Virus record (IMG/VR): IMGVR_UViG_3300023296_000874
Coordinates: 1-64,000 of that record
Reading direction: 5' to 3' (one strand)
Length of the DNA: 64,000 bases
Part shown: piece after piece, positions 1 through 64,000 of the stretch
How the letters are laid out: every line of letters starts with the position of its first letter
Position numbering within the stretch: the stretch's first letter is position 1
Program-made: the position numbers and the translations under genes
The notes under the pieces: model-generated
Database searches by the model: none
What the model saw: the letters and a program-made list of their open reading frames with translations, nothing else
Told to the model about the DNA's origin: nothing

Positions 1-204
1 GATGAGATTCGGTGGGGCACACGCGGCGAGATGAACGAGCCCGGATCAGAGACCCTGACCGCCACGTTCGACACCCGAGGCGACGCTGAGAAGTTCAGGC
101 GGCTCGCCATTCGGTTCGGCTTCGCGGCAGACGTTGTGGAGCAGACCAACGTCACTGAGTACGAAGGAATGGACTTCGTAGTGACAATTCGCCACCTCAC
201 CTGA
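1..204 (+). CDS. hypothetical protein, 5' truncated by window edge
   Basis: Frame 1 open from base 1 (DEIRWGTRGEMNEPG...VTIRHLT) to TGA 202-204. Confidence 0.6.
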   Translation, partial: DEIRWGTRGEMNEPGSETLTATFDTRGDAEKFRRLAIRFGFAADVVEQTNVTEYEGMDFVVTIRHLT

Positions 205-224
205 TTCTCATTGTCCGAAAGGAC

Positions 225-554
225 ATGATTGACCCCCGCCAGCTTGACCTTGTTCAACTCTCCACCCTTCCGGAGGAGACTTGGATGGGGTTGTTCGTGT
301 ACCACCCCATGCTCCAGATGGGTGACACGCCCTACTGGCACACAGGTGACTACACCGGCATCAATGCCGAGCTGCTCGATGACGATGAACGTGACATGCT
401 TGCCTACGATGAAGGCACAGTGTTGAGCACGTTCTATCAGGACTTCGAAGGGTGGCCCAAGGAAGACCTACTCCGTGTACGTTTCGGAGACGGTTCTTGG
501 GCAGGGCTGCATTACAGTCCTTGCAACATTTGGACCCTACGACCTGGAGCCTGA
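225..554 (+). CDS. hypothetical protein
   Basis: 109-aa ORF, AAAGGAC before ATG, followed immediately by ATG 556. Confidence 0.7.
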   Translation: MIDPRQLDLVQLSTLPEETWMGLFVYHPMLQMGDTPYWHTGDYTGINAELLDDDERDMLAYDEGTVLSTFYQDFEGWPKEDLLRVRFGDGSWAGLHYSPCNIWTLRPGA

Positions 555-555
555 T

Positions 556-798
556 ATGCCTTTCGCCACATCCCCCCGTGACCGTGTTGTCGTCGAGCAT
601 ACGCAGATCGACACCATCTACGAGCTGACCGAACGCCGGATCGAAGCCCTGGGCGGCTTGCTTGCCGGTGAGCAGCCCGCGTTCATCTCGGATGTTCAGT
701 GGGGTTTGCTACAGCAGCAGCGCCCCATCATGGAGAACTGCTCAGTAGACCTCCTCGAGTACCGTGAGGTTCTCGAGGCCCGCCTCAATGCCTGGTAG
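556..798 (+). CDS. hypothetical protein
   Basis: ATG at 556 directly after TGA 552-554, in frame of track ORF 475..798 (MPFATSPRDRVVV...). Confidence 0.6.
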   Translation: MPFATSPRDRVVVEHTQIDTIYELTERRIEALGGLLAGEQPAFISDVQWGLLQQQRPIMENCSVDLLEYREVLEARLNAW

Positions 799-961
799 GG
801 TCAGCCGCTTCCCGCCGCTGCTCCTTCTCTGACACTCGAGCCTTCTTCTCCTGATTCGTCTGGTGAGTGAGAGATCCCTTGCATCCGTTGGCCTTGTGGG
901 GCTTACAGAGCAGGCATCCGCCTCGACGGTTCTTGGGACGACGGCGCTTGTGGTTTGCCAT
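785..961 (-). CDS. small basic Cys/His protein
   Basis: MANHKRRRPKNRRGGCLLCKPHKANGCK; GAGGTGA SD before ATG 961. Confidence 0.6.
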   Translation of the reverse strand: MANHKRRRPKNRRGGCLLCKPHKANGCKGSLTHQTNQEKKARVSEKEQRREAADPTRH

Positions 962-1058
962 GACGATCACCTCTATGTTCACCCCGTCGCGTAGTTGCGG
1001 CGGGGCAGAGTATGATCGTCATGGTGATGTACCTCTATAACGCATAGGACATACGACA

Positions 1059-1403
1059 ATGAATGACGCTGAAAGTGTAGAAGTCACCTGGCAAGGTGAC
1101 GAAGTAATGGGATGGACCGGGTACATCAACGGCAGTGTTGTAGCCCGCGTAGGTCGGATTGAGGACACTGCTTGGGGCAAAGACCCCGACCTGGTGTGGG
1201 GTTGGCGCGTGGACTACGCAGGCGACAACATTCAGGCTCTCCATCTCCTCATCTCGCCCGATGCCGCTCGGGAAAAGGCGGCGAAGCGGTTGGGAGACCT
1301 CATCCGGAAGGTAGACTCAGGACATGCCTCAAGACCATTCAGAGCGACGGGTTCGACTCCTATGGGGGGAATCCATAGCTCCTTCCATTACCTGGGCCGG
1401 TAG
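1059..1403 (+). CDS. hypothetical protein, paralog of 1324..1668
   Basis: Shares TWxG...VARVxR...WxW...SxDxARxxAxxxL pattern with next ORF. Confidence 0.65.
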   Translation: MNDAESVEVTWQGDEVMGWTGYINGSVVARVGRIEDTAWGKDPDLVWGWRVDYAGDNIQALHLLISPDAAREKAAKRLGDLIRKVDSGHASRPFRATGSTPMGGIHSSFHYLGR

Positions 1404-1668
1404 CCCGGAGCGTGGGTACGAATTCAGGTACCGAGGCGAGCGCGTAGCTCGTGTGTGGCGTTCTGCGCCTCCGAGAGCCCGTCAGCCCGGCACGCTCTCA
1501 GGCCACTTCCCAGGCGCTAACCGAACTGTGACGGTGCGAACCGCGTGTTGGTGGTGGGAGATTCGGTGGAACGGTGAGCACATCATTGCGAAGAATGCAA
1601 TGGGGTCAGCGGACCAAGCTCGAGACCGTGCAACTAACAAGCTGACTGCTATGTCCTGGGACACATGA
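1324..1668 (+). CDS. hypothetical protein, paralog of 1059..1403 (start uncertain)
   Basis: Same pattern as previous ORF; ATGA coupling to 1665. Confidence 0.6.
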   Translation: MPQDHSERRVRLLWGESIAPSITWAGSPERGYEFRYRGERVARVWRSAPPRARQPGTLSGHFPGANRTVTVRTACWWWEIRWNGEHIIAKNAMGSADQARDRATNKLTAMSWDT

Positions 1669-1910
1669 ATCGTAAGAAGCTCCTTGAGCACATCCGCAAA
1701 ATCGTCTACAAGCAAGCGCAGCTCGCTCAGACCGGTGCGGACGGCACTGGATCGGTTGAGGTGAACCGGGACTGGCTTGTGGAGCTGTCTAAAGAACTCG
1801 GCGTGCTTGCCCGTGATCTATCCACACTGCTTGAAACCGACAGCAAGGGCAGCGAGGAGGTTGATACCTCGCGCCTGACCATGTTGATGGATGATGAGGC
1901 TGACGGATGA
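1665..1910 (+). CDS. small hypothetical protein with C-terminal SRLTMLMDDE tag
   Basis: ATGA overlaps at both ends; paralog of 1907..2161. Confidence 0.8.
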   Translation: MNRKKLLEHIRKIVYKQAQLAQTGADGTGSVEVNRDWLVELSKELGVLARDLSTLLETDSKGSEEVDTSRLTMLMDDEADG

Positions 1911-2161
1911 AGCGTGCAGAGTTGTTGAAGATGATACGGACCATGTCACGTCTGGGAGGGAACCTATCCGCCCACGGAGGGAACGGAGAGGGCAACTTCA
2001 CCACGACAAAGTCGTGGATGAAGTCTCACGGCAAGTCACTCGATGAGTGGGCGGAGAACCTCTCGACCCTCCTCGACCAAGACTCCGTAGGCAGCGAGGA
2101 CGTTGATACCTCACGTCTGACCATGCTGATGGATGATGAGGCTGAAGAGGCCGGATCCTAA
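1907..2161 (+). CDS. small hypothetical protein with C-terminal SRLTMLMDDE tag
   Basis: Near-identical tail to 1665..1910. Confidence 0.8.
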   Translation: MKRAELLKMIRTMSRLGGNLSAHGGNGEGNFTTTKSWMKSHGKSLDEWAENLSTLLDQDSVGSEDVDTSRLTMLMDDEAEEAGS

Positions 2162-2487
2162 GAGTGCATGGAGTCGAAGCCCACGTAGGGTCTCAAGTAC
2201 TCCTTCTCATGATGGTCGCCGCATAGCGGGGCGATACCCATAGGGAAGAACGTAGCTGCGAGGTGAGTGTCTTCGCCACACTCCCGGCACTTCATAGCCC
2301 GCTGCATCTCAACGCCGAAGCGCGCCCGGTCCAGAACGTAGTCCCGGTAGTGCTCCCGAGCTTCATCAGCGGTGGCATGTCCCTCACACTCTTCAGCGCA
2401 GTTGCCGATGGGGCGAATGACCTTGTCGTTCATGGTGGTGAAATGCCACTTGCCGTCAGCCTTCTGTCGTGGTTCGTCGTAGTTCAC
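2158..2487 (-). CDS. Cys/His-rich hypothetical protein
   Basis: GTG start at 2487 after GAGGTGA SD, just downstream of endolysin stop; CxxC and CxxH motifs. Confidence 0.65.
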   Translation of the reverse strand: MNYDEPRQKADGKWHFTTMNDKVIRPIGNCAEECEGHATADEAREHYRDYVLDRARFGVEMQRAMKCRECGEDTHLAATFFPMGIAPLCGDHHEKEYLRPYVGFDSMHS

Positions 2488-2494
2488 AATCACC

Positions 2495-3352
2495 TCAGCG
2501 TAGTAGAGCAGCCCATGTGTTCCCGCCAACCCATCCGTCAGGGGTAAGGCCCGCCGCCTTCTGAAACTGTACAACGGCAGCAGAGGTTCCCCCACGCCAG
2601 TCTCCATCAATCCCGGTGGCTACGCCCTTCGCCTTGAGCAGACGCTGTAGCTCTGCAACCCAGCCGTTCTTCATCCCCATCACGAGGGTCGGGCGGTAGT
2701 CCCAGCCGTACTGCACGAAGCGGAAGAGGTCGATTGCGCGCCAGATCGTCACTCTGACGGCTCGCTTGTCTTCGGAGTGGATGTTCACAAGCTGAATGAA
2801 CTTCTGGTAGTTGGAGCCGTCGAAGCCGCCCGCGATGTTGATGCAGCCCGCGCTCCACCGTCCCACGTACATCGTCTTGCCGCCCGCATGTACGTTCACG
2901 CCTGCGTAGCTCTGAACCACTGACTCGCCGATGTCGGGCTGGAAGTTGCCGTTGCGGTCACGCCACAAGCGGTTCAACTCATTGAGGGAGCGCAGGGCGG
3001 GGTAGCCCTTGTGCTGTCCCGCCGTGTAGAGATGCTGTCCGAAGGTGAGGTGGGCAGCACCGTCACGTCCCATGGGGTTCTCGGTGTAGTAGCGTCCGGG
3101 GTCAGTCGTTCCGGGGGCGAGGATCACGCCCTTCCGAAGGTCTTCGCCACGATGCACCAACGCGACGGTGTCGTTGTAGATGTCGGGGGCATTGTTGTTG
3201 AGGGCCAGTTGTCCGAGCTCGTCGGGCAGTGCGCCTTGGAGGCAGAGCAGGTTCAAGTCACCGGCTTCGGTGTCTGCTCCTACCTTGAGGAACGAGAGGA
3301 ACTCGGTCGCGAGGTCGTAGGTCAAGTTGACCCGCGTCGGAAGTGAGGACAT
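2495..3352 (-). CDS. endolysin-like protein: L,D-transpeptidase-like catalytic domain plus C-terminal peptidoglycan-binding domain
   Basis: C-terminal VAELQRLLKAKG...IDGDWRGGTSAAVVQFQKAAGLTPDGWVGGNTWAAL is a PG_binding_1 pattern; NVHAGG...WSAGC resembles the YkuD HxG...SxGC motif. Confidence 0.75.
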   Translation of the reverse strand: MSSLPTRVNLTYDLATEFLSFLKVGADTEAGDLNLLCLQGALPDELGQLALNNNAPDIYNDTVALVHRGEDLRKGVILAPGTTDPGRYYTENPMGRDGAAHLTFGQHLYTAGQHKGYPALRSLNELNRLWRDRNGNFQPDIGESVVQSYAGVNVHAGGKTMYVGRWSAGCINIAGGFDGSNYQKFIQLVNIHSEDKRAVRVTIWRAIDLFRFVQYGWDYRPTLVMGMKNGWVAELQRLLKAKGVATGIDGDWRGGTSAAVVQFQKAAGLTPDGWVGGNTWAALLR

Positions 3353-3433
3353 GTTGACTCCTGATTTGGGGTTCCCGCCGCAAGTTGGCCGTCCTACTCA
3401 GGGCGGGGCTCTTACGCGGGCCACAAAAGAATC

Positions 3434-3991
3434 ATGACTGGAGGCAATGTGATCGTAGGAATTACCGGGAAAAAGGGCCACGGCAAGGATACCGTCGGCG
3501 AAGTGTTCACCAAAGCGGGGTACCTTCGGGACTTCTTCGCGGCACCCATCAAGGAAGCAGTGAAGCTTGCCTTGAACATGACGGACGAGCAGGTACACGG
3601 CACCGTCGACGTCAAGGAAACCATCGACCCGCGCTACGGCATCACTCCGCGCTGGGCGATGCAGAGCATGGGGACGGAATGGGGACGGAACCTCATCAAC
3701 AAGGACGTCTGGGCCATCGCGTGCCTCAGCCGCATTGAGAACTCCGGCGCACTGAACTGGGTCATCACCGACACCCGGTTCACCAACGAAGCAGACATCA
3801 TCAAGGAGAAGGGAGGCATCATCGTCAAGGTGGTCCGTCCCAACGCAGACACTGGATCGTTCGAAGACCACCCTTCCGAGCTACAGATCGATCTCATCGA
3901 GCCCGACTACACCATCACCAACGACGGCACGCTTGACGAGCTTGTGACTCAAGTGAAGGCGTTGGTGGAGCAGCTCAAGAGCAGACCATGA
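3434..3991 (+). CDS. deoxynucleoside monophosphate kinase
   Basis: P-loop GITGKKGHGKDTV, FAAPIKEA, PRWAMQSMGTEWGR, VITDTRFTNEA (T4 gp1-like). Confidence 0.9.
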   Translation: MTGGNVIVGITGKKGHGKDTVGEVFTKAGYLRDFFAAPIKEAVKLALNMTDEQVHGTVDVKETIDPRYGITPRWAMQSMGTEWGRNLINKDVWAIACLSRIENSGALNWVITDTRFTNEADIIKEKGGIIVKVVRPNADTGSFEDHPSELQIDLIEPDYTITNDGTLDELVTQVKALVEQLKSRP

Positions 3992-4563
3992 ACTACTACG
4001 AATCGGAAGCCTACACCTACTTCCAGAACACTGTGGACATCAACGTGAGCGCCGTGCTCTCGCCGTTCACTGATCTACTCCCTGACAGGGCGCGGGTACT
4101 GGATGCAGGGTGCGGCAGTGGGCGCGACGTGCGGTTCTTCAAGCAACAGGGCTTCAGGGTAGACGCGTTTGACGCGAGCTTTGCGCTGGTGGCTTTGGCA
4201 TCTGATCACAGCGGGGTGACCGTCACCCGTCAGAGGTTCCAGGACTTCCACTACGACCACCTGTTCGACGGCATCTGGTGTTGTGCTTCTCTGCTCCACG
4301 TACCCAAGGCCGAGCTGAATCACATCATGGCGAGGCTGAGGGAGCAGCTTGTTCCAGGTGGCGTGCTGTACGTGTCGTTCAAGCACGGCGACTTCGAGGA
4401 GCGTTTGGATGGCTACCGGGTGTTCACCGACATGAACGAGGTCAACCTCGAAATCATGTTTGAGAGGCTCCGCATGGACGTCGTCCGCATGTGGCAGACC
4501 CCCGACTACCGTCCAGACAATGACACACAGTGGCTCAATGCCGTAGCCCGGAGGGAGCTCTAA
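3988..4563 (+). CDS. class I SAM-dependent methyltransferase
   Basis: VLDAGCGSGRD motif I, VDAFDAS, FDGIWCCASLLH. Confidence 0.9.
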   Translation: MNYYESEAYTYFQNTVDINVSAVLSPFTDLLPDRARVLDAGCGSGRDVRFFKQQGFRVDAFDASFALVALASDHSGVTVTRQRFQDFHYDHLFDGIWCCASLLHVPKAELNHIMARLREQLVPGGVLYVSFKHGDFEERLDGYRVFTDMNEVNLEIMFERLRMDVVRMWQTPDYRPDNDTQWLNAVARREL

Positions 4564-4925
4564 TGGGATCACGTACCGTAGACGTGCTGGCTGACGTAGG
4601 TCACGAGCGCGTGAAGCAGGATGCGAAGTGGGGCAGGTCTGATCACGCAGACGGCACACACGCCAACTACATGTCCAAGGCTGAGGAGCTCAAGTCACTC
4701 GCCACCGAACAGGCGATGCAGAACAACATCACCTGGAACACCATCCTCCAAGAGGAAGTCTTTGAAGCTCTGTCCACTGGCGAGCCTGACATCCTACGGG
4801 CTGAGCTGGTGCAGGTAGCGGCGGTCGCGGTCGCTTGGATTGAGGCTCTCGATGCTCGCCAAGCTGAGTACGACGAGCTGCATCCATCAGTCGATGAGGA
4901 TCTCGACCCGGCTGATGGTGGGTAG
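4563..4925 (+). CDS. MazG-like nucleotide pyrophosphohydrolase
   Basis: ERVKQDAKWG...ILQEEVFEAL...ELVQVAAVAVAWIEALD; TAATG coupling. Confidence 0.75.
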   Translation: MGSRTVDVLADVGHERVKQDAKWGRSDHADGTHANYMSKAEELKSLATEQAMQNNITWNTILQEEVFEALSTGEPDILRAELVQVAAVAVAWIEALDARQAEYDELHPSVDEDLDPADGG

Positions 4926-5624
4926 CTGAACAACCTCCTGCTCTACGAACAGAGGGAGCAGCGGATCTCCCTGTCCAACCCGCCGCCTCACCTTCGCGGG
5001 TAGGTCTGGTAGGTCTTCCAGCAAGAGAAGCATTCGGTTGATGCGGTAGGGGTAAGCACATGCCCACTCAACGTTCATTCCACTCCACACAAGACGATAG
5101 TCGAGTGGGGTGAAGTGGCCGGAGTGCCTACCGATCAGAGCAGGCTCACCGACTCCAAGGTTCCCAAGCGCCGCGATGAACTGGTCGAACCGGATCAGGT
5201 ACCGCGTGAACTGCTCGTCCCCCGCGATGCCAAGTTCAGCCAGGAACTGGTAGTGCGCCCGGAGCTTCACACGGTTGCGACCTCTACGGTCGGCCAGCCC
5301 TTGGACAAGTCGGGTCTCGTCCTCCTGCCACAGGATGTTCCCACGCGGCACACGGGCGAGGTACGCCATGAGGTTCTCAAGCATCACCTCGTGGTCTACG
5401 TCCAGCTCACGCATATGGGATTGAGCTACGAACTCCCGTGCTCCCATCTGCCAGATGTTTCGCTGCTCCCCAGCCAGAATGATCACAGATTCGGGAGGGG
5501 GAGCCGTACCATCCATCAGCGCCGGGATGATTGCTGTCACAATCCCTGTCGCGACGTACACATCACCAATCGACGCAATGCCGTGGTCACTGACGTATCG
5601 TAGATGGCCGTAATCGCTCATCAC
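4887..5624 (-). CDS. hypothetical protein (tag-like NRMLLLLED and terminal SRVEILID)
   Basis: 245-aa ORF, GTGA/ATGA coupling to upstream phosphoesterase. Confidence 0.7.
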   Translation of the reverse strand: MMSDYGHLRYVSDHGIASIGDVYVATGIVTAIIPALMDGTAPPPESVIILAGEQRNIWQMGAREFVAQSHMRELDVDHEVMLENLMAYLARVPRGNILWQEDETRLVQGLADRRGRNRVKLRAHYQFLAELGIAGDEQFTRYLIRFDQFIAALGNLGVGEPALIGRHSGHFTPLDYRLVWSGMNVEWACAYPYRINRMLLLLEDLPDLPAKVRRRVGQGDPLLPLFVEQEVVQLPTISRVEILID

Positions 5625-6382
5625 ACCTGTATGATCTCCCTACTGGGTAGCACGATGGCGGTCAACGTGTACGGCGGTTTGGTGCCGCAACCGGTGTCCA
5701 ATGCTATCCACCTGTCTTCCAGCATAGGCTGCTTCAGGCATTGATGTCCAAAGACCTGTGTACCATTCTCGAACTCATATAGCTCTCCGCGCTTGAGGTT
5801 CGGGTAGCCGAAATATACCTGATCAGGATGCCAGGTGATGAGGTGTCCGATGATCTGTTCGTCAGTCTGGACCTCGATGCCCTTGACTCCCTCAGCGGCT
5901 TGCGTGGAGATGCCGGAGTGGGTGATCCAGTACCTGTTGCCGTCTACGTCCACCCGCAGGCAGTACTGGAAAGCATTCTCGAAGTAGTCCTTGTGGTGTT
6001 GCGGCATGTTGGCGCGCATGGAGAAGAACACGCGGCTGGGGTCCTTGGTCTTGCACCCGTATGAGCGTACCGTTGCCCAGGCTCCCCAGATGGGGCTCCA
6101 CACATCTGCCACCTTGCCCGTCTGGAGCATGTTGATGACCCAGAAGTCGTGGTTGCCCACGCAGGGTACGACGCCCTCCTTGATGCAGAGCTCAATCACG
6201 CCCTTGCTGTCGGGACCACGGTCAATCAGGTCACCAACGCTGACAATGTCCACGTCGGTTCCGAACCGGTCTCTGATGAGGGCGATGAGCTTCTTGAGCT
6301 TCTTGAGATCGCCGTGTACGTCACCGAACACGACACAAGGGTTGTCTGACATATAGGCTCCAGGGCTACTCTCGATAGACAC
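5621..6382 (-). CDS. calcineurin-like metallophosphoesterase (Ser/Thr phosphatase/ApaH-like)
   Basis: GDVHG, GDLIDRGPDS, GNHD, THSG, FGH, LDTGCG motifs. Confidence 0.9.
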   Translation of the reverse strand: MSIESSPGAYMSDNPCVVFGDVHGDLKKLKKLIALIRDRFGTDVDIVSVGDLIDRGPDSKGVIELCIKEGVVPCVGNHDFWVINMLQTGKVADVWSPIWGAWATVRSYGCKTKDPSRVFFSMRANMPQHHKDYFENAFQYCLRVDVDGNRYWITHSGISTQAAEGVKGIEVQTDEQIIGHLITWHPDQVYFGYPNLKRGELYEFENGTQVFGHQCLKQPMLEDRWIALDTGCGTKPPYTLTAIVLPSREIIQV

Positions 6383-6393
6383 CGGAGTATGGG

Positions 6394-6984
6394 TCAGTAG
6401 GCCAAAATCCGCTTGAGATGATCTCGTCTTTTGCCCCAGCGAGTACCGAACTCTTCGATACTGTCCGGTGCGGGGTCTGTCATCAGCTCGAGCCAGTGGT
6501 CCTCAACCCCCGCCCCGAAGTTTCGGATGTGTCCGTCCTCGATGAGTTGTCGTGCGAACAGTAGGGTCCGAAGGCTGTGCCACACCTTCTTCCGGGCCTT
6601 GTCTGGGTCCGCTTGTATCAGCTTGACACCCTTGGCGAAGTCAGCATCGCTTGACGCCACGACACGGGCCTTGAGCTTGTCGCCGTTCAGGGTCCATGCC
6701 CACGCCCGCGTACATACCATCCGGTGCGACTCGGGTGCCCAGAGCGCCTCCAGTGCGTAGAGACTCTGCTCGTTGAGGGCAAGCTGGTATTCCAACGGGT
6801 TGTAGAGCGTGACGTTGTAGTCCCTGCCGAACAGAAGGTTCTTGATGACCGGCTCTTCGACCACCGCCACGAAGTCCGTGTCACTCCCTTGCGTGGAGCA
6901 GCCGTACACCTGTGAGCCAACCCGCGCCGCAAAGACGATGGTCTTCCCAAAGAGGATCCGCTGTAGGTCAGTCGTCGTCAACAT
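6394..6984 (-). CDS. predicted nucleotidyltransferase (Pol-beta superfamily)
   Basis: GSQVYG...SDTDF signature, helical C-terminal region. Confidence 0.75.
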   Translation of the reverse strand: MLTTTDLQRILFGKTIVFAARVGSQVYGCSTQGSDTDFVAVVEEPVIKNLLFGRDYNVTLYNPLEYQLALNEQSLYALEALWAPESHRMVCTRAWAWTLNGDKLKARVVASSDADFAKGVKLIQADPDKARKKVWHSLRTLLFARQLIEDGHIRNFGAGVEDHWLELMTDPAPDSIEEFGTRWGKRRDHLKRILAY

Positions 6985-7693
6985 CGAACAAAATGTCCCA
7001 GATGGTCAGGGGTGGAGGTGGTAGTAGGCTACACGGTGTTCCAGGTCCAAGGCTGATCTCGCCACAAGGGTTTCCACCGGGTCCACTCACGTAGCTGACT
7101 CTCGGAGGTCCGCCAAGGACGCCCCAGTTGTTTGTCCTCTGCCGCTCCCTCAGCCTTTGGACAAAGGATGCGCGCTCGTTCTGGTCGGCTGCCTCCTCTG
7201 CCCGTGCCTCCTGCGTGATCCTCATCTCTTCGAAGCGCTCGCTGAGGCTTACTTGGTGCGCGGGCATGTCACGGTTCATGAGTGGCTGGATGTTCAGAGC
7301 CTCTCGTATCCCCTCAAGGGTCAGGGGTTCGTGCTCTTCATTCGACACCGTGTTGTTCCAGGGGGAGTCCTCCCCCGAAGGGGTGACGGTGTTTTCCCAC
7401 GAGCTCCCCACATCTACGTCGACGTTGATGAAGGCCTCCGCATACCTCTCCATCTCGTCGTGTAGGGCCGCGAAGTTTGCTTGCACGTCGATGGTCGCTT
7501 CAACCAGCGCCTCCATCCTATTGCGGATCAGTGCCGCGACCTCCTCATCCGCTGAGCGAGGGCTGAGATCAACCCAGTAGGCTATCTCGTCATGGACGGT
7601 GGAGGCGATTGGGGTGATCTCAACGGTAGCTGGGTCGTAGAACCCATTGAGTCCGTAGCCGTCGTCTACGTCGTCATCACCCGGCATCGTCAT
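6968..7693 (-). CDS. acidic hypothetical protein
   Basis: 241-aa ORF overlapping both neighbours; ends PPPPLTIWDILFDVDDD. Confidence 0.65.
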   Translation of the reverse strand: MTMPGDDDVDDGYGLNGFYDPATVEITPIASTVHDEIAYWVDLSPRSADEEVAALIRNRMEALVEATIDVQANFAALHDEMERYAEAFINVDVDVGSSWENTVTPSGEDSPWNNTVSNEEHEPLTLEGIREALNIQPLMNRDMPAHQVSLSERFEEMRITQEARAEEAADQNERASFVQRLRERQRTNNWGVLGGPPRVSYVSGPGGNPCGEISLGPGTPCSLLPPPPLTIWDILFDVDDD

Positions 7694-8435
7694 TCATCAG
7701 CATTCCCAGGCGCGAGCCGGGCAGTGGGTCGGCGTCGGGGTTCATCACCCGGTGAGCGTAGTTCTCCTTCATGCGGCGGATGGATGCTGCTGAGCACTCG
7801 TCCGGGTGGCGTCCGGCGAGCAGCTCACCTTCCATGTTGAACACCTCGGTGTTCCAGGCTTCGAGCTCTGCCTGGCTACGGGTCTCGTGTCCACGGTACT
7901 CAGCGGGGACGTAGTCGAGGGCGAGGAAGAGGCGGTTGCGGGTCTTCACGATGGCCTTGTGGAACTCAGCGAAGCGCATGAGGAAGCGGAAGAGCATGAT
8001 GTTGCCGATGCCCCAAGCAACCACCATCGCCACAACCCAGCCGTAGCTCTCAGGCTGGGCGGTCGTCATCAGGTAGGCTTCCGCAACAATGACGCCGATG
8101 TCGATCACCTTCTTGACGTAGTAGCCCACGGTGTAGAGCTCGTAGCGGCTACGCCATTGGATGATGTTCTCGTCGTACACCATGTTGATGCGCCACGGAC
8201 GTCCACGTTCGGCGAGGAGCGGAAGGATCCACTCCTTCACCATGCTGTTCTTGACTCCGTCGTTGAGGTATCGCTCGGCGGCGTCCCACTGCTCCCGGTC
8301 GAACAGGCTACCCAGATCGTTGGACACCTTCGTTGGATCGATCTTGGTGATGGCGAGGATGAGTGCCAAACACGCGATGATCAATACGTGCATGACCACG
8401 TAGAACTTAGCGACGGTGATGAAGGTGATGACCAC
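7677..8435 (-). CDS. membrane protein with C-terminal SRLGMLMNDD tag
   Basis: About three hydrophobic segments; GTG start after GGAGAAG. Confidence 0.7.
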   Translation of the reverse strand: MVITFITVAKFYVVMHVLIIACLALILAITKIDPTKVSNDLGSLFDREQWDAAERYLNDGVKNSMVKEWILPLLAERGRPWRINMVYDENIIQWRSRYELYTVGYYVKKVIDIGVIVAEAYLMTTAQPESYGWVVAMVVAWGIGNIMLFRFLMRFAEFHKAIVKTRNRLFLALDYVPAEYRGHETRSQAELEAWNTEVFNMEGELLAGRHPDECSAASIRRMKENYAHRVMNPDADPLPGSRLGMLMNDDAG

Positions 8436-8570
8436 GATGTACTTCTCCGATTGAGGGCTTGATTACTGGAACACGATGATGAGCCCATTCATGCAGAGGC
8501 TTCGACACTTCAGAATCCTTTTATAGTTCTTGATGGTGCCTATCGTGGCGAGCCCAATCAAGGAGAAGGC

Positions 8571-8885
8571 ATGGCTGAAGACAAGACATCGACAGGGGTA
8601 GTGATTCCCAAGTGGCTCTTCGGCATTGTGACCTCCGTGGGTACGGTTGTGTTCCTCGCCCTTGGAGGCTGGGTAGTAAATACCTGGGACAACCCCGCCA
8701 AGATTGAGAGCCTCGAAGCCCGTATCGTTGTGCTGGAGTCTGACCGGACGGAGGCAAAGCTCGAGCGCCAGGCCTCGTTGGGCAAGCTGAACACCACCAT
8801 CGCCCTCATGCAGAGTGACGTGAACAGGCTGGCTGAATCCAACGCCGAGCTCCGTCCGCTCATCTTGGAGGCGATTGCACGATGA
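8571..8885 (+). CDS. single-TM coiled-coil protein
   Basis: N-terminal hydrophobic helix then heptad-rich segment; AAGGAG SD. Confidence 0.75.
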   Translation: MAEDKTSTGVVIPKWLFGIVTSVGTVVFLALGGWVVNTWDNPAKIESLEARIVVLESDRTEAKLERQASLGKLNTTIALMQSDVNRLAESNAELRPLILEAIAR

Positions 8886-9289
8886 GAAACGTACTACCGC
8901 TTGCTCTGTTGGCCCTCATGCTGACCTCCTCAAGCGTGAGAGCACAGGAGGAAACCCCTCCCGCATACGCCGAGCAACGTGAGCAGGTTGAGGCGGTCGC
9001 AGAACAGACCAAGGTGGTCGCAGAACAGACCAGCGCTCTCATCTGCTACCTGAAGGACAAGCGTGCCATCGACCTGAAGGAATGCGACATCCCTGACGGA
9101 TGGGTCCAGCCCGTGCTCGACGTCTACGACGTTGAGGGAGCTACCTGCTCACAGATCCCTGCCCGCAAGGCTTCAGAGCTGATTGCCCGTGCTGCCATCG
9201 AGGCTGACATCGTAGCGGTTCAGGCAGCCTGGACCGTAGAAGAGATCTGGAACAATAAGGGTGGACCGCCGCCCGTACTGCCCGAATAG
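8882..9289 (+). CDS. secreted protein with signal peptide
   Basis: MRNVLPLALLALMLTSSSVRA-QEE; ATGA coupling. Confidence 0.75.
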   Translation: MRNVLPLALLALMLTSSSVRAQEETPPAYAEQREQVEAVAEQTKVVAEQTSALICYLKDKRAIDLKECDIPDGWVQPVLDVYDVEGATCSQIPARKASELIARAAIEADIVAVQAAWTVEEIWNNKGGPPPVLPE

Positions 9290-9299
9290 GAAGGACATC

Positions 9300-10091
9300 A
9301 TGATCTCAAAGGACATCCAGAAGCTCGCTCGCAACGTGACGGGTGGTGGAAGTGGAATCGACGGCTACGTGCCCATCAGCCGTGCCACATCGGCTGAGAA
9401 AGCTCATCGTCTACTGGTAGATGATGACCCCAACCGAGGGAGCTACTCGGGCGGGTGGTCCACGGTGAGCTACTACGGCAGGACTCACCGTGAGCCCATG
9501 ACGCTGGACGCTGCCCGAGACTTCTCCGAGCAGCGAATGGATCGGATGGACAAGGGGGACGCCGAGGGCATCAAGATCATCGAATCCTCGGTGGTAGATG
9601 AGCGCTCAGAGGTTGTCAAGGTGAAGGCTGGGAACGCGGGTGATGCCCGTATGCTGGGCGTTGCCAAGGTGAAAAAGAGCCTTCGCGCCCGCAAGAACGT
9701 GGTAGACACTCTCCACGCGGCTCATAGAGCTACGAAGCTTCGGGACGGCGGACGTACTCCCATGGTGGCAGCGGATTGGGGCAAGAGCGGATGGATTGTC
9801 CTGCACACCACTCACGGCTTCCGGTCCAACACCATCTCCGGACAGTTCCTCGCAGGCGGTGCTGTTTTGTCCAAGGCGAAAGCCAAGCAAGCAATTCAGG
9901 AGCACTACGAGACGGACCACTACGCAGGAAAGACCCAGTACCTGATGGTTGACGTGTATCCCGGTGCCGTACTCACGCCTTCAGGCACAGCATCCGCACT
10001 ACCCACCTGGGAAGTGACGGTGTACATCAAGCGAGTGAAGACGGGCACCAAGCCAATCGGCTGGTACATCTTCGGCATCGCTTCAACATAG
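9300..10091 (+). CDS. hypothetical protein
   Basis: ATG 9300 after AGGAAGGA; in frame of track ORF 9261..10091. Confidence 0.75.
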   Translation: MISKDIQKLARNVTGGGSGIDGYVPISRATSAEKAHRLLVDDDPNRGSYSGGWSTVSYYGRTHREPMTLDAARDFSEQRMDRMDKGDAEGIKIIESSVVDERSEVVKVKAGNAGDARMLGVAKVKKSLRARKNVVDTLHAAHRATKLRDGGRTPMVAADWGKSGWIVLHTTHGFRSNTISGQFLAGGAVLSKAKAKQAIQEHYETDHYAGKTQYLMVDVYPGAVLTPSGTASALPTWEVTVYIKRVKTGTKPIGWYIFGIAST

Positions 10092-10101
10092 GAAGACACA
10101 C

Positions 10102-10395
10102 ATGCCAATCAAGTACATTGATATCGCTGAGTTCACCCGGCTGGGCTACCTACAAGAGCTGAACCGTCAGTTCCTACATCCCCTGGGCATGGCCCTCGAG
10201 GTTGTGGTTGAGGATGACGGCACTGAGCGCCTGGGTGGTGTTTGGGACTACAGAGACGACCCGGACGGAATGGCCTACGGTGAAGTAGATTCCGGCAAGG
10301 TCGCAATGGTGGAAGCCATCCTCCGCGAGAAGCTCCCGAAGCGGATGGCCCGGATGGGCTTCGTAGTGCAGCCGCCAAGCGCCGTAGTCGATTAG
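10102..10395 (+). CDS. hypothetical protein of a type common in phages
   Basis: IDIAEFTRLGYLQELNRQFLHPLGMALEV; recalled resemblance to phage hypotheticals, not searched. Confidence 0.75.
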   Translation: MPIKYIDIAEFTRLGYLQELNRQFLHPLGMALEVVVEDDGTERLGGVWDYRDDPDGMAYGEVDSGKVAMVEAILREKLPKRMARMGFVVQPPSAVVD

Positions 10396-10658
10396 GCCGA
10401 AGGCACCTCAGTCACTACAACACCGTCGGGGTCAATGGCCTCAACGACGGGTAGGTCGATCTCCACGAAGCGGATGCTCTGGATGGTGTCTTGGTACTTC
10501 TCCAAGCCAGCCGCAGCGATGACGGCCTTGCGCATGTGCTGTCCTTGGGTGTCGATGTCGGCCCCGTCCCAGCCCACAATGGCAAGGCGGATGTCATCGC
10601 CGTCGAGGTACTGAAGCACGCAGGTCAGAACGGTTACGGGTGCCATGGGAATCTCCAA
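10392..10658 (-). CDS. hypothetical protein
   Basis: 88-aa ORF co-directional with and adjacent to 10667. Confidence 0.55.
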   Translation of the reverse strand: MEIPMAPVTVLTCVLQYLDGDDIRLAIVGWDGADIDTQGQHMRKAVIAAAGLEKYQDTIQSIRFVEIDLPVVEAIDPDGVVVTEVPSA

Positions 10659-10666
10659 CTCGTCGA

Positions 10667-11164
10667 TTAGATCGTGAGGCCCTTGAGGCCCAAGGAGCGA
10701 GCAAAGCGGTTGAGGTCGCGCATGTCGCGGCGAAACGCACGCTCTTCCTTGTCACCGCGCCACACCGCTTCAGCGTGTGCCGGATCCCGCTTCACAAGCA
10801 GGCAACCCTTGGGGTGGAGGCGTACAGCCTCCGTGGGGCTCTTGGTGTCCGAGAGGCACCACATGGCGGCGAGGATCAGGATGTCCTCTTCGGCGGCGAG
10901 CTTCTCTGCGGCTTCCAACTCGCGGCGAGCCTGAGCAGAGGCAAGCTGGCGAGCTTCGATGTCGGCCATGGCGTTGAGCACACGCACCTGATCCTCACTG
11001 AGGTCAGCAGCGTCAACTTCATCGTCCATCTCTTCCCAGGCTTGCCCGTTGGGTACGGTGCGTCCAGTGGGAAGAATGAGTGCGCCGTCATCCAAGCTAA
11101 CAGCCATGAGGCCGCGCCGGTTGCGGTAGCCAATGATGCTGTCGATGTCTGCTGTAAGGGTCAT
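10667..11164 (-). CDS. hypothetical protein
   Basis: ATG 11164 with GGAGAGG SD, downstream of motif at 11188-11215. Confidence 0.75.
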   Translation of the reverse strand: MTLTADIDSIIGYRNRRGLMAVSLDDGALILPTGRTVPNGQAWEEMDDEVDAADLSEDQVRVLNAMADIEARQLASAQARRELEAAEKLAAEEDILILAAMWCLSDTKSPTEAVRLHPKGCLLVKRDPAHAEAVWRGDKEERAFRRDMRDLNRFARSLGLKGLTI

Positions 11165-11187
11165 GTTCCTCTCCGTGCTACTCAACC

Positions 11188-11215
11188 AACGAGTTGAGGG
11201 CAGAGAGAGTCAGAG
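11188..11215 (-). promoter_or_regulatory. putative phage promoter CTCTGAC-N17-CGTT
   Basis: Repeated bipartite motif with fixed spacing upstream of ATG 11164. Confidence 0.7.
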
Positions 11216-11229
11216 CCTTTTGCAGAAAA

Positions 11230-11622
11230 TCAGTTGGACGTCGTTGCACTCACCGGGTCGGGTGCGGTCGCCGGGTGTACCGAACGGATCATGTCCGGGT
11301 AGAAGTCGTGCGTGGAGCCAGCCGGGTGCAGCTTCTTGGTGCCACGGTCCTCGAGCAGTTCCACCTTGACGCGCTTCTTGTTCACGGTGAGCACTCGGAC
11401 ACGGGTCTTCTGCCCGTGAGAGGTACCGATCATCAGCTCGTCGCCGGAGTTGATCTCAGCGAGGTTCACCGTGGGAGTTGCCTCCGCGCCGATGATGCCG
11501 GGGTGTCCCAAGGCGCGTAGCTTGCGGTCTGCCTTCTTGCAGATCTTCGCGAGCATGTCTTGGTCTTCGATGCCGCCGACGGCATACAGGATGCCTTCCA
11601 GAACCTTGTCCATTGTCTTCAT
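11230..11622 (-). CDS. hypothetical protein with SH3/KOW-like C-terminal region
   Basis: INSGDELMIG...RVRVLTVNKKRVKVEL beta pattern. Confidence 0.65.
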   Translation of the reverse strand: MKTMDKVLEGILYAVGGIEDQDMLAKICKKADRKLRALGHPGIIGAEATPTVNLAEINSGDELMIGTSHGQKTRVRVLTVNKKRVKVELLEDRGTKKLHPAGSTHDFYPDMIRSVHPATAPDPVSATTSN

Positions 11623-11711
11623 CCTTTTCGGGGGGTTGAGGCATTGTGCCTCTGGTCATGTCCATCAACACTCACATGATGGCTGGAGTGTGAGTTCGAG
11701 TCTCTCGAAAC

Positions 11712-13259
11712 CTACGGAAGTCTGAGAATGTTGATGCCGTCGTCCGTGTGGCGCACCACCTCGTACCCGTGGCTGATGTAGTAGTCCTTCACCTTGCACA
11801 GGTCATGGGCAGCCACCGTGAGTCGCCTTGCAACAAAGGTCTCGGCTACGTGCTTGCCCACACCCATCCCACGGTAACCAGGTAGCAGGTACGCGGAGTT
11901 CCAGTCCTCATACTGAGCCACGAGCCCGGCGATTCTGCCCCATGCGATCACGGGCGTCAGCTTGCTCTCGGCAAGGATCTCTTCCTGTCCTACGTCACGG
12001 ATGTGCTGAGCCCATTCGAGCTTCACGTCTTCCCATTCCGAGCGCATGAACGCTACGTCACCATCACCGAACCCGATGAGCGTGCCGTGGTTCACAAGGT
12101 CCAGGGTCCAGCTCTGGGAGAGGCGGTACGGTCCGAGGCAGTGCAAGATCTCCTGCGCCTCTTGCACCGTTCCGCACGGGTACGGGTAGACGGTCTTGGT
12201 GTGCGGTACGACGTAGCCACCGTGGAAGTGCAGCAGCGCCTTGAGTCCCTTCATGTCGTGATAAAGGCGCGCGTGTACCGAGCAGTCGATGGAAGGCTTG
12301 ACAGTGCCATGAGCGCGCGTCAAACGATCAGAGATGTCAGCACTCGCAAAGATGAACTCGTCCGGCTTCACGTCACCCTTCTGCACACCGCGCGGGGTAG
12401 CCCAGAAGTGGGTGGGGATGGAGCTGATGAGCTGGGTCACGTTGCCGTCAGAGCTGTCAAGGAGGTTGGCCTCTTGAGCGAAGGCGAGCAGGGCTTGTGC
12501 CTCCTCCAAGGAGTCCACGAAGGTGTCCTTGGGGTCAACACCAGGGTAGAGCACGTCTTCGTCGTACAGCTCGGTCCTGCTCCACTGCACAGCTTGACGG
12601 TTGATGCAGAGGTCGACAATGGCTGCGGAAACATCCGTCTTGGAGCCTTCAAGCGGTATGGCCCCTCCCTCTGGGGTCACCGCGTAGCACGGATGCAGTC
12701 CCTTGTTCTCGGGGAGGCTGAGCTTGCTCCAATCGTTCGCGATGGTCAGGTTGATGCGACAGCTCTTCACCTGCGCCAGTGCCACGCTGATCAACTCATC
12801 GTCAGTCACGTCGCTCAGGAGCTTCCACCCTACGATGAAGGGACGGTTGGGCACCCACTCCCTCAGGTTGGCGAGGATCTTGGGCGTGCGCTTGAGGACG
12901 AGCGTCTGCTCGTCGTTCTTGGAGCGGATCTTCCCTTCCACGGGGACGGGAGCGTAGTCGCTGATGGCAGCGGGCATCAGGATGAAGTCGAAGTCACCCG
13001 TGTTTGCCAGGTCCTTCACTTGGTCGTAGAGCTCTTGGTACGTGCGGAACGTGTAGATGCCGCTCACGCCTCCGACGGTGTCCCCGTACATGCTCAAGGT
13101 GCGTTCAGCGGCGAGAAGCGTCACGTTGACACCCCTCGCCGCGAACAGATTGGCGACGGTACACCCGAACCGACCCTTGGAGCGGTTGGTGATGACGCGG
13201 ACGTCGTCGATGTCGACTTCCGTGCCTCCGGTCACGACAAGGGCTCTCAGTTCAGGCAT
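11712..13259 (-). CDS. CoaB (phosphopantothenate-cysteine ligase)-like domain fused to class II aldolase-like and GNAT-like domains
   Basis: VTGGTEVDIDDVRVITNRSKGRFG, AAISDY, LKRTPKIL, VGWKL, IAND (CoaB/DFP); GNVT...ATPRG...KPSIDCSVHARLY...LLHFH (aldolase II); YLLPGYRGMGVG (GNAT motif A). Confidence 0.8.
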   Translation of the reverse strand: MPELRALVVTGGTEVDIDDVRVITNRSKGRFGCTVANLFAARGVNVTLLAAERTLSMYGDTVGGVSGIYTFRTYQELYDQVKDLANTGDFDFILMPAAISDYAPVPVEGKIRSKNDEQTLVLKRTPKILANLREWVPNRPFIVGWKLLSDVTDDELISVALAQVKSCRINLTIANDWSKLSLPENKGLHPCYAVTPEGGAIPLEGSKTDVSAAIVDLCINRQAVQWSRTELYDEDVLYPGVDPKDTFVDSLEEAQALLAFAQEANLLDSSDGNVTQLISSIPTHFWATPRGVQKGDVKPDEFIFASADISDRLTRAHGTVKPSIDCSVHARLYHDMKGLKALLHFHGGYVVPHTKTVYPYPCGTVQEAQEILHCLGPYRLSQSWTLDLVNHGTLIGFGDGDVAFMRSEWEDVKLEWAQHIRDVGQEEILAESKLTPVIAWGRIAGLVAQYEDWNSAYLLPGYRGMGVGKHVAETFVARRLTVAAHDLCKVKDYYISHGYEVVRHTDDGINILRLP

Positions 13260-13273
13260 GTCTCTCTCCGTGG

Positions 13274-13951
13274 CTACTCGCCGTCCATGATCATGTCGAG
13301 CCGTGCGTGTCCGGGCTCAGGCCAGTAGGCATCGACGCTCTCCCAGTCCGGGTAGTTCGTGTCGAGGTACTCCTTGCACTGCCCCTTCATCCAGTCGTTC
13401 GTGGTCTTCTCGCGCTGGTACGCGGGGTCGCCGTAGGTGACGGTCAGGGGGATGTCGGGAGGGCACTCTGCACGGTTCACCGTGAGCAGCACCGTGTCAC
13501 CGTCCACCACCTTGCAGGTGAGGTCGTCGCTGTAGTCGTAGTCGATGCTGTAGCGACGGCAGAGGTTTCCACGGGCGTAGCGGTCGTAGGACGCTGCCTT
13601 GTAGAAGGTCGTGATGCGGGTGCGCCCGTCCTCGTCGACGATCTTGCCTGCTCGAGAGTCTTCTCCGCGCTCACGCTTCCACCCCGGAGGGAGCTGCGCA
13701 TCCTGGAAGATGGGGTCGCTGCCGGGGGACACCTTGATGCCCCACTTGGCGAGGGTCTTGAGTGCGTCGGCCCCACCGATGTCCACCGGGAGTTGAGTGG
13801 AGTTGAGGAACTCTCGGTTGCCTCGTGCTTCCTGAGCGAGGATGGCGTCCGAGCCCCTCCCGCCGATGAAGGTGTTGAGCATGGTCTCGCGGGCGAGCCG
13901 GGCTACTTCTTCCTTGGAGGTGGTGTCACCTACCTTGCGGTGTCCGGCCAT
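13274..13951 (-). CDS. hypothetical protein with C-terminal ARLDMIMDGE tag
   Basis: ATG 13951 in ATGA overlap with upstream stop. Confidence 0.75.
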   Translation of the reverse strand: MAGHRKVGDTTSKEEVARLARETMLNTFIGGRGSDAILAQEARGNREFLNSTQLPVDIGGADALKTLAKWGIKVSPGSDPIFQDAQLPPGWKRERGEDSRAGKIVDEDGRTRITTFYKAASYDRYARGNLCRRYSIDYDYSDDLTCKVVDGDTVLLTVNRAECPPDIPLTVTYGDPAYQREKTTNDWMKGQCKEYLDTNYPDWESVDAYWPEPGHARLDMIMDGE

Positions 13952-14190
13952 CAGATCAGCCCCGCGTTGTTGAGCAACTCGTAGACGAGCCACAAGAAGC
14001 CGATGAAGCCTACGAGGCCTCCAAACGAGCCAACGCCAGCGATCTTGCCGTGACGCTTGAAGGTGGTGTCGAAGCTGGAAAAGGCGTCACCGCCCTTGGA
14101 GAAGCTCGAGGTGACGTTGCTGAAGCCAGCGATGCCTGCCCCGATGGCGATGAAGGCTCCAACAGCCATCAAGATAAAGGGTCCGATCAT
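13951..14190 (-). CDS. small two-TM membrane protein
   Basis: Two hydrophobic helices; ACGGAGAG SD. Confidence 0.7.
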   Translation of the reverse strand: MIGPFILMAVGAFIAIGAGIAGFSNVTSSFSKGGDAFSSFDTTFKRHGKIAGVGSFGGLVGFIGFLWLVYELLNNAGLI

Positions 14191-14248
14191 GGTGCTCTCC
14201 GTTCTTGGTTCATCACCTCAAACGTGAGATCAGGCCTCGAAGGTAAAC

Positions 14249-14812
14249 CTATTCGAGGTCTTCCGCACAATGGTCACAAGTCCGCTCACCCTTGATGTCC
14301 TTGGAGCAGTTGCCGCACACGGGGTCACCACACCCATAGCAGGTGTAGTCAGCCGCTTCGGTACCGTCGATAACTCCACCGCCGCTCATGTAGCCAGCAG
14401 GGGCCTCGCAGCCATAGTTCACCACGTTGCACGGGTCGCCCACGGGCTCGAAGTCGCCCTGAGCCTCACGCATCTCCCGGAAGGAGTCGTACACGGGAGC
14501 GTCCATGTCGAGTTCGGAGGGTTTGTAGAGGCCGAGGCGCTCTGCGATCCGCATCATCTGGTTGGGCGCGTTGCTCTTCTCGAGAAGGATCATGGCACCG
14601 GCACAGTGCTGCGCGTTGGGGCCGTCCACCATGTTCGAGGAGCCGTCTTCGTCATCCTCGCCAGCGACGGTGGTCTTGTGGCAGGTGAATGAGCGCTGCT
14701 GCCCAATGAGCTCGGCCTCCATCTCCTGAACGCGTCCTACACGGAGGTAGGGCGTGACGTCAGTGCGGAAAGGGCAGTTACTGCACGGCTTCTTCAGGGA
14801 ATATTCGCTCAC
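14249..14812 (-). CDS. Cys-rich metal-binding hypothetical protein
   Basis: KKPCSNCPFR, FTCHKT, HCAGA plus C-terminal CxxC pairs; GTG 14812 after ACGGAGG. Confidence 0.75.
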   Translation of the reverse strand: MSEYSLKKPCSNCPFRTDVTPYLRVGRVQEMEAELIGQQRSFTCHKTTVAGEDDEDGSSNMVDGPNAQHCAGAMILLEKSNAPNQMMRIAERLGLYKPSELDMDAPVYDSFREMREAQGDFEPVGDPCNVVNYGCEAPAGYMSGGGVIDGTEAADYTCYGCGDPVCGNCSKDIKGERTCDHCAEDLE

Positions 14813-14834
14813 GTAGCCTCCGTCATATCGTATC

Positions 14835-14862
14835 AACGGAGGCTACGGGCAAATAGTCAGAG
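14835..14862 (-). promoter_or_regulatory. putative phage promoter CTCTGAC-N17-CGTT inside 11-bp inverted repeat covering the SD
   Basis: GTAGCCTCCGT (14813-14823) / ACGGAGGCTAC (14836-14846) perfect inverted repeat. Confidence 0.75.
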
Positions 14863-14863
14863 C

Positions 14864-15292
14864 TCAGTCTTCCTTGTCCTTGATCGCCTTGATGAGGTCT
14901 TTGGCGTCGTACACAGGGATGCCATTCTCTTCGAGCTCTTCCTCTGCAAGAGCCTCCGCAATCATGGCCTCTTCGTCCACAGGCTCGAAGATCACGTCAA
15001 GCTTCACCCGCACTTGGTAGACGCCGGGCATGAGGCTTTCATTGGCGAGGTAGGCAGTCTCTTCGTCGGCATCAACCCACAACGCAGTCAGAGCTGTCGC
15101 GCCGGACATCATCTGACGGAGAGTGGTACCCTCCATGAACTGTCCCTTGAAGGTGTAGCCGAGCTGTCCACGCTCGTGACCACCGATCACCTCTTCCTCT
15201 TCGTCCTCGTCGAGAATGGACTCTACGGCGGTGCGGAGAACGTACTTGGTCACACGATGGAACTGAGTCTTGATTAGATCTCGCAACTTCAT
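14864..15292 (-). CDS. acidic hypothetical protein
   Basis: 142-aa ORF, CCGGAG SD. Confidence 0.7.
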   Translation of the reverse strand: MKLRDLIKTQFHRVTKYVLRTAVESILDEDEEEEVIGGHERGQLGYTFKGQFMEGTTLRQMMSGATALTALWVDADEETAYLANESLMPGVYQVRVKLDVIFEPVDEEAMIAEALAEEELEENGIPVYDAKDLIKAIKDKED

Positions 15293-15400
15293 GAGTACTC
15301 CGGGGTTGGTGCTTACACACAGAAGAGTAGCCTCTGATCCTGCAGCCTCCGACCCGGAGATTCAATCAATGCGGGGTGTCCGCTCCCCGAGCCGTGCAGC

Positions 15401-15694
15401 TCAACCCGTCGCTTCATCAGCGGCAACCTGAGGCTGTGCTGACATGCGAATGGCATAAGCGGGACTGATGAAGGGGCTGAACCCCGTAAGGTCCGCCAGA
15501 TTGATGCCCGCTCCGGAGCCGGACGTGAAGATGCGCGGTGGCGGCTTGTTGGGGATGCCGGTCATGCTTGCACGCTCGTTGCTCTCCCACTCATCGAGAG
15601 CTTCCCACGCAGTCAGGAGGTCCCGTCCCTCGTCGGTATCCATCTCGAAGAACCGTTGTGCGCCCGCTCTGTAGGTGGCTTGGTAGACTGGCAT
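15401..15694 (-). CDS. hypothetical protein
   Basis: 97-aa ORF, GGAGAG SD. Confidence 0.65.
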   Translation of the reverse strand: MPVYQATYRAGAQRFFEMDTDEGRDLLTAWEALDEWESNERASMTGIPNKPPPRIFTSGSGAGINLADLTGFSPFISPAYAIRMSAQPQVAADEATG

Positions 15695-15795
15695 TAGCTC
15701 TCCATCGTTGGTGACTGTGTGTCGACCTACAACACCAGACGCTCATCTTCGCCCGTTTGTGCTGATGGAGTGATTTCTAAATGCTCAAGTTTATC

Positions 15796-15990
15796 TCAGC
15801 GACGCCAAGGCTGTCGAGCCCCGTCCCGTCGCCCGTCTCGCTTGGCGTTGCCCTCGAGGGTCTGGATGAATCGCCACATCTCTTGAGCAGCTCCTTCACT
15901 CATGTCGTCGACGGCCTTGAGGAGCTCAGGCTTGCGGCCCGCACCTTCCCGCGCGATTTTTGCCTTGAGTGCTTGCTTGATGCTGCCCAT
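15796..15990 (-). CDS. small hypothetical protein
   Basis: 64-aa ORF, ACGGAG SD, motif upstream. Confidence 0.7.
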   Translation of the reverse strand: MGSIKQALKAKIAREGAGRKPELLKAVDDMSEGAAQEMWRFIQTLEGNAKRDGRRDGARQPWRR

Positions 15991-16011
15991 GTGTGTCTCC
16001 GTTGTTCAGGC

Positions 16012-16039
16012 AACGTAACGAACAGCTTGATAGTCAGAG
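16012..16039 (-). promoter_or_regulatory. putative phage promoter CTCTGAC-N17-CGTT
   Basis: Motif in divergent intergenic gap upstream of ATG 15990. Confidence 0.7.
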
Positions 16040-16102
16040 TCCGTCTCGGGTTTGACCGTGGCCGGGGCTACTCTTGTCACCGAACACTCACGGAGGTGCC
16101 CA

Positions 16103-16714
16103 ATGTCACGATACAACAAGGAAGCCTGGGATAAGCTGGTTGAGACCATGAAGGCCGACATCCCCGGCTTTGAAGTAGGCTACAAGGACGAGAGCAAGCT
16201 CCAGAAGGTGATCGCCAAGATCTCGTTCTGGAACAAGTACGAGGACTACATCACCACGATGTACCCGAAGGTCTACTTCCCCAACAGGGAGTACGTTGAG
16301 ACGCATCTGCCCGTGCCCACTCTTGAGCACGAGTGGGTTCACCTCAAGGACCAGAAGACCTTCTTCGGGTTGCTGCCCAAGCTGCCCGCATGGCTCAACA
16401 TGACGCTGTTCAGCTTGCTCTACATCTCGCCGCAGATCTTCGCGCTTGGTGCCGTGCTCGCCGTGTTCAGCCCTTGGTGGCTACTATGCCTGCTGTTCCT
16501 TGCGCCTCTGCCCGCTCCGGGCCGCGCATGGGCCGAGGTCCGTGCCTACCGCCGCAGCCTCGAGCACGGTTCGGACATCGAGCGTATCGCAGACGCGTAC
16601 GTCGGTGCTGGCTACTACTTCATGTGGCCCTTCCGCAAGCACGTCCTGAAGTGGCTCGATGCCAAGCCTTCGCCCTACGTGCTGGAGATGGACACCTACA
16701 TCGCTAAGGACTGA
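16103..16714 (+). CDS. membrane-associated HExxH zinc metallopeptidase-like protein
   Basis: TLEHEWVHLKD, hydrophobic stretch, RAWAEVRAY third-ligand motif; ACGGAGG SD. Confidence 0.7.
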   Translation: MSRYNKEAWDKLVETMKADIPGFEVGYKDESKLQKVIAKISFWNKYEDYITTMYPKVYFPNREYVETHLPVPTLEHEWVHLKDQKTFFGLLPKLPAWLNMTLFSLLYISPQIFALGAVLAVFSPWWLLCLLFLAPLPAPGRAWAEVRAYRRSLEHGSDIERIADAYVGAGYYFMWPFRKHVLKWLDAKPSPYVLEMDTYIAKD

Positions 16715-17010
16715 GGGTGGCTTTCCACCACGATGGCTCGGACGGAGTCCTCGTGGATGTAGATGTCAGAGCGTAGAGGGCCTGTACCCTTGCGCCGCCC
16801 ACACCAGTTCTGACGGATGTACCTGCCCTTGAAGGCGACGATCATGTCAAGACCGTTGCCTTCAAGGTGCCAGTCTTCTACGGCCTCCAGCTTGAGGCGG
16901 TTGCCCTTGAAGGTGACCCATATGTCCTCTTCCCCAGCCTCAAGACGGCGGATAGCGTCTGCCATGTTGGCACGCTCTCTACCCTTCAGAGGGTTCGCTT
17001 TCTGTCCCAT
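16696..17010 (-). CDS. hypothetical protein
   Basis: 104-aa ORF in minus-strand run. Confidence 0.55.
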   Translation of the reverse strand: MGQKANPLKGRERANMADAIRRLEAGEEDIWVTFKGNRLKLEAVEDWHLEGNGLDMIVAFKGRYIRQNWCGRRKGTGPLRSDIYIHEDSVRAIVVESHPQSLAM

Positions 17011-17368
17011 TGGATATCTCTCGGTAAGCGATCCGCTCAGGGTCCTCGAAGGAGGATGTCTCTCCGAGGGTATCTATGAAGCAGGTCCGGTGGACGGCTG
17101 TCCAATAGGAGCTATCAAGAGCGTGGTGGGGCATGACGGCAATCACATCCCCCGCCCGGAGCGTGGCTTGACAGTACAGGCACTCCCAAAACTCCAAGAG
17201 CGCGGGGTGCCCGTCTGCAAGCTGAACCGGGTGGAACCAACCGCCAGAGTGGTCCTCCATGATGACGGAGATCCACTCTGGCGTCACCAACACTCTCCCA
17301 GTTTCAGGTACAAGGAGGATGGGGTGAGGCTCCCTGATGCGCACATCGAGGGTAGCCTTCACTTTCAT
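16979..17368 (-). CDS. hypothetical protein
   Basis: ATGA coupling to AAA+ ATPase stop. Confidence 0.65.
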   Translation of the reverse strand: MKVKATLDVRIREPHPILLVPETGRVLVTPEWISVIMEDHSGGWFHPVQLADGHPALLEFWECLYCQATLRAGDVIAVMPHHALDSSYWTAVHRTCFIDTLGETSSFEDPERIAYREISNGTESEPSEG

Positions 17369-19659
17369 CCCACTGCCTGCCCGCGAGTGAACATCTGGTG
17401 GCTCTGCGCGTAGGTGGTGCGGCAGACGTTGATCTGCTGCCTGATGGCCGCGTTCCCGAGCGTGCTCGTCAGAGCCGCTTCCACGAGATCAGGAGTGACG
17501 CAAGTCTTCTCCGCAACGTGAGCCATCACGGTAGCCTTGACGCCGTCCTGCAAGTCGAACACGTTCATGCCGTCGAGCATTGCTACCGCCTCCTTGGCGT
17601 GCTCCGTGTGGTCCACGATGTAGTTCCGCATCATGGTGAGCCACACCTCGTCGATCACCTTCCGGATCACGTCGCCGCACGCACCTTCCAAGAGCTCAGC
17701 CCACAGCTCGTAGTGCTGGTCCAGGCCGTCCTCAACGGGGAGGAAGTTCTCGATGTAGTGCCGAAGGGTGTTGGTCCGGTCCTCGAGCGTCATCTCACCC
17801 ACGATCTCAACGCGGCTGAAGCGGCGCAACATGGGCGTCGGGATGCGCTGCGGGTGGTTGGTGGCTCCCCAGATCGTGATGCCGGGGTACGCAACCACAC
17901 CGTCCATGAGGTTCTGGAACTCCAGGCTCAGGTCAACGCGGCGGCTCAGGTCACCCTGGTCGCTCAGCACCATGTCGATCTCGTCAATCAGGATGTGAAC
18001 CTGCTTGCCGCTCTGCTTCCGGATCTTGATGGCGTGGTCGAAGAGCCGCTTCGGGTTCTTCTGCGCCTCGCCCATCCAGCAGGTCAGGAAGTCGGAGCCC
18101 ACCGCGAAGATCGAGATGCTGTCCTCGTGGGTAGCCATGGCCCGCATCACCTGCGTCTTGCCACAGCCCTGAGGGCCAACGAGAAGGATGTTGTTCTTGT
18201 CCGTGCTGCCGGAGGGCGAGGTGATGAGGAAGAGGTTGCCCCACTCGGTCGCGTCCTTCTGTCCTTCCACGAAGTCCCGTAGGTCGGCATAGCCGGAGCC
18301 CCAGATGTTCTCGAGGCTCACGTTGGGACGCTCGCCGGGGATCACCTCGAGTGCGCCGGGTGCTTCGCCGCCGAACTGGTTGCCAGTGCCAATCTTGCAC
18401 ACGAAGAAGCCGTTGGTGTCGTACAGGAACTTCCGCTCGTCCATCTTGAGGGTGAGTACCTGCTCCACGATGGCCTTGAGGTCGTCCCCGGTCCAGAGGC
18501 ACTCGGCTACGGCGCTGAGGCTCGTCTGGAGGTGCTCCTGGGCAAACAGGTCGGTCCGGCTGAGCATCTTGGTGCCTGGGCGTACCTGAATCTGGCTGAA
18601 GTCGAGCAACTCAAGCTCGTCCGCGAGGGTCCGGTACGACTCTCCGGTGCTCTTGCGGTGGATGCTCAGCCGGTAGAGGTCGATGCCGATGTTGTCCGCG
18701 CAAATCTTCGCCACCTCAGAGAGTGTGTCGAGGGTTTCGTGGAGCTGTCCGTAGAGCTGAAGCAGGGCGGCGATAGGCTCGAGCAGCAGGTTCCGGTTGA
18801 CGGGGTTGCGGATCGCTTCGCAGAGGTCAGCCAGCCGCTGCACGGTGAAGGCGGTCAGGTCCTCGCGGGAGGAGCCGTGGTCGATCTCACCCATCTTGTC
18901 GATGTTGTTCCACACCAGCAGAGCGAGGTCCGTGAGTACGGGGTCAGGGTCACGCCAAGTGGCCGTCACCATTGCGTGTCCGTCGGCGTGGCGCTTGCGG
19001 AGGAGCTGGAAGTAGTTGCTCACCGCCTGAGCAGTCTGCCGGGTGAGTCCGTCGTAGGCAGCCGGTGCCTGCAACAGCACGTGAACTCCCGCCACGAAGG
19101 AGGAGGTCGCGCCACGGTTGAGCTGCTGCTCAAGGGCGAGCTCTCGTAGAGCGTCACCACGTCCCTCGCCCAACTTCTTGAGCAGAGCGGCGGCGGTCTC
19201 TTCCTTGAGGCCCGCTTCGGCAACCTCGGTTCCGAGCTGGTCCATGGTGTCGTCGAAGCTGACGACGTTGGCACCGTTCATCAAGTCCACGGCGCGGATC
19301 ACACCGTCGTACATCACTTCCATGCCGGTGTACGCTTGGAGCAGGATGGACACGGGGCCGAAGGAGCTTGCGCCCGCACCCTTGAACATGTCCTCGGGCT
19401 CGCCGAAGGTCATCTGCTGGGTGCGTTGGGCGCTGCGGTTGTAGCTCTCGCTACCGAGCCGCTTGGCAATCGCCTCAAGGCTTTCCTTGCCGAGGCGGAT
19501 CTGGTCGACGGTGTTGGGCAGGTTGCCCAGCATGTCACGCAAGCCGCCCGCGATCCCCGACTTGATCACCTGAACGGTCCGGGCGTACCGGATGGGGTCA
19601 GAGATGGAGGCTTCGCGGGCCAGTACAGATGCGATGATGCTATCTACGTCGTTGTTCAA
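17365..19659 (-). CDS. AAA+ ATPase with ~450-aa uncharacterised N-terminal region
   Basis: Walker A GPQGCGKT, Walker B ILIDEID, SRH ATNHPQRIPTPMLRRF; TTG start after GGAGCACCAC. Confidence 0.9.
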   Translation of the reverse strand: MNNDVDSIIASVLAREASISDPIRYARTVQVIKSGIAGGLRDMLGNLPNTVDQIRLGKESLEAIAKRLGSESYNRSAQRTQQMTFGEPEDMFKGAGASSFGPVSILLQAYTGMEVMYDGVIRAVDLMNGANVVSFDDTMDQLGTEVAEAGLKEETAAALLKKLGEGRGDALRELALEQQLNRGATSSFVAGVHVLLQAPAAYDGLTRQTAQAVSNYFQLLRKRHADGHAMVTATWRDPDPVLTDLALLVWNNIDKMGEIDHGSSREDLTAFTVQRLADLCEAIRNPVNRNLLLEPIAALLQLYGQLHETLDTLSEVAKICADNIGIDLYRLSIHRKSTGESYRTLADELELLDFSQIQVRPGTKMLSRTDLFAQEHLQTSLSAVAECLWTGDDLKAIVEQVLTLKMDERKFLYDTNGFFVCKIGTGNQFGGEAPGALEVIPGERPNVSLENIWGSGYADLRDFVEGQKDATEWGNLFLITSPSGSTDKNNILLVGPQGCGKTQVMRAMATHEDSISIFAVGSDFLTCWMGEAQKNPKRLFDHAIKIRKQSGKQVHILIDEIDMVLSDQGDLSRRVDLSLEFQNLMDGVVAYPGITIWGATNHPQRIPTPMLRRFSRVEIVGEMTLEDRTNTLRHYIENFLPVEDGLDQHYELWAELLEGACGDVIRKVIDEVWLTMMRNYIVDHTEHAKEAVAMLDGMNVFDLQDGVKATVMAHVAEKTCVTPDLVEAALTSTLGNAAIRQQINVCRTTYAQSHQMFTRGQAVG

Positions 19660-19722
19660 GTGGTGCTCCGCACTTCAGGGTGTTGGCTCTATGACGCCAA
19701 GCAGTTCCTGATTCACGGTTTT

Positions 19723-20181
19723 CTATCTACGGGGGAGCCCCTGATAGAAGACAGCCAAGGGGCCAGTCAGCACGTCTGCTACATCGAACGCAGCCGAGGG
19801 TGGAGCAGGGAAGCCGTACATGCGCTCACGTAGGCAGGCATCCAACTCCGGCGACCAACGGCTTGTCACAATGTCCGCCATCTCCCTCCGGAGGTCAGCG
19901 TCAAGCGTGGGGTCGAGGATGGTGATGACGGAGTATAGAGCATTCTCTTGAAGCGACATGGTCTGCAAGGCAGCACCTACGTCCTCCAGGGTGTCGTACT
20001 CAAGGTCGTCAGTGACGAGCCTGTTGTGGGAGTTTGTCATGCGGATGTGCCGTGAGGCGGTCCGTTGGTCCACTCCACGCTCATACTCAACCACGCCGCT
20101 GCGGAGCCACACGAAGTCGAAGGTCTCACCTGTATCTACTACAGCGAGGCCACCGATCGCGTTGAAACCTGCCTTCATCAC
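19723..20181 (-). CDS. hypothetical protein
   Basis: 152-aa ORF following infC. Confidence 0.65.
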   Translation of the reverse strand: MMKAGFNAIGGLAVVDTGETFDFVWLRSGVVEYERGVDQRTASRHIRMTNSHNRLVTDDLEYDTLEDVGAALQTMSLQENALYSVITILDPTLDADLRREMADIVTSRWSPELDACLRERMYGFPAPPSAAFDVADVLTGPLAVFYQGLPRR

Positions 20182-20186
20182 TCACC

Positions 20187-20720
20187 TCAAGAAATGGGTA
20201 CCAACAGCGTACTCATGGAGTTGCCCTGGAACGAGATCTTGCTCTCCACCTTGGCAACGTCGGCCAGGGCCTCGATCACCTTCATCATCTGCGCTTGACC
20301 CACGTCGCGTCTACGCATCTCACGACGGCGGAAGCGTACTTCGACCTTCACCCGACTGCCCTCGCTGATGAACTGTCGGATCTTGCGGACCTTGGTGTCA
20401 AAGTCGTGGGTGTCCGTAGTGGGACGGAACTTGATCTCACGCACGGAGTTGGCAGCAGAGTTCCTCCGCTGCTCCTTCTTGGCCTTCTGGCTCGCGTACC
20501 GCATCTTCCCGAAGTCGACAATCTTGCAGACGGGCGGGGTGGCATCGGGGGACACTTCAACAAGGTCAAGCCCTGCGTCCTGCGCGCGGTTGTACGCGTC
20601 ACGGGTCATGAAGATGCCAAGTTGGCGTCCCGTCTCGTCAATGAGACGTACGCGGGTTGCTCGGATTTCTCGATTGCGGCGAGGCCCATTATCGGGACTC
20701 TTATCACGGCGAGGGGGCAC
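20187..20720 (-). CDS. infC: translation initiation factor IF-3
   Basis: NREIRATRVRLIDE...GLDLVEVSPDATPPVCKIVDFGKMRY...VREIKFRP...KVKVEVRFRRRE-type signatures; GTG start after AGGAG. Confidence 0.95.
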   Translation of the reverse strand: MPPRRDKSPDNGPRRNREIRATRVRLIDETGRQLGIFMTRDAYNRAQDAGLDLVEVSPDATPPVCKIVDFGKMRYASQKAKKEQRRNSAANSVREIKFRPTTDTHDFDTKVRKIRQFISEGSRVKVEVRFRRREMRRRDVGQAQMMKVIEALADVAKVESKISFQGNSMSTLLVPIS

Positions 20721-20802
20721 GAATTCTACTCCTATGTGTCCATCTCACACCCACAGGTGAATCCTGTCGAGTGGGGGATGGTTTTGGTGTGGTTGCAGTC
20801 TC

Positions 20803-21618
20803 TCACGAACTTGCACCAGAGAACACCTGCTGAGGGTTCTCGATGATGCGGCGTTGCCAGGGAGGGATGTGCGTAGCGGTTACCCAGTGAAGGGAGATCA
20901 TGATGAGGATTGCGCCGACGTCGTGTGGGCAAAAGTAGTGGATCCAATGTGGGTCCGGTACAGCATACCCGGCGAATATCGCACTCAGGCGGATCAGAGT
21001 AACGGCTATGAAAGAAAGTACCACGACAAACAGGAAGAAGGTGCGCTGTCCCACTGCGCCCCACACTACCTTCTGGTCTTTCTGACTGATCGCTCCGTTG
21101 TAGTTGGCCTCACCCTCATCCTCGAAGGCGCGGCGGTAGAGGTACCTCAGCTCGTCCTTGAGAATAATGGGCCAGATGATCATGGTGAAGATGGTCAGGC
21201 CCCGGACGTATGGCTCTGCACTGATTGACAGGGGTCCGAACACCCACAACAGCAGTCCAGTCACCAGCGTCCCGAAGGCAATCACCCACTTCGACAGTGT
21301 GGTCACCTTCTGGAGAAACGTCGCCACCTTGTCGAGCTGAACGTTGATCTTCACGTCCAGAGAAAGGACCGGCACCAACACCTTGAAGATGAAGAAGTAG
21401 AACGCCTTCTCGCGGAGAGTGTGCGGTACGAGCTGCTCTGTGCCGTTCTCAAGCAACAGGTACGGCTTCTCGCACGCCGGACACTCGAGTTTGATCGCGC
21501 GCACCTTGCCATCGGGTGCGCTGCCTTTGAAGGCTTCTGGACAGTCGAACTTGATCTGAACTTTGCACCGGGGGCACTCGGCCCCTACGTGTCCATCCTC
21601 GTGGAAGCGGAGCATCAC
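20803..21618 (-). CDS. Zn-ribbon plus multi-TM membrane protein
   Basis: CPRC...CPAC at N-terminus then 4-5 hydrophobic helices. Confidence 0.7.
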   Translation of the reverse strand: MMLRFHEDGHVGAECPRCKVQIKFDCPEAFKGSAPDGKVRAIKLECPACEKPYLLLENGTEQLVPHTLREKAFYFFIFKVLVPVLSLDVKINVQLDKVATFLQKVTTLSKWVIAFGTLVTGLLLWVFGPLSISAEPYVRGLTIFTMIIWPIILKDELRYLYRRAFEDEGEANYNGAISQKDQKVVWGAVGQRTFFLFVVVLSFIAVTLIRLSAIFAGYAVPDPHWIHYFCPHDVGAILIMISLHWVTATHIPPWQRRIIENPQQVFSGASS

Positions 21619-22298
21619 TCACCTTCGTAGATGTAGCCCTTGTCCTGCTTGCCTTCGATCAGCCGAATGCCGCAGTTCTTGGGGTTGGGTTCGGCGTTGA
21701 GCCATTCAGGGGAGAGGTGCAGCCACATCATCACGAAACAGCGAAGCGTCGTGCCGTGACACACCACGATGATGTTGTCGATTCCGTGCCTGTCGCAGTC
21801 ACGGTGGAACGTGCCGAAGCTCTGATGCACACGAACTGCCACGTCGAAGCGGCTTTCACCACCCCAGGGGCGAGCGTAGAGCCTGCCTTCAGATGCGAGG
21901 CAGCGGTCGTAGTCGTCTGCGATGTGGGGGAAGTGGTCGCGGGTGCTCTCGGAGGCAATGCCGTTGAGGGCTCCGAACTGCTGCTCAACCAAGAGCAGGT
22001 TCTCACGTCGGTCGATGACGTGCTTGGGGTCAAGGCCGCGAACGATGGTGTCCGCCGTCTGACGGGCACGGGCGTAGGGGCTGTTCCACACGCGGTAGCG
22101 GTTGAGGTTGGGCCGCTCATCAAAGCCCTGGCTCTGAGGGTTCTCAGCAAGCCAGGTGTTCAGAGCAACACGGGCGCGCATAGCCTGAGCCACCCCTTCC
22201 TCACTGAGGTCGATGGCGTTGTCGGCAACTCGTCGATACAGCGTCGGGTCGACGTTGCCCTCTGATTCACCGTGACGGATCAGCAAAATACGCTTCAT
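21615..22298 (-). CDS. histidine phosphatase (phosphoglycerate mutase family)
   Basis: LIRHGESEGN, SPYARARQTA, GGESRFDV, VVCHG. Confidence 0.9.
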   Translation of the reverse strand: MKRILLIRHGESEGNVDPTLYRRVADNAIDLSEEGVAQAMRARVALNTWLAENPQSQGFDERPNLNRYRVWNSPYARARQTADTIVRGLDPKHVIDRRENLLLVEQQFGALNGIASESTRDHFPHIADDYDRCLASEGRLYARPWGGESRFDVAVRVHQSFGTFHRDCDRHGIDNIIVVCHGTTLRCFVMMWLHLSPEWLNAEPNPKNCGIRLIEGKQDKGYIYEGE

Positions 22299-22320
22299 GC
22301 AAGTTTCCTCTTGTCGGAGC

Positions 22321-22348
22321 AACGAGTGGTCGCCGTGTGTACTCAGAC
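22321..22348 (-). promoter_or_regulatory. putative phage promoter GTCTGAG-N17-CGTT
   Basis: Motif upstream of ATG 22298 in divergent gap. Confidence 0.65.
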
Positions 22349-22368
22349 ACCGAACCCAAGGAGGAAGC

Positions 22369-22593
22369 GTGAAAAGCTCGAAACGTCTCGCAGTCGTACT
22401 TACCGATCTGGTGCCCCAACGGGTGTTCCTCTACAAGCTGGACGCCATCACCCTCGAGGTGAAGCAACAGCTCCGGGCAGACGTGCGCCTCCGCTTGGCT
22501 GAGACAGGACTCATCAGCTCCTTTGTGATCCCTACCAACATCTCCAAGATTTGCGACGACATCATGTACGTGAAGACCGAGGACATCCTATGA
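22369..22593 (+). CDS. hypothetical protein
   Basis: GTG after AAGGAGG SD; ATGA coupling to 22590. Confidence 0.65.
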   Translation: MKSSKRLAVVLTDLVPQRVFLYKLDAITLEVKQQLRADVRLRLAETGLISSFVIPTNISKICDDIMYVKTEDIL

Positions 22594-22913
22594 GAATCCC
22601 CCTGTTCGCCTTCCACACTCAGCCCGACTTCCCTCAACAGCAGCGCGATCTCGGCTACCCAGTGTTCGCGGCGGTTGTCCCCACGGACGTCGGCCTGGTT
22701 GTCGGACGTGGCTACCGCATCTACAAGGTGGGTGCGGGCAAGTTCCAGGGCACCTGGCAAGCCGTCAACTTTGTTGAGGGTGCCTGGCTCGAGGAGGGTG
22801 ACGAGCTCAGCCTCGGGAAGGCCGTCTGGAACGATGACCGGGACGTGTGGACGTGTGAAGACGAGCCACCCGACGTAGACCAACACCGCGCAGCAATGGA
22901 CGCCTCCGAATGA
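22590..22913 (+). CDS. hypothetical protein
   Basis: ATGA overlaps at both ends. Confidence 0.7.
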   Translation: MRIPLFAFHTQPDFPQQQRDLGYPVFAAVVPTDVGLVVGRGYRIYKVGAGKFQGTWQAVNFVEGAWLEEGDELSLGKAVWNDDRDVWTCEDEPPDVDQHRAAMDASE

Positions 22914-23548
22914 AGCTCAAGCACATCCAGATTCGTATCGAGCAGTGCCTTGCACTCTCCAAAGCCTCCAACTGCCCACGCCGCAAGTTCGGAGCCCTCC
23001 TACTCGACCCTGAGCGCAATGTCATCCTGATGGACGGCTACAACGGTGCTGCTCGTGGCGGCGGCAAGCTGTGTGGGGGAGATTGGTGCCACCGAGACGG
23101 ACTCAAGCCCGAGGACCTGACAGTACACGGCAACGGCGGGGACGATGACATTGAAGACTGCTACATCAAGCAGTTCGGTGAGCACATCTGCCTTCCTGAC
23201 GGCCGTCCGATCTACTGGCGTAAGGACGCCAACGAGCACCGTGCCCATCTGCTCGAGAAGTACGCCCCCATCCAGTCGGGCACTCACATGGAAGTGGGCT
23301 GCCACCATGCAGAGATGAACGTCATCTGCAACTCGGCTGCGAGCGGTACGGCTTCCAACGGTGCCTGGCTCATCGTCACCGGGGAGCCCTGCCTGATGTG
23401 CAGCAAGCTCATCCACCACGCCGGGATCGCCAAGGTGATCGTCGTCGCGAATGGCTACATGGGAGCCAACGGGGTAGAGTACCTCAAGCAGCACGGTGTC
23501 GAAGTGCAGGCCGTTGAAGGACCGACCGACCCACGCTTGGAAACATGA
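22910..23548 (+). CDS. dCMP deaminase family protein with internal insertion
   Basis: SNCPRRKFGA, GYNG, HHAEMNVI, EPCLMC zinc-deaminase motifs. Confidence 0.85.
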   Translation: MKLKHIQIRIEQCLALSKASNCPRRKFGALLLDPERNVILMDGYNGAARGGGKLCGGDWCHRDGLKPEDLTVHGNGGDDDIEDCYIKQFGEHICLPDGRPIYWRKDANEHRAHLLEKYAPIQSGTHMEVGCHHAEMNVICNSAASGTASNGAWLIVTGEPCLMCSKLIHHAGIAKVIVVANGYMGANGVEYLKQHGVEVQAVEGPTDPRLET

Positions 23549-23549
23549 C

Positions 23550-23957
23550 ATGAATGACGCGACGCTGGATGTCACCGTTGCCCACGTCTTCGAGACGTGG
23601 GGTGACAAGCTCCACTCCAGACACGGGGCGAAGCCCTGCTTCATCTGTAAGACGGATACCGAGTGGATCGACATCAGCTTCGAGTGTCGCTTGTGCTCCC
23701 CCGAGTGCGATCGGACCCTGACCCGCCAATGGGCAGAGGACTACAACGCGGCGACGGAGGAGTATGGTCCACCCACGATGGAGGACGCCTTCGACGCCCT
23801 GTTCGAGCTCACCGTGGAAGTGCTAACGGACGAGTCAACGGACCTCGATGGCGAGGCCGTAGACGTGCTGCCGTCCAGTCCACCCGTTGATGCCGCCCCG
23901 GTTGTTCCCAATCTGGAACTCGGCGTCACCGCCCCGGACACCCTTGATGAGGTGTAG
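23550..23957 (+). CDS. hypothetical protein with Zn-finger-like segment and acidic tail
   Basis: CFIC...CRLCSPEC; ATG right after deaminase stop. Confidence 0.6.
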   Translation: MNDATLDVTVAHVFETWGDKLHSRHGAKPCFICKTDTEWIDISFECRLCSPECDRTLTRQWAEDYNAATEEYGPPTMEDAFDALFELTVEVLTDESTDLDGEAVDVLPSSPPVDAAPVVPNLELGVTAPDTLDEV

Positions 23958-24149
23958 GTAGACCTTGCCCTTCACCTTGACGAGGACGATGTCGCCCTTG
24001 CTCAGCTCGGTGTCTGCCGTGATGGGGGTCAACTCCACCTCAGCTCCGTCCTTCACCTTCGGGTGCATGGAGCTACCGCGTGGATGAATGACGGCGTTGG
24101 CTCCCGTCCCCAGCTTCTCAATCGCTGCTTGTGCCCAATTCCTGCCCAT
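23835..24149 (-). CDS. stand-alone S24/S26 peptidase-like domain protein
   Basis: RGSSMHP Ser motif, GDIVLVKV...YLHLIK, GNNRGGINGW. Confidence 0.7.
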   Translation of the reverse strand: MGRNWAQAAIEKLGTGANAVIHPRGSSMHPKVKDGAEVELTPITADTELSKGDIVLVKVKGKVYLHLIKGVRGGDAEFQIGNNRGGINGWTGRQHVYGLAIEVR

Positions 24150-24864
24150 CTTCGTCCTCCTCTACACCCAACAGCAATGTCATGCGGTCGGGTGGGTCAG
24201 CTACGGGACCCTCGGCGCGTAGCACCTCAGCCAGTAGTCTGTTCAGTTCATGCGCCCCATCGTCAACGGGGGCCGATGTTGCCACTTCGTCAAGCAGTGC
24301 CGAGCTGATGTTCCTGAGCAGGTTGTTCGCCTGATCAGATCCAAGGTCGAACCTGTAGGTCTGCCCCTCAAGGCTCGCCGTGACGCGGTTGCGCTCATTC
24401 AGTACCCCATTGAGTCTTAGGATCTCTTCTTGGAAGCGGGTGTTGCGTTGACGTAGTCCTTGGTTCTCACCCGCATACCGCGCCAGTGCCTCAGCGTTCG
24501 GGGTAGCGTTCTCACGCAGCGATCTCACCTCTTCAGCAAGCTCATCACCGCGAGAGGCCTCAGCGTCAGCGCCGGAGACGTAGCCCCGTACCTCCATGGC
24601 GAGTCGTGCATCGGGAACGTTCCCGCCGAGTGCTTCACGCACGGCAGCGAGAGTCCCAATCGCCAACTGGGTCTCTACTACGGAGTCCTCATACCGGTTC
24701 ATCGCGGACTGAGCTTCCTCGGTCCACAGACTCAGCTCGCTCTGGTGGCGGGCCAGTGCTTGCGTGTGCCTTCGGTCTGAGATCCGGTACTTCACGTACC
24801 AGAACACCAACGCGCACGTCGCAATCCCGTAGATGATCCAGTAACCGTTAGACACCTCCTCCAT
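24118..24864 (-). CDS. N-terminally anchored coiled-coil protein with C-terminal DRMTLLLG tag
   Basis: TM helix at residues ~8-26 then long heptad region. Confidence 0.75.
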   Translation of the reverse strand: MEEVSNGYWIIYGIATCALVFWYVKYRISDRRHTQALARHQSELSLWTEEAQSAMNRYEDSVVETQLAIGTLAAVREALGGNVPDARLAMEVRGYVSGADAEASRGDELAEEVRSLRENATPNAEALARYAGENQGLRQRNTRFQEEILRLNGVLNERNRVTASLEGQTYRFDLGSDQANNLLRNISSALLDEVATSAPVDDGAHELNRLLAEVLRAEGPVADPPDRMTLLLGVEEDEDGQELGTSSD

Positions 24865-24890
24865 ATCAGTCCTCCATATCAGTCCTCCAT
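24857..24890 (-). repeat. 13-bp tandem repeat (~2.6 copies) forming two M-E-D-stop mini-ORFs before the 24864 start
   Basis: Minus strand reads ATGGAGGACTGAT ATGGAGGACTGAT ATGGAGGAG. Confidence 0.85.
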
Positions 24891-25009
24891 CAAGAGGGCT
24901 TCACGGCTCAAGGCCACAGGCTCTCTTGCGGGTTAGTACCCCGCGTCCTGGGTGTGAGGATATCGCACCATTCGGTAGTAGAGAATCAGGAAGACCGGAA
25001 CCCAGAGCG

Positions 25010-25642
25010 CTACCGTGCCAGCCGCAACCACAGGCCTCGAAGCGAGCTTCGCGCCTTTGCAAACAACCTTCCGAAGAGTCCGGACCATGTGTCCTCCATG
25101 AGATAGTCGTATACCTCAACCATGCGATCGACATCAGTAAGTGCGTCGTGCGCTCCATCATTGGAAACGCCGTAGTAGGCGCACACATTCCTCAAGGACA
25201 CCGACTTCATGCCGTTGGTGGAGTCGAAATACGGTACCCAGGCCAGAGTCACAGTGTCAATCTTGTGGTAGTCCCCGGTCCACTCTACGCCCTCGTGCCG
25301 GTCCCACTCCTTCTCGAGCATTCCCCAGTCGAAGGTGATGTTGTGGGCTACGAAGATTGCACCGGCAGTCATCTCGCAGTACTCACGCATCGCCGTCTCG
25401 TGGCTGACAACGCCGTGCGCTTCCCAAGCCGCGTGCGTGTACCCATTGATCTCCAGCGCCTTGCTGTCGGCCTTGTCCGGCCACCGAGGGTGCATGAACC
25501 ACTCCTTGCGGTGGAGCTGTTCACCGGAGGGTGAGCGGACTACTACGCCGATGCTGATGATCTCATGCTCGACCGGATCGAGGCCCGTGGTTTCAGTGTC
25601 TGTGAATGCAAGGTTGCGGTCCCGTGCAGCGATGTACGCCAT
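25010..25642 (-). CDS. DEDDh 3'-5' exonuclease (DnaQ-like)
   Basis: FTDTETTGLDP, EIISIG, VAHNITFD, HDALTDV. Confidence 0.9.
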   Translation of the reverse strand: MAYIAARDRNLAFTDTETTGLDPVEHEIISIGVVVRSPSGEQLHRKEWFMHPRWPDKADSKALEINGYTHAAWEAHGVVSHETAMREYCEMTAGAIFVAHNITFDWGMLEKEWDRHEGVEWTGDYHKIDTVTLAWVPYFDSTNGMKSVSLRNVCAYYGVSNDGAHDALTDVDRMVEVYDYLMEDTWSGLFGRLFAKARSSLRGLWLRLAR

Positions 25643-25649
25643 GTGTGTG

Positions 25650-25673
25650 TCCTCTTTGTTGTTTGAAAGAGGA
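25650..25673 (-). promoter_or_regulatory. 8-bp stem-loop occluding the exonuclease SD
   Basis: TCCTCTTT-N8-AAAGAGGA; 3' arm on minus strand is the SD of ATG 25642. Confidence 0.55.
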
Positions 25674-25703
25674 ACATGGAGTTTCAGCCGACCGCAGCGA
25701 TTC

Positions 25704-26174
25704 TTAGATCTCCGCTGCGCGTGGGTGGTTGCACACGAGCCTGTTCCCTGTCAGCTCAGATCGGAAGGGGCAGGAAGCACAGGTCAAGTCGACGAGTACA
25801 AACAAGGGTCGCCCGCTCTCTTCAGCGGTCTTGGGGCAGCGCACGCAGTGGAGGAGGGTCATGTCGGTACCCTCGCCTACCTCAAGCTGGCTCAGCTCGT
25901 CGAGGATCTGCTGCCTACGTTCGGAGCTCTCAGGGAACAGCACCGAGATGTCCACGTTGAGGCGGTCAGCCATACGCTGAGGAGCTGCCCGCCAGTTGCC
26001 GGTGGAGGTGATGGGGTCCTGCTCGCCAATCATGTAGCGCTCGACAGTGCCGTGCCCCGGTCGGGAGAACTTGCGGACGTAGTCCCGTGCGTTGAAAATG
26101 CCTTGCTTTTCCATCTCAAGAACCAGCGTGTTCTTATCCATCATGCAGCCGCCTTTTCGTTGGTGCCAAAGCAC
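25704..26174 (-). CDS. possible HTH plus Zn-binding protein
   Basis: RMADRLNVDISVLF HTH-like segment; CVRC, CASC, CNHP; GTG after AGGAGG. Confidence 0.6.
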   Translation of the reverse strand: MLWHQRKGGCMMDKNTLVLEMEKQGIFNARDYVRKFSRPGHGTVERYMIGEQDPITSTGNWRAAPQRMADRLNVDISVLFPESSERRQQILDELSQLEVGEGTDMTLLHCVRCPKTAEESGRPLFVLVDLTCASCPFRSELTGNRLVCNHPRAAEI

Positions 26175-26521
26175 CGGGGTTTCCTCCTAAAACGCTGTCC
26201 GGCCCAGGTTCAGGTCCCAGAAATGGAGGAAAAGGCAGCGGGTGGAAAGTCAGACCCACAGCGACGAAACCTCACCGGAAAACCCATGAGGTTTGTACAT
26301 CACATGCCGAAGCACACGCTTTCCGGCACCTATACAGATGTATGAATATGGAACGGCCTGCGAGCGGATGTGACCTCTGATTAGTCATTCCAGAGGTCAT
26401 GTGCCGCGCCGATTGTAGCCGGTTCGTCGGGGAAGGACGGACCACGAACGCAGAAGCCGCTCCGTCCACCAGTGCAGGTGGGTTTCGGAGCGGCTTCTTG
26501 GGTATTTTGGGTTTTCCCGGT

Positions 26522-26710
26522 CTACATCTGGATGGTGTAGTCAACTTCGGTGACGGCAGGCTTCTTGATGCGCTGCGTCTCTTCGTAGTCGTGGCGGCGG
26601 TCTTCCTGATCGATCCACCACTGAGGGGCGAGTGGGATCTGAATCTGAACAGGCGCTCTGCGGCTCTGCTCTTGCTTACGGCGCTGCTCGATGATGTAGG
26701 CGTCCAACAT
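26522..26710 (-). CDS. small protein with MLDAYIIE N-terminus
   Basis: 62-aa ORF, ACGGGAG SD, motif upstream. Confidence 0.75.
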   Translation of the reverse strand: MLDAYIIEQRRKQEQSRRAPVQIQIPLAPQWWIDQEDRRHDYEETQRIKKPAVTEVDYTIQM

Positions 26711-26734
26711 GCTGTGCTCCCGTTCTAATGGGTC

Positions 26735-26762
26735 AACGTAGCCACGCGCTTCTATCTCAGAT
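26735..26762 (-). promoter_or_regulatory. putative phage promoter ATCTGAG-N17-CGTT
   Basis: Motif upstream of ATG 26710. Confidence 0.7.
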
Positions 26763-26813
26763 GGTATGTGTAGATGCCTGCCCTCCCTTTCAGTATAGGG
26801 AGGTGATCTGTTG

Positions 26814-27140
26814 CTACGCCAGGATGAGAGCTGCTTTCTCTACCAGGCCCATCACCGGCAGAATCTCTTCTGGTACGACAATCACGTGGGAGAAGGGGTC
26901 GACGTCCACATAGGCGTGCTTCACCTTGCGCACCTGAATGTTCATGGCCTCACCGACAGGCACCTTGAAGTAGATCTTGTCGAAGTTGTTCTGGCAGATG
27001 ACACGCACGGTGAGCGCGTGGTCTTTCACTTCGACCACGCGCCCGAACCGTTGGCGTCCGTACTTCTTGCCTGATCCCGCCTTGGAGTAGAAGAGGATCC
27101 AAGCCCCAACACTCAAGGTGATGTCGTTGAAGCTCTTCAT
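26814..27140 (-). CDS. SH3-like hypothetical protein
   Basis: LSVGAWILF...FGRVVEVKDHALTVRV; ATGA coupling. Confidence 0.65.
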   Translation of the reverse strand: MKSFNDITLSVGAWILFYSKAGSGKKYGRQRFGRVVEVKDHALTVRVICQNNFDKIYFKVPVGEAMNIQVRKVKHAYVDVDPFSHVIVVPEEILPVMGLVEKAALILA

Positions 27141-27913
27141 CGGTTCTCTTCCGTTCGCAGGGTGTACTTGGAGTTGTAGGTGTCCTCAGCCTTCACCGTG
27201 ATGCAGTCCACCTCCGCGCCCGTCTCATCAACGATCACGGCGCAGAGCCACCCACCAAATGCACACGCCAGGTCGATGCCCGTTGCGTACACGTCGCGGA
27301 TAGGCTCAGGCTGCTTGTACGGCTGGTGGCCGTAGTACACATGTCCGAGGTAGCCGTCGTAGTTGATGGCCCAGAACTCCAGGCCCGGCTTCATGCTGAA
27401 CGTGCTGCCCACCATCTTGCCCGTTTCCGAGTCGATGTAGCGCACAAACCAGAGCTGGTTGTACTTGCCCTGACGCTTGCGGGAGTAGCCGTCGATGTCC
27501 CCTTGCGGAGGCAGGAAGGTCACGTCACGCGGCAGTCCGGCATGAACAACGAGCACGTTGCCCGGCAGCTTGATGTAGTGCGGGAAGGCAGCCATCCAGT
27601 CCTGGTCCTCTGTGGAGAGGGCAGCGGAGATGGTCGTGATCTCTTGGGAGTTGTGCTCGGGTGCCGGGCGTCCGTGCGCCACTTCCTGACGTCCTCGCCG
27701 AACGTGCCGAACATGCTTGTGGTCGTGGTTGCCCATGACGCACTCAGCTCCAAGGGAGCGGGCCAGCTTCACAACAGCGGGGCTGTCGGGGCCACGGTCT
27801 ACGAGGTCACCTGCGAACACGATCCGGCAGCCCTTGGGCAGCAGAGTGAGCAGAGTCTCGAGTTCGGCGATACATCCGTGGACGTCGCCAATGATTGCAG
27901 TGAGTTGTCCCAT
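27137..27913 (-). CDS. calcineurin-like metallophosphoesterase (second copy)
   Basis: GDVHG, GDLVDRGPDS, GNHD, VHAG, YGHQP, IDLACAFGG. Confidence 0.9.
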   Translation of the reverse strand: MGQLTAIIGDVHGCIAELETLLTLLPKGCRIVFAGDLVDRGPDSPAVVKLARSLGAECVMGNHDHKHVRHVRRGRQEVAHGRPAPEHNSQEITTISAALSTEDQDWMAAFPHYIKLPGNVLVVHAGLPRDVTFLPPQGDIDGYSRKRQGKYNQLWFVRYIDSETGKMVGSTFSMKPGLEFWAINYDGYLGHVYYGHQPYKQPEPIRDVYATGIDLACAFGGWLCAVIVDETGAEVDCITVKAEDTYNSKYTLRTEENR

Positions 27914-27921
27914 GTGTCTCT

Positions 27922-27949
27922 AACGCTCCGAGCTGGTCGGAAGTTAGAG
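27922..27949 (-). promoter_or_regulatory. putative phage promoter CTCTAAC-N17-CGTT, palindromic, possibly leaderless
   Basis: CTCTAAC/GTTAGAG and TCCGA/TCGGA inverted repeats; CGTT ends 8 nt before ATG 27913. Confidence 0.7.
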
Positions 27950-27954
27950 AGGTT

Positions 27955-28182
27955 CTACAACTCTTCTTCCGTCGGCTCTCTAAAGAAATCGTCGTGGTAC
28001 CCGTACAGCACACGACCGTCCTTGAGGGCAATGATGTAGTGCCCCTTCATATTCTTGATCTCCCCCAGCACAAGAACCGTGTCCCCCGCCTTGAAGGGGT
28101 ACTTGTCCTCGTACCCCTTGGGGAGGGTGTCCACGATCATGAGCACCCGTTCAAGGGGCGGCGAGGTGCCTACGTGGCTCAT
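27955..28182 (-). CDS. small SH3-like hypothetical protein
   Basis: PFKAGDTVLVLGEIKNMKGHYIIALKDGRVLYGYH; TGATG-type coupling at 28182. Confidence 0.7.
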   Translation of the reverse strand: MSHVGTSPPLERVLMIVDTLPKGYEDKYPFKAGDTVLVLGEIKNMKGHYIIALKDGRVLYGYHDDFFREPTEEEL

Positions 28183-28925
28183 CAGGTCCCTACAACCACA
28201 ACAGCGTCGACGGAGGTGTCGATGTCGACATGCTTGTCGGTGGATGTTACGCGCCATCCATCCGTGGTCTCAGTGAGTCGGAGGGTCGCCCATCCAGTTC
28301 CAACCAGGATGCCGTCACCGTCTGCTACCACGCGGCTCGCGGTGCTGAACATGTGTCGTACAGCGCTCTGAGTGCATCCGAACTGACGCTTGACGCCCTT
28401 GCTTGCAGCGAACAGCTCGTACTGGCTTTGAACGGCAACAGCACGCGCCCAGGTCGCCGCAGGATCAAGCGGTGGGGCCTCGGGTGCCTCAGCGTGGCGG
28501 TAACGAGTTACGGTGGCCGGAGGGGCGTACTTCAGGTACTGGTTGAAGGCCCACTGCTCCATGTTGGTGGTCGGAGGCCAGTGCTTCCAAGCGAAGTCCT
28601 CTTGCTCCCCACCGAACCGGAGGTAGGTGATCACAACTGCAACCATCTCGCCTGTCTCGTTGTGTGGCGAGTGAACGCACACAAACTCACCACGTCGGTC
28701 ACGGGCAAGGCGGAAGTAGCTGGTACCTTGGTCCTGTCGTGTGGTCCAGAACCTGCCACACATGGCGCGGCCAATGTCCTCCCCAACGGGAACGGCGTCG
28801 ATGAATGCCATGCGGCACCCACGATAGCCTGCGTTGGGCTGATGGATTCGGAACTGGTCTCGTGCGTGAGCCGTGATGATCACCGACATCTCGTGCTCTT
28901 CTACGCTTCTTCCATCGTTGGACAT
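28182..28925 (-). CDS. hypothetical protein
   Basis: ATG 28925 after GGGAGG SD. Confidence 0.7.
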   Translation of the reverse strand: MSNDGRSVEEHEMSVIITAHARDQFRIHQPNAGYRGCRMAFIDAVPVGEDIGRAMCGRFWTTRQDQGTSYFRLARDRRGEFVCVHSPHNETGEMVAVVITYLRFGGEQEDFAWKHWPPTTNMEQWAFNQYLKYAPPATVTRYRHAEAPEAPPLDPAATWARAVAVQSQYELFAASKGVKRQFGCTQSAVRHMFSTASRVVADGDGILVGTGWATLRLTETTDGWRVTSTDKHVDIDTSVDAVVVVGT

Positions 28926-28960
28926 TGACTTAGCCTCCCGTACCTCGAATTGTACCAGCC

Positions 28961-30172
28961 CTATGCGGCTGGAGCGACTGCCCATCCGATTTGCGGGGTC
29001 AGGTAGCGTCCCACAAACTCACTTCCCAGTACACCGGAGATCAGCTTCATGTTGCGTTCTGGAATTCCGGAAGGTCCGTCGGCATCGATGATGAACTCAA
29101 CCTGGCTCACGTTGGCCGGGTAGCTGTTGGCGACGTAGCGGAGATCTACTCCCTCTTGGACGTCGGGTACCGCGCGGTCGTACTGCTCGGCGTAGGCTTG
29201 AACCGCAGCCTCGTCGAAGGTCTGACGCATCTCGGAGGGGTACTGGGCCACGCCGGGGATCTGCCAGGGCTCGTCGGGGTTGTCGTAGCTGTAGTTGGGG
29301 TTCCGAACCATGGCGGTGCCGGGGCGCGGGGAGTGAGCGAAGAAGGCGTTGATCCATCCGGAGATGTACGGGCCACCCGATCCTCCGTGCTCCTTGAAGA
29401 AGGAGCGCCAGAAGGTCAGATCCTCTTCGCCGTTGGCCGCAGCCTTGAGCTTGGCAGTCACACCACCGAGGGTCTCTACCCACCGCGCGAGGCCGGGGAA
29501 CTTGGTCCCGATGGTCTTGACGCCGTCGTGGATCTTGTCCCAATCCTCGGGAGTTCCGCCAAGGTTGAAGGCCGGGATGCCGCACATGGTCCCGCCACGG
29601 TACTCGAAGTAGTCGCTGGCGACGTCCATGAAGGTGATGAGCAGAGCGGTCCGGCTCTCGTCGGTGTCGGTGCTGAAGGAGGGGAGCAGGTCATCGCTGA
29701 ACCCGCCCGGCACCTTCTCACGGAGGAGGTCACGGAACACGGGGATGGTCGCGGCCCAATCGGGCGTCAGGGTGCCGAAACTGTCGTCGAGCACCTTCAG
29801 AACCTGCTTCTCGCCGGGCTTGGTGGTGAAGAGGTGTGCGCAGGCCTCCGTGTTGAGGTGAACGTGGATTGCCACCTCGTGAAGGATCATGTACCACACA
29901 ACCTCGGGGTCGATGCCGAAGGGGATGTGTTGGTCGAAGGCGTGATGCGCGGCCTGCACGAACACGGAGGTCTTGGGGGCACCACGGTAGTGCTCACGGG
30001 CCTCGATGAAGGTCTGGTTCGGGCGGCTCACAAACACGGGCGTCAGGCCGGTGATGCCGTTGATGAAGTCTGCCGTCGACTCGGTCGCGGGCTTCCAGCT
30101 CTTCTCGTCTTCCCACAGAAGGGTCAGACGGGAGTCGGACTCAACGGATGGATCGGTGATCACTACGGACAT
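28961..30172 (-). CDS. DUF4419-like protein
   Basis: AFDQHIPFGIDPEVVWYMI, PSFSTDT, MD...YFEY, CGIP...LGGTPEDW, ISGWINAFF match my recollection of this family. Confidence 0.75.
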   Translation of the reverse strand: MSVVITDPSVESDSRLTLLWEDEKSWKPATESTADFINGITGLTPVFVSRPNQTFIEAREHYRGAPKTSVFVQAAHHAFDQHIPFGIDPEVVWYMILHEVAIHVHLNTEACAHLFTTKPGEKQVLKVLDDSFGTLTPDWAATIPVFRDLLREKVPGGFSDDLLPSFSTDTDESRTALLITFMDVASDYFEYRGGTMCGIPAFNLGGTPEDWDKIHDGVKTIGTKFPGLARWVETLGGVTAKLKAAANGEEDLTFWRSFFKEHGGSGGPYISGWINAFFAHSPRPGTAMVRNPNYSYDNPDEPWQIPGVAQYPSEMRQTFDEAAVQAYAEQYDRAVPDVQEGVDLRYVANSYPANVSQVEFIIDADGPSGIPERNMKLISGVLGSEFVGRYLTPQIGWAVAPAA

Positions 30173-30247
30173 TAGCGCGCCTCGGTAAGTTGGGGTCTAC
30201 ATCCCTCCAACCACTATGAGCCCTAAGTCGTGCGGTTCGGAACCGAA

Positions 30248-30745
30248 TCAACCGTAGTCGAGCCAGTAGAGCTCAAGGGAGTCATCAGGGCAGAAGATCA
30301 CCCGCGCCGCTTCCATCTGAGCCACGTTCGAGCACCAGTGGTCGAAGTGGTAGTGGTACTGACACCGGAAGGTGTGGCGTGGCTGGTCGGGCTTGCACCA
30401 CTCGTTCCAGATGCGCGCTGCGTCCTCTACGGTCCCGTCTCCGTAGGCCACCTGACGGCTACGGTCACATCCACCATTGGTGAGGAGTCCTTTGGAATGG
30501 CCGTAGGGACAGACGTTGACGTACATCTTGCCGTCCACGATCTCGATGCCGATCCAGTAGGTGTGGGTCTCCCAATCCCACCACGCCATGAGGCAGCGCG
30601 GCCCACTGCCGGGGTCCTGGTCAGGCTTGTCCCACCGCTCCTGTAGATCCGCTCCCGTCATCAACGGGCGAGGCTTGATCTGTACCTTGTCGAACATCCA
30701 CTGCGGGGGTGCTCTGTAGGTCTCAGGCTCGGAGGTTTCTGCCAT
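30248..30745 (-). CDS. Trp/Cys/His-rich hypothetical protein
   Basis: ATG 30745 coupled to NUDIX stop. Confidence 0.65.
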   Translation of the reverse strand: MAETSEPETYRAPPQWMFDKVQIKPRPLMTGADLQERWDKPDQDPGSGPRCLMAWWDWETHTYWIGIEIVDGKMYVNVCPYGHSKGLLTNGGCDRSRQVAYGDGTVEDAARIWNEWCKPDQPRHTFRCQYHYHFDHWCSNVAQMEAARVIFCPDDSLELYWLDYG

Positions 30746-31140
30746 CAGGACACAAGTTCCCGTACTCGCTGGTTGTACTGAGCGAAGGGGCCACGGGCCA
30801 ACACGTCCCAGCCAACCCAATCCACCTTCCCCTCGGAGGGGTCGGTGGGAATCCAGGTGGCACGCTTCAGGTCCAGGTACTCCACCCGGAAGGTGACGCA
30901 GTCGTAGTCCTGATCTCCCTCACACACCGCGCGGTACACCTCGGTCAGCTCGGTGTCGATGGGGAGTTGGTAGCCGGTCTCCTCAGCGGCTTCACGGAGT
31001 GCTGCCTGCTCGGGGGTCTCTCCGGGGTCCACCTTCCCACCAGGCAGTCCGAAGGCGGTGTGGTCGTTGCGTCGGCTACAGGCCAGCACCTCACCCTCGG
31101 GGTTGACAACGATGATGCAAACGGCAATCGGTAGGCTCAT
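30745..31140 (-). CDS. NUDIX hydrolase
   Basis: [25 protein letters not shown] Nudix box. Confidence 0.9.
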
Positions 31141-31439
31141 GGGGCGTCCTTCTTCTTCGGTGGGATCAAGCCCACCAGGTCCCAGTACACTGAATGTGTT
31201 CGGTTGTGGTTGATTTCCAGCCACACGCGGAAGCACTCAGTGTCCAGAGCGAATCGCCCTCCTCTGAGTACTTTCCCGTCGCGGGTGATCTCCATGGTAC
31301 GTCCACCCTTGAGCTTCCTACCCCGGCTCGCTGCCACACGACGCACGAACATGATGTCGCGCTCGGCCTTGAGTACCGTCTCGGTTCCCTTGGGTCCGTG
31401 GATGTAGAGGCAGTAGGAGTAGTTCTTGGGCACGCTCAC
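31137..31439 (-). CDS. hypothetical protein
   Basis: GTGA and ATGA coupling on both sides. Confidence 0.65.
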
Positions 31440-31807
31440 CCCATAGGCTGTGGGTTGATGGTCGGAGGGCGGTCCCACTCGTCAGGCACGGTGCCCAACT
31501 GTTCCGTCCAATCAACGCCTCGAGCTATGCAGACGTCAGAGTAGTTCTTGAGGTAGTAGGGAGCCATCAGGGGGCTGATCCACGGAAGGTTGTCGGCCAC
31601 GTCTTTCGCGTCCTTCATGCCCATCCCCAGGTCCCGCATGGTCCGGATGACTTCCATCCGGTCACCGCCTGTGATGGTGACCGTTCCACGGTCGTCAGGG
31701 ACCATCTTCTGAACCCAGCCACGCTGGAGCACCTCGTTGCAGAGGTCGGTCATCTCCTCGAAATCGAGGGTGGCAAGGTAGTCTGCTACTTCTTCACGGG
31801 TCGGCAT
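31436..31807 (-). CDS. divergent ribosomal protein bL12 (L7/L12)-like protein, copy 2
   Basis: [23 protein letters not shown] (NTD-like); [29 protein letters not shown] (CTD-like). Confidence 0.65.
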   Translation of the reverse strand: [123 protein letters not shown]

Positions 31808-31810
31808 GGT

Positions 31811-32248
31811 TCAGCCCTCGTCGAATAGAAGAGTGGTTCGGTTCAGCGGTCCGGGCTCAACGTACTCAGCCTCGGCCTCGGGGATTTGTCCCTGTTCACC
31901 ACCCGGCGTCAGGTCGTAGCGCGCACCGATCCTGTCGAGGATCCCAACAATCTCCGGCTCACGGTCTACACCGTCTCGGTCCGTAGGGATCGGGAAAGTC
32001 CAGGGGTTGCGGGCAAGGTCCTCGGAGCGTACCTTGGATTCCTTGAGGCCCTCTCCAGTCACGGATCGGATCAGCTTGATGAGCTGGATCTTGTTGTCAC
32101 CGAAGGTGTGTACCGTGAGGGTGGTCGGACCGAACTTCTTCACCTTGATCTGCTGCCACCCCGCGCGGATAGCCTCGTTGCAGATGTCCTCGATGTCGAG
32201 GATCTCACACTGAGCGAGGTAGCTGACCACTTCTTCACGGGTTGTCAT
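31811..32248 (-). CDS. divergent bL12 (L7/L12)-like protein, copy 1, with terminal [10 protein letters not shown]
   Basis: [23 protein letters not shown] versus canonical [34 protein letters not shown]. Confidence 0.75.
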   Translation of the reverse strand: [145 protein letters not shown]

Positions 32249-32497
32249 CTACATAGTCCAGAGGAAGAAGGAGCCGGACGCCAGGATGGTGAACACCAGA
32301 CGCCAGCCCCAACCCAACGTGACGAGGGCCTGCGTGCGCTGGTAGAAGGTCACGTTGCGGAAGGATGCGGGCTGGTTGGAGTGCAGCCATGCGTAGGCGA
32401 AGAAGCTGAACAGGTAGGAGGCGAGGATCACCGCGAAGATTTGAGCATCCGAGGCTCCAGCAGTGATTTGGGTGGCGGTGTCTAAGTCCATGTCCAT
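32249..32497 (-). CDS. small two-TM membrane protein
   Basis: Two hydrophobic helices. Confidence 0.6.
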   Translation of the reverse strand: MDMDLDTATQITAGASDAQIFAVILASYLFSFFAYAWLHSNQPASFRNVTFYQRTQALVTLGWGWRLVFTILASGSFFLWTM

Positions 32498-32499
32498 GT

Positions 32500-32745
32500 C
32501 TACCTCATCAGAGCTGATGCGCTCATTCGGGTGCGGATGCGGCCCCAACGGGCCTTCTGGAATTTGTAGGAGGCAGCGATGTAGTCGGTACAGAGCTCGC
32601 GCACCACGTCGTATCCGAGGTCGAACGCCGCTGCCCCCTGCCATGCCTCGTCGGCCTTGCGCATTGCTGCGTGGAGATCGAGGAGGGTCTGGTCGCCACC
32701 GAAGTAGGCGAGGTCTCGAGGTGCGATGGCGGTGTACTTATACAA
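32500..32745 (-). CDS. hypothetical protein
   Basis: TTG start after ACGGAG; motif upstream. Confidence 0.65.
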   Translation of the reverse strand: MYKYTAIAPRDLAYFGGDQTLLDLHAAMRKADEAWQGAAAFDLGYDVVRELCTDYIAASYKFQKARWGRIRTRMSASALMR

Positions 32746-32768
32746 TTCGTGCTCCGTGCTACTCCTTC

Positions 32769-32796
32769 AACGCCTTTCGTAGCGTGAAAGTCAGAG
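32769..32796 (-). promoter_or_regulatory. putative phage promoter CTCTGAC-N17-CGTT
   Basis: Motif overlapping upstream stop codon. Confidence 0.7.
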
Positions 32797-33297
32797 CCTT
32801 TCGGAATAGATTGCGACACTGGCTCGAACAGCGTCTTCTTCGTCCGCCCGTCGGAGGGTGAGCAGTAGGCGGACGTGACCATCTACATGCCCTTTGAATC
32901 CACTTGCCTGATCGGCTTCTTTCCGGGCACTGATGAGCGCGTTAGCCATCCCACGGGAGGTCTCGCCACGCAAGGAGCGTATAGAGATCATGAGGACTGA
33001 GTGGGCTCCACGCACCCGTTCGAACTTACCGATACTGAATCCCTTCAGGTTACTTGAGTCCCACCCGTCGATGAGTAGCTCCCTTCGGTCCACGGATATC
33101 AGGGAGATAGCCCATGAGGTGTGAGTGTACGCTTCGAGCTTCGCCCACACCTCAACCTGACGCAGCAACCCGCTGAGCTTCAGGGCAGTCAAGGGCGGCG
33201 TGAACACAAGGTCTGGGAACTCTGGAGGCGGGACGGGCTCGCCGTCTTCCCCCATCAGCTCTTCGAGCCTCGCATGTTGCTCTGATTCTTCAGGCAT
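32791..33297 (-). CDS. hypothetical protein, N-terminal ARLEELMG tag, paralog of 33305
   Basis: ATG 33297 after GAGGA; shares FPDL...VExW...RRELxxxGWD with neighbour. Confidence 0.75.
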   Translation of the reverse strand: MPEESEQHARLEELMGEDGEPVPPPEFPDLVFTPPLTALKLSGLLRQVEVWAKLEAYTHTSWAISLISVDRRELLIDGWDSSNLKGFSIGKFERVRGAHSVLMISIRSLRGETSRGMANALISARKEADQASGFKGHVDGHVRLLLTLRRADEEDAVRASVAIYSERL

Positions 33298-33304
33298 GTG
33301 GTCC

Positions 33305-33784
33305 TCAATAGAGTGGCTTGGATCCGAAGCCCACGAAAGCGGGGCGCACTTCTTCCTCGTCCCTTGCCACGTAGAGCAGGAGTCGGGGGTGTGGATACTT
33401 CTCAAGGTCTGGGGGCTTGTCTCTCTTGGACTTAGCCGTCAGGGCTCGCACGGCGGCTTTCGCCTTGGGGTCCTTGTAGAGGCTGGTGCGAACGGCAAGA
33501 TAGAACCGGTTGGCTGCCGATGACCATGCCAGCTCACCAAGGCCGGGGAGGGTCAGTAGGCGTTCCTCATCCCATCCCGCCACTACCAACTCACGGCGAA
33601 TCGCGTTGGGCATTCCCACCTTGAAGTTCAAGCTACGTCCAGTCCAGAGCTCCACCTCGTAAAGGATCGCAAGGAGCTGCTCGATGGTCATGGGAGACGT
33701 GTAGCGAAGATCGGGGAACGGATGGGGATCCGGGGTGTCGCCCATCAACTCGTCGAGTCGACTATGCTGTTCGGTCTCTTCCAT
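33305..33784 (-). CDS. hypothetical protein, N-terminal SRLDELMG tag, paralog of 32791
   Basis: As above. Confidence 0.75.
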   Translation of the reverse strand: MEETEQHSRLDELMGDTPDPHPFPDLRYTSPMTIEQLLAILYEVELWTGRSLNFKVGMPNAIRRELVVAGWDEERLLTLPGLGELAWSSAANRFYLAVRTSLYKDPKAKAAVRALTAKSKRDKPPDLEKYPHPRLLLYVARDEEEVRPAFVGFGSKPLY

Positions 33785-33792
33785 GTGAGCTC

Positions 33793-33820
33793 AACGTGCC
33801 TACTTGCACGGAACTCAGGC
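33793..33820 (-). promoter_or_regulatory. putative phage promoter GCCTGAG-N17-CGTT, possibly leaderless
   Basis: CGTT ends 8 nt before ATG 33784; CGTGC/GCACG inverted repeat. Confidence 0.6.
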
Positions 33821-34240
33821 AGCCATTTCATCTCTTGCTTCGGCGTAGTGGAGCGGGCACTCAACCACGCCATACACGGGGTCGCACCGGACGTAGCCCA
33901 TGTCGGAGGTCGGGTTGATGGTCAGCGACACGCCGAACAGGGTGCTTGCCGCCGCGTCCGTGAACTCTACGAACCGGTTCTCGTCAGAGTTGACGAGATC
34001 GCGATACATGCGGGAGCTGAGCTCCACGGAGTCCACACGGAGGTCCCACCGCTCAATCTGAGCGAATGCGGTAGCCATCACCTCAACGGTCAGAACATCA
34101 AAGACCATCGGGTCAGGACGGCGCTCCAACTCCCGAATCAGGGCGCGGCGGGTGTCGCTCATTGGAGGCTGGTTCAGGTATACGGCAGGGGAAGGGACCG
34201 TCTGCCGTACTTGAACATCTATGCTGACTACAGAGTACAT
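33815..34240 (-). CDS. hypothetical protein resembling a fragment of a major capsid protein
   Basis: AFAQIERWDLRVDSVELSSRMYRDL...LFGVSL recalls HK97-type capsid P-domain sequences; unverified. Confidence 0.55.
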   Translation of the reverse strand: MYSVVSIDVQVRQTVPSPAVYLNQPPMSDTRRALIRELERRPDPMVFDVLTVEVMATAFAQIERWDLRVDSVELSSRMYRDLVNSDENRFVEFTDAAASTLFGVSLTINPTSDMGYVRCDPVYGVVECPLHYAEARDEMAA

Positions 34241-34279
34241 GAGCCCTCGAACAGCCCATGCACCCCGCAGCCCGCAAAT

Positions 34280-35467
34280 CTACACGGAGAGTTCTGGGCG
34301 CTCACCCTCGGGGATCGCCCTCCAGTGCCTCTTGATGGTAGCTACCAGCGCCGAGTCGTCGAAGTTGGTGTACTTCTCAGGGTAGTCGGCGGCGAGCTTG
34401 TGGAGCCTACCGAGGTACTCAACGGTCTGGTCGTAGAGCTTCCGCGCGGGCGGGCGCTCCCACAGCACGGAGATCTTGCGACGCTCTGCCTCAGAGGTGT
34501 CACCCTCGTCCACCATATCCTCGAGCCGGTCGTACTCCTCGTCGGTGATGATGCGGTTGCCGTCCGCGTCCTCAAGGTCGTGGTCGTAGGCCGTCTCGAC
34601 ATCCACCTCATCGCTCAGGCGGATGAGGCGTGTGGCACCCACAAGGAAGGATGCGTCGTCCTCCTGCCACCCGTGACACTCCTCGTGCTCACCGCTGTTG
34701 CCGATGGGCATGGGTGGCATGGTCATGTCGGTCCAGTCGTAGAACTGCACGAAGTAGGGTCCGCCCCAATGGCATCCTTCAGCCGCAATCATGGTGCCGT
34801 CCTTGTTGGGCGTAGCGTTCACCCAGCAGAAGCCGCCACCGAAGTAGGCTTCGGAAGGGCTGAAGCTGTACTTCTCGTGCGTTGCGAGGTTGATGGACGT
34901 CTGTCCCATGTAGCTCTCGCCGCTGAGCAGCCAGTTCCCATCCTCGCGGTACACCCACTCATGCCACAGGCTCGAGTAGTTCCGGCGCACCTCGTTGACG
35001 TAGAGCCACGTCCCGAGTGCCATCTTGAACACGGTGCCCTTGGTGTAGGCCCAGCATCCGGGCGTGGTCTTGTGGCTGGTGATGACAATCTTGTAGGCAC
35101 CGTCCGGGCTCAGTACCTCCTTGGGGTCATCCGAGGCGTTGGCATCGCTGAAGTAGAAGTCGTTCCACGCGGCGTCGTACTTCTCCTTCTCGTCCTTGCT
35201 GACGATCAGGGTCCAGAGCTCCTTCAGGCTGTCACGCCAAGGGCTTCCGCTACGTGCGGCAGATGCAGCCTCGTACTCCACCCGGCGAGGGTCGTCCTCG
35301 GGGAGGCTGCTGCTGTTGGTGATGCCATTGTCGAAGATGGCAGAGCGAGCGGTGTTGAAGCGCTCGTACTTGGCTTGCGCGTCTGCTCGGCTCTCGAGCT
35401 TGTGCTTGTGGTACTGAGCCAGTGGAAGGCTCATCTTGAAGTCAAAGTGCGGGGTCAGGTTGTCCAT
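34280..35467 (-). CDS. hypothetical protein (395 aa)
   Basis: Long ORF with coding-type codon usage; ACTACGGAG SD. Confidence 0.8.
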   Translation of the reverse strand: MDNLTPHFDFKMSLPLAQYHKHKLESRADAQAKYERFNTARSAIFDNGITNSSSLPEDDPRRVEYEAASAARSGSPWRDSLKELWTLIVSKDEKEKYDAAWNDFYFSDANASDDPKEVLSPDGAYKIVITSHKTTPGCWAYTKGTVFKMALGTWLYVNEVRRNYSSLWHEWVYREDGNWLLSGESYMGQTSINLATHEKYSFSPSEAYFGGGFCWVNATPNKDGTMIAAEGCHWGGPYFVQFYDWTDMTMPPMPIGNSGEHEECHGWQEDDASFLVGATRLIRLSDEVDVETAYDHDLEDADGNRIITDEEYDRLEDMVDEGDTSEAERRKISVLWERPPARKLYDQTVEYLGRLHKLAADYPEKYTNFDDSALVATIKRHWRAIPEGERPELSV

Positions 35468-35550
35468 TAGGATCTCCGTAGTTGGTTGAGTGTTCTCAGC
35501 GTTTTTCGGGTGGAGATCCTCGGGAGGGTCTCGAGCTTAGGTGTGGGGCA

Positions 35551-35847
35551 TCAGTCATCCTCAAACAGCACGAAGGGCTGCCAGTCAGCGGCGTGGAACT
35601 TGGAGTGAAGGGTCTGTTCGTAGCAGGGAGGGCTACAGCGCCCACACCTGCCGCTCGTCACCCACACCTTGTAGACACCAGGCTTGGTGAACTCAAAGTC
35701 GGTGAAGTCTGCGTAGTGGTCAATGCTGCGGAAATCAGCCTTGGAGCTGAAGCGGTAGAGCCGGTGCTCGCCTGTCTGCAAGCTGTCGTTCTCCCAATCT
35801 TCCTCGTCTTCGTTGGTTTCCCACGAGCTGTCGTACAAGGGCTTCAC
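35551..35847 (-). CDS. hypothetical protein
   Basis: GTGA coupling with upstream ORF. Confidence 0.6.
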   Translation of the reverse strand: MKPLYDSSWETNEDEEDWENDSLQTGEHRLYRFSSKADFRSIDHYADFTDFEFTKPGVYKVWVTSGRCGRCSPPCYEQTLHSKFHAADWQPFVLFEDD

Positions 35848-36236
35848 GATGTGCTCCCGTACTTGCGCTGAAGGGTGGCGAGCTGGCTACGCTCACGGCG
35901 CTCCTCGGCTTTCTTCTGGTCAGCCGCACGCTGCTCCCTCTCCTCTTGTGCCTTGCGCTCACGGGCCTCTCTCGCGACGTGAGCACGCTGCATGTCGTGG
36001 TCGAGCAGGTCAGCGATGCTGATGTACTCGGTACGGGTCTCGGGTCCACAACAGGAGCACTGGTACTCCTGAGTGGTCAGCGTGGCTCCACCCTCGTCAA
36101 TCTCGTCGATGTCCCAATAGGCAGGGAACTCACTGTCGACGTCGTGGCGTGTGCGGGTGTAGCTCTGGATGAGAGTGTCGAGATCGGAGGCGGCTTGGAA
36201 CATCGCCTCGAGCTGGGCTTCGGTGTGGATGCTCAC
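35844..36236 (-). CDS. hypothetical protein with CxCC and charged C-terminal helix
   Basis: GTG 36236 in GTGA overlap after GGAGG. Confidence 0.7.
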   Translation of the reverse strand: MSIHTEAQLEAMFQAASDLDTLIQSYTRTRHDVDSEFPAYWDIDEIDEGGATLTTQEYQCSCCGPETRTEYISIADLLDHDMQRAHVAREARERKAQEEREQRAADQKKAEERRERSQLATLQRKYGSTS

Positions 36237-36871
36237 TTCGCACCTCCACTCAGAGCCTGCCGAATGGCCTGGCTGTCGAGATCCTCTTCGAGGAGCATCT
36301 CGAGGCGCTGCATGTTGCCGGGGTTGCCGAGGATCGCGTTGGCGGCTGCTGCCGCTCCAGTACCACAAGCCTCGTTCAACCGGCCACGGAGGGCGTACTC
36401 ATCGTCGCACCCGTCGAGCAACTCCTCGAGCTTGGCGCTCTTCATGGAGGCACGGGCAAGCTGAGCTGCGGTACGTCCGAAGGCTTGGCGCACTTGCTCA
36501 CGGATGAGCTCGCGCATCTCGGTCTTGATCCACTGTTCGTTCGCGATCGTGCTCAAGGAACCCCACCGGCTACCGATCTCTCGGGTCAGCTTGTCCTTGG
36601 CAGCCTTTTCGGCATCCTTCGTGGCTTGGGAGATCGCGTCGGTGGTGGCGGTGTTGATCCGCTTGGTGGCTTCGGCAACGGCCTCCGTGCGGAGGGTGCG
36701 AAGCTCGGAGCGCGCCTCGGAGCTCTCAGCGAGGGTTTCGTTGCGGTAGTCCGCACCGATGTCCTTCTTGAGTTCGTCCCAGAACTGGCGGCTCTTACAG
36801 AGGTTGGCAGAGATGTCGGCGGCAGCGAGAGTTTCGATCTTGTCGCTGTCGAGGGTGAAGTTGGCGTCCAT
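36233..36871 (-). CDS. helical coiled-coil protein with QRLEMLLEED tag near C-terminus
   Basis: 212-aa ORF. Confidence 0.75.
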   Translation of the reverse strand: MDANFTLDSDKIETLAAADISANLCKSRQFWDELKKDIGADYRNETLAESSEARSELRTLRTEAVAEATKRINTATTDAISQATKDAEKAAKDKLTREIGSRWGSLSTIANEQWIKTEMRELIREQVRQAFGRTAAQLARASMKSAKLEELLDGCDDEYALRGRLNEACGTGAAAAANAILGNPGNMQRLEMLLEEDLDSQAIRQALSGGAK

Positions 36872-36951
36872 TTTGAAGTATCCGTAGTAGTGAGTGAAGG
36901 TGTAGCTTGTGAAAACTGCACGATCCTCTACGGAGGCTTCTTGTGGGGTCC

Positions 36952-36975
36952 TTACGTCTCTGCGATCCGGGTCAT
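36952..36975 (-). other. 7-codon upstream mini-ORF MTRIAET
   Basis: AAGAGG SD, ATG 36975, TAA 36952; lies between promoter motif and ATG 36871. Confidence 0.45.
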
Positions 36976-37002
36976 TGGTCTGCCTCTTGTTGTGTCCCCT
37001 CT

Positions 37003-37030
37003 AACGGGGAGCGGCACTCAGAAGTTAGAG
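37003..37030 (-). promoter_or_regulatory. putative phage promoter CTCTAAC-N17-CGTT, palindromic
   Basis: CCTCTAAC/GTTAGAGG inverted repeat spans the motif. Confidence 0.7.
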
Positions 37031-37054
37031 GCCGTTCACGAAGTTCGAACTCTT

Positions 37055-37309
37055 TCAGGGTAGCGCGGCGATCTCTTCATCGTTCAGGAAGAGGCTGCAC
37101 CCGTCAGAGTCCCACCCGAGCTTCCGAAGCGCCTCTTCGGTCTCAAGGTGGATGGTCACACGGTCCTCAAGAGAGCCACCCGCTATGAAGGCGTGGATCC
37201 TGTCGGAGTGTTGGCCCGCGTCGGAAGGGTCGTCGGGGTCGCGCTGAACGCACTCCGCTCCAATGCCTTCCTTGCACCGTGGGCAAGCAATGTGGTCTGA
37301 AATCGGCAT
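37055..37309 (-). CDS. small Cys/His hypothetical protein
   Basis: CPRC...C...H; abuts 37310. Confidence 0.65.
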   Translation of the reverse strand: MPISDHIACPRCKEGIGAECVQRDPDDPSDAGQHSDRIHAFIAGGSLEDRVTIHLETEEALRKLGWDSDGCSLFLNDEEIAALP

Positions 37310-37531
37310 CTATCCCTCAGCCACCGCGCCACTGATGAGCACGATGGGACACAGGTTGCACTGCTTGATGTTCACTATGTCACCTTCAGGCCCGAAGTTG
37401 ATCTCCCAGCGAGTGCCCGTGGGCTCCGCTACGACACGACGTTGGCTGATGGCGCTGAAGTGGTGTACGCCGGTCCGCTTGAGTTCTTCGGCGGTCCAGT
37501 GATGGCCGCATCCTTGGCATGTAGTGGTCAT
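37310..37531 (-). CDS. small Zn-finger-like protein
   Basis: CQGC...CNLC. Confidence 0.65.
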   Translation of the reverse strand: MTTTCQGCGHHWTAEELKRTGVHHFSAISQRRVVAEPTGTRWEINFGPEGDIVNIKQCNLCPIVLISGAVAEG

Positions 37532-37549
37532 GGTCTCTCAAACAAGCTG

Positions 37550-37822
37550 TCAGGCTGAAGGTTGCGTGCCGCCCGGCTTTTCTTGCTCCACCAGCTTGTA
37601 GTGCTTCATGTTCGTCATGAAGTTGTTGTAGAGAGCCCAGTTGTCCTGCTTGGACTTGATAAGGGTTCGCTCTTTCATCCGCTTGATCAAACCGGCAATC
37701 TCGGGCCTTGTGAGTGGCCGGTCGAAGTGCGTCTGCGCCGCCATGACGTTTCCGAAGATGATGGCGTTGATTGAGCGTGCTGATTTGAACGGCGACGGGC
37801 CGCTGATCCAGAAGGTTTTCAT
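37550..37822 (-). CDS. stand-alone copy of the repeat domain of 37901..39652
   Basis: FWISGPSPFK...INAIIF...LTRPEI...IKSKQ...LYNNFMTNMKHY aligns with the repeats. Confidence 0.7.
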   Translation of the reverse strand: MKTFWISGPSPFKSARSINAIIFGNVMAAQTHFDRPLTRPEIAGLIKRMKERTLIKSKQDNWALYNNFMTNMKHYKLVEQEKPGGTQPSA

Positions 37823-37900
37823 CGTTTTCTACTCCCTGTTGGTCGTAGAACGTGTGAACCTCCATGAGATCGGCGAACCCGGTTCGCGGTCATACTGGTT

Positions 37901-39652
37901 TCAGGCTGCAGCCGCCGCCACACACTGCTCGGGGTACCACTTGCGGAGCGTGTTGAGGAACTGGTAGCTGAGTTGGTCAGCGGGGCGTCGGCTCTTCGCC
38001 ATGCCGGAGGCAACCACCGCAGCGGCAATCCGCTCCACGTCGGCTTCCGTCCACGCGCCTTGGGTCACGAGGGTCACCCAGATGCTGTGGTTGATGCCGC
38101 GCCTGTAGGGGTTCTCACCCTTCAGGAGGTAGGAGGCAGAGGCCGGGTCAACAGCCGCAACGGGCGGGGCAGCAACCGGCTTGTCGCCGTCCACTTCCTT
38201 GTAGAGGCCCGCGTAGTCCTTGAGGTTGTTGTAGAACTGGTACCCGATCTGGTCAGCGGGTCGCCGGGTCTTGATCGTGCCCGCGTCAATCAACTGCTGA
38301 GTCACCGCGTCCACGTCGTCCCGTGTCCACGTACCCAGCGCAACCAACGCAGCCCAGATGCTGAAGTTGATGCCCCGTCGGTACGGGCTCGCTCCACAGA
38401 AGGCGTAGCGCACGGGCGTCGGCACGTTCACCGCGAGGCCTGTGATCACGGTCGCACGGGTCACCGCTGCTGCAACCACGTCACCCGGCATCACCGGGTT
38501 CTCTTCGGCACGCTCGATGGCCTTGTAGCCACGGGCGGTCTCGATGAACCCCCAGGCAATGCCGTCAGCCGGGCGTCGGGATTTGATCGCGCCGCTGTCG
38601 AGCAGTGCGTCCACCGTGGTCAGGAGGTCGTTGAAGTCGAAGGTGCCACGGGTCACGAGGGCGTCGTAGATGGGGTGGCTACCTGCCCAATGCTTGTACG
38701 GGTTCGGGATGCCTACGAAGCGGTAGCGTGTGCGCGCAGCGTGCTGAACTGCGCGGCCCCCTCGGGTATTACCGTTGGGGGCCGCTGTCTCTCCGATTGC
38801 TTCCTTCTCAAGTGCCACTGCCACGAAGGTTCCAGCTACCTCTTCGGGGCTGCGGCGGGAGGCGAACTTGCCTTGATCCATCAGTCGCCCGGTGATCACC
38901 ACAATCTCCCGCATCGTCACTGGGTTCCCGATGGCGTTCAGGGTGTCCCACAACACGTAGCACGAGCCTCGCTGGAAGGGGTTGTCGCCCTTCACGAGGT
39001 ACACCGGGCCGACGGAGGTGCTTGTGCGCTTCCGCTTGCTCGGCTTGGCTCCGTCCCTGGTCACCGCGAGGTACTCGGTGATGAGGGCGTGGAGGCTCTT
39101 CACGCGGTAGTGGATGGTCTCCTTGCGCTTGCCGATGATCCGGCTGATGTCTGCCGGGCGGTAGCCCATGGTCCGCAGGATGAAGGTGGGGAGGAACGCG
39201 GGCTTGCGCTCCGCGATGTACCGAATGAGATCCGATTCCACCACCTCTGCCGGAATGCTGAGCTCCGAGAGGTTGCTGGTCTGCTGCAACCGGTCGAGGT
39301 CCACCGTGCCGCGAGCGGGCTCGGAGTCGTCCGAGGGCACCGAGAGGCTCATGGCGTTGGTGTTGGCGTCCCGGTTGTCCTTCTTCCAGCCGTTCACGAG
39401 GCAGTTCCGGATGGTCGTACCGAGGTACGAACGGAACTGACGCGGAGTCATCAGCCCCGCATCTACCTTCTCCTTCACACGGGGGAAGAAGTTGGACGCC
39501 ATGCAGTGAATGATGATGTCCTGGAACTTGTCGTCGATGTCCTCTTCGGGAACCTTCTGTCCACGCAGTCCACCGATGATGTACTTGCGGAATGCCATGA
39601 GCTGGTTGACGTCCGTCGGGACGAAGTCCGTCTCGGTGTGTGTGCGTGCCAT
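37901..39652 (-). CDS. ECF sigma70-like factor fused to four ~70-aa repeats
   Basis: Region 2-like DDKFQDIII...FRSYLGTTIRNCLVNGWKK; region 4 HTH GYRPADISRIIGKRKETIHYRVKSL; four G-x-[NS]P[YF]...[KA][ST]RR[PS] repeats. Confidence 0.75.
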   Translation of the reverse strand: MARTHTETDFVPTDVNQLMAFRKYIIGGLRGQKVPEEDIDDKFQDIIIHCMASNFFPRVKEKVDAGLMTPRQFRSYLGTTIRNCLVNGWKKDNRDANTNAMSLSVPSDDSEPARGTVDLDRLQQTSNLSELSIPAEVVESDLIRYIAERKPAFLPTFILRTMGYRPADISRIIGKRKETIHYRVKSLHALITEYLAVTRDGAKPSKRKRTSTSVGPVYLVKGDNPFQRGSCYVLWDTLNAIGNPVTMREIVVITGRLMDQGKFASRRSPEEVAGTFVAVALEKEAIGETAAPNGNTRGGRAVQHAARTRYRFVGIPNPYKHWAGSHPIYDALVTRGTFDFNDLLTTVDALLDSGAIKSRRPADGIAWGFIETARGYKAIERAEENPVMPGDVVAAAVTRATVITGLAVNVPTPVRYAFCGASPYRRGINFSIWAALVALGTWTRDDVDAVTQQLIDAGTIKTRRPADQIGYQFYNNLKDYAGLYKEVDGDKPVAAPPVAAVDPASASYLLKGENPYRRGINHSIWVTLVTQGAWTEADVERIAAAVVASGMAKSRRPADQLSYQFLNTLRKWYPEQCVAAAAA

Positions 39653-39688
39653 TGAATCTGTACCCCTTTTTCGGTCTTGTCACAGCGT

Positions 39689-39717
39689 AACGAACTGAGC
39701 CTACGAGAAACTCAGAG
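39689..39717 (-). promoter_or_regulatory. putative phage promoter CTCTGAG-N18-CGTT upstream of the sigma-like gene
   Basis: Same motif with 18-nt spacer. Confidence 0.6.
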
Positions 39718-39815
39718 CCTTTATTGCCCAACCACAGGCATCGTCACACAGGTTTGTCGGGTGGCGCAGTATTGTAACGGCATGACCCGTTTCACAAAAG
39801 CGCATTCTATGAAGT

Positions 39816-40055
39816 CTACTGAAGTTTCACCCCTTGTGCAACCCAAAAACCGGCACGCCAGTTCTCGATGGACAGGGCCTTGATCTCTCTGCCTGTCTCG
39901 AGTGGGAAGTCCAAGCCGTCCGCAAGCAATGTGGGCACGAATACCCGGTAGAGCTTGGTGAAGGATTGAAGGTTCAGGAACACACCATCGTCGGCGGAAT
40001 CTACCTTGACGATGTTGCCCTTGATTTCGATCGGGTTCGAGTGCTTGGTTGGCAT
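39816..40055 (-). CDS. small hypothetical protein (OB-fold-like beta pattern)
   Basis: 79-aa ORF abutting 40056. Confidence 0.55.
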   Translation of the reverse strand: MPTKHSNPIEIKGNIVKVDSADDGVFLNLQSFTKLYRVFVPTLLADGLDFPLETGREIKALSIENWRAGFWVAQGVKLQ

Positions 40056-40937
40056 TCAGTCGTTCTCCACTACGTTGAGCCTGCCCAGCGCAGCCTTCTT
40101 CTTACCCTCTTCGAGGATCCGCGCCTTTTCGATGTTGGCGGGAGCTGCGTAGCAGTAGGTGCAGGCGTGTGGGCAGGCAAGTGATGTCTGGGTAGCTACC
40201 TCAATGGCGGCTGAGCAACGGCAGTCGTCAACCTTGGGGTGCATCAGCCCCAGGTTGTCTATACCATAGATCTGGTCGATCCAGTAGGCGTTGACACACG
40301 TAGCCGGTCCAAAGTTGTCCGCAACTCCCCTGAAGGAGTCGTCGTCCCAGCACCCGAGGAGCATCATGTCGTGCTTGTCGAGGATGGCGCACATCTGCCG
40401 CAAGATCTCCCGGCGCTCGTTTTCGTCACGGGTCTCGGGGATCGCGGTCTCGCTGTGGAGGAAGCTGAAGTAGCACTCCCGCACGCCCAGGTCGGCCATG
40501 AATTGAGCCACCCGCTCGAACTCGCTCCAGTCAGCAGGCACGGGGGAGTAGCGCCACTGCATCTTCTCGACGCCGTACTCTGCCACCATGTCAGCGAAGC
40601 ACTGGAGCTGAATGTCCAGCGCAGGCACCTTGAGCTCGGTGGAGGGGTCGCCGCAGATGGTCATCGCAAAGAACTGTCGGTAGTTCGCGTCCAGCTCGGC
40701 GCGTCGTGGGTTCTTGAGGAAGCGTCGGTAGTCCTTGGAGTACCAGAACAGGGAGTGCATGTCCTCGGGAGCGAGGCTCCACCGTGCGGGCATCCCAGTC
40801 TGAGGGTGTGGCGCGTCGATGTACCCACGGTCCAACCACCGGAAGAATCGCTTCATCCAGAAGGCGGGGATGTCGGTGTTGCGGCTCAAAGTGATGGGGA
40901 ATCCCCACTCGAGCGGCTTCAGGATTTCGGTTGACAT
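40056..40937 (-). CDS. DUF1848-like protein (radical-SAM/photolyase-related)
   Basis: ITLSRNTDIPAF, FWYSKD, QWRYSP, CPHACTYCYA. Confidence 0.8.
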   Translation of the reverse strand: MSTEILKPLEWGFPITLSRNTDIPAFWMKRFFRWLDRGYIDAPHPQTGMPARWSLAPEDMHSLFWYSKDYRRFLKNPRRAELDANYRQFFAMTICGDPSTELKVPALDIQLQCFADMVAEYGVEKMQWRYSPVPADWSEFERVAQFMADLGVRECYFSFLHSETAIPETRDENERREILRQMCAILDKHDMMLLGCWDDDSFRGVADNFGPATCVNAYWIDQIYGIDNLGLMHPKVDDCRCSAAIEVATQTSLACPHACTYCYAAPANIEKARILEEGKKKAALGRLNVVEND

Positions 40938-40959
40938 GGCACCTCCGTTACCTCATGAT

Positions 40960-40987
40960 AACGTACCCAAGGGGGAGGTACTCAGAG
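40960..40987 (-). promoter_or_regulatory. putative phage promoter CTCTGAG-N17-CGTT
   Basis: Motif upstream of ATG 40937; TACCTC/GAGGTA inverted repeat. Confidence 0.7.
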
Positions 40988-41197
40988 GCTTTTCACGATT
41001 TCAAGTAGAAGAAGCACGGTGGCTCCTACACCTATTACCACGAACACGGCGGCGAACAGGAACCTGCCCCGTTTCTCCTTGGCGATCTCCTCATGGAACA
41101 TCGCGTCGGTGATGTAGCCGTTGGCGGTGTTACCGAGCTCATCGAGCTGTCGCTTAACGGCCCGGTCCCAGCACCCTTGGTAGCCTCGGGCTTCCAT
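40982..41197 (-). CDS. small C-terminally anchored membrane protein
   Basis: Hydrophobic C-terminal helix; TAATG coupling. Confidence 0.6.
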   Translation of the reverse strand: MEARGYQGCWDRAVKRQLDELGNTANGYITDAMFHEEIAKEKRGRFLFAAVFVVIGVGATVLLLLEIVKSL

Positions 41198-41775
41198 TAT
41201 ACCGTCATCATCGCGAGGATTGCCATGCCGTCACGCACGATGTCCCCGTGGTCGAAGCCGAAGATGATCTTGCCGGAGCGGATGTCCTCCTCATGGATCC
41301 AGGCGGTCCAGAAGGCGTCGTCGTCTCCCCGAGCCTTGCGGGCCTCAGCGGGCGTCACACGGCAGCAGTAGGCGAGGCTGACAACGTGGCGGCGGGGGTC
41401 ACGGTCGGTGGCTCCGTACACGTCGATGAGCGTCATGAAGTCCCGCTCGAGGCCGGTCTCTTCCTTGAGCTCGCGCGGGGCACAGTCCTTGGGGTCCTCG
41501 CCGTAGTCCACGAACCCGCCCGGAGTGCAGACGAAGCCGTCGGTGTGGCAGTAGGGAGGGTTCGCACGCCCGATGAGCAGGAAGTGTCGTCCCGCGCGGG
41601 TGGGAGCGGGGCCACGACGGTCCACCATCGTGTCGCCCAGCAGAGCGCGTCCCTCTTCCTGCCAGCCCTCCCAGTTGGGCAGGTCGTCCTCGGGGATGTC
41701 GGTAGCGACGAGGATGTCGGTGCAGAGGCTGGAGGTGCGGTAGGTCGGAGCTTCGAGCTGTTCAACGGTTGGCAT
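41197..41775 (-). CDS. NUDIX hydrolase (ADP-ribose pyrophosphatase/NrtR-like)
   Basis: PGGFVDYGED...RELKEETGL, VYGATDRDPRRHVVSLAY. Confidence 0.85.
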   Translation of the reverse strand: MPTVEQLEAPTYRTSSLCTDILVATDIPEDDLPNWEGWQEEGRALLGDTMVDRRGPAPTRAGRHFLLIGRANPPYCHTDGFVCTPGGFVDYGEDPKDCAPRELKEETGLERDFMTLIDVYGATDRDPRRHVVSLAYCCRVTPAEARKARGDDDAFWTAWIHEEDIRSGKIIFGFDHGDIVRDGMAILAMMTV

Positions 41776-42316
41776 TGTAGTCCTTGATGTTCAGGTTCTT
41801 CTGGTCGAAGATGTGTGCGTAGGGGCTGTCAGGCGGTAGGGCTTGAGCCTTGATTGATGCTGCCTTGAAGGCTCTCTCCATGTGGGAGCTCTCGTCGAGC
41901 GCATCGGAGCAGAGTACAAGGATGAAGCGGTCCGTCAGGGGGATACCAGGGCGTGCGGGGATCGCGGCCCACATCTGGAGGAAGGTGCGAGCACTGAGCG
42001 TCCGGAAGAGGGTCTCCTGATGGTAGTACCCCATGTCCATTTCCATGTAGTCGCTCTTGCGGAGGCTCGGGGCCGCATCAATACCCTTGGTCTTGAAGTC
42101 CTTCAGGGTGAAGTCGGCCGTCGGAATGTAGTGGGCTTGAGTCCGGTACTGATGCCAACTACGAGAGCTTGAAACCTCCATGCTCTCGGTGTCGAGGCTG
42201 TGCGAGGTGGTTGTCCACCGCATTTCACCCCACACCATCTCTTCACGGCTGATCCAGATGTTGAGCCACCGTCCGTCAAGGGACGCACTCCTACCTCGAT
42301 ACACACTCGAACCCAT
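41762..42316 (-). CDS. hypothetical protein
   Basis: 184-aa ORF, AGGAGG SD. Confidence 0.65.
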   Translation of the reverse strand: MGSSVYRGRSASLDGRWLNIWISREEMVWGEMRWTTTSHSLDTESMEVSSSRSWHQYRTQAHYIPTADFTLKDFKTKGIDAAPSLRKSDYMEMDMGYYHQETLFRTLSARTFLQMWAAIPARPGIPLTDRFILVLCSDALDESSHMERAFKAASIKAQALPPDSPYAHIFDQKNLNIKDYNANR

Positions 42317-42328
42317 GTTCCTGGCCTC

Positions 42329-43228
42329 CTATGACCCACTAACGAGGCTGATGCCGAATTCCTCAACTGCAATCTCAGAGTTTGCCGGGGTGCCAGGTCC
42401 GCCACCGCCGATGCGGAACACTGCCTGCCCCATCACACGGGAGCCGAGCATCACCCTGACGCCCCAGTTGCCGGGCTCCGAGGATGGGAAGTGGTCTTCC
42501 ACCATCACCTTGTAGCCAGCAAGGCGAGCAAGCGGTCCGGTCTCGGTGTAGTAGATCCCGCCCGAACCGGGTCGGTGAATCTCCATTGAGAACTCGATGC
42601 CGTCCGTGTCGAAGTCATCAGGGATGTCAGGCCACAGCACCGCAATGCAGAAGTCCTCCACATCGGGGCCGTACATCGGCTCCTCATTCGGAGGTCCGGG
42701 CTGGATGGCGATGCACCCCAGCCGGTCCAGCACTCCATCAGCTTCTGCAAACCGGATGTCCACCCGTCCGAGGGATTCGGCCAACCACTCCACGCTGAGC
42801 TCAAGCTCGAAGTCGGAGGTGTGGAGCAGGCTCATGTCCGTGGCGTCCAACAGCGTCGCCGTCCACGTCCCGTGCTTCTGAGTGATGTCGGTCACCGGAA
42901 TGACCACGTTCCGCTCGGCCACCTTCGCGCCATACACACCATCACTGTCGGAGTGGGTGAGGAACACGATGTAGGTGGTGTCCGTGTTGTTGAGGATCTC
43001 CACATGCACGCCATCGGGCGTGGGAGTGGTAGTCACGCGCAAGGACTCGTGCCGTGTCTGCGCTGGCTTGGGAGCCGGGGCCGGTGTCCGCCCGTCAGCA
43101 ACAGGGGCGACAGGCGCGGGTTCTGGGGCCGCTGTGGGCACGTCCACGTCAAGGTCAATCTCTACCTTGACCTTGCGGGGGCGGACTGCGCCAGGGCGGA
43201 CGGGAGTGCGGGAATTCCACTTGGGCAT
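42329..43228 (-). CDS. beta-rich hypothetical protein with Pro/Ala linker
   Basis: ATG 43228 after AAAGAGG SD. Confidence 0.7.
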   Translation of the reverse strand: MPKWNSRTPVRPGAVRPRKVKVEIDLDVDVPTAAPEPAPVAPVADGRTPAPAPKPAQTRHESLRVTTTPTPDGVHVEILNNTDTTYIVFLTHSDSDGVYGAKVAERNVVIPVTDITQKHGTWTATLLDATDMSLLHTSDFELELSVEWLAESLGRVDIRFAEADGVLDRLGCIAIQPGPPNEEPMYGPDVEDFCIAVLWPDIPDDFDTDGIEFSMEIHRPGSGGIYYTETGPLARLAGYKVMVEDHFPSSEPGNWGVRVMLGSRVMGQAVFRIGGGGPGTPANSEIAVEEFGISLVSGS

Positions 43229-43295
43229 TGTTGGTCCTCTTTCAGTCAAAAGACAAAGCTGGACCAAGAAAGGGCGAGGAGTTCGAAACCCTCAC

Positions 43296-43691
43296 CTACG
43301 CTTCAAGAAGCAGCTCGATCCGGTCCACGTCAGTTTCGTTCCACGGGTTGATGTCCACGTCTTGAATCAGACGCCACCTACGCGGAGGCCAGTTGGTGGC
43401 GACACGTCCATAGTCGCAGCCACCTTCATCGTTGCGCTCAAACGTGTAGATGTTCCGGGCGGTTACGCACGCTCCAGTCCGATAGGACCCAGAGGGAGCC
43501 ACGTGAGTCACAATGCCGTAGCCTTCACCGTATCCGGTCCCCATGAACCACATCTGTCCGGGGCGGGGTAGGTCGGTGAACTCAGGAGCGCGGGAGCAGA
43601 GCTCGAACCTCTCTTGAGGCATGGCGTCCCGGTGCTTGTTGCAGAACACACAGGTCCAATCTGTCGATCGGATGTGGTGGGGTCCTCTCAT
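43296..43691 (-). CDS. hypothetical protein with terminal DRIELLLEA tag
   Basis: CxxC...C then SH3-like region; ATGA coupling. Confidence 0.7.
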   Translation of the reverse strand: MRGPHHIRSTDWTCVFCNKHRDAMPQERFELCSRAPEFTDLPRPGQMWFMGTGYGEGYGIVTHVAPSGSYRTGACVTARNIYTFERNDEGGCDYGRVATNWPPRRWRLIQDVDINPWNETDVDRIELLLEA

Positions 43692-44011
43692 TCAGGGTCC
43701 TCCGAGCGTTTCGGCCACTTGAGCCAGTAGATGACTTGAACAAAGGCAACGACAAGCAGCGGTAGGCTGAACACCATCCGATTCTCTTCCATGATGGTCG
43801 CTCGGTCGTTCCCGCGCAAGTCGTCCAGACGCAGCATCACCACCAAATAGAACACCGTCAGAAGGGCTATGGGCACTGCGAGTCCCGCTACTACCTGCCA
43901 GGGCAAAAGCTCTACGACATACACGAAGCCGAAGAGAGACAGGACGAGCATCCCGATGCACCAAACGGTCCGGCACGCGATGATCAGCGTTTTGGCCAGG
44001 AACTCGGTCAT
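43688..44011 (-). CDS. three-TM membrane protein
   Basis: Hydrophobic helices; ATGA coupling. Confidence 0.7.
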   Translation of the reverse strand: MTEFLAKTLIIACRTVWCIGMLVLSLFGFVYVVELLPWQVVAGLAVPIALLTVFYLVVMLRLDDLRGNDRATIMEENRMVFSLPLLVVAFVQVIYWLKWPKRSEDPE

Positions 44012-44487
44012 GCCGAGGCTTCTCCGTAGGCAGTGCAGAAGTGCTGGATGAGGCTGGTGATCGCAACCTGCTGGATGTCGGGGCAGCTACCCCACACGGG
44101 ACACCACTGGTGACACGGGTGTCCGACCTTGCCGTAGTCGGGGGCGTAGAAGGAGGCGATCTTCACGAGTGCCTCTGCCACGTCAGCGACGGTGTTCACG
44201 TCCGATACCTGACGCCTGAACCTCCGGATGTTGAACTTGCGCCCGACACCCTTCTGCTGGCCGTCAACCACCCGGATGGAAGTCACCTCGACGCCTTGAA
44301 GGTCGGGCTCGTAGTCGGTCACCATTCCGAGCAGCGTGGCGCGTACCACGTCACGGGTCATGGGAGCCGCAACCTCAAACTCCTCGGGGAGGTCCAGGTT
44401 CTGTTCACGTCCCGCGAGTAGCCGGTCAATCTCCTTGGGGAGCTCACCGTGCCAAAATGCGGGTCCTGTCATGCCGTTGATGCGCAT
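44008..44487 (-). CDS. hypothetical protein
   Basis: 159-aa ORF; C-terminal Cys cluster. Confidence 0.7.
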   Translation of the reverse strand: MRINGMTGPAFWHGELPKEIDRLLAGREQNLDLPEEFEVAAPMTRDVVRATLLGMVTDYEPDLQGVEVTSIRVVDGQQKGVGRKFNIRRFRRQVSDVNTVADVAEALVKIASFYAPDYGKVGHPCHQWCPVWGSCPDIQQVAITSLIQHFCTAYGEASA

Positions 44488-44490
44488 AGC

Positions 44491-44862
44491 TCATCCTTCC
44501 ATCAGTAGTGTCATCCTATCAGGATGAGACGCTTCTTGAGCGCGGTTCGCGGCTACGAGATAGTGAGCGTAGTCGCCGCCAGCCCTCTCGATGATTCCAA
44601 CCCAATCGCCGTGATAGATCACAGCCGCCCTTCGGTACGCCTCATCCTTCTTCATGAGCCGGGTGACTGTACCGGGAACGGTGCGCCACTCGCAGCTCTC
44701 GGGTCCGGTGTCCCACCTACACTCAATCCGAAGGTTGAGCAGGTCCTCGTGACCCATGTGAGCGTAGCGGTTGCGGATGATCACCCGGACGATGTTGTTC
44801 GCCCCCCGGATGTGCCAACGCTTCTCGGTGATGTCAGGATTCTCAGGTAAGTCCAAGGGCAT
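44491..44862 (-). CDS. hypothetical protein with terminal DRMTLLMEG tag
   Basis: ATG 44862 after AGGAGAG. Confidence 0.7.
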   Translation of the reverse strand: MPLDLPENPDITEKRWHIRGANNIVRVIIRNRYAHMGHEDLLNLRIECRWDTGPESCEWRTVPGTVTRLMKKDEAYRRAAVIYHGDWVGIIERAGGDYAHYLVAANRAQEASHPDRMTLLMEG

Positions 44863-45091
44863 CAACTCTCTCCTGTTCGGCTTCGTCATCCCAGTGCATG
44901 TGCAGAAGGCGGCGGGAAGGGCTTGACTCATCGAGCCCTTTGGCGTCCATCTCCTCCACCATTGCCCAGGTGAAGCTGCATGTGCCGTGTCCTTCTGCAT
45001 ACACGGTCACACCCTCGGGAATCTCCTCGATGATCTCTGCCATCACGAAGTCGTTGATGGGGTTCCAGAACACCCGTACCATTCGTGCCAC
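44843..45091 (-). CDS. small hypothetical protein
   Basis: GTG immediately after upstream stop. Confidence 0.65.
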   Translation of the reverse strand: MARMVRVFWNPINDFVMAEIIEEIPEGVTVYAEGHGTCSFTWAMVEEMDAKGLDESSPSRRLLHMHWDDEAEQERVDALGLT

Positions 45092-45322
45092 TCAAACCTC
45101 CATCAACAGTTCAAGACGGTCGACGGGGTCAGCCCACCCTATGAACTCCCAGCCGTGCTCATAGTTCCCCATGGGCAGGTCACCTACGCACCAGTAGTCA
45201 CCGTTCGCATCCCTAATCCGAGCACCGAAGTTCTCGGGATAGGTCAACACGACTGTTCCGGTAAGGTCGTGCCATGGTCCCACGAAGTGAATGATCATGC
45301 CCACCTCAGGTCCACGCTCCAT
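45092..45322 (-). CDS. small SH3-like protein with terminal DRLELLMEV tag
   Basis: PEVGMIIHF...GTVVLT...; abuts both neighbours. Confidence 0.75.
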   Translation of the reverse strand: MERGPEVGMIIHFVGPWHDLTGTVVLTYPENFGARIRDANGDYWCVGDLPMGNYEHGWEFIGWADPVDRLELLMEV

Positions 45323-45799
45323 TCAGTCCTCCTCGTCGTCAGCGAACAGCATCTTCAGCCTGAAGGCGTTGCCGTCCCGACATGCGGTACAGAGGCCTTC
45401 ACCATCGTCCATGAAGGTCGTGCCGCACTTGCACTCGTTGATCTCGAGTCTTGTGGATCGGGCAGCACGTAGACGTGGCTCGAAGGGGTGCTTGTTGTAC
45501 GGGCCTGGCTTCCACTCAGAGTCTCCGCACTCGTGCTTGTCAGAGTTGAAGATGGTCTCGTTGCAGAGCTCACACTCCCTGACGTTGATGCCTACCGCCG
45601 TGCGGATCTGATAGAACTTCTGGCACTTGCCGCAGTACCCGTTCTCCACGTCGCCGGGTGACCATGAAGTCATCTTGCAGACGCCACAAAGGATAGCCTG
45701 CCCATCCTCAACGATTGTCATCCAATCGTCGTAGGGCTGCCGTCCCAGAGATTGCACCATGAAGGGTCTTCGCCTTCGGTGTGGTGGGTCGTTGGGCAT
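45323..45799 (-). CDS. multi-Zn-ribbon protein with terminal FRLKMLFADDEED
   Basis: CGVC, CGKC, CELC, CKCG, CTAC. Confidence 0.7.
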   Translation of the reverse strand: MPNDPPHRRRRPFMVQSLGRQPYDDWMTIVEDGQAILCGVCKMTSWSPGDVENGYCGKCQKFYQIRTAVGINVRECELCNETIFNSDKHECGDSEWKPGPYNKHPFEPRLRAARSTRLEINECKCGTTFMDDGEGLCTACRDGNAFRLKMLFADDEED

Positions 45800-45800
45800 C

Positions 45801-46094
45801 TCAGAACTCGTTCCCGAATCGGCTCCGTCGGTTGCGTTGAGCCTCTTCGTGGTCACGGGCGCGCTCTGCCTTCTCTTCAGCGGCTTCGGCTGCAGCCGCT
45901 TCGACGGCCTCAAGGCCGGGCCAGTTGAGGATCTGCCCGGTAGCAGCGTTGATCTCCAGCTCGAGGTAGTCACCGCCACCGATGCCAATGCCAGAGGGCA
46001 CGTAGCCGTCATGGTCACTGCCATCGGGCCAGGTGATGCCGCACATGTCGCTCACCTTGCCGTTCACATGAATGGTCTTGATCTCGTCGCTCAT
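45801..46094 (-). CDS. hypothetical protein
   Basis: KVSDMC...HDGYVPSGIGIGGGDYLELEINAATGQILNW; ATGA coupling. Confidence 0.75.
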   Translation of the reverse strand: MSDEIKTIHVNGKVSDMCGITWPDGSDHDGYVPSGIGIGGGDYLELEINAATGQILNWPGLEAVEAAAAEAAEEKAERARDHEEAQRNRRSRFGNEF

Positions 46095-46822
46095 CCTCTC
46101 ACCTCAGCGGGCAGTCCTGCGGGGATGCCCAGAAGGTCGCAGAGCTCACTCTCGGAGCTCACGACGTTGACGCCCCATGCTGGAAACACGTTGCGAAGGA
46201 AGTTGTTGTGGTGGATGCGCTTGAAGTCACCCACCAGGAAGCTGGGCACCACAACCTGATAGCCCATGGCGGTCGCCCGCTGCACGATGGAGCTCACCAC
46301 GATGTGCGTCACGAAGCCGCCCACAACCACGCACACCTGGAGCGGGTGAAGGCCTTCATGCAAGCCCTCGAGCTGCTCCTTCAGGTCGGTCTCGAAGAAG
46401 CTGTCGAAGGTGGTCTTGGCGATTCGGTAGTCGATGTAGGGCGCAACGGCGTCCACCACTTCGGCCTCGAAGGAGTTCTCGTCAGCGTGCTCGCCGTACA
46501 CGGCAAGCTCCTTCATCTGGAGCGGGTCGTTCCAGTTGTGGCTGTCGATGGTGGCGAGCTGGGGAATGTCCGCACGCTTCAACGTCTGCGCCCACACCCC
46601 GAGGTGGTCACCCATCAGAGCGAGGTTGCGCTCACCGATGTGGAGCGCCGGGTAGCCGTCACCGCGCATCTTGCTCTTCTCAGAGTCAGGGATCTCAGCA
46701 GCGGTGCAAGCGAACGCCTTGGTGGCATCTGCCCAAACCATGATGGTCATCTGCGGGCTCACCGGCCCACCCATGGAGGGGATGTTGAGGTCGGGGAAGT
46801 ACTCAGCGTTGGGCGTGGGCAT
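46091..46822 (-). CDS. isochorismatase/nicotinamidase-fold protein lacking the canonical Cys
   Basis: VWADATKAF, IAKTTFDSFFET, VVGGFVTHIVVSS, GYQVVV. Confidence 0.7.
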   Translation of the reverse strand: MPTPNAEYFPDLNIPSMGGPVSPQMTIMVWADATKAFACTAAEIPDSEKSKMRGDGYPALHIGERNLALMGDHLGVWAQTLKRADIPQLATIDSHNWNDPLQMKELAVYGEHADENSFEAEVVDAVAPYIDYRIAKTTFDSFFETDLKEQLEGLHEGLHPLQVCVVVGGFVTHIVVSSIVQRATAMGYQVVVPSFLVGDFKRIHHNNFLRNVFPAWGVNVVSSESELCDLLGIPAGLPAEVRG

Positions 46823-46830
46823 TGTTGCTC

Positions 46831-47088
46831 CTACAGCAGTTCGGTGAGGAACCGTGGATCTTCGTTGTCGGTTTTGGGTGAAGGGAACTCCACCTCTACA
46901 TCCAGGGACACCTGGATGATGGAGATTCGGGAGGGGTCAACCTCTTCGAAAGCTTCAGAATCGAAGTGACGCCCGTTCTGCTCCTCGAGGTAGTGCTCCA
47001 AAGGAGTGCGAGTGCCATGCACCACACGCCCCTTCACACGGATGAGGTCTCGGGTCTTCAGGTCGATGAGTGCGTAGCCGTCAGTCAT
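46831..47088 (-). CDS. small hypothetical protein
   Basis: ATGA coupling; ends DPRFLTELL. Confidence 0.7.
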   Translation of the reverse strand: MTDGYALIDLKTRDLIRVKGRVVHGTRTPLEHYLEEQNGRHFDSEAFEEVDPSRISIIQVSLDVEVEFPSPKTDNEDPRFLTELL

Positions 47089-47360
47089 TCGAATTCCACC
47101 TCGTTGTCGGCATTCTCAGCCCACAACTCTGCAATCTCAGCACGGTCTTCAGCAGACAGGCCGAGGGTTTCCCACAAAGACTCCGGTACAGAGTCCAGCT
47201 CTTCGCCCTCACCGCTGTCGTAGATGTTGTCAAGCAACGACCACTCCGAAACTTGTAGGTGATTGGGGTCTTCATCAACACACCACCCCTGACGGAGGTA
47301 AGCCCTTCCGGCATCTGATAGTGCATCCAGCCCGAATACGAGCTTCTTGCTACGTGACAT
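47085..47360 (-). CDS. small acidic hypothetical protein
   Basis: ATG 47360 after GAGGGAAG. Confidence 0.65.
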   Translation of the reverse strand: MSRSKKLVFGLDALSDAGRAYLRQGWCVDEDPNHLQVSEWSLLDNIYDSGEGEELDSVPESLWETLGLSAEDRAEIAELWAENADNEVEFE

Positions 47361-47367
47361 GCTTCCC

Positions 47368-48114
47368 TCAGTCGTGGCAGGTTGCTCCGAGATCAACGAG
47401 GATCTCTTCCATCTCAGCATCCGCGCCGCCCTCGCGGAGCTCATCAGCGTACTCGTCCAGTCCGCCACCGGCAGCCTTGGCTACGGCGATCATCGTGGTC
47501 GCGAGGTTGTTGATGTTGCGGATGTCGATCATCACGCCACCGGAGTCGGTAGCCATCGTGGTCCACGTCGCCCGAGCCGCTGGGTCAGGACCACACAGCG
47601 CCATGTAGAAGGTCGCATCGTCCTTGACGGCGGCGAGCTCTGTCTGCCAGTTGAGGCCGTGGGGGTTGTTCCCGTAGGGTCCATTGCTCAGCGCGTGCGG
47701 AGGTGCGTCGCCTACCCACATGACGATCAGCTCGTCGCCCGCAGCCTTGGCGTGGGGCACATGGTAGGAGCGGAGGTAGCGGAGCACGTACTCCACGCAC
47801 TCAGGGTGGTCACCGCCGCTGGTCGAGCGGTTGGCGGCGAGCCAGCGCTCGATGGAGCTCGAGTCGTAGAAGAAGCTCAGGTCTGCGGTCTCTGCCTCGC
47901 CCGGTACCTGTCCCGTGTAGGAGAAGGATGGGTTGGTGGAGTCCTGGATCATGTTGGTCCGGTCGCAGTAGTCACCGTAGGCCAGGAAGCCTACCTCTGC
48001 ATCTTCATCCTCGTCGAGGACACGGCCAGCGATCAGTGCGACGTTGTTGCGCACCTCTCGGATCCAGGAGTTCATGGAACCCGTGGTGTCGAACACAAAC
48101 AGAAAGCGTCTCAT
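47368..48114 (-). CDS. von Willebrand factor type A domain protein
   Basis: FVFDTTGSM MIDAS, VGFLAYGDY, GGDHPE, VGDAPPH. Confidence 0.85.
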   Translation of the reverse strand: MRRFLFVFDTTGSMNSWIREVRNNVALIAGRVLDEDEDAEVGFLAYGDYCDRTNMIQDSTNPSFSYTGQVPGEAETADLSFFYDSSSIERWLAANRSTSGGDHPECVEYVLRYLRSYHVPHAKAAGDELIVMWVGDAPPHALSNGPYGNNPHGLNWQTELAAVKDDATFYMALCGPDPAARATWTTMATDSGGVMIDIRNINNLATTMIAVAKAAGGGLDEYADELREGGADAEMEEILVDLGATCHD

Positions 48115-48437
48115 GAAACTACCTCGTCGCGGGTCGCCAGCACATGGGTAGCCGCCTTGATCTTGAACAGGGAGATGTCACGCAGCTCATCGGGGAGCTG
48201 CTCGGCCTTGGTGCAGAAGTAAGCCGACACGGTGTCAAGGTCCTTGCCCGTGATCGCGCGGCTGTTCTCCAGCAGTGTGAGCTCGTCGCGGAGTGCGTCC
48301 ACCACAATCTCACCAAAGGTCTTCTGAGGGTCGCCAATGGAAGGCTTCCCTTCCAGGCTACCGGTCACTTGTCCGAAGATCAGGCTGTGATAGCAGTTGG
48401 CGGGCGTCATTTCCCGCACGGTCTTGTAGTCGAGCAC
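48111..48437 (-). CDS. hypothetical protein
   Basis: ATGA coupling to vWA gene. Confidence 0.65.
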   Translation of the reverse strand: MLDYKTVREMTPANCYHSLIFGQVTGSLEGKPSIGDPQKTFGEIVVDALRDELTLLENSRAITGKDLDTVSAYFCTKAEQLPDELRDISLFKIKAATHVLATRDEVVS

Positions 48438-48477
48438 ATGGCCTCCATTTGGTCACAGGACGTGCCTGACTTGCGTT

Positions 48478-49164
48478 TCAGGCCTCGAATTCTGCGTTGT
48501 GATCGTACTCGGGGCTACCCGGAGGGTGGCTGGCCTCGATGATCTGCTGCAAAGCGTTCGGCTCGATCTCATAGACGGGGTCGTGGATGATCACGGTCAC
48601 CACACGCCGTCCACCGAACCAGCGCGCCTTCTTCTGAGTGGGCTCACCGTCCTTGCGGCTCCAATGCGAGCCCCACAACCCTGAGATCGTCACCGGGAGC
48701 ACTGGGGCCACGTATCCGCCGTCGTGCATGGTGGGTCTCATGTAGTTGTAGCCCTGTCGCATCTGCTGGATGCCCGTAGCCTCCTCTCGGAGCCCGCCTT
48801 CGGGGAACACCACGATGCACTCACCGTCCATCAGGCGCTCTTGGGCAGTCTGGATGGTCTGGTTGCAGAGGAACCGGTCCACGCTTCGGGGCACAGCGGG
48901 TAGACAGCCAGCCAAGGAGAACAGCCACTTGGCTCGGTCGTAGTGGACGTGCCACAAGAGCGAGGTGACGGGTACCTTGAAAGCTGCCATCACGAACAAG
49001 AAGTCCGCGTAGGTGACGTGGTTCGGCGCAATGACGAACGGACGCCCCTTGGGAACCTTGTCCCGCCCCTTGACGTCCACCTTGTAGAAGGGGATCATGA
49101 GCAGTCGAAGTACGGGCCACACCATCCAGAAGAAGGCGAGACGTGCAAAGCGGCGTCGGTCCAT
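48478..49164 (-). CDS. lysophospholipid/1-acyl-glycerol-3-phosphate acyltransferase (PlsC family)
   Basis: APNHVTYAD (HxxxxD), VFPEGG, PVTISG. Confidence 0.9.
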   Translation of the reverse strand: MDRRRFARLAFFWMVWPVLRLLMIPFYKVDVKGRDKVPKGRPFVIAPNHVTYADFLFVMAAFKVPVTSLLWHVHYDRAKWLFSLAGCLPAVPRSVDRFLCNQTIQTAQERLMDGECIVVFPEGGLREEATGIQQMRQGYNYMRPTMHDGGYVAPVLPVTISGLWGSHWSRKDGEPTQKKARWFGGRRVVTVIIHDPVYEIEPNALQQIIEASHPPGSPEYDHNAEFEA

Positions 49165-49170
49165 GATCTC

Positions 49171-49359
49171 TCAGTCTCCTTGAACAATCAACAGCAGAGC
49201 AGCAAGCGAAGAGAAGGGGATGTGGCCCTCCTCACAGTCCTTGACTGAGTTCCGTATGAGGAGGGCAACGCCACCCCCATGAACCACAGCCCGCTTCTCA
49301 AGGAGCGACAAGATGGCCTCGTTGGATACCACCACAAGTTCGGTGCCGGTCTCAATCAC
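49171..49359 (-). CDS. small hypothetical protein
   Basis: GTG 49359 overlapping Pnk stop. Confidence 0.45.
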   Translation of the reverse strand: MIETGTELVVVSNEAILSLLEKRAVVHGGGVALLIRNSVKDCEEGHIPFSSLAALLLIVQGD

Positions 49360-50323
49360 CGAAGAAGTCCTTCGCCCACTCGAACTGGAAGCCCGCCCGT
49401 GCCGCAAAGGTCTGGTCGCTCTTCATGTCGCCCACGTAGATGCAGGCGTCCGGGTTGAGCTTGTACTTCTCGATGAACACGACGCCCATGCCTGCCATCG
49501 GCTTGCGCCAGTAGGAGCTCGGGGGTCCACCACGGTCAGGGGCGAACAGGTACTCGATGTCATGTCCGAGCTGCCGGTTGGTCTCATCGAAGCAGTCGCG
49601 GCAGGTGACGTCGCTGACGTACTTGGGGCTGTCCGAGGCTTGGCTCACACCGCTCTGGTTGCTGATGCCCAGGATCCGGTAGCCCTTGTCGATGTACTCC
49701 TGGATGATGGCGGTACGTCCCTCCAGAGCGCGCACGTCCCCGATCTCCTTGGGGTAGTGGTCACCACTGTTGGTCAGGCGCAACGTGCCGTCGTAGTCGA
49801 GCAGCAGAGCCTTCCCCGTGTACTCGGAGCCGAAGTCGGTCACCACGTCCACTTCTTCGATGCTGTCGAAGCCCTCGGCCATGGTCGGGTCTTCGAACTG
49901 CTTCCAGTACGCAAACTGAGCCATGGGCGGGAACATGTTCGGGTTCTTGCGGTGCTTCTTGTACTCGGCCTTGCCGAAGAGCACACCGAACTTCTGGATC
50001 TGACGCCGGGCCGCAAAGAGCTGAGCCTGCTCACGGGTGGTCTGTAGCCACAGCACGCGGACAGGTAGGTTGAGCTGCCTTGCGTTCACCATCAGGCCCC
50101 GGCGTGCGGCGACGTTCCGGTAGGTGTTGTCAAGCACGAAGCGGCGCTTCCCGCGCTTGTACTGCTCCTGCATCACCTTGTAGATCTTGCTGTCGGGACT
50201 GTTCAGCTTCCCGCCGATCTCGTCACGGTTGATGCGGGTGTAGCCCTGCTTCACGAGGGATTGGACGTGCGTGGTCTTCCCGCCGCCCGGAGGTCCCATG
50301 ACAATGACGATTTCGTGTTCCAT
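49352..50323 (-). CDS. polynucleotide kinase/3'-phosphatase-like protein (P-loop kinase plus HAD domain)
   Basis: GPPGGGKTT, INRDE, VLDNT; LLDYDGTL, ISNQSG, RKP, YVGD...D...A. Confidence 0.85.
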   Translation of the reverse strand: MEHEIVIVMGPPGGGKTTHVQSLVKQGYTRINRDEIGGKLNSPDSKIYKVMQEQYKRGKRRFVLDNTYRNVAARRGLMVNARQLNLPVRVLWLQTTREQAQLFAARRQIQKFGVLFGKAEYKKHRKNPNMFPPMAQFAYWKQFEDPTMAEGFDSIEEVDVVTDFGSEYTGKALLLDYDGTLRLTNSGDHYPKEIGDVRALEGRTAIIQEYIDKGYRILGISNQSGVSQASDSPKYVSDVTCRDCFDETNRQLGHDIEYLFAPDRGGPPSSYWRKPMAGMGVVFIEKYKLNPDACIYVGDMKSDQTFAARAGFQFEWAKDFFGD

Positions 50324-50581
50324 TCAATCCTCGAGTAGTAGCGCGAGCCTGTCCACTTCTTGTACAGGTGGTTCAACAACCTCAGGAGCCAGTTCGCGCG
50401 GTTCGTAATAGCCCGTCGTCCCGTCGTCATGACGGACGGTGAACACCGCGCCGTGCCCGTTCTTCAATCGGGTGATAATTCCGTACACGCCCCACTTCCT
50501 CGAGAGGAGTGCTTCGGGCATCCAGTCATTCGATATGGACTCAGGGCGCACGGTGAGCACGCGGTCGTTCACGGCAATCAT
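50324..50581 (-). CDS. small SH3-like protein with terminal DRLALLLED tag
   Basis: VNDRVL...GIITRL...VRHDDG...YEPREL. Confidence 0.75.
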   Translation of the reverse strand: MIAVNDRVLTVRPESISNDWMPEALLSRKWGVYGIITRLKNGHGAVFTVRHDDGTTGYYEPRELAPEVVEPPVQEVDRLALLLED

Positions 50582-51000
50582 ACTCCAATCTCCAGGTATG
50601 GGTTCTGAGGATCATTCGTGTTGGTGATGGCGATGATGCCGTCCAAATCTCTGAAAATGGTAGCCATCACTTCGTCGTAGGTGTTCCGGTTGATGATCTG
50701 GTCCCTGTGCTTGAGGCACTGACCCTCCGCGAGGAGGATGTCAGGGGTGTACCGCTCCATGGTGGAGGGCCTCCTGTCCAAGACGAGGAGCAGCCTCTTG
50801 TCCTCGTTGTTCGCCAGTTCGCGCCACCGAAGCAGGTACGCTGACCGGACCTGGTACATGGACAGCAACGAGGTCATTTCGACGTTGAGGTCTGCCCTTG
50901 CAGCCTCGGTAGCTGCAAGGGTTTGCATGGCTCCTTCTGACACCCCCTCTTCCGGAGGGGGGTCAATCTCAAGTAGGAGGTGAAGCCTATCGAGAGCCAC
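50578..51000 (-). CDS. hypothetical protein with N-terminal DRLHLLLEID tag
   Basis: Likely GTG start at 51000 overlapping prs end; ATGA coupling at 50578. Confidence 0.65.
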   Translation of the reverse strand: MALDRLHLLLEIDPPPEEGVSEGAMQTLAATEAARADLNVEMTSLLSMYQVRSAYLLRWRELANNEDKRLLLVLDRRPSTMERYTPDILLAEGQCLKHRDQIINRNTYDEVMATIFRDLDGIIAITNTNDPQNPYLEIGV

Positions 51001-51973
51001 CCCAGCCTCGCGGGAGGTGGTGAAGCACGGAGTCCACCAACACCGGAGCGCATCGCATGATGCGGAAGATGCCGGAGGTGCCTGGCTTGTCAAGGGTGTT
51101 CACCATCTTCACGGCGCGCGGGTGGCTGTCAAAGGAGTACACCGCGTCGAGTACGCCGTCGAACATGGCGTGCGTGTCGGCGGGGCTCTTGGTGTAGACG
51201 CCGTGGCTCAGGATCGCGCTGACGCCAATGGCACCCGCGTCCATGTAGCTCTTCGCTCCACCCACGAGGCTGCTACCGCTCCGGGTCATGTCGTCCACGA
51301 GGATCACGTACTTGCCCTTGACGTCGGCGCTGACGTTGGTCACCTCGGTGGTCCCGCCGTCGATGCGTCGCTTGCCGATGAAGGCCGGGAGCCAGCCACC
51401 CATCTCGGAGGCGATGTACTCCACACGCTTCGCACCACCGGCATCAGCGGAGCCAATCACGGCATCAGCGACGCCCTGCTCAGCCACGATCTCGCGGATC
51501 GCGTCGAGGATGATCGGCTGTCCACGAGAGTGGATCTGGTGGGCTCGGTCTCCGAAGTAGTGGGGGATGCCCTCTGCATGGAGATCGAGGAACACGATCC
51601 GGTTGCCGTTGTAGGCCTCGGGGATGGCGCTGAGCAGCCGGGCGCGCGTCTTGGCAGTCACCACCTCACGCGTCTTGGGCTTGGCGCGCTCCATGGTGCT
51701 GTACCCGAAGTAGGGGATCACGATGGTCAGAGAGCGAGCTCCGTAGGCCACAATCGCGCAGCAAGCGTCGAACATCTCCATCGTGTCGTTGTCGTTGATG
51801 GTGCCGCCGAGGTACACCACGTCACGGTCACGCACTGAGGTTTCGATGCGCTGGTACCGCTCCCCGTCAGGGAAGGTCTTGATCAGCACCTCGCCCCGGT
51901 CGAAGCAGGGGTCTACGTCAACAAACGTAGGGGCGAGGTACTCGTAGCTTCGGGTAGCAAAGAGAAGAGGCAC
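50987..51973 (-). CDS. prs: ribose-phosphate pyrophosphokinase family protein
   Basis: FPDGE, VIPYFGYS, DLH, SADAGGAKR, VDDMTRSGSS, SHGV. Confidence 0.9.
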   Translation of the reverse strand: MPLLFATRSYEYLAPTFVDVDPCFDRGEVLIKTFPDGERYQRIETSVRDRDVVYLGGTINDNDTMEMFDACCAIVAYGARSLTIVIPYFGYSTMERAKPKTREVVTAKTRARLLSAIPEAYNGNRIVFLDLHAEGIPHYFGDRAHQIHSRGQPIILDAIREIVAEQGVADAVIGSADAGGAKRVEYIASEMGGWLPAFIGKRRIDGGTTEVTNVSADVKGKYVILVDDMTRSGSSLVGGAKSYMDAGAIGVSAILSHGVYTKSPADTHAMFDGVLDAVYSFDSHPRAVKMVNTLDKPGTSGIFRIMRCAPVLVDSVLHHLPRGWGGSR

Positions 51974-51986
51974 GTTGGTTCTCCTT

Positions 51987-53174
51987 TTAGAGGACGCTCT
52001 CTACGATACGAACGTAGAGGTCATCCAGCTTGTCCATGTCGGGGCTGTAAGGTAGCACGGGAGTGAGCTCGGGAAGGGGCTCGAGGCCCTTCTTCACCCG
52101 CGCAGTCACACGCTGCTTCTCGGTACCGTAGTACGATGTGTAGATGTCACCGAGAGCGGCGTTCTCGCGATCAGCCCAGTCCACCAACTCGTCGTAGGTC
52201 CAGGCACCCTTGCGGATAGCGAGGAGCTCTTCACGGTCGATCCCGCCGCGCCACACATGCACCTTGCCCGTCGTCAAGATCTCCCGTCCCATGCGGAGCA
52301 GGCGAACGAGGTGGGCACCGTGCTTGGTGTCGTAGCCGGAGGCAGCTTCCAGCGCAGCCCGCTTGGGGTTCCGCTGACGCTTCCAGGTCTCGAAGCTCTT
52401 CCAGTTCTTTTGGGCGTCCTTGTACCGCTTCTCACCCTTGAGGGCCTCGAGCAGTCCTTCGTCGATCCCGATGGAGCGTGCGGCAGCAATCCACAGTTCA
52501 TCGTCGGTGGTCACGCCGATGGTGGCGAGGGTCTCAGCGATGTTGTCCTTGGCGCGGATCTTCTCGCTGTCGGCCATTTCGCCGAAGTCCCACTTCCACT
52601 CGTCAAGCTGCTTGTCGATGGCGGCGAGGAGCACGTTGCGCTGATGCTGCGTCACCACTTCCTCACCGAGGCCAAACTCCTCGCGGGTCGGCTTGTGGGT
52701 CGGAGGGTTGAGCAACCAGGCCCGGTGTCCCTTGATGCGCTTGAGCTGCTGGAAGGCGTAGCCGGTGAAGCGGTGCTTGGCGGCTCCACTCAGGAAGAGG
52801 TCCCGGTGTTCGCGGAGCAACTGCCCGGCCCAGTTGTGCATGAGCAGCTCTTCGTCGCGGCAGAAGAGCACGTCGAGCATTCCGGGGTTGCAGTCGGCGG
52901 TCAGCTTCATGAACTTGCCGAGGCCGTACACGACGCCCTCGAGCTTCTCGCGTTCGGCGGCGTCCATCTGCTCGGCGTCGAGGTACTTGCGGAAGGGTTC
53001 CATCTGCCCAGGCTTGTCGCACTGGTCGAAACGCTTGCGGAAGGTCAAGTGGTACGGACGTGGAGGTAGGCAGACGCCCTTGAGGTCTACGTCCGAAGTG
53101 TCGGTGTGGAGCCCGTAAGCTCGGGAACCAGCCACTCCAACGAGGATCGCAGAGTCATGTAGGTCGAAATCCAT
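51987..53174 (-). CDS. predicted nucleotidyltransferase (Pol-beta superfamily, PF10127-like)
   Basis: GSRAYGLHTDTSDVDLKGV, NPGMLDVLF, GYDTKHGAHLVRLL. Confidence 0.85.
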   Translation of the reverse strand: MDFDLHDSAILVGVAGSRAYGLHTDTSDVDLKGVCLPPRPYHLTFRKRFDQCDKPGQMEPFRKYLDAEQMDAAEREKLEGVVYGLGKFMKLTADCNPGMLDVLFCRDEELLMHNWAGQLLREHRDLFLSGAAKHRFTGYAFQQLKRIKGHRAWLLNPPTHKPTREEFGLGEEVVTQHQRNVLLAAIDKQLDEWKWDFGEMADSEKIRAKDNIAETLATIGVTTDDELWIAAARSIGIDEGLLEALKGEKRYKDAQKNWKSFETWKRQRNPKRAALEAASGYDTKHGAHLVRLLRMGREILTTGKVHVWRGGIDREELLAIRKGAWTYDELVDWADRENAALGDIYTSYYGTEKQRVTARVKKGLEPLPELTPVLPYSPDMDKLDDLYVRIVESVL

Positions 53175-53198
53175 TGTGGCCTCCTTGCACAGCTATAC

Positions 53199-53226
53199 AA
53201 CGCCACGAAGGCCCTGAAAGTCAGAT
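53199..53226 (-). promoter_or_regulatory. putative phage promoter ATCTGAC-N17-CGTT
   Basis: Motif upstream of ATG 53174; GGCCTTC can pair with SD GGAGGCC. Confidence 0.7.
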
Positions 53227-53238
53227 ACGTTCTTCTAT

Positions 53239-53748
53239 TCAGATGTGTCGCATGGTGTCAGTGTTGCGGCGCTTGGCTTCCGCCTCGTTGAAATCCCGGT
53301 TGCGCCAACTGAACTCGTAGATGCTGAGGCGGCGCTTCTTCTCGTTCTGTCCATCAGGCTGGATGGTCACCGTCTTGTTGGTGATGCCCGTGATGGTGCC
53401 GATGTAGCTGAGGTTGTAGCTGTGGTACTCGGCTCGGTCACCCACATGGAAGGTGCGGCGGTACTCAGCGGCCCCGTCTACGCGGTTGGAGTTGATGCCG
53501 TGTAGGCGGATGAAGGTGTACTCGTCCACGTAGGCGTGATGGCCTTCAGCCACTTCACCCACGATCATCACCCCACCGCTGCGCCGATTCTTGGCCCGCA
53601 CGTTGTAGATCTGGTACAGGCCGAGCTTGCGGCTGACGGTCAACATGCGGTGAGCGGGGTCGGCGCACTCTGCTGCTTCGGTGCGTCCGGCAACCTCGTT
53701 GTCGCGGTCGTCGTCATCATCCATCAGCAGTGCAAGTCGGTCGATCAT
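53239..53748 (-). CDS. hypothetical protein with N-terminal DRLALLMDDD tag and SH3-like domain
   Basis: FHVGDRAEY...IGTITGITNKTVTI; AGGAG SD. Confidence 0.75.
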   Translation of the reverse strand: MIDRLALLMDDDDDRDNEVAGRTEAAECADPAHRMLTVSRKLGLYQIYNVRAKNRRSGGVMIVGEVAEGHHAYVDEYTFIRLHGINSNRVDGAAEYRRTFHVGDRAEYHSYNLSYIGTITGITNKTVTIQPDGQNEKKRRLSIYEFSWRNRDFNEAEAKRRNTDTMRHI

Positions 53749-53769
53749 TGAGCGCTCCTATACTCGGAC

Positions 53770-53797
53770 AACGTAGCGACAGGGGGAGATCTCAGAG
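53770..53797 (-). promoter_or_regulatory. putative phage promoter CTCTGAG-N17-CGTT
   Basis: Motif upstream of ATG 53748. Confidence 0.7.
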
Positions 53798-53813
53798 AGG
53801 AACTCGCCCATTT

Positions 53814-53933
53814 TCACGCCTTGTCGCGGGTCACCTTCTTGTAGATGAGGCGGGCCATGGCTCCTCCGACACCTACGTCCTTGATTGGAGGGGCCTTGAG
53901 CGGCTTGGTGTTGGCGGGGATCTTAGCTGGCAT
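53814..53933 (-). CDS. possible small basic peptide
   Basis: MPAKIPANTKPLKAPP...KKVTRDKA, overlapping upstream stop. Confidence 0.35.
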   Translation of the reverse strand: MPAKIPANTKPLKAPPIKDVGVGGAMARLIYKKVTRDKA

Positions 53934-54357
53934 CTGGGCTCCAAACTGGAAGGAAGCGTGCTTCCTCAAAGGTGTAGTCCCCTTCGACGGGGATGTTGTA
54001 GTTGTGGCTGAAGTGCATGACGTTGATACGTCCACGCTCATCAGCACGTCGGTCGATGTTGGCCTGAGCAGCCTCAGGGTCGTTGGCGAAGTACACCCAC
54101 TCCCACTGGAAGCTCGTCCCTCGCGGGAGCCACTTCATGATGGAGCCGAGTGCCCGGCCACGGTGGAGCGGTCCGATGAGATGTGGGTCGGTGATCACCA
54201 CTCCGACACCTTCAGCGTAGGCGGTCAGAACCTCGGCGCGGACAACTGAGATGGTGCGGGGGTCGTCAATGAGGGTGTAGCCCTGCGTGACGTACTCGCG
54301 CCTTGCCAGTTCTGTCTTGCCGGAGCCCGGTAGGCCCACGATGAAGGTGACGTTCAC
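53923..54357 (-). CDS. small P-loop kinase-like protein
   Basis: FIVGLPGSGKT; GTGA coupling. Confidence 0.75.
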   Translation of the reverse strand: MNVTFIVGLPGSGKTELARREYVTQGYTLIDDPRTISVVRAEVLTAYAEGVGVVITDPHLIGPLHRGRALGSIMKWLPRGTSFQWEWVYFANDPEAAQANIDRRADERGRINVMHFSHNYNIPVEGDYTFEEARFLPVWSPDAS

Positions 54358-55007
54358 TCGATCCACCCCTTGTTCCGGAAGTAGGAGAACAGGTCCTCCA
54401 CCTTGCAGAGCTTGTAGGCGTAGTTGGTGCAGTTGCCGTAGTACTCGTTCTCTTCACGCGTCCCCGTCTTCACTACGGAGTGGAGCAGGCTCTTGTACTG
54501 CAAGAAGCTGAGATCAGGCTTGATCTCCTCAAGCACCTTGTCCAGAGCTACCAACTCTTCGGGCTGGTTGCCGGTGGAGTAGCCGGTCGATTCTGCATCA
54601 TCCCAGCACGAGCCCCCACTCATGCCTCCGGTCTCCCATTCACAGAACAGGTACGCATCCTTCGTGGTCTTGGTCGCCTTGCGTCCATAGCCGTAGGATG
54701 CCCGGAAGGTGGGGTCCTGCTCACGGAAGCCGTTGCCCCAGTTGCCGACACTGATGTCAGCCTCCTCGCAGATCCGCTTCACACGGGTCACGAACACAGC
54801 GAGTGGGGACATGCTCCGGGTACTGACGTCCAGCCAGCCTTCGGAGACGCAGTAGTCCCTACCCTGTTCGGTCAGGACGCCGTCGTCGGTGATGAGGCAC
54901 TTGCGAACGAGCGCGTCCTTGGTCGCCTTGGGAGCGTCGAAAACGTCTCCCTCACACAACCGTCGCAGGATGCGGTCTTGTGCGTCTGTGGTCTTGATTC
55001 GCGGCAT
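54354..55007 (-). CDS. hypothetical protein
   Basis: 217-aa ORF, GGAGG SD. Confidence 0.75.
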   Translation of the reverse strand: MPRIKTTDAQDRILRRLCEGDVFDAPKATKDALVRKCLITDDGVLTEQGRDYCVSEGWLDVSTRSMSPLAVFVTRVKRICEEADISVGNWGNGFREQDPTFRASYGYGRKATKTTKDAYLFCEWETGGMSGGSCWDDAESTGYSTGNQPEELVALDKVLEEIKPDLSFLQYKSLLHSVVKTGTREENEYYGNCTNYAYKLCKVEDLFSYFRNKGWIE

Positions 55008-55028
55008 AGTGTCCTCCAGAGTCCTTCC

Positions 55029-55055
55029 AACACTTTTCGTCCTTGGAAGTTAGAG
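55029..55055 (-). promoter_or_regulatory. putative phage promoter variant CTCTAAC-N16-TGTT
   Basis: Variant of motif; CTTCCAA/TTGGAAG inverted repeat. Confidence 0.55.
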
Positions 55056-55064
55056 GGCTTCCAA

Positions 55065-55442
55065 TCAGATGAGTCCGGCCTTCACGGTCGCTACGGGAAA
55101 CTTGTACTTGCCGCCGCGCGGCCCAGTAGCACTCACCGGGTACTTGTAGCGGGTGAGCTTGAAGCCGGTCACCGTGTAGGTGGTCGGCCCCGATTTGAAC
55201 GTCCGGCCCATGAGGTCCTCGGGGAGGCCAAAGCCACGGCACGCGCTCAGGAAGGCTGCGCTAACGGCGGGCTTCCCATCATCACCGTTCACGGCGATGG
55301 TTTCGATGCGGAACTTGGCAGTGAGGCTGTCGAGGCCCAAGCTGCCACCGTCCGAAGTGATCGTCACCCCATGCTTGCGAGCAACCTCGGCGCAGGCGGC
55401 TTCCATATCTGCGGTGATCATGCGGGCGATTGCTCTGTTCAT
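55065..55442 (-). CDS. hypothetical protein
   Basis: 125-aa ORF, ACGGAG SD. Confidence 0.75.
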   Translation of the reverse strand: MNRAIARMITADMEAACAEVARKHGVTITSDGGSLGLDSLTAKFRIETIAVNGDDGKPAVSAAFLSACRGFGLPEDLMGRTFKSGPTTYTVTGFKLTRYKYPVSATGPRGGKYKFPVATVKAGLI

Positions 55443-55477
55443 GTGGTGCTCCGTGCGTGGTTGCTTGCTACATACCT

Positions 55478-55505
55478 AACGCCCGCTGCCCCCACGAACT
55501 CAGAG
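55478..55505 (-). promoter_or_regulatory. putative phage promoter CTCTGAG-N17-CGTT
   Basis: Motif upstream of ATG 55442. Confidence 0.7.
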
Positions 55506-55511
55506 AGGACT

Positions 55512-55724
55512 CTAAGCCGAGCCGTACTTGTACGACTTGAACATCTGGTACTCGGTGTCCTCAATGAAGCCAAGCGCCCCGAGGGCCTTCTTGTCCTCGT
55601 CACTCACCGAGTCGTACTCCACGCCCACCTGCATCACGTCGTGTTCACAGTGAGTGGGCCACTTCGTGTCGGTGTACTTCCCAAAGATGGTGAAGGCAGC
55701 GATCAGTTCTTCGCATCCGGTCAT
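55512..55724 (-). CDS. small hypothetical protein
   Basis: ATGA coupling; PTHCEHD motif. Confidence 0.7.
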   Translation of the reverse strand: MTGCEELIAAFTIFGKYTDTKWPTHCEHDVMQVGVEYDSVSDEDKKALGALGFIEDTEYQMFKSYKYGSA

Positions 55725-56542
55725 GGCGAGATCTCCTCAGTCACTCGGTTCACCTCTGCTACGAGCAGGTCAGTGTCACAGGCGTAGAGGCCTGCGGAGC
55801 TGAAGCTGCCCACTTCGAGGATGTGGTAGTTGCCCGCCTTGGTCTGACACATGTCGAGCACCCAAACGTGGTCAGGCTCGTACTTCTGCTCCAAGCAGTA
55901 GTCCACGAACTCCTGGCCACGTCGTAGGGCGTCAGCCGTGGCAAGCTCGCGGGGGTGGTTGTACCCGCGTCGATACAGAGAGCCGGTGACAACGCGCCCC
56001 TGGGCCACGAAGAAACGCCACTCCACCTCTACGTTGATGGGTCGAGCGACAACCACCATCGTTTCGGGCTTCACCACGTCGTCGTAGAAGCCCATCAGCT
56101 CGATGTCCCTGTCCCACGTCTCCCTCTTCAACAACTGTCCGCTGAAGAGCTTCCGGTTGCTGTCAGGGCGCACGAACAGGCACCCGTCCTCGCCCAACGC
56201 GGCGAAGAGCATCTCCTTGTGTGCAGTCAGGAGGCCGAACGGCATGAAGATGTGGTCGCGGTTGAGCAGACGGTCCCTGATGCGCGGGTAGTAGAAGGAG
56301 CACATGAGCTGGTCGGCGTTCTCGTAGACCGTCCATCCTTGCTCCCGCGCCATTTCCACTGCCTGAAGAGAGCCGTGGAACACCATCGGGTAGACGCCGT
56401 TCGTGGCGGCGAGCATCTCGAACCCTCCGTCCATCGGCATGAACTTGGGAGCGTAAACACTCCACCCCAATGCCTCAGCGGAGGCAGCGAGCTTGCTCTC
56501 GTACTCAGGCTCGATGCCCGTTTCGATCACCCAACCGGGCAT
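55721..56542 (-). CDS. ATP-grasp domain protein (DUF4343/R2K-like)
   Basis: FVRPDSNRKLFSG, EWRFFV, VLDMC, ILEVGSFSSAGLY. Confidence 0.8.
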   Translation of the reverse strand: MPGWVIETGIEPEYESKLAASAEALGWSVYAPKFMPMDGGFEMLAATNGVYPMVFHGSLQAVEMAREQGWTVYENADQLMCSFYYPRIRDRLLNRDHIFMPFGLLTAHKEMLFAALGEDGCLFVRPDSNRKLFSGQLLKRETWDRDIELMGFYDDVVKPETMVVVARPINVEVEWRFFVAQGRVVTGSLYRRGYNHPRELATADALRRGQEFVDYCLEQKYEPDHVWVLDMCQTKAGNYHILEVGSFSSAGLYACDTDLLVAEVNRVTEEISP

Positions 56543-56560
56543 GTAAGACTCCGTAGTAGT

Positions 56561-56593
56561 TTCTCGCCCTCAAACGGCGGCAGAGGGCGAGAA
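56561..56593. terminator. perfect 11-bp stem-loop (terminator-like or processing hairpin)
   Basis: TTCTCGCCCTC-N11-GAGGGCGAGAA between 56600 stop and 56542 start; no clear U-tract. Confidence 0.4.
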
Positions 56594-56599
56594 GTGCAA

Positions 56600-58813
56600 T
56601 CAGCTCTTGAACATGTCGTAGCTCATGTTCTTATCTACATCGCTCAGGAAGTGAGTGATGGCCGTCTCCACGGAGTCCCACTCAAGCGCTGCACCTTGAC
56701 GCCCTTCGAGGTTCGCCTGAATGTACTCAGCCGCCTCCTTGAAGGAGCTCGCCTCGATGAGGGCCAGTGCCTCCCTGAAGGCGCTCACTGTGATGAACTC
56801 CAGCCGTCCGGCTTGCATCAGGATGTCGCTGATGCCGATGTGGCGGTACTCCTGACCCCGCTTCTTGGAGTACTCGGGGAGCAGGTTCGGGTCGGCGAAG
56901 TACCACTCAAAAGAGCCTGGGTTCTCGTACAGCAGCACCTCGTCGGGTCGGGAGGGGTCGTCGAGCTGGTAGTTCAGCACCCAAGTCATCCAGCACCCGC
57001 CGTTCATCCACCGGTCGAAGGCCACGTCCATCACGGGGACGTCAGGGTTGCGCTCGCGGAGCCTCAGGTACGTCACGGCTGCCAGGAACATCCGCTTGCG
57101 CACGGGAGCTACCCAGCGTGCCGTGGGCTTGACACCCTCGTCGTTCTTGTCCCACTCGTAGCCCTCGCTCTCACGGGGGGTGACGCCGTAGCTCAGAATC
57201 GATTGGAGCACGTTGTAGCTGAGGCGGATCCAGTCCGGGTGGAGCTTGTCGCCCGCTGTGCCGAACCTCATCGAAGTCCTGAGTCCGGCAGCGATTGTGG
57301 GCATACAGAAGCCCGCACTGTCGCAGGTGCTCCAATGGCTCTGCTGGAAGAGGAACTGAGGGATCTCGTACTCGGGGAGGTCGAACTCGGGTGCTTCGTA
57401 CCGAGGCTGTCCGGTCTCGTGCCAATCGTCCTCGCGGGAGTTGAGGATGCGGTCCGCCGAGTAGGCAAGGCTCTGAGCCTTGGCGTCGTCGTCCATGGCA
57501 TTCCACTTCGCCAGGATCTCCTCGCGGGGCTTGTCGCGGAAGCTGTACCCGTTGAAGAACGCGGCCACAAGCACCTTCTCGGGCGGTGCCTCGAGTCCTG
57601 CTTCGCGGGTCACATAGTCGGTCAACTCGTCCGGGGCACGCACCCACTCGAAGGTCGCGTACTCGGTGGTGTCGTCGTCACGGGCGTTGTTGTGAACGAA
57701 CTTGTAGACGCCTGGCTTCACGTCCACGACGCTCACGGTCCACCCGTCGAGCTCTTCCTTCACACGCCTCGCTGAATCCTCGCCAAACACGAACGCGCTG
57801 CGCCGGATGTACTCGTCGTAGTCCACGATGCTGTACCACCACAGGTCCGTACAGATGGAAGCCACATCCTCGCCCATGGCCTCTACGGCAGCTTCGTACT
57901 CGCCTTCAGCCCACTCCACGTTCTCGTACTTGTACTCGTCACCTTCTTTGCCGAGGTACGTGCTGCTCTTGTACTCCTCGGGCACGCCTCCGGAGATGGT
58001 GTAGTGCTCTGCGTCCCTGCGGTACACGCTGGGGCAGGAGTTGCCGACGCTTGCGTGGCTCATGCCTACACGGCTGTAGGCCAGGGCGGTCTCGTGCTGT
58101 CCGAGGATCATGTTCACGGAGCTGACGGACTCGCTCATGGGGAACACGTCCCGCAGGTCGTTGGCGACAACGAGCTTGCCGCTTGGGACGTTGAGTTCCC
58201 AGGTGGTCGTGGGCAGTCCCTCGGGGTACTTGCAGGGAGCGCCCACTACCTTCCAGGTGCCGTCGAAGGACACCTTGTAGCCTTTGCCGCAGTAGGTGCA
58301 TTCGCTCGACATGCCGATGCGGATGATCTCAGGCTCGAGGGTCCACTCTCCGGTGTCGATGAAGTGCTGGTAGGCTACTGCCTGCTCCTTGGTGATCACC
58401 CGGAACCGGAAGTCCTCCTTGAGGCCACGGTCCAGCCAGAACTCCTTGCTGTAGGAGGAGATTGGCAGAGCCGTTCCGGAACCCCAGTGACCATTCCAGT
58501 CCTTGCACTCCAGCAGGGATGGCATCTTCTCCATCAGTGCTGCGCTCAGCGTCAAAGCCTCCGCGAAGTCGAGGAGCGGGCTGTCACCGCGCGCCTCCTT
58601 CTCCGCTTCACGCTTGGCTGCTCGAGCGATGCCGTCAGGGCTTTCCTTCTCTTTCTCAAGCCACGAACGTCGGTCGGTGGCAAGGGCGGGACGCACGAAA
58701 CGGTCGTGGGGGAAACTCTCCCCATTGACTACAATCATGCCATCGACCACCGCCTCAACGAGCACGTCGCACTTGAGGAGTAGGTCGTAGGCGGTTTCAC
58801 CGGATCTAAGCAA
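56600..58813 (-). CDS. large hypothetical protein (737 aa)
   Basis: Long ORF, TTG after GAGGTGA; one CxxC...C motif; no family recognised. Confidence 0.85.
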   Translation of the reverse strand: MLRSGETAYDLLLKCDVLVEAVVDGMIVVNGESFPHDRFVRPALATDRRSWLEKEKESPDGIARAAKREAEKEARGDSPLLDFAEALTLSAALMEKMPSLLECKDWNGHWGSGTALPISSYSKEFWLDRGLKEDFRFRVITKEQAVAYQHFIDTGEWTLEPEIIRIGMSSECTYCGKGYKVSFDGTWKVVGAPCKYPEGLPTTTWELNVPSGKLVVANDLRDVFPMSESVSSVNMILGQHETALAYSRVGMSHASVGNSCPSVYRRDAEHYTISGGVPEEYKSSTYLGKEGDEYKYENVEWAEGEYEAAVEAMGEDVASICTDLWWYSIVDYDEYIRRSAFVFGEDSARRVKEELDGWTVSVVDVKPGVYKFVHNNARDDDTTEYATFEWVRAPDELTDYVTREAGLEAPPEKVLVAAFFNGYSFRDKPREEILAKWNAMDDDAKAQSLAYSADRILNSREDDWHETGQPRYEAPEFDLPEYEIPQFLFQQSHWSTCDSAGFCMPTIAAGLRTSMRFGTAGDKLHPDWIRLSYNVLQSILSYGVTPRESEGYEWDKNDEGVKPTARWVAPVRKRMFLAAVTYLRLRERNPDVPVMDVAFDRWMNGGCWMTWVLNYQLDDPSRPDEVLLYENPGSFEWYFADPNLLPEYSKKRGQEYRHIGISDILMQAGRLEFITVSAFREALALIEASSFKEAAEYIQANLEGRQGAALEWDSVETAITHFLSDVDKNMSYDMFKS

Positions 58814-58816
58814 TGG

Positions 58817-60310
58817 TCACCTCATTGTCGGGAACAGAATCACGTCCCGAATTGATTGTGTGTCTGTCAACAGCATCACGAGCCGGTCGATGCCAATCCC
58901 CTCACCGGAGGTGGGAGGCATACCGAAGCTCAACGCGTCGATGTAGTCCTGGTCGAAGTACATGGCTTCATCGTCCCCGCGTGCCTTGGCAGCAGCCTGG
59001 GCCTGGAAACGAGCAGCCTGCTCAACGGGGTCGTTCAGCTCTTGGAAGCCGTTGGCGATTTCCATACCGGCGATGTAGAGCTCGAAGCGGTCTGCTACCT
59101 CTGGGTCATCAGCAGATGCTCGAGAGAGTGGGCTGATGTCCAAGGGGAATCCGGTCACGAAGGTCGGCTGGATCAGCTTGTCCTCAACGTACTCGTCGAA
59201 GTAGAGCTGGAACCACCGCCCGATGGTCCGGGGGAGCTTGGTAGCGTCCGGGTGGTCCTGTACCCACCTCGAGCGCATCTCGGGCATGGAGAAGGGGTCG
59301 TTGATGCCCGCGTGCTCCATGATCAGGTCGGCCATGCTCACGCGCCTGAAGGTGGTCAGGTCAAGCTCGTGCCCGTCGTAGGTGCAGACGTCCATCGGAA
59401 GGAACTCGCCAACCCGGCAGGCTTCCTCGTAGATGACGCGGTTGTTGGCACCACGGATGATGGCTTCGGTGGTGTCCATCAGGTCAGCCGGTGTGGCGTG
59501 GGCCTGATAGAACTCCAGCATGGTGAACTCGGGGTTGTGCGTCCCGTCCACTCCCTCGTTCCGGAAGTTGCGGTTCAGCTCGAACACTCGCTCGTAGCCA
59601 CCCACGATGAGCCTCTTGAGGTAGAGCTCAGGGGCGATGCGTAGGTAGAGGTCCTTGTCGAGAGCGTTGTGGTGCGTCACGAATGGTCGTGCGTTCGCAC
59701 CGCCTGGGAGCGTCTGCATCATCGGCGTCTCCACCTCCATGAACCGATGGTCTTCAAAGTACCTCCGGATGTAGGATACGATGGTGCTGCGCGCACGGAA
59801 CCGGTCGCGAGTGTCTTGGCTCACGATGAGGTCGAGGTACCGCTGACGGCGCTGCTGCTCCACGTCGGTGAACCCCGCGTGCTTGTCCGGCAGGCTCTTG
59901 ATGCACTTGGAGTAGAGCGCAAGGCTGTCCACCTTGAGGCTCAGGTCACCGCGTCGGGTACGGATGAGCTGCGCTTCTGCGTACACCCAGTCGCCGATGT
60001 CCAACTTCTTCCACACGTCGGCGTACATGACGGGGCCGATGCCCGCACGGCGCACGAACAACTGCATCCGGCTTTCGCCATCCTCGATGAAGGCGAAGCC
60101 AATCTTGCCCATCTCGTTCTTCTGGACGATGCGTCCGGCCACACGGTAGACGGTGGTCTGCGCCTCCAACTCCTCCGCGCTCAGATCAGCACCGATGCGC
60201 AAGATCTCGAGCAGCCGGTGGCTGAGGTCCTTGGAGACGGGATAGGGATCTACGCCTTCAGCGCGTAGTGCGTCCAACTTTTCCAGCCGTGCTGGTTCAA
60301 ATTCGCTCAC
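58817..60310 (-). CDS. lysS: class II lysine--tRNA ligase
   Basis: N-terminal OB anticodon-binding domain; YLRIAPELYLKRL, FRNEG...HNPEFTMLEFY, GMPPTSGEGIGIDRLVMLLT. Confidence 0.95.
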   Translation of the reverse strand: MSEFEPARLEKLDALRAEGVDPYPVSKDLSHRLLEILRIGADLSAEELEAQTTVYRVAGRIVQKNEMGKIGFAFIEDGESRMQLFVRRAGIGPVMYADVWKKLDIGDWVYAEAQLIRTRRGDLSLKVDSLALYSKCIKSLPDKHAGFTDVEQQRRQRYLDLIVSQDTRDRFRARSTIVSYIRRYFEDHRFMEVETPMMQTLPGGANARPFVTHHNALDKDLYLRIAPELYLKRLIVGGYERVFELNRNFRNEGVDGTHNPEFTMLEFYQAHATPADLMDTTEAIIRGANNRVIYEEACRVGEFLPMDVCTYDGHELDLTTFRRVSMADLIMEHAGINDPFSMPEMRSRWVQDHPDATKLPRTIGRWFQLYFDEYVEDKLIQPTFVTGFPLDISPLSRASADDPEVADRFELYIAGMEIANGFQELNDPVEQAARFQAQAAAKARGDDEAMYFDQDYIDALSFGMPPTSGEGIGIDRLVMLLTDTQSIRDVILFPTMR

Positions 60311-60436
60311 GGAGCCCTCCGTAGGTCTGCATTACCCCTGGGACGGGGACAGAGTGTTATTCGTGCGAACCCTATCTCAGTCGAGCAGTAGACTGATCAC
60401 AGTAGTCTCTTCGCCATTCGAGTGTGATGTGTGGCA

Positions 60437-62008
60437 TTAGGCTGCCGCAGCCACCGCTTCCGCGCGGGCTCGGGTACACGTCTCGATCAAGCTCAGGGTG
60501 ATGCCGTCCACGGCGGGTCGGTGTTCGAAGCCGTCACGTCGCGCCGAGTCACCGGGTCCGTACACACGCCAGCCCTTCGGGAGGTTGCCGTACTGACACA
60601 CCATCGTAGCGGGTCCGTGTGAGGGGTGAGCAGCGTTCTCGCGCACGGCGAGTACCGGGATGCCGGGGAGGCTCTGCTTCCCGCTCCAACCCTCTTCCAG
60701 CTCATCGCCGAACTTCATGGTCGGTCCGTACTTGGACGTCCAGGCGAGCTTGTAAACCATGCTCACCAAGCCACGTCGGTAGCCGGTGGGCTCCGGGCGG
60801 TCGATGAAGTAGCCGCCCGCGCCAAACAGCGTCACCTCTTCGGGGTAGTCAACCTCGATGCGGAGCGCCTCGTACCGTGCAACGTCCTTGTCGTCGATGC
60901 CGTCTTCAAATACCCACGGGCGGGGTCGGATGCCGCGTGCCTTGATCTCGCTCACGATGTAGCGGAACTGCTCCTCAAGGGAGCCGCTGTCGGGTCGCAT
61001 CCCGTCGTTCCGGTCCGGAAACTCTTCCATGAGCTTCAGGGCGGTCGGGATGCCCACCTTCATCGTGTCGTTGGTGTCGAGCAGCATGATCACGAGGGGC
61101 ATTGCGGCGATGTGTGCGCGGAAGGCGCGTTCGTCGTTGCCACCGTGGCGCATGATGCCCTCATGGCCCAGCGTGCCAACTGCCTTGATGTCCAGCACGT
61201 AGGCACCGTAGGCGTTGGAGGTCAGCGTGAAGCCGAGGTCCTTCAGAGCCTTGAGCGCGATGAGGTGCTGCTCCATGCAGGTTGCGGCGCGGAGGCCAAC
61301 CTCGAAGATGCGGTTCGGGCTCACGCCGGAGGCCAGCATCTTGATGCCCTGCAACTGCACCGCGTTGTAGTAGCTGAGCTCGTCCACGGTGATGCCGTTT
61401 TCGATGTCCCGCAGCTCCTGTCGGAAGTCGGCATCGCCGAAGTCCCTGCCCTTGTGGGCACCGAGGATCGCCTCCATGGTGAGCTCCTTCTGGCGCTCAC
61501 AGGTCACGGTGCGGATGGTCTCGAGGAAGGCGGGCATCGTGTCGCCCTCGCGGGCCTTGATGTAGGCGGTCGCTACCTGCATCTGGTAGCTGAAGCGTCC
61601 CGAAACCAACGGCTCGAGCCAGCTTGCGATGGCCTGAGGAGCTCGCACGGTAGCCACGGGCTCACGGGGAGCAGCGTACTCGCCAAAGGGTGTCGCGTAG
61701 AGCACCTCAAGGCTGGAGCCGTCCACGGAGTCCCACAGCATCTTCTCGGTCACGTTGAAGCCGAAGTGCTGCAGTAGCGCGCACTCTTCCTTCACGGTCG
61801 CTGAGGTGGGGTTGGGGATCATCTCGCGGATCGCCGTCTCGGGATCCACAGGCATGAACATGAGCCCGCCGCGTCGGAAGCTCAGATAGAACACTTCCTT
61901 CTCTTCGGGGCGTCCGCCAGCCATCATGGGCCACTTGTAGCCGTCCGATCCGAGGGTGCTTTCGCGCCAGGATCGCTTGCCTGCAAGTAGTTGTCGTAGA
62001 ATGCTCAT
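60437..62008 (-). CDS. nicotinate/nicotinamide phosphoribosyltransferase family protein
   Basis: SDGYK, GTLGHE, LLDT, RPDSG, FEDG, FGAGG, VYKL. Confidence 0.8.
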   Translation of the reverse strand: MSILRQLLAGKRSWRESTLGSDGYKWPMMAGGRPEEKEVFYLSFRRGGLMFMPVDPETAIREMIPNPTSATVKEECALLQHFGFNVTEKMLWDSVDGSSLEVLYATPFGEYAAPREPVATVRAPQAIASWLEPLVSGRFSYQMQVATAYIKAREGDTMPAFLETIRTVTCERQKELTMEAILGAHKGRDFGDADFRQELRDIENGITVDELSYYNAVQLQGIKMLASGVSPNRIFEVGLRAATCMEQHLIALKALKDLGFTLTSNAYGAYVLDIKAVGTLGHEGIMRHGGNDERAFRAHIAAMPLVIMLLDTNDTMKVGIPTALKLMEEFPDRNDGMRPDSGSLEEQFRYIVSEIKARGIRPRPWVFEDGIDDKDVARYEALRIEVDYPEEVTLFGAGGYFIDRPEPTGYRRGLVSMVYKLAWTSKYGPTMKFGDELEEGWSGKQSLPGIPVLAVRENAAHPSHGPATMVCQYGNLPKGWRVYGPGDSARRDGFEHRPAVDGITLSLIETCTRARAEAVAAAA

Positions 62009-62036
62009 AATTCCTCGGGTGTCCAGTTACTCCATC

Positions 62037-62064
62037 AACGACGGATACCCCGAGGAAGTTAGAG
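62037..62064 (-). promoter_or_regulatory. putative phage promoter CTCTAAC-N17-CGTT with spacer pairing to the SD
   Basis: TTCCTCGGGT (62011-62020) versus ACCCCGAGGAA (62047-62057). Confidence 0.75.
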
Positions 62065-62084
62065 AGAACTTGTAGGTTTCGAAC

Positions 62085-63005
62085 TCAGCGGCGGGTACCA
62101 GTACGCACCATCAGGTTGAGGGTCTTCCCGCTCACTTTGAAGGTGGCTGTCTGTCCCCATGCGAACTCCAGCCGGTCAGATTCGATGCCGTCCCCGAAGA
62201 TGACTCCACCTTCCTGCATACGCGACGTCACCTTGAGAGGAGCATCCGGCTCCACATACCCTTGCTGGATTGAAACGCCTGAGAAGGGGCTGTCCCAAGC
62301 CTCTCTCACCTGAAAGATCAGCACTCCCTCTTCGGGATCTGGGAAGGGCAGAGGGTTCCGGCGCTGTGATGCGACGGAGCTTGCCCAACCCGTACAACCC
62401 GTACCGGAGCTGATGATCATACCAGAGGAGCTCTGGTACTCGGTGTGCTGCTCGTAGGCGATGTCGTACTTGGCGCTCTGATGGGAGTGGTGTCCGCAGA
62501 ACAGCTCGTTGAGGGCGATGATCTTCCGTCCCTCCTCTTGCGTTTCGTCGTCCTTGATCTCCACCTCCACCATTGAGCGGCGCTGAAGCTTGGCGGTGTT
62601 GTTCTTGAGGTAGCCGTAGAGCAAGGGGATCTCCCGCTCACGCCACACCATCATCTTCGCCTTGTAGGAGGTGTCGGGGTTGATCCCGGCGACAGTCTGC
62701 CCGTCCAGGTACTTGGCTACGTTCGGGACCAAGCCGTCCTGCCCCACAGCAACGATGATGTCACCGGGCTGAAAGACAAACCTGTCCAGATCGCTCCGGA
62801 GGCAGCTCGTCTTTCGCCAGGTGTGTGGTACATCGCGGAGGGCACGGGCAGCAACTTTCAAGGTGACGGCGTGCATCCGTTCCACCTTGTCCATCGACTG
62901 CCCCATCAGCTCAAGCCTGAACCTCGCCATCTGAACGGTCCCGTGCTCTACGAGCAGAGATTCGTACTCGGTGGTTCTGCGAACCACTACTACTCGAGGT
63001 TCCAC
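62085..63005 (-). CDS. NAD kinase-like protein (SPFH-associated type)
   Basis: GQDGLVPNVAKY, ALNELFCG, SSGMIISSGTGCTGW. Confidence 0.8.
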   Translation of the reverse strand: MEPRVVVVRRTTEYESLLVEHGTVQMARFRLELMGQSMDKVERMHAVTLKVAARALRDVPHTWRKTSCLRSDLDRFVFQPGDIIVAVGQDGLVPNVAKYLDGQTVAGINPDTSYKAKMMVWREREIPLLYGYLKNNTAKLQRRSMVEVEIKDDETQEEGRKIIALNELFCGHHSHQSAKYDIAYEQHTEYQSSSGMIISSGTGCTGWASSVASQRRNPLPFPDPEEGVLIFQVREAWDSPFSGVSIQQGYVEPDAPLKVTSRMQEGGVIFGDGIESDRLEFAWGQTATFKVSGKTLNLMVRTGTRR

Positions 63006-63014
63006 GGCTGCCTC

Positions 63015-64000
63015 CTACTTGCTGAGCTGCTGCACAGCTTCCAGCAGTCCGCCACCAATGGTCACGGAGCTGAGGTTGCTGAGGCCTGCGGGGATGCCCT
63101 GGATGGCCAGTGCGAGTGCGGCTTCACCCTTCTCCTCGAAGGCTGCGAGCTGAGCCTCAACCTCGGCCACGCGGGCTTCACCGAGCGCCTCTTCCTGAGC
63201 GACGGTCTGAGCGTCCACGGAGATCCGAATGGCGAGTGCCTGCTCGTCGGAAGCAGCCTTGTTCTCGAGGCGCTGGGCCTCGGCGTTGGCGGCGTCCTCG
63301 AGCTGACGTGCGGAGGTGAGCTCCTGAGCCCTGAGGTTGGCCTCAGTCTTCTTGCGCCCCTGCTCCAACTCGGCGTCCGTGCGGATGCTCACAACAGCAG
63401 CGGAGCTGGCTTCCGAGGCCTCACTGTTCACGCGGTCCTGAGCGATCAGGGCCTCGCGCTGCTTGGCGAGCAGAAGCTTGTTGTTCAGTGCCGCTTCCTC
63501 GATGGCACGCTCCTTCTCAGTAGCGTTGGCACGCCGGTCGAAGGTGGCCTCGTCAGCTTCCTGCTTGAGGCGCTCGTTGGTCTTGGTCTGGAGGGCCTGA
63601 GCAACGTCCCGGTTGGGCTTGATGCTGGTCACGCTTGCGGCGAACACCTCGATGCCGATGTCCAGCGCCTGGAGGGCGGCAAGCACAACGTCGGAGATGG
63701 CCTTGGGGTCATCCACAAGCAGCGGCTCGAGCTCCTGCTGGGAGATGTAGCTCCACGCCGCCTGCTGCGCCGTGTTGGTCAGCACCGTGGCGATGTCCGT
63801 GGAAGGGTCGCCCAGCGGAGTGCCGGTGTCGGTGTCCACAGCGAAGTTGAAGCGGGAGGCGATGTTGAGCGCCGCTTCAACTCCTACGCGCCACTGGCCC
63901 GTCGCGCTGACGGTGACGTCCTGGAAGTCCTTGGTGCGGCAGTTGAAGGTCAGCGGGACGGTCTGGTCCACGACTGGTACCTCAGAGAGGCTCGTGCCCT
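63015..64000 (-). CDS. SPFH/Band-7 domain protein, 5' truncated by window edge
   Basis: Frame open to window end (GTSLSEVPVVDQTVPLTFNCRTKDFQDVTV...) then Ala/Glu coiled coil. Confidence 0.85.
   Translation of the reverse strand, partial: GTSLSEVPVVDQTVPLTFNCRTKDFQDVTVSATGQWRVGVEAALNIASRFNFAVDTDTGTPLGDPSTDIATVLTNTAQQAAWSYISQQELEPLLVDDPKAISDVVLAALQALDIGIEVFAASVTSIKPNRDVAQALQTKTNERLKQEADEATFDRRANATEKERAIEEAALNNKLLLAKQREALIAQDRVNSEASEASSAAVVSIRTDAELEQGRKKTEANLRAQELTSARQLEDAANAEAQRLENKAASDEQALAIRISVDAQTVAQEEALGEARVAEVEAQLAAFEEKGEAALALAIQGIPAGLSNLSSVTIGGGLLEAVQQLSK

What the first reader, a model, noticed from the sequence alone, without database searches (positions are those of the whole stretch)
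14813..62057. Promoter spacers and leaders are complementary to the downstream ribosome-binding site: a built-in transcript-origin switch
Seen inverted repeats whose 3' arm is the SD region: 14813-14846 (11 bp perfect), 62011-62057 (10 bp with a bulge), 35469-35520 (AGGATCTCC/GGAGATCCT), 43231-43267 (TTGGTCC/GGACCAA), 26181-26231 (TTCCTCC/GGAGGAA), 25650-25673 (8 bp), 36881-36934 (7 bp). Shorter or G-U versions occur at 11188, 40960, 53199, 53770 and 55029. At the motif-bearing sites the 5' arm lies in or before the promoter. Established: T4 genes e, soc and I-TevI use this logic, where read-through early RNA hides the SD and local late RNA lacks the 5' arm. Inference: the design is applied systematically here, so genes are translated only when the local promoter fires.
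Basis: partly seen in the sequence, partly recalled or inferred. Interest (0 to 1): 0.72.

Follow-up and report, generated by a model that had tools for sequence, protein, structure and literature searches.

The report
Phage promoters that hide the next ribosome site

Summary
The window is the first 64 kb of a 257.5-kb salt-lake myovirus contig with no close relatives.

**The motif.** It is a bipartite promoter-like element, CTCTRAsT-N16-CGTTR-N7-TA, present in about 40 copies. Every copy points at the gene that follows. In four cases an ATG sits exactly at the predicted transcription start.

All the complementarities exist at the stated coordinates.
- Five fold better than shuffles: 14813, 25650, 35469, 36881 and 11188.
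- 62011 qualifies only by its pairing with the Shine-Dalgarno (SD) site.
- Six are at chance level.

**Genome-wide tests.**
- 10 of 39 promoter-bearing genes have a perfect stem of at least 7 bp onto the SD, against 2.0 expected.
- 12 of 36 cost more to open than 95% of shuffles.
- Each gene's own promoter pairs with its SD better than swapped promoters do (p = 0.001).
- Mean SD opening cost is 7.7 kcal/mol in long RNA, 3.8 in RNA from the predicted start and 5.4 in shuffled controls.
- The six promoters that head a transcription unit show no excess pairing.

**Verdict.** The T4-like logic is the best explanation for that third, but the design is not systematic. Three strong sites (25650, 35469, 36881) have no promoter between their arms. 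The local promoters are the non-structural class, so the effect is insulation rather than a late switch. There is no transcript evidence. This is a new member of a known kind.

The parts
14835..14862 (-). Class A promoter-like motif (CTCTGACT-N16-CGTT) upstream of the gene 14249-14812. Predicted transcription start is near 14826.
   Evidence: PWM scan score 20.8. The stop codon of the upstream gene ends 1 nt before the motif.
14799..14858 (-). Hairpin of about 21 bp with a perfect 12-bp core, CGTAGCCTCCGT (14836-14847) paired with ACGGAGGCTACG (14812-14823). The 5' side lies in the promoter spacer and the CGT of the -10 box. The 3' side covers the SD GGAGG, the GUG start (14810-14812) and the first codons.
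   Evidence: MFE -32.1 kcal/mol, z -7.4. SD opening cost is 23.5 (long RNA), 5.7 (from predicted start) and 6.4+-2.3 (shuffled) kcal/mol. The gene's own promoter ranks 1 of 36. A population variant, 14822 G>A on the + strand, turns a C-G pair into U-G and keeps the pair.
62037..62064 (-). Class A promoter (CTCTAACT-N16-CGTT) upstream of the NAPRTase-like gene 60437-62008. Predicted start is near 62028.
   Evidence: PWM score 23.8. The gene's N-terminus is confirmed by a 60%-identical homolog that aligns from residue 3.
62004..62064 (-). Hairpin TTCCTCGGG(G) (spacer, 62047-62057) paired with CCCGAGGAA (62011-62019), extended over the AUG.
   Evidence: 9-bp perfect stem. SD opening cost is 12.6 long, 4.2 short and 5.7+-2.2 shuffled. 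Whole-fragment z is only -1.7.
11188..11215 (-). Class A promoter upstream of the gene 10667-11164.
   Evidence: PWM score 21.1.
11169..11209 (-). Spacer CUCUCU.UGC (11200-11209) pairs with GCA.GGAGAG (11169-11178, the SD). There is one G-U pair, and an inner hairpin spans the -10 box.
   Evidence: z -2.7. Opening cost is 14.6 long, 4.9 short and 8.5+-2.4 shuffled, with 0/60 shuffles reaching it.
25639..25679 (-). Hairpin sequestering the SD (AAAGAGGA, 25650-25657) and the AUG (25640-25642) of a DnaQ-like exonuclease gene (25010-25642). No class A or class B promoter lies between the arms.
   Evidence: MFE -15.0, z -5.7. PHROG 192, DNA polymerase exonuclease subunit, E 1e-36.
35469..35520 (-). 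9-bp stem AGGATCTCC / GGAGATCCT over the SD of the gene 34280-35467, with a 34-nt loop. No recognisable promoter lies between the arms.
   Evidence: z -3.8, 0/200.
36881..36934 (-). 7-bp stem TCCGTAG / CTACGGA near the start of the gene 36233-36871. Both arms lie downstream of the class A promoter at 37003-37030, so the local transcript also carries the hairpin.
   Evidence: z -3.4. Promoter position is, 131 nt from CGTT to the start codon.
27922..27949 (-). Class A promoter whose ATG (27911-27913, a metallophosphatase gene) begins exactly 8 nt after CGTT, giving a predicted leaderless mRNA. The -35 box CTCTAAC is also complementary to GTTAGAG at the -10 box.
   Evidence: the Pfam match starts at residue 6. 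The same 8-nt spacing occurs at genome position 196131, at L021:7544 and at L004:4615.
40960..40987 (-). Class A promoter of the DUF1848 gene (40056-40937). Its ACCTCC/GGAGGT complementarity to the SD is not above chance.
   Evidence: Opening cost 8.7 against 7.5+-2.0 shuffled; z -1.2. The ortholog in the distant relative L003 has a significant equivalent.
53199..53226 (-). Class A promoter of the RlaP-like gene. Its SD pairing is at chance level.
   Evidence: 7.3 against 6.0+-1.8; z +0.1.
53770..53797 (-). Class A promoter. Its SD pairing is at chance level.
   Evidence: 4.8 against 6.0; z +0.2.
55028..55055 (-). Weak class A-like motif (TGTT instead of CGTT, 15-nt spacer). Its SD pairing is at chance level.
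   Evidence: PWM score 13.4; z -0.4.
43231..43267 (-). TTGGTCC / GGACCAA complementarity, not better than shuffles. The 5' arm is the T-rich tail of a terminator-like hairpin at 43273-43296.
   Evidence: z -0.65; terminator-like site.
26181..26231 (-). TTTCCTCC / GGAGGAAA, 8 bp with a 37-nt loop. The fold is not better than shuffles.
   Evidence: z -0.24.

Best explanation
**What it is.** The phage has about 40 copies of a bipartite promoter (class A): GAWAnnCTCTRAsT, a 16-nt spacer, CGTTR, then a transcription start about 8-9 nt further on at a conserved TA. These promoters sit in the 40-110-nt gaps of long same-strand arrays of non-structural genes.

**How it works.** At roughly one third of them, the spacer and the CGT of the -10 box are complementary to the Shine-Dalgarno (SD) region of the gene immediately downstream, and often to its start codon too. 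In the window this applies to the genes starting at 14812, 62008 and 11164.
- RNA that arrives from an upstream promoter contains both arms. It folds into a 7-21-bp helix that costs 10-23 kcal/mol to open, so 30S subunits cannot bind.
- RNA started at the local promoter begins inside the loop and lacks the 5' arm. Its ribosome site is open, costing 1-6 kcal/mol.
- Output of these genes would therefore depend on their own promoter and be insulated from read-through.

**Shown.** The motif family and its geometry. The excess and the gene-specificity of SD pairing. The position of the 5' arms upstream of the predicted start.

**Inferred.** That the motif is a promoter with that start. That read-through occurs. 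That the helix blocks translation.

**Outside this explanation.** The hairpins at 25650, 35469 and 36881 look like ordinary constitutive ribosome-site hairpins. The six weakest listed sites are chance.
For: **The motif is a promoter-like family**
- Two invariant blocks sit at a fixed 16-nt spacing, and a conserved TA lies at position 35/36.
- About 40 copies exist, all co-oriented with the next gene. CGTT-to-start distance is mostly 19-28 nt.
- ATG falls exactly at position 36 in two own genes and two genes of relatives, which points to leaderless starts and so to the transcription start.

**SD pairing is in excess**
- 10/39 genes have a perfect stem of at least 7 bp onto the SD window, against 2.0+-1.4 for shuffles. 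The peak is confined to -15..-10.
- Perfect stems of 13, 12, 9, 8 and 7 bp have their 5' arms at promoter positions 7-26.
- Mean opening cost is 7.67 long, 3.82 short and 5.43 shuffled (z = 7.2). 12/36 promoters lie beyond 95% of shuffles, where 1.8 would be expected.

**The pairing is gene-specific**
- A gene's own promoter against swapped promoters gives 0.527 against 0.412 pairing probability (z = 2.95, p = 0.0012). 12/36 own promoters rank in the top 4.

**Local RNAs are unstructured**
- RNAs from the predicted start are no more structured than shuffles.

**Context fits**
- Promoters that head a unit, with opposite-strand genes upstream, show no excess: 0/6 against 12/30.
- Intrinsic terminators are not enriched, so read-through is plausible.
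- The same architecture occurs at the DUF1848 ortholog of a 35%-GC relative: 9.0 against 5.1+-1.6, and 1.4 for the short RNA.
- The one natural variant inside a helix keeps the pair.

**Precedent**
- T4 genes e, soc, 49 and I-TevI (PMC3014915).
Against: - No transcript data exist: no RNA run was listed. Transcription start, read-through and translation effects are all predicted.
- No sigma factor or RNA polymerase was recognised in the 257 kb to account for the motif.
- Two thirds of class A promoters show no excess pairing.
- The leaders are so short that any helix spanning the -10 box must land on the SD. The positional peak is therefore not independent proof that the SD is the target.
- Upstream promoters are mostly of the same class, so the benefit of blocking read-through translation is unclear.
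- No close relatives exist for a covariation test.
- The 0/6 against 12/30 contrast is only p about 0.07.
Confidence: 0.5

Rival explanations
1. The helices serve the upstream transcript rather than translation of the downstream gene. They could be 3'-end stabilisers or boundaries of transcription units. One route is that blocking translation of the next gene lets Rho terminate read-through. On this view the helices overlap the SD only because the gaps are filled by promoter plus leader.
For: - Gaps are 40-110 nt and almost entirely occupied by promoter and leader.
- Canonical intrinsic terminators are not enriched in the window, so another kind of boundary would be useful.
- Several helices extend well beyond the SD, into the -35 box and the first codons.
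Against: - No T-run follows the helices.
- Loops are 8-29 nt, unlike terminators.
- 3' arms always contain the GGAG core.
- Helices that lie wholly upstream of the start are rare compared with those that straddle it (profile).
- The Rho variant still works through SD occlusion, so it extends the main explanation rather than replacing it.
Confidence: 0.17
2. The helices enforce translational coupling. In polycistronic RNA, a ribosome finishing the upstream gene melts the helix and frees the SD, so the downstream gene is translated only together with the upstream one.
For: - Upstream stop codons lie close by. They end 1-20 nt before the -35 box, or are the TGA inside CTCTGAsT itself in 5 of 39 cases.
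- At genome position 95754 the stop lies inside the helix.
Against: - At the strongest sites the core helix begins 13 or more nt after the stop. At 14862 the stop is at -4..-2 and the core at +15..+26. At 62064 the stop ends at -20.
- That distance is beyond what a terminating ribosome should unwind. This rests on general knowledge of ribosome footprints, not on a test here.
- Coupling does not explain why promoters at the head of a unit lack the helices while internal ones have them, any better than the main model does.
Confidence: 0.1
3. The motif is not a promoter, or its start lies upstream of the arms. The helices would then be constitutive translational attenuators present in every transcript, like those at 25650, 35469 and 36881.
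For: - Three strong hairpins in the window have no promoter between their arms.
- Genes without the motif also show some excess of SD stems: 13/126 against 4.2.
- No cognate sigma factor or polymerase was found.
Against: - A fixed 16-nt non-conserved spacer between two invariant blocks, strict orientation and position, and ATG exactly at +1 in four cases all fit DNA recognition by a transcription factor.
- The excess is much stronger at motif-bearing genes (26% against 10%), with 5' arms confined to positions 7-26.
Confidence: 0.1
4. The complementarities are chance products of a C/T-rich promoter box (CTCT, CTC before CGTT) meeting purine-rich SDs.
For: - Mismatched promoter/gene pairs already give 0.41 pairing probability.
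Against: - A gene's own promoter beats swapped promoters (p = 0.0012).
- Stems of 13, 12, 9 and 8 bp extend into gene-specific flanks.
- Only about 0.07 stems of at least 9 bp would be expected among 36 genes, by a rough estimate from uniform base frequencies.
- 12/36 promoters lie beyond 95% of shuffles.
Confidence: 0.05

Closest known systems
Phage T4 genes e (lysozyme), soc, 49 and I-TevI: translation-initiation regions sequestered in long early/middle transcripts, with late promoters placed inside the structure (review PMC3014915; also mobE of phage Aeh1)
   Same: - A helix occludes the SD and/or the start codon in RNA that comes from upstream.
- The local promoter lies in the DNA that encodes the 5' strand.
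- Locally started RNA therefore lacks that strand and is translatable.
   Different: - The promoter here is a two-box, ECF-like element with the arm in its spacer, not the single TATAAATA late box.
- The local promoters belong to the non-structural class, so there is no evident early-to-late switch.
- About a dozen genes of one genome are affected, against four or five in T4.
- Nothing has been tested experimentally here.
ECF-type (group 4) sigma-factor promoters (-35 with AAC, 16-17-nt spacer, -10 with CGT)
   Same: - Two short boxes lie at a rigid spacing of about 16 nt.
- CGTT occupies the downstream box.
- TRAC/TRAG in the upstream box ends in AAC in some copies.
- The start follows several nt after CGT.
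- This comparison is made from general knowledge.
   Different: - Most copies have GAG or GAC rather than AAC in the -35 box.
- No Sigma70_r2, r4 or r4_2 domain was found in the 257 kb.
- The factor that reads the motif is unknown.
Structure-mediated translational coupling in polycistronic RNAs (MS2 coat/replicase, some ribosomal-protein operons)
   Same: The downstream SD is paired with an upstream segment in the polycistronic RNA.
   Different: - The 5' arm here lies in the untranslated gap, mostly beyond reach of a terminating ribosome.
- A promoter sits between the arms.

Membership tests
T4-type transcript-origin-dependent occlusion of the translation-initiation region | A stable RNA helix sequesters the SD and/or the start codon in the longer transcript | tested here: met
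   Predicted only. 12/36 class A promoters have SD opening costs beyond 95% of shuffles (9-23.5 kcal/mol). z is -7.4 at 14813. Stems of 7-13 perfect bp lie on the SD.
T4-type transcript-origin-dependent occlusion of the translation-initiation region | A promoter lies within the structure, so the local transcript starts after the 5' strand | tested here: inconclusive
   The motif is promoter-like, and the predicted start at position 36 is supported by a conserved TA and four leaderless ATGs. 5' arms lie at positions 7-26. No 5'-end mapping is available. The feature is not met at 25650, 35469 and 36881.
T4-type transcript-origin-dependent occlusion of the translation-initiation region | Transcripts from upstream promoters read through into the gene | not testable with these tools
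   The support is indirect. Gene arrays run on one strand, intrinsic terminators are not enriched, and promoters heading a unit lack the helices.
T4-type transcript-origin-dependent occlusion of the translation-initiation region | Long transcripts are translated much less than local ones | not testable with these tools
   This needs reporters, toeprinting or Ribo-seq. Only energy differences are available here: a mean of 7.7 against 3.8 kcal/mol, and up to 23.5 against 5.7.
T4-type transcript-origin-dependent occlusion of the translation-initiation region | The local promoter belongs to a later temporal class than the read-through transcripts | tested here: not met
   The local promoters are class A and drive non-structural genes. 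The structural (late) genes use a different motif, tCATAATCCnTTTGTAg. Nearest upstream promoters are mostly class A too.
Intrinsic (Rho-independent) terminator | A G+C-rich stem with a 3-8-nt loop followed by a T-run | tested here: not met
   Loops are 8-29 nt and no T-run follows the 3' arms. Terminator-like sites in the window are no more frequent than in shuffles.
Translational coupling by ribosome-melted helix | The 5' arm lies inside the upstream ORF or within reach of the terminating ribosome | tested here: inconclusive
   Core helices start 13 or more nt after the stop at 14862 and 62064. At 95754 and four other promoters the stop codon is the TGA of the -35 box, so outer pairs could be melted.
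ECF sigma-factor promoter | An AAC-containing -35 box and a CGT-containing -10 box 16-17 nt apart, read by a group 4 sigma factor | tested here: inconclusive
   The spacing and CGTT are met. AAC occurs in only a minority of copies. No sigma domain was found in the contig, which is 81% complete.
Known RNA families (Rfam) | A match at gathering score | tested here: not met
   There were no matches in the window.

The most novel reading that the evidence does not exclude
A phage-specific promoter family doubles as a set of translational insulators. The non-conserved spacer of a two-box promoter is used, gene by gene, to encode an anti-SD arm. In a genome almost without terminators, each of about a dozen genes is then translated only from its own transcript. 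That would also keep non-structural genes silent on late read-through RNA, for example at genome positions 76534, 95754 and 152093, which follow class B late units. The read-out factor would be a transcription factor that current profiles do not recognise.
Probability: 0.35. Interest if true: 0.65.

Novelty: new member of a known kind. Interest (0 to 1): 0.5.

Why it matters
If confirmed, the T4 device of placing a promoter inside a ribosome-site hairpin would be a recurrent design principle rather than a curiosity of a few T4 genes. It would be in use at a dozen genes of an unrelated, uncultivated jumbo phage that has compact one-strand gene arrays and few terminators.

It would also give a purely sequence-based way to predict which genes of such phages are insulated from read-through.

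Finally, it supplies two well-defined promoter classes, with a predicted start site, for a phage group whose transcription machinery is unknown.

Tried and rejected
**Searches for close relatives, to test covariation (all failed)**
- Megablast of 20 kb against INPHARED found nothing.
- IMG/VR searched by the NAPRTase gene found nothing.
- IMG/VR searched by the DUF6283 protein gave only domain-level hits in unrelated phages with no shared motifs.
- IMG/VR searched by the class B motif gave 58 single, chance-like hits.
- Other assemblies of the same phage are 99.99% identical.
- Contigs from four other salt-lake runs are more than 99% identical. They carry one informative variant, at 14822.

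**Distant relatives**
- Relatives at 48-60% protein identity (L003, L004, L020, L021) share the gene module and variants of both motifs. They offer too few promoters for a replicate test; 2 of 5 sites look similar.
- The ENA copies of P0004 had no DNA available.

**RNA evidence**
- No RNA run was listed.

**Transcription machinery**
- Pfam Sigma70_r2, r4 and r4_2, T7-type RNAP and the Rpb1/Rpb2 domains were not found in the contig. The control search for the T7-type family rang nowhere either, so that result is uninformative.

**Other scans**
- Sigma-70 promoters and intrinsic terminators are not enriched.
- Rfam and tRNA scans of the window found nothing.
- Functions of the hairpin-bearing genes are mostly unknown, so no rationale such as "toxic if made early" could be drawn.
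- Literature searches found no prior description of this motif or of a genome-wide version of the device.

**Ideas rejected**
- A DNA operator palindrome: the arms differ at every site.
- An RNase III site: only one helix reaches about 20 bp.

Full report
**Source and gene map**

The window is bases 1-64000 of a 257,533-bp IMG/VR virus record that CheckV rates 81% complete. It is about 60% G+C. Seventeen salt-lake metagenome runs hold it. From 4.9 kb onward nearly all genes in the window lie on the minus strand, abutting or separated by short gaps.

The window encodes auxiliary functions:
- an NAPRTase-like enzyme and a PRPP synthetase;
- a lysyl-tRNA-synthetase-like class II enzyme;
- a CoaBC-like DFP domain and RlaP;
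- an AAA ATPase and a metallophosphatase;
- DUF1848, DUF4419, and a DnaQ-like exonuclease.

Elsewhere the genome encodes a tail sheath and a baseplate wedge, so the phage is a jumbo myovirus. Nothing close to it exists in INPHARED or IMG/VR.

**The motif**

The intergenic listing shows a recurrent element on the gene strand: CTCTRAsT, sixteen non-conserved bases, then CGTTR.

A seed alignment of 25 copies and a position-weight scan of both strands gave the following:
- about 40 copies genome-wide, sixteen of them in the window;
- extra conservation of GAWA upstream and of a TA at positions 35/36, counting the first C of CTCT as 0;
- every good copy points at the next gene;
- CGTT lies mostly 19-28 nt before the start codon.

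In two genes of this genome (promoters at 27949 and 196131) and in two genes of distant relatives (L021:7544, the NAPRTase homolog, and L004:4615), an ATG begins exactly 8 nt after CGTT, at position 36. That is what leaderless mRNAs starting at the conserved TA would look like. I take position 36 as the transcription start. This is an inference, because no RNA run could be listed.

The two-box layout with a rigid spacer resembles ECF-sigma promoters. No sigma or RNA-polymerase domain was found in the contig.

A second motif, tCATAATCCnTTTGTAg, occurs about 22 times between 72 and 238 kb and never in the window. It precedes the tail-sheath and baseplate operons. It also occurs in the relative L020. 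I call it class B (late, structural) and the window's motif class A (non-structural).

**Checking the observation site by site**

Folding each fragment against 200 dinucleotide shuffles separates them.

| Site | z-score | Comment |
|---|---|---|
| 14813-14846 | -7.4 | -32.1 kcal/mol; a ~21-bp helix (14799-14858) covering GGAGG, GUG and the first codons |
| 25650-25673 | -5.7 | also pairs the AUG |
| 35469-35520 | -3.8 | |
| 36881-36934 | -3.4 | |
| 11188 | -2.7 | |
| 62011-62057 | -1.7 | but its SD is specifically occluded (see below) |
| 40960 | -1.2 | chance level |
| 43231 | -0.65 | chance level; 5' arm is the T-rich tail of a terminator-like hairpin |
| 55029 | -0.4 | chance level |
| 26181 | -0.24 | chance level |
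| 53199 | +0.1 | chance level |
| 53770 | +0.2 | chance level |

**Checking it as a class**

*Test 1, perfect stems.* I counted genes with a perfect Watson-Crick stem of at least 7 bp whose 3' arm covers at least 5 nt of the SD window (-14..-4).

| Gene group | Observed | Upstream part shuffled |
|---|---|---|
| Class A promoter genes | 10/39 | 2.0+-1.4 (max 7 in 300) |
| Intergenic gap, no class A promoter | 13/126 | 4.2+-2.0 |
| Tightly abutting genes | 6/158 | 4.5 |

In class A genes the hits are confined to target windows at -15 and -10 (9-10 hits, against 0-3 elsewhere). The stems are 13 bp (promoter at genome position 95754), 12 bp (14862), 9 bp (62064), 8 bp (76534) and 7 bp (177552, 121281, 152093, 180011, 180666). 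Their 5' arms lie almost always at promoter positions 7-26.

*Test 2, opening cost.* This is the ensemble free-energy cost of making the SD window single-stranded.
- It averages 7.67 kcal/mol in RNA that begins 30 nt before the -35 box.
- It averages 3.82 in RNA that begins at the predicted start.
- It averages 5.43 when the part upstream of the start is shuffled (z = 7.2).
- Twelve of 36 promoters exceed 95% of their shuffles, where 1.8 would be expected.
- In the window the values are 14862 (23.5, against 5.7 short), 11215 (14.6 against 4.9), 62064 (12.6 against 4.2) and, marginally, 26762.

*Test 3, promoter swapping.* Swapping promoter regions among the 36 genes keeps every shared motif.
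- The probability that the SD pairs with the region upstream of the start is 0.527 for a gene's own promoter and 0.412 for mismatched pairs.
- A derangement test gives z = 2.95, p = 0.0012.
- Twelve genes have their own promoter among the top four ranks.

The high baseline shows that any class A promoter is somewhat complementary to any SD. The excess shows gene-specific matching. With no relatives available, that matching is the only form of covariation that can be tested here.

*Short RNAs.* Folded from the predicted start, the short RNAs of the three window sites are no more structured than shuffles (z +0.6, +1.0, +0.6).

**What this means mechanistically**

Suppose class A is a promoter that starts at position 36. 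The local transcript then begins in the loop and lacks the 5' arm, while any transcript crossing the promoter from upstream has both arms and a closed ribosome site.

This is the arrangement documented for T4 genes e, soc, 49 and I-TevI. There the long transcripts are poorly translated, about 100-fold less for gene e. The late promoters lie in the DNA that encodes the 5' strand (PMC3014915).

Three further observations fit:
- The six class A promoters that head a transcription unit, with opposite-strand genes upstream, show no excess pairing. Twelve of the 30 internal ones do. By a hypergeometric calculation p is about 0.07, which is only suggestive.
- Intrinsic terminators and sigma-70-type promoters are not enriched in the window, so read-through along the one-strand arrays is plausible.
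- The DUF1848 ortholog of a 35%-GC relative (L003) has a class A-like promoter whose -10-proximal segment pairs with its SD. Opening cost is 9.0 against 5.1+-1.6 for shuffles, and 1.4 for the short RNA.

The only natural variant found inside a helix is 14822 G>A on the + strand, in one run. It changes a C-G pair to U-G and keeps the pair. This is a single event and weighs little.

- The design is not systematic. Two thirds of class A promoters are indistinguishable from shuffles, and half of the listed sites are chance.
- Three of the strongest listed hairpins do not fit the switch. 25650 and 35469 have no recognisable promoter between their arms. 36881 lies wholly downstream of its promoter at 37030, 131 nt from the start. 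These would be present in every transcript and look like constitutive attenuators.
- The temporal logic differs from T4. The local promoters are the non-structural class, and most upstream promoters are of the same class. The expected effect is insulation of a gene's translation from read-through, not a late switch.
- At genome positions 76534, 95754 and 152093, class A promoters with strong helices follow class B (late) units. There the helix would keep a non-structural gene silent on late RNA, which is the reverse of T4. Only 3 of 5 such cases show it, so this is not a rule.

**Rivals**

- *A role in the upstream transcript (3' end or Rho-dependent boundary).* This cannot be excluded. The gaps are so short that any helix spanning the -10 box must land on the SD. 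However, there are no T-runs, the loops are long, and the 3' arms always contain the GGAG core.
- *Translational coupling.* This is unlikely for the strongest sites, whose core helices start 13 or more nt after the upstream stop. In five promoters the stop codon is the TGA of the -35 box, and there the outer pairs could be melted.
- *The motif is not a promoter.* This would turn all the helices into constitutive attenuators. The geometry of the motif argues against it.
- *Pure chance.* This is refuted for the top third and accepted for the weak sites.

**Limits**

- No transcript data exist, no factor for the motif was found, and no relatives are close enough for covariation.
- Gene starts come from my own caller. 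They were checked by homolog or Pfam N-termini only for the genes starting at 14812, 62008 and 27913.
- Functions of most hairpin-bearing genes are unknown.

**Verdict**

This is a new instance of the T4-type device in which a promoter sits inside a ribosome-site hairpin. It is used at about a dozen genes of an uncultivated jumbo phage with a previously undescribed two-box promoter. Confidence in the mechanism for that subset is about 0.5.

Noticed in passing
Genome 72-238 kb (outside the window), e.g. G000:C1:156002, 128438, 209888, 226138; also L020 near 4000 and 5690: A second, compact promoter-like motif, tCATAATCCnTTTGTAg, occurs about 22 times, 12-70 nt before the start codon. It precedes the tail-sheath and baseplate operons and is conserved in a 52%-GC relative, so it is probably the late class. 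At starts 149994 and 215435 the bases right after it (TCTCCAGGG, TCTCCTGG) pair with the SD (CCCTGGAGA, CCAGGAGA), and the two arm pairs covary.
   Followed up: partly
Window 27911-27949; genome 196131; L021:7544; L004:4615: An ATG lies exactly 8 nt after CGTT with no usable SD. This predicts leaderless mRNAs from class A promoters, in phages ranging from 40% to 64% G+C.
   Followed up: partly
Window 27922-27949 and 37003-37030; genome 83494/83525, 83802/83833, 170521/170552: At these promoters the -35 box CTCTAAC is the reverse complement of GTTAGAG at the -10 box. The site therefore scores as a class A promoter on both strands and would form a 7-9-bp hairpin in read-through RNA. It could be a bidirectional promoter or another structural role.
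   Followed up: no
Class A motif positions 3-5, e.g. window 40982-40984, 32791-32793: Positions 3-5 of the -35 box are always TGA or TAA. In 5 of 39 promoters this triplet is the actual stop codon of the upstream gene, so gene end and promoter overlap.
   Followed up: partly
Genome 77200-77269 (minus strand): A class A promoter is followed at once by ATG-TAA, a GGGGCT-GAGA-AGCCCC hairpin and TTTTG, with the next gene 354 nt away. This could be a very short transcript, a small RNA or an attenuator.
   Followed up: no
Many gene starts, e.g. window 11164, 14812, 15990, 32745, 55442, 56542: The SD is often embedded in a longer shared word, (C)ACGGAG, whose AC does not extend the usual anti-SD pairing. 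Several leaders share GTAGCACGGAG or AGCACGGAGCAC, which suggests duplicated promoter-leader cassettes or an extra signal.
   Followed up: no
Window 50987-53174 and 60437-62008; genome 64-72 kb (L100/L101): There is a dense NAD-salvage and nucleotide module: an NAPRTase-like enzyme, PRPP synthetase, isochorismatase-like proteins and a NUDIX/NrtR-like regulator. Lysyl-tRNA synthetase, ClpP, a Band_7 protein and RlaP lie alongside. The module is syntenic with relatives of 35-64% G+C (L003, L020, L021).
   Followed up: partly
Window 36960-36990 (minus strand): A seven-codon mini-ORF (ATG ACC CGG ATC GCA GAG ACG TAA), preceded by AGAGG, lies in the 120-nt leader between the promoter at 37030 and the hairpin at 36881-36934.
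   Followed up: no
Window 60437-62008: The public gene call for this protein (P0001, 496 aa) starts 27 codons downstream of the start used here. Homologs align from residue 3 of the longer form, so the database start is probably too short.
   Followed up: yes

What the first reader, a model, noticed from the sequence alone, without database searches (positions are those of the whole stretch)
31436..32248. Tandem pair of hinge-less ribosomal protein bL12-like genes
Seen: both have an NTD-like start (TREEV..YLA...E..D.CNE) and a CTD-like factor-binding helix ([45 protein letters not shown]). The Ala/Gly hinge is replaced by a short W-containing linker, and one ends in the tag [10 protein letters not shown]. 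Established: bL12 recruits translational GTPases, and bL12-domain genes are known in some phages, usually singly. Inference: a heterodimeric stalk substitute or GTPase-factor decoy.
Basis: partly seen in the sequence, partly recalled or inferred. Interest (0 to 1): 0.6.

Follow-up and report, generated by a model that had tools for sequence, protein, structure and literature searches.

The report
Hinge-shortened bL12 gene pair in phage
A 257-kb salt-lake phage carries two adjacent, diverged copies of the bacterial ribosomal stalk protein bL12 that keep both functional ends but have lost most of the flexible hinge; one copy ends in a short peptide tag that at least a dozen unrelated proteins of the same phage also carry.

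Summary
Window 31811-32248(-) (A, 145 aa) and 31436-31807(-) (B, 123 aa) are tightly packed, apparently translationally coupled paralogs. They sit in a 257,533-bp contractile-tailed jumbo phage from salt-lake metagenomes.

Both are collinear with whole bacterial bL12:
- an N-terminal two-helix hairpin (the dimerisation and uL10-docking module);
- a linker of 8-11 residues without Ala, against 22-31 residues (44% Ala) in 63 bacterial bL12;
- a bL12 C-terminal domain (CTD).

A's CTD is complete and keeps the helix 4-5 residues that are nearly invariant in bacterial bL12. B keeps only the first half confidently.

Among 1.84 billion representative proteins, only A, B and one single-copy metagenomic relative (P0002) match over the full length.

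New here: A's tail "tag" is not private. The motif [DSN]-R-φ-x-φ-L-φ-[DE]-[DE] lies at the C-terminus of 11-12 mostly unrelated proteins of this phage (0.01-0.08 expected).

Function was not tested. The one complex prediction gave no verdict.

Best reading: phage bL12 derivatives that dimerise and act on the host stalk or its GTPases, with A tied to a motif-reading hub. This is a new variant of a known kind, since phage bL12 genes are already described.

The parts
31811..32248 (-). Gene A, bL12-like protein, 145 aa plus stop
   Evidence: ORF. TIGR00855 E 3e-6. PDB 1dd3 E 2.5e-5. AF2 mean pLDDT 82.9. GC3 0.74.
32156..32248 (-). A residues 1-31: N-terminal two-helix hairpin (helices 4-13 and 16-28), ending in GW; homolog of the bL12 NTD
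   Evidence: AF2 pLDDT 83-86. hhalign residues 2-25 against bL12 NTD, P 2.1e-4. No column shuffle reached the real score in 300 runs. The best Foldseek hit is full-length E. coli L7, 1rqu_A, 128 columns.
32123..32155 (-). A residues 32-42: short linker [11 protein letters not shown] in place of the Ala-rich hinge
   Evidence: 11 residues against 22-31 in 63 bacterial bL12. There is a 16-18-residue gap in the profile-profile alignment. pLDDT about 69. G40 is invariant in the trio.
31907..32122 (-). A residues 43-114: complete bL12 C-terminal domain (beta-alpha-alpha-beta-alpha-beta)
   Evidence: pLDDT 89-97. Z 9.5, rmsd 2.0 A over 66 of 67 residues to 4v5m_BL. 12 of 15 columns of helices 4-5 that are nearly invariant in bL12 are identical in A.
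31814..31906 (-). A residues 115-145: disordered acidic tail; the last ten residues (31814-31843, [10 protein letters not shown]) carry the shared terminal motif
   Evidence: pLDDT 43-62. The tail end is conserved in P0002 as VEPGPLRRDMLLLDD. Motif enrichment is shown.
31436..31807 (-). Gene B, bL12-like paralog, 123 aa plus stop. It starts 3 nt after A's stop, with GAGGG about 8 nt upstream
   Evidence: TIGR00855 E 0.033. GC3 0.76.
31715..31807 (-). B residues 1-31: N-terminal hairpin (helices 4-13 and 16-28)
   Evidence: AF2 pLDDT 89-94. BLASTP alignments to genuine bL12 span B residues 3-75.
31568..31690 (-). B residues 40-80: first half of the bL12 CTD (beta1, helix 4, helix 5, beta2). The linker before it is residues 32-39, VQKMVPDD
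   Evidence: pLDDT rises to 89-93 over helices 4-5 (residues 50-72) and is lower at both ends. Conserved or conservatively replaced: G47, R50, I54, R55, R58, G61, G63, M64, K65, D66, A67, K68. Linker length.
31439..31567 (-). B residues 81-123: divergent C-terminal part, not confidently folded, without the terminal motif
   Evidence: pLDDT below 50. It does not align with A or P0002.
32249..32497 (-). Upstream small hydrophobic protein of about 82 aa (start placed by homology). Its stop TAG abuts A's ATG. Its position is conserved in the related contig
31137..31439 (-). Downstream 100-aa basic protein of unknown function. Its GTG start overlaps B's stop (GTGA). Its position is conserved in the related contig
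   Evidence: No family or fold lead.
30745..31140 (-). Nudix hydrolase gene, last in the same tightly packed run. Its position is conserved in the related contig
   Evidence: phrog_1198 E 1.5e-18. Homolog P0005 in L003.

Best explanation
A and B are phage copies of a bacterial rplL (bL12) gene that were duplicated in tandem in this phage lineage.

Shown:
- Each keeps the N-terminal helical hairpin. In bL12 this hairpin forms the dimer and clamps the C-terminal helix of uL10.
- Each keeps the basic and hydrophobic helix 4-5 face of the C-terminal domain. In bL12 this face contacts EF-Tu, EF-G, IF2 and RF3.
- The 22-31-residue Ala-rich hinge is reduced to 8-11 residues.
- A carries an acidic tail ending in a motif shared with 11-12 other proteins of this phage.

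Inferred: the proteins dimerise through the hairpin, as homodimers, heterodimers or both. During infection they compete with the freely exchanging host bL12 for uL10 sites. With so short a tether, the factor-binding domain would stay near the stalk base. Factor recruitment would then be damped or re-routed rather than simply boosted. A's tail motif would connect the modified stalk, or the free dimer, to whatever reads that motif.

B, which has no tail and a degenerate distal CTD, would be a sub-functionalised partner or competitor of A.
For: Homology and architecture:
- Searches show the CTD match (E down to 6.7e-9).
- Searches give the fold match (Z 9.5, rmsd 2.0 A over 66 of 67 residues).
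- Searches support the NTD (score 22.7 against a null maximum of 14.1 in 300 shuffles). The full-length collinear alignment has E 1.5e-15.
- One search gives single gapped BLASTP alignments of A (residues 3-113) and B (residues 3-75) to genuine bL12.
- One search gives the linker lengths.
- One search shows that A keeps 12 of 15 near-invariant helix 4-5 columns. B's changes there are conservative, including R for K65. That substitution is tolerated in E. coli (PMC6110070 abstract).

The NTD has been retained through 28-50% divergence in all three family members. Most phage and non-ribosomal bL12-domain proteins keep only the CTD.

The genes are maintained. GC3 matches coding genes, gene order is conserved in L003, and strain variants carry 6 synonymous changes against 4 replacements with no indels.

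The phage carries other translation genes: LysRS and GlnRS.

Background on bL12 domains, dimerisation, uL10 docking and the role of the hinge comes from PMC3299993. Ribosome association of a phage bL12-domain protein comes from PMC6375957.

The tail motif is enriched and acts at the protein level.
Against: - No result here shows binding to uL10, to ribosomes or to GTPases. The complex prediction gave no verdict.
- Scores are far below the curated bL12 cut-off: 27.6 and 14.6 bits against 84.4.
- The bL12 CTD is widely used outside the ribosome, in proteins with up to seven matching stretches. The domain alone therefore does not imply stalk function.
- One hydrophobic NTD position that is conserved in bL12 (the L of MTVLEL) varies as L/E/E in the family and as R in a strain variant.
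- From memory: laboratory hinge deletions of E. coli L7/L12 still bind but are inactive. A stalk carrying these proteins would therefore lose, not gain, function.
- The host is unknown.
- The shared motif suggests that the main partner may have nothing to do with ribosomes.
Confidence: 0.45

Rival explanations
1. Off-ribosome decoy or adaptor. The hairpin only makes a dimer. The two closely tethered CTDs bind host translational GTPases in solution. They either sequester the factors or, through A's tail motif, deliver them to a phage hub.
For: The helix 4-5 face is conserved. The short, sequence-conserved linker suits a compact bivalent binder better than a long-reach stalk arm. The phage has no uL10 and no GTPase of its own. 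A's tail motif implies a second partner.
Against: A decoy would not need the NTD's bL12-type hydrophobic pattern, yet that pattern is kept in all three members. From memory: isolated bL12 binds the factors only weakly, so a stoichiometric decoy would have to be very abundant. Nothing here tests binding.
Confidence: 0.25
2. A protein-interaction module unrelated to translation. The bL12 CTD fold serves as a generic small binding domain, as in the many non-ribosomal multi-CTD proteins and as in the structurally similar ClpS. A is one of many clients, or an adaptor, of the machine that reads the shared terminal motif. Candidate readers are one of the phage's two AAA+ ATPases or a sliding clamp.
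For: In the 1.84-billion-protein library, 2576 representatives match at E <= 0.001. The best-scoring ones carry several CTD-matching stretches, up to seven, and some occur in Nannocystis. P0143 shares the PW(T/P)(F/I)P strand motif with A but has no NTD. ClpS is the next structural neighbour, Z 7.9. The motif occurs in 11-12 mostly unrelated ORFan proteins. Two AAA+ ATPases of the Cdc48/PAN/FtsH/CdvC type are encoded.
Against: This reading does not explain why the rplL-type NTD and the exact helix 4-5 residues are kept. The phage invests in translation genes. No reader of the motif was identified: there is no dnaN or PCNA homolog, and the N-terminal regions of the AAA+ proteins match no solved structure by sequence.
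Confidence: 0.22
3. Decaying duplicate. B, or both genes, is a non-functional remnant of a captured rplL.
For: B's distal CTD is not confidently folded, and B has no detectable homolog other than A and P0002.
Against: The frames are intact and GC3 is 0.74-0.76. The starts look translationally coupled. There are no indels in variant strains, and B's only observed change is synonymous. B's NTD and helices 4-5 are the best-modelled parts of the protein.
Confidence: 0.05

Closest known systems
Bacterial ribosomal protein bL12 (L7/L12, rplL; TIGR00855; Pfam PF16320 + PF00542)
   Same: The order of modules is the same: N-terminal helical hairpin, linker, C-terminal beta-alpha-alpha-beta-alpha-beta domain. 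The near-invariant helix 4-5 residues are kept (E. coli G62, K65, I69, K70, R73, G77, G79, L80, K81, E82, K84).
   Different: The linker is 8-11 residues without Ala, against 22-31 Ala-rich residues. Scores lie far below the curated cut-off. The genes are not next to rplJ, and the genome has no uL10. A has an extra 31-residue tail with a terminal motif. B lacks a recognisable distal CTD.
Phage bL12-domain proteins (Mizuno et al. 2019, PMC6375957), for example in Ralstonia phage RSB3, N4-like roseophages and Salmonella phage FSL SP-076
   Same: They are phage-encoded and carry the PF00542 domain with the factor- and uL11-contact residues conserved. A role in redirecting host translation has been proposed.
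   Different: As described, they contain the CTD domain only, alone or embedded in proteins of up to 724 aa. Among cultivated phages they were found only in genomes under 80 kb. Here the NTD is kept, the genome is 257 kb, and the gene is duplicated in tandem. tblastn of A against 50,697 phage records finds nothing.
Full-length bL12 of huge phages (Al-Shayeb et al. 2020, PMC7162821); example in LR756501, 735 kb
   Same: It is encoded by a huge phage and has both NTD and CTD.
   Different: The LR756501 protein is 123 aa and aligns to a bacterial bL12 over residues 8-130 in one piece, so its hinge is of normal length. A, B and P0002 lack most of the hinge.
Laboratory hinge-deletion mutants of E. 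coli L7/L12 (recalled from memory: Oleinikov, Traut and colleagues; Gudkov, Bubunenko and colleagues, early 1990s)
   Same: The NTD and CTD are joined by a much shortened linker.
   Different: Those are engineered proteins. As I recall, they bind ribosomes but fail in factor-dependent reactions. Whether the natural phage proteins behave the same way is untested. PMC3299993 states only that hinge flexibility matters for CTD mobility and factor interaction.
Non-ribosomal proteins with repeated bL12 CTDs, for example Nannocystis WP_346660302.1 (593 aa) and metagenomic P0007 (953 aa)
   Same: They share the CTD sequence signature [27 protein letters not shown].
   Different: They have no bL12-type NTD matching the A/B/P0002 profile. 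They carry 2-7 CTD-matching stretches. Their function is unknown.
Terminal docking peptides of other systems (analogy only, recalled from memory)
   Same: Like A's tail motif, these are short amphipathic peptides at a protein terminus that attach many clients to one hub. Examples are the T4/RB69 gp45-clamp tails (SLDFLFG, LFDMFDF), the bacterial beta-clamp motif QLxLxL, the ESCRT-III MIM1 motif (..RLxxL[KR]) read by Vps4/CdvC, and the archaeal and eukaryotic P-stalk C-terminal tail (LxxLF).
   Different: The consensus here, [DSN]-R-phi-x-phi-L-phi-[DE]-[DE], matches none of them exactly. No reader was identified.

Membership tests
bL12 (ribosomal protein L7/L12) | C-terminal domain with the beta-alpha-alpha-beta-alpha-beta fold and the conserved helices 4-5 | tested here: met
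   A: Z 9.5, rmsd 2.0 A over 66 of 67 residues. Profile E 6.7e-9. 12 of 15 near-invariant columns identical. B: only the first half is confident.
bL12 (ribosomal protein L7/L12) | N-terminal helical hairpin homologous to the bL12 dimerisation and uL10-binding domain | tested here: met
   AF2 places helices at 4-13 and 16-28 in both proteins. hhalign P 2.1e-4, with no column shuffle of 300 reaching the real score. A single-profile HMM search alone is not significant.
bL12 (ribosomal protein L7/L12) | Long, flexible, Ala/Gly/Pro-rich hinge between the two domains | tested here: not met
   8-11 residues without Ala, against 22-31 residues with 44% Ala in 63 bacterial bL12.
bL12 (ribosomal protein L7/L12) | Whole-protein score above the curated TIGR00855 cut-off (84.4 bits) | tested here: not met
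   27.6 bits (A) and 14.6 bits (B).
bL12 (ribosomal protein L7/L12) | Encoded next to rplJ (uL10) in the rplKAJL-rpoBC region | tested here: not met
   The neighbours are phage ORFans and a Nudix hydrolase. No uL10 homolog was found in the 257-kb genome.
bL12 (ribosomal protein L7/L12) | Dimer bound to the C-terminal helix of uL10 on the 50S subunit | tested here: inconclusive
   Complex prediction with two copies of A residues 1-45 and E. coli uL10 residues 120-165 scored 0.02, which is no verdict. The host is unknown.
bL12 (ribosomal protein L7/L12) | Recruits translational GTPases and stimulates their GTPase activity | not testable with these tools
   Only residue conservation could be checked.
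Phage-encoded bL12-domain proteins (Mizuno 2019) | A PF00542 domain encoded in a viral genome | tested here: met
   PF00542 is precomputed for A and P0002. The record is an IMG/VR virus with tail sheath and baseplate genes.
ClpS (N-degron adaptor, same fold) | Sequence family membership | tested here: not met
   ClpS appears only as a structural neighbour, with Z up to 7.9 at 1-11% identity (ranks 12-39). All sequence and profile hits are to bL12. The residues of the ClpS binding pocket were not examined.

The most novel reading that the evidence does not exclude
The shared terminal motif may be the ligand of bL12-type C-terminal domains. It would be an acidic amphipathic helix that mimics the acidic helices through which EF-Tu and EF-G touch helices 4-5 of bL12.

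On this reading, a dozen or more otherwise unrelated phage proteins dock on the host ribosomal stalk. A carries both a CTD and the motif. B carries a half-CTD and no motif. The two would then be hinge-less, uL10-bound or free regulators of that traffic. The phage would in effect turn the stalk into a landing platform for its own proteins.
Probability: 0.07. Interest if true: 0.85.

Novelty: new variant of a known kind. Interest (0 to 1): 0.55.

Why it matters
Phage bL12 genes have been known since 2019, but what they do is still open. Most described examples are bare CTDs, whose link to the ribosome is uncertain.

This pair keeps the module that anchors bL12 to uL10 and has lost most of the hinge, which published work links to CTD mobility and factor interaction. 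It therefore offers a clean, directly testable contrast:
- Does it load onto the stalk?
- If it does, does it slow translation, bias it, or re-purpose it?

The terminal motif, shared by at least 11 mostly unrelated proteins, may be of wider interest. It suggests a hub-and-client network inside a jumbo phage. A single peptide pull-down could identify the hub, and that result would also assign a role to many ORFan genes.

Tried and rejected
Complex prediction:
- Complex prediction (two copies of A residues 1-45 with E. coli uL10 residues 120-165) scored 0.02. This is no verdict and counts neither for nor against binding.

Searches for more relatives, all blank apart from P0002:
- INPHARED phages by DNA and by tblastn.
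- IMG/VR by single protein and by alignment.
- JGI metagenome contigs, which returned only the window's own contig Ga0222664_1000010.
- The word-index search for B found only B itself.
- ESM Atlas feature search with A residues 1-42 gave no usable hit. The Atlas fold search returned only bL12 families.

Other blanks:
- The bL12-NTD HMM against all phage ORFs was not significant on its own.
- The genome has no uL10, no small-GTPase domain, no tRNA genes, no dnaN and no PCNA.
- The region has no Rfam family and no sigma-70-like promoter, and terminator-like sites occur at chance level.
- No RNA run holds the locus, so expression is unknown.
- PHROGs gave nothing useful for the direct neighbours or for the motif-bearing proteins.
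- The 100-aa downstream protein has no lead.
- The N-terminal regions of the two AAA+ ATPases match no solved structure by sequence.
- A close-relative scan with the GlnRS found no related IMG/VR phage.
- Host assignment from the nearest cellular CTDs failed, because all scores are about 40-44 bits across many phyla.

Rejected readings:
- A haloarchaeal host: the median protein pI is 5.6, and an OmpA/Pal-like domain protein points to a Gram-negative bacterium.
- The motif as a DNA repeat: the codons differ throughout.
- The plus-strand ORF 31886-32485 as a gene: it overlaps gene A and the small membrane-protein gene on the opposite strand. Both of those have homologs in L003, and the non-overlapping GC3-based gene call left the plus-strand ORF out.
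Full report
**What is there.** The window is the first 64 kb of an IMG/VR virus record of 257,533 bp. The record is linear and estimated 81% complete. It is the same sequence as JGI metagenome contig Ga0222664_1000010. The sequence is about 60% G+C.

The locus occurs in salt-lake metagenomes of 18 studies. Three of these may be the source sample, and none is an RNA run. The phage has a tail sheath and a baseplate hub, so it is a contractile-tailed jumbo phage. Its median protein pI of 5.6 and an OmpA/Pal-like domain protein argue for a Gram-negative bacterial host rather than a haloarchaeal one.

On the minus strand lie gene A (31811-32248, 145 aa) and gene B (31436-31807, 123 aa). They belong to a tightly packed run of genes.
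- An 81-aa ORF (32500-32745) comes first, followed by a small hydrophobic protein (32249-32497).
- The stop TAG of the hydrophobic protein abuts A's ATG.
- A's TGA is followed by three bases and then B's ATG, with GAGGG about 8 nt upstream.
- B's stop overlaps the GTG start of a 100-aa basic protein (31137-31439).
- A Nudix hydrolase gene (30745-31140) follows.

No Rfam family or promoter-like site lies in the region, and terminator-like sites are at chance level.

A and B are paralogs with 35% identity over the first 88 residues, E 2e-14. Evidence for the C-terminal domain (CTD) is strong.
- A matches the bL12 model TIGR00855 at E 3e-6 and T. maritima L12 (PDB 1dd3) at E 2.5e-5.
- A profile built from A, B and their one relative matches PDB bL12 chains down to E 6.7e-9.
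- The AF2 model of A (mean pLDDT 82.9) has helices at 4-13 and 16-28, a lower-confidence linker, a CTD at 43-114 with pLDDT 89-97, and a disordered tail.
- That CTD superposes on the ribosome-bound E. coli bL12 CTD with Z 9.5 and rmsd 2.0 A over 66 of 67 residues. ClpS, which has the same fold, follows at Z 7.9 or below with 1-11% identity.

Foldseek's best hit is full-length E. coli L7 (1rqu_A), aligned over 128 columns.

I took 63 genuine rplL products from bacterial loci. Fifteen columns of helices 4-5 are nearly invariant in them.
- A is identical at 12 of the 15. In E. coli numbering, anchored on the 62GANK65 motif named in PMC6110070, these include G62, K65, I69, K70, R73, T76, G77, G79, L80, K81, E82 and K84.
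- B keeps eight and replaces the others conservatively, including R for K65. The abstract of PMC6110070 reports that K65R is tolerated.

The AF2 model of B is confident for the N-terminal hairpin (pLDDT 89-94). It is also confident for helices 4-5 of the CTD (pLDDT 89-93), with beta1 and beta2 beside them. Residues 81-123 are below 50.

**The N-terminal domain (NTD).** A plain HMM of 61 bacterial bL12 NTDs is not significant against the 4858 ORFs of the phage: A ranks 6th (E 17) and B 14th. Profile-profile comparison settles the point.
- The first 42 columns of the A/B/P0002 alignment match the bL12 NTD alignment in register (residues 2-25 against 4-27). The score is 22.7 and P is 2.1e-4.
- 300 column-shuffled controls gave 7.3 +/- 1.7, with a maximum of 14.1. 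The reversed alignment gave 11.8.
- Full-length profiles align from the NTD through helix 5 with one 16-18-residue gap at the hinge: Prob 98.5, E 1.5e-15.
- Single gapped BLASTP or tblastn alignments to real bL12 span A residues 3-113 and B residues 3-75.

The sequences also share the hydrophobic spacing of the bL12 hairpin. Compare [23 protein letters not shown] with, for example, SKEEVIDYLSELSVVELSDLVGE of L026.

One position differs. The L of the conserved MTVLEL turn is L, E and E in A, B and P0002, and R in a strain variant.

**The hinge.** I measured the linker from the end of the FGV (here GW) motif to seven residues before the invariant Gly of the GxxK motif.
- In 63 bacterial bL12 it is 22-31 residues, median 26, with 44% Ala.
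- It is [11 protein letters not shown] (11 residues) in A, RQIKFRSFGPT (11) in P0002 and VQKMVPDD (8) in B, with no Ala in any of them.

'Hinge-less' is therefore a fair description. The linker is similar in sequence between A and P0002, with G40 invariant in all three proteins. That conservation suggests a defined connector rather than a floppy one.

**Rarity and history.** A profile search of 1.84 billion representative proteins returned 2576 matches at E <= 0.001. Only A, B and P0002 match over the full length. The best-scoring other hits match only the CTD, in several stretches per protein (up to seven). Some of these proteins occur in Nannocystis and are auto-annotated as L7/L12.

P0002 is 158 aa and 46% identical to A. 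It lies on three short ENA metagenome contigs. The gene order there is the same (small hydrophobic protein, bL12-like gene, 100-aa protein, Nudix hydrolase), but with a single bL12-like gene. The tandem duplication is therefore specific to this phage lineage, and the ancestral working unit cannot have been an A-B heterodimer.

Contigs of related strains in three further runs cover both genes without indels.
- A differs at 11 bases: six synonymous changes and four replacements (S9A, L17R, T45K, G102E).
- B's one observed difference is synonymous.

This is weak evidence, but it is consistent with purifying selection.

**The tail tag is a proteome-wide motif.** A's last residues (…[16 protein letters not shown]) are conserved in P0002 (…VEPGPLRRDMLLLDD), although the rest of the tail has diverged. 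I scanned my crude set of 298 gene calls for the pattern R..[LIMV]L[FLMI][DE].
- It lies within six residues of the C-terminus in 12 proteins. Shuffling each protein gives 0.08 expected, with a maximum of 2 in 200 runs.
- A second, slightly different pattern gives 11 C-terminal, 2 N-terminal and 4 internal sites, against 0.01, 0.05 and 0.51 expected.

The codons differ throughout, so this is not a DNA repeat. The bearers are unrelated by BLASTP except for one paralog pair. None of the ten bearers scanned has a confident family match.

N-terminal variants (RL[ED]ELMG[DE]) occur in two paralogs upstream of the locus (32791-33297 and 33305-33784). One also occurs in the 167-aa protein of the related contig. 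B has no such motif.

I could not identify what reads the motif.
- The genome has no dnaN or PCNA homolog.
- It does encode two AAA+ ATPases of the Cdc48/PAN/FtsH/CdvC type, at window 17365-19659 and genome 81331-82917.
- Their N-terminal regions match no solved structure by sequence.

The motif resembles clamp-binding tails, MIM1 motifs and P-stalk tails. Those resemblances are recalled from memory and are leads only.

**Context relevant to function.** The phage encodes a lysyl-tRNA synthetase (window 58817-60310, 46-47% identical to bacterial LysRS). It also encodes a glutaminyl-tRNA synthetase (genome 191579-193189, about 52% identical to annotated GlnRS genes). Directly upstream of the GlnRS lies a 95-aa motif-bearing ORF.

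The phage has no tRNA genes, no uL10 and no GTPase domain. It therefore invests in translation but must act through the host's stalk base and factors.

**How it most likely works.** The established background is as follows.
- The bL12 NTD hairpin forms an antiparallel dimer that binds about 10 residues of the uL10 C-terminal helix.
- The hinge gives the CTD its reach.
- The CTD provides the interaction sites for the translational GTPases. For EF-Tu, a study cited there maps the contact to CTD helices 4 and 5 (PMC3299993).
- bL12 is among the readily exchangeable ribosomal proteins.

Most phage and non-ribosomal bL12 derivatives discard the NTD. A, B and P0002 keep it. I therefore favour the following model, with confidence 0.45. 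The proteins form NTD-mediated dimers that compete for uL10 sites. The short tether holds the CTD near the stalk base, so factor recruitment is damped or redirected. A's tail links the assembly to the reader of the motif.

From memory, engineered hinge deletions of E. coli L7/L12 bind ribosomes but are inactive. That fits an inhibitory or re-purposing role better than a simple boost.

The rivals are:
- an off-ribosome bivalent decoy or adaptor for GTPases (0.25);
- a translation-unrelated interaction module serving the motif's hub (0.22);
- decay of B (0.05).

The one complex prediction available gave no verdict and is not counted either way.

**Comparison and novelty.** Phage bL12 genes are known. 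Mizuno et al. 2019 describe mostly CTD-only proteins, found among cultivated phages only in genomes under 80 kb. Al-Shayeb et al. 2020 list L7/L12 among the genes of huge phages. I found a canonical 123-aa copy with a normal-length hinge in the 735-kb phage LR756501.

Four things are new here:
- the combination of a retained NTD with a hinge cut by about two thirds;
- the tandem pair, with one sub-functionalised copy;
- the extreme rarity of the family, with only three members found;
- a C-terminal motif that ties A into a set of at least 11 mostly unrelated proteins of the same phage.

A and B work like bL12 derivatives, and by descent they are such derivatives. They fail three membership criteria for bona fide bL12: the hinge, the curated score and the genomic context. 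I therefore file the finding as a new variant of a known kind, with interest 0.55.

Noticed in passing
window 1665-1910(+), 1907-2161(+), 4887-5624(-), 43296-43691(-), 44491-45000(-), 45092-45322(-), 50324-50581(-); genome 174844-175752(+), 176817-177266(+), 184547-185092(+), 191291-191578(+), 194003-194251(+): Together with A, these proteins carry the motif [DSN]-R-phi-x-phi-L-phi-[DE]-[DE] at or near the extreme C-terminus. Apart from one paralog pair, they are unrelated to each other. The first pattern places it within six residues of the C-terminus in 12 proteins, against 0.08 expected. The second pattern gives 11 sites within eight residues, against 0.01 expected. Codons differ between the sites, so the conservation is at the protein level. 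What reads the motif is unknown.
   Followed up: partly
window 32791-33297(-), 33305-33784(-), 53239-53748(-); L003:33-536: The same motif occurs near the N-terminus: HARLEELMGED, HSRLDELMGD, MIDRLALLMDDDDD, and QNRLMELMEE in the related contig. The first two proteins are paralogs lying upstream of the bL12-like pair.
   Followed up: partly
window 58817-60310(-): A phage-encoded lysyl-tRNA synthetase. It is 46-47% identical over 99% of its length to bacterial LysRS genes, some of which sit in mislabelled 'phage' records.
   Followed up: partly
L093:7579-9189 (genome 191579-193189, +): A phage-encoded glutaminyl-tRNA synthetase, about 52% identical to annotated GlnRS genes. It is immediately preceded by a 95-aa ORF that bears the terminal motif.
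   Followed up: partly
window 17365-19659(-); L087:17331-18917 (genome 81331-82917, -): Two AAA+ ATPases of the classical Cdc48/PAN/FtsH/CdvC clade. Their long N-terminal regions have no match. They are candidate readers of the terminal motif.
   Followed up: partly
window 49352-53174(-) and 60437-62008(-); 30745-31140(-): A nucleotide and NAD-related accessory cluster. It contains a polynucleotide-kinase-like ATPase, ribose-phosphate pyrophosphokinase, a nucleotidyltransferase (phrog_388), a nicotinate/nicotinamide phosphoribosyltransferase-like protein and a Nudix hydrolase.
   Followed up: no
window 11712-13259(-): A 515-aa protein with a CoaB-like (phosphopantothenate-cysteine ligase) domain and an aldolase/epimerase-like domain. 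This is unusual cargo for a phage.
   Followed up: no
L087:13678-15963 (genome 77678-79963, -); L088:1006-3594; L088:9422-11155: A bacterial-type DNA topoisomerase I (604 bits, above the curated cut-off), a family-A DNA polymerase and a helicase.
   Followed up: no
L092:7384-9066 (genome 171384-173066, +): A 560-aa protein that joins a periplasmic solute-binding (SsuA-like) domain to an OmpA/Pal-type peptidoglycan-binding domain. It suggests a Gram-negative host.
   Followed up: no
P0007, P0008, P0012, P0139, P0143 and others: A large and apparently unstudied population of non-ribosomal proteins with 2-7 stretches matching the bL12 C-terminal domain. Some occur in Nannocystis and are auto-annotated as L7/L12. 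P0143 (140 aa, two CTDs) shares the 'PWPIP' strand motif with A.
   Followed up: partly
L097:1507-1878 (LR756501.1, 735-kb uncultured phage): A canonical 123-aa full-length bL12 with a normal-length but non-Ala hinge (SPKTKILGVNVIPIPTLVADKTS) in one of the largest known phage genomes.
   Followed up: partly
phages collection, e.g. OR846596.1, OR848316.1, OR850039.1: Several records labelled as Listeria, Staphylococcus, Enterococcus or Salmonella phages carry ordinary rplL, lysS and glnS genes, with 50-63% identity to the rplL query. They look like host DNA filed as phage, and they inflate counts of 'phage' ribosomal proteins.
   Followed up: no
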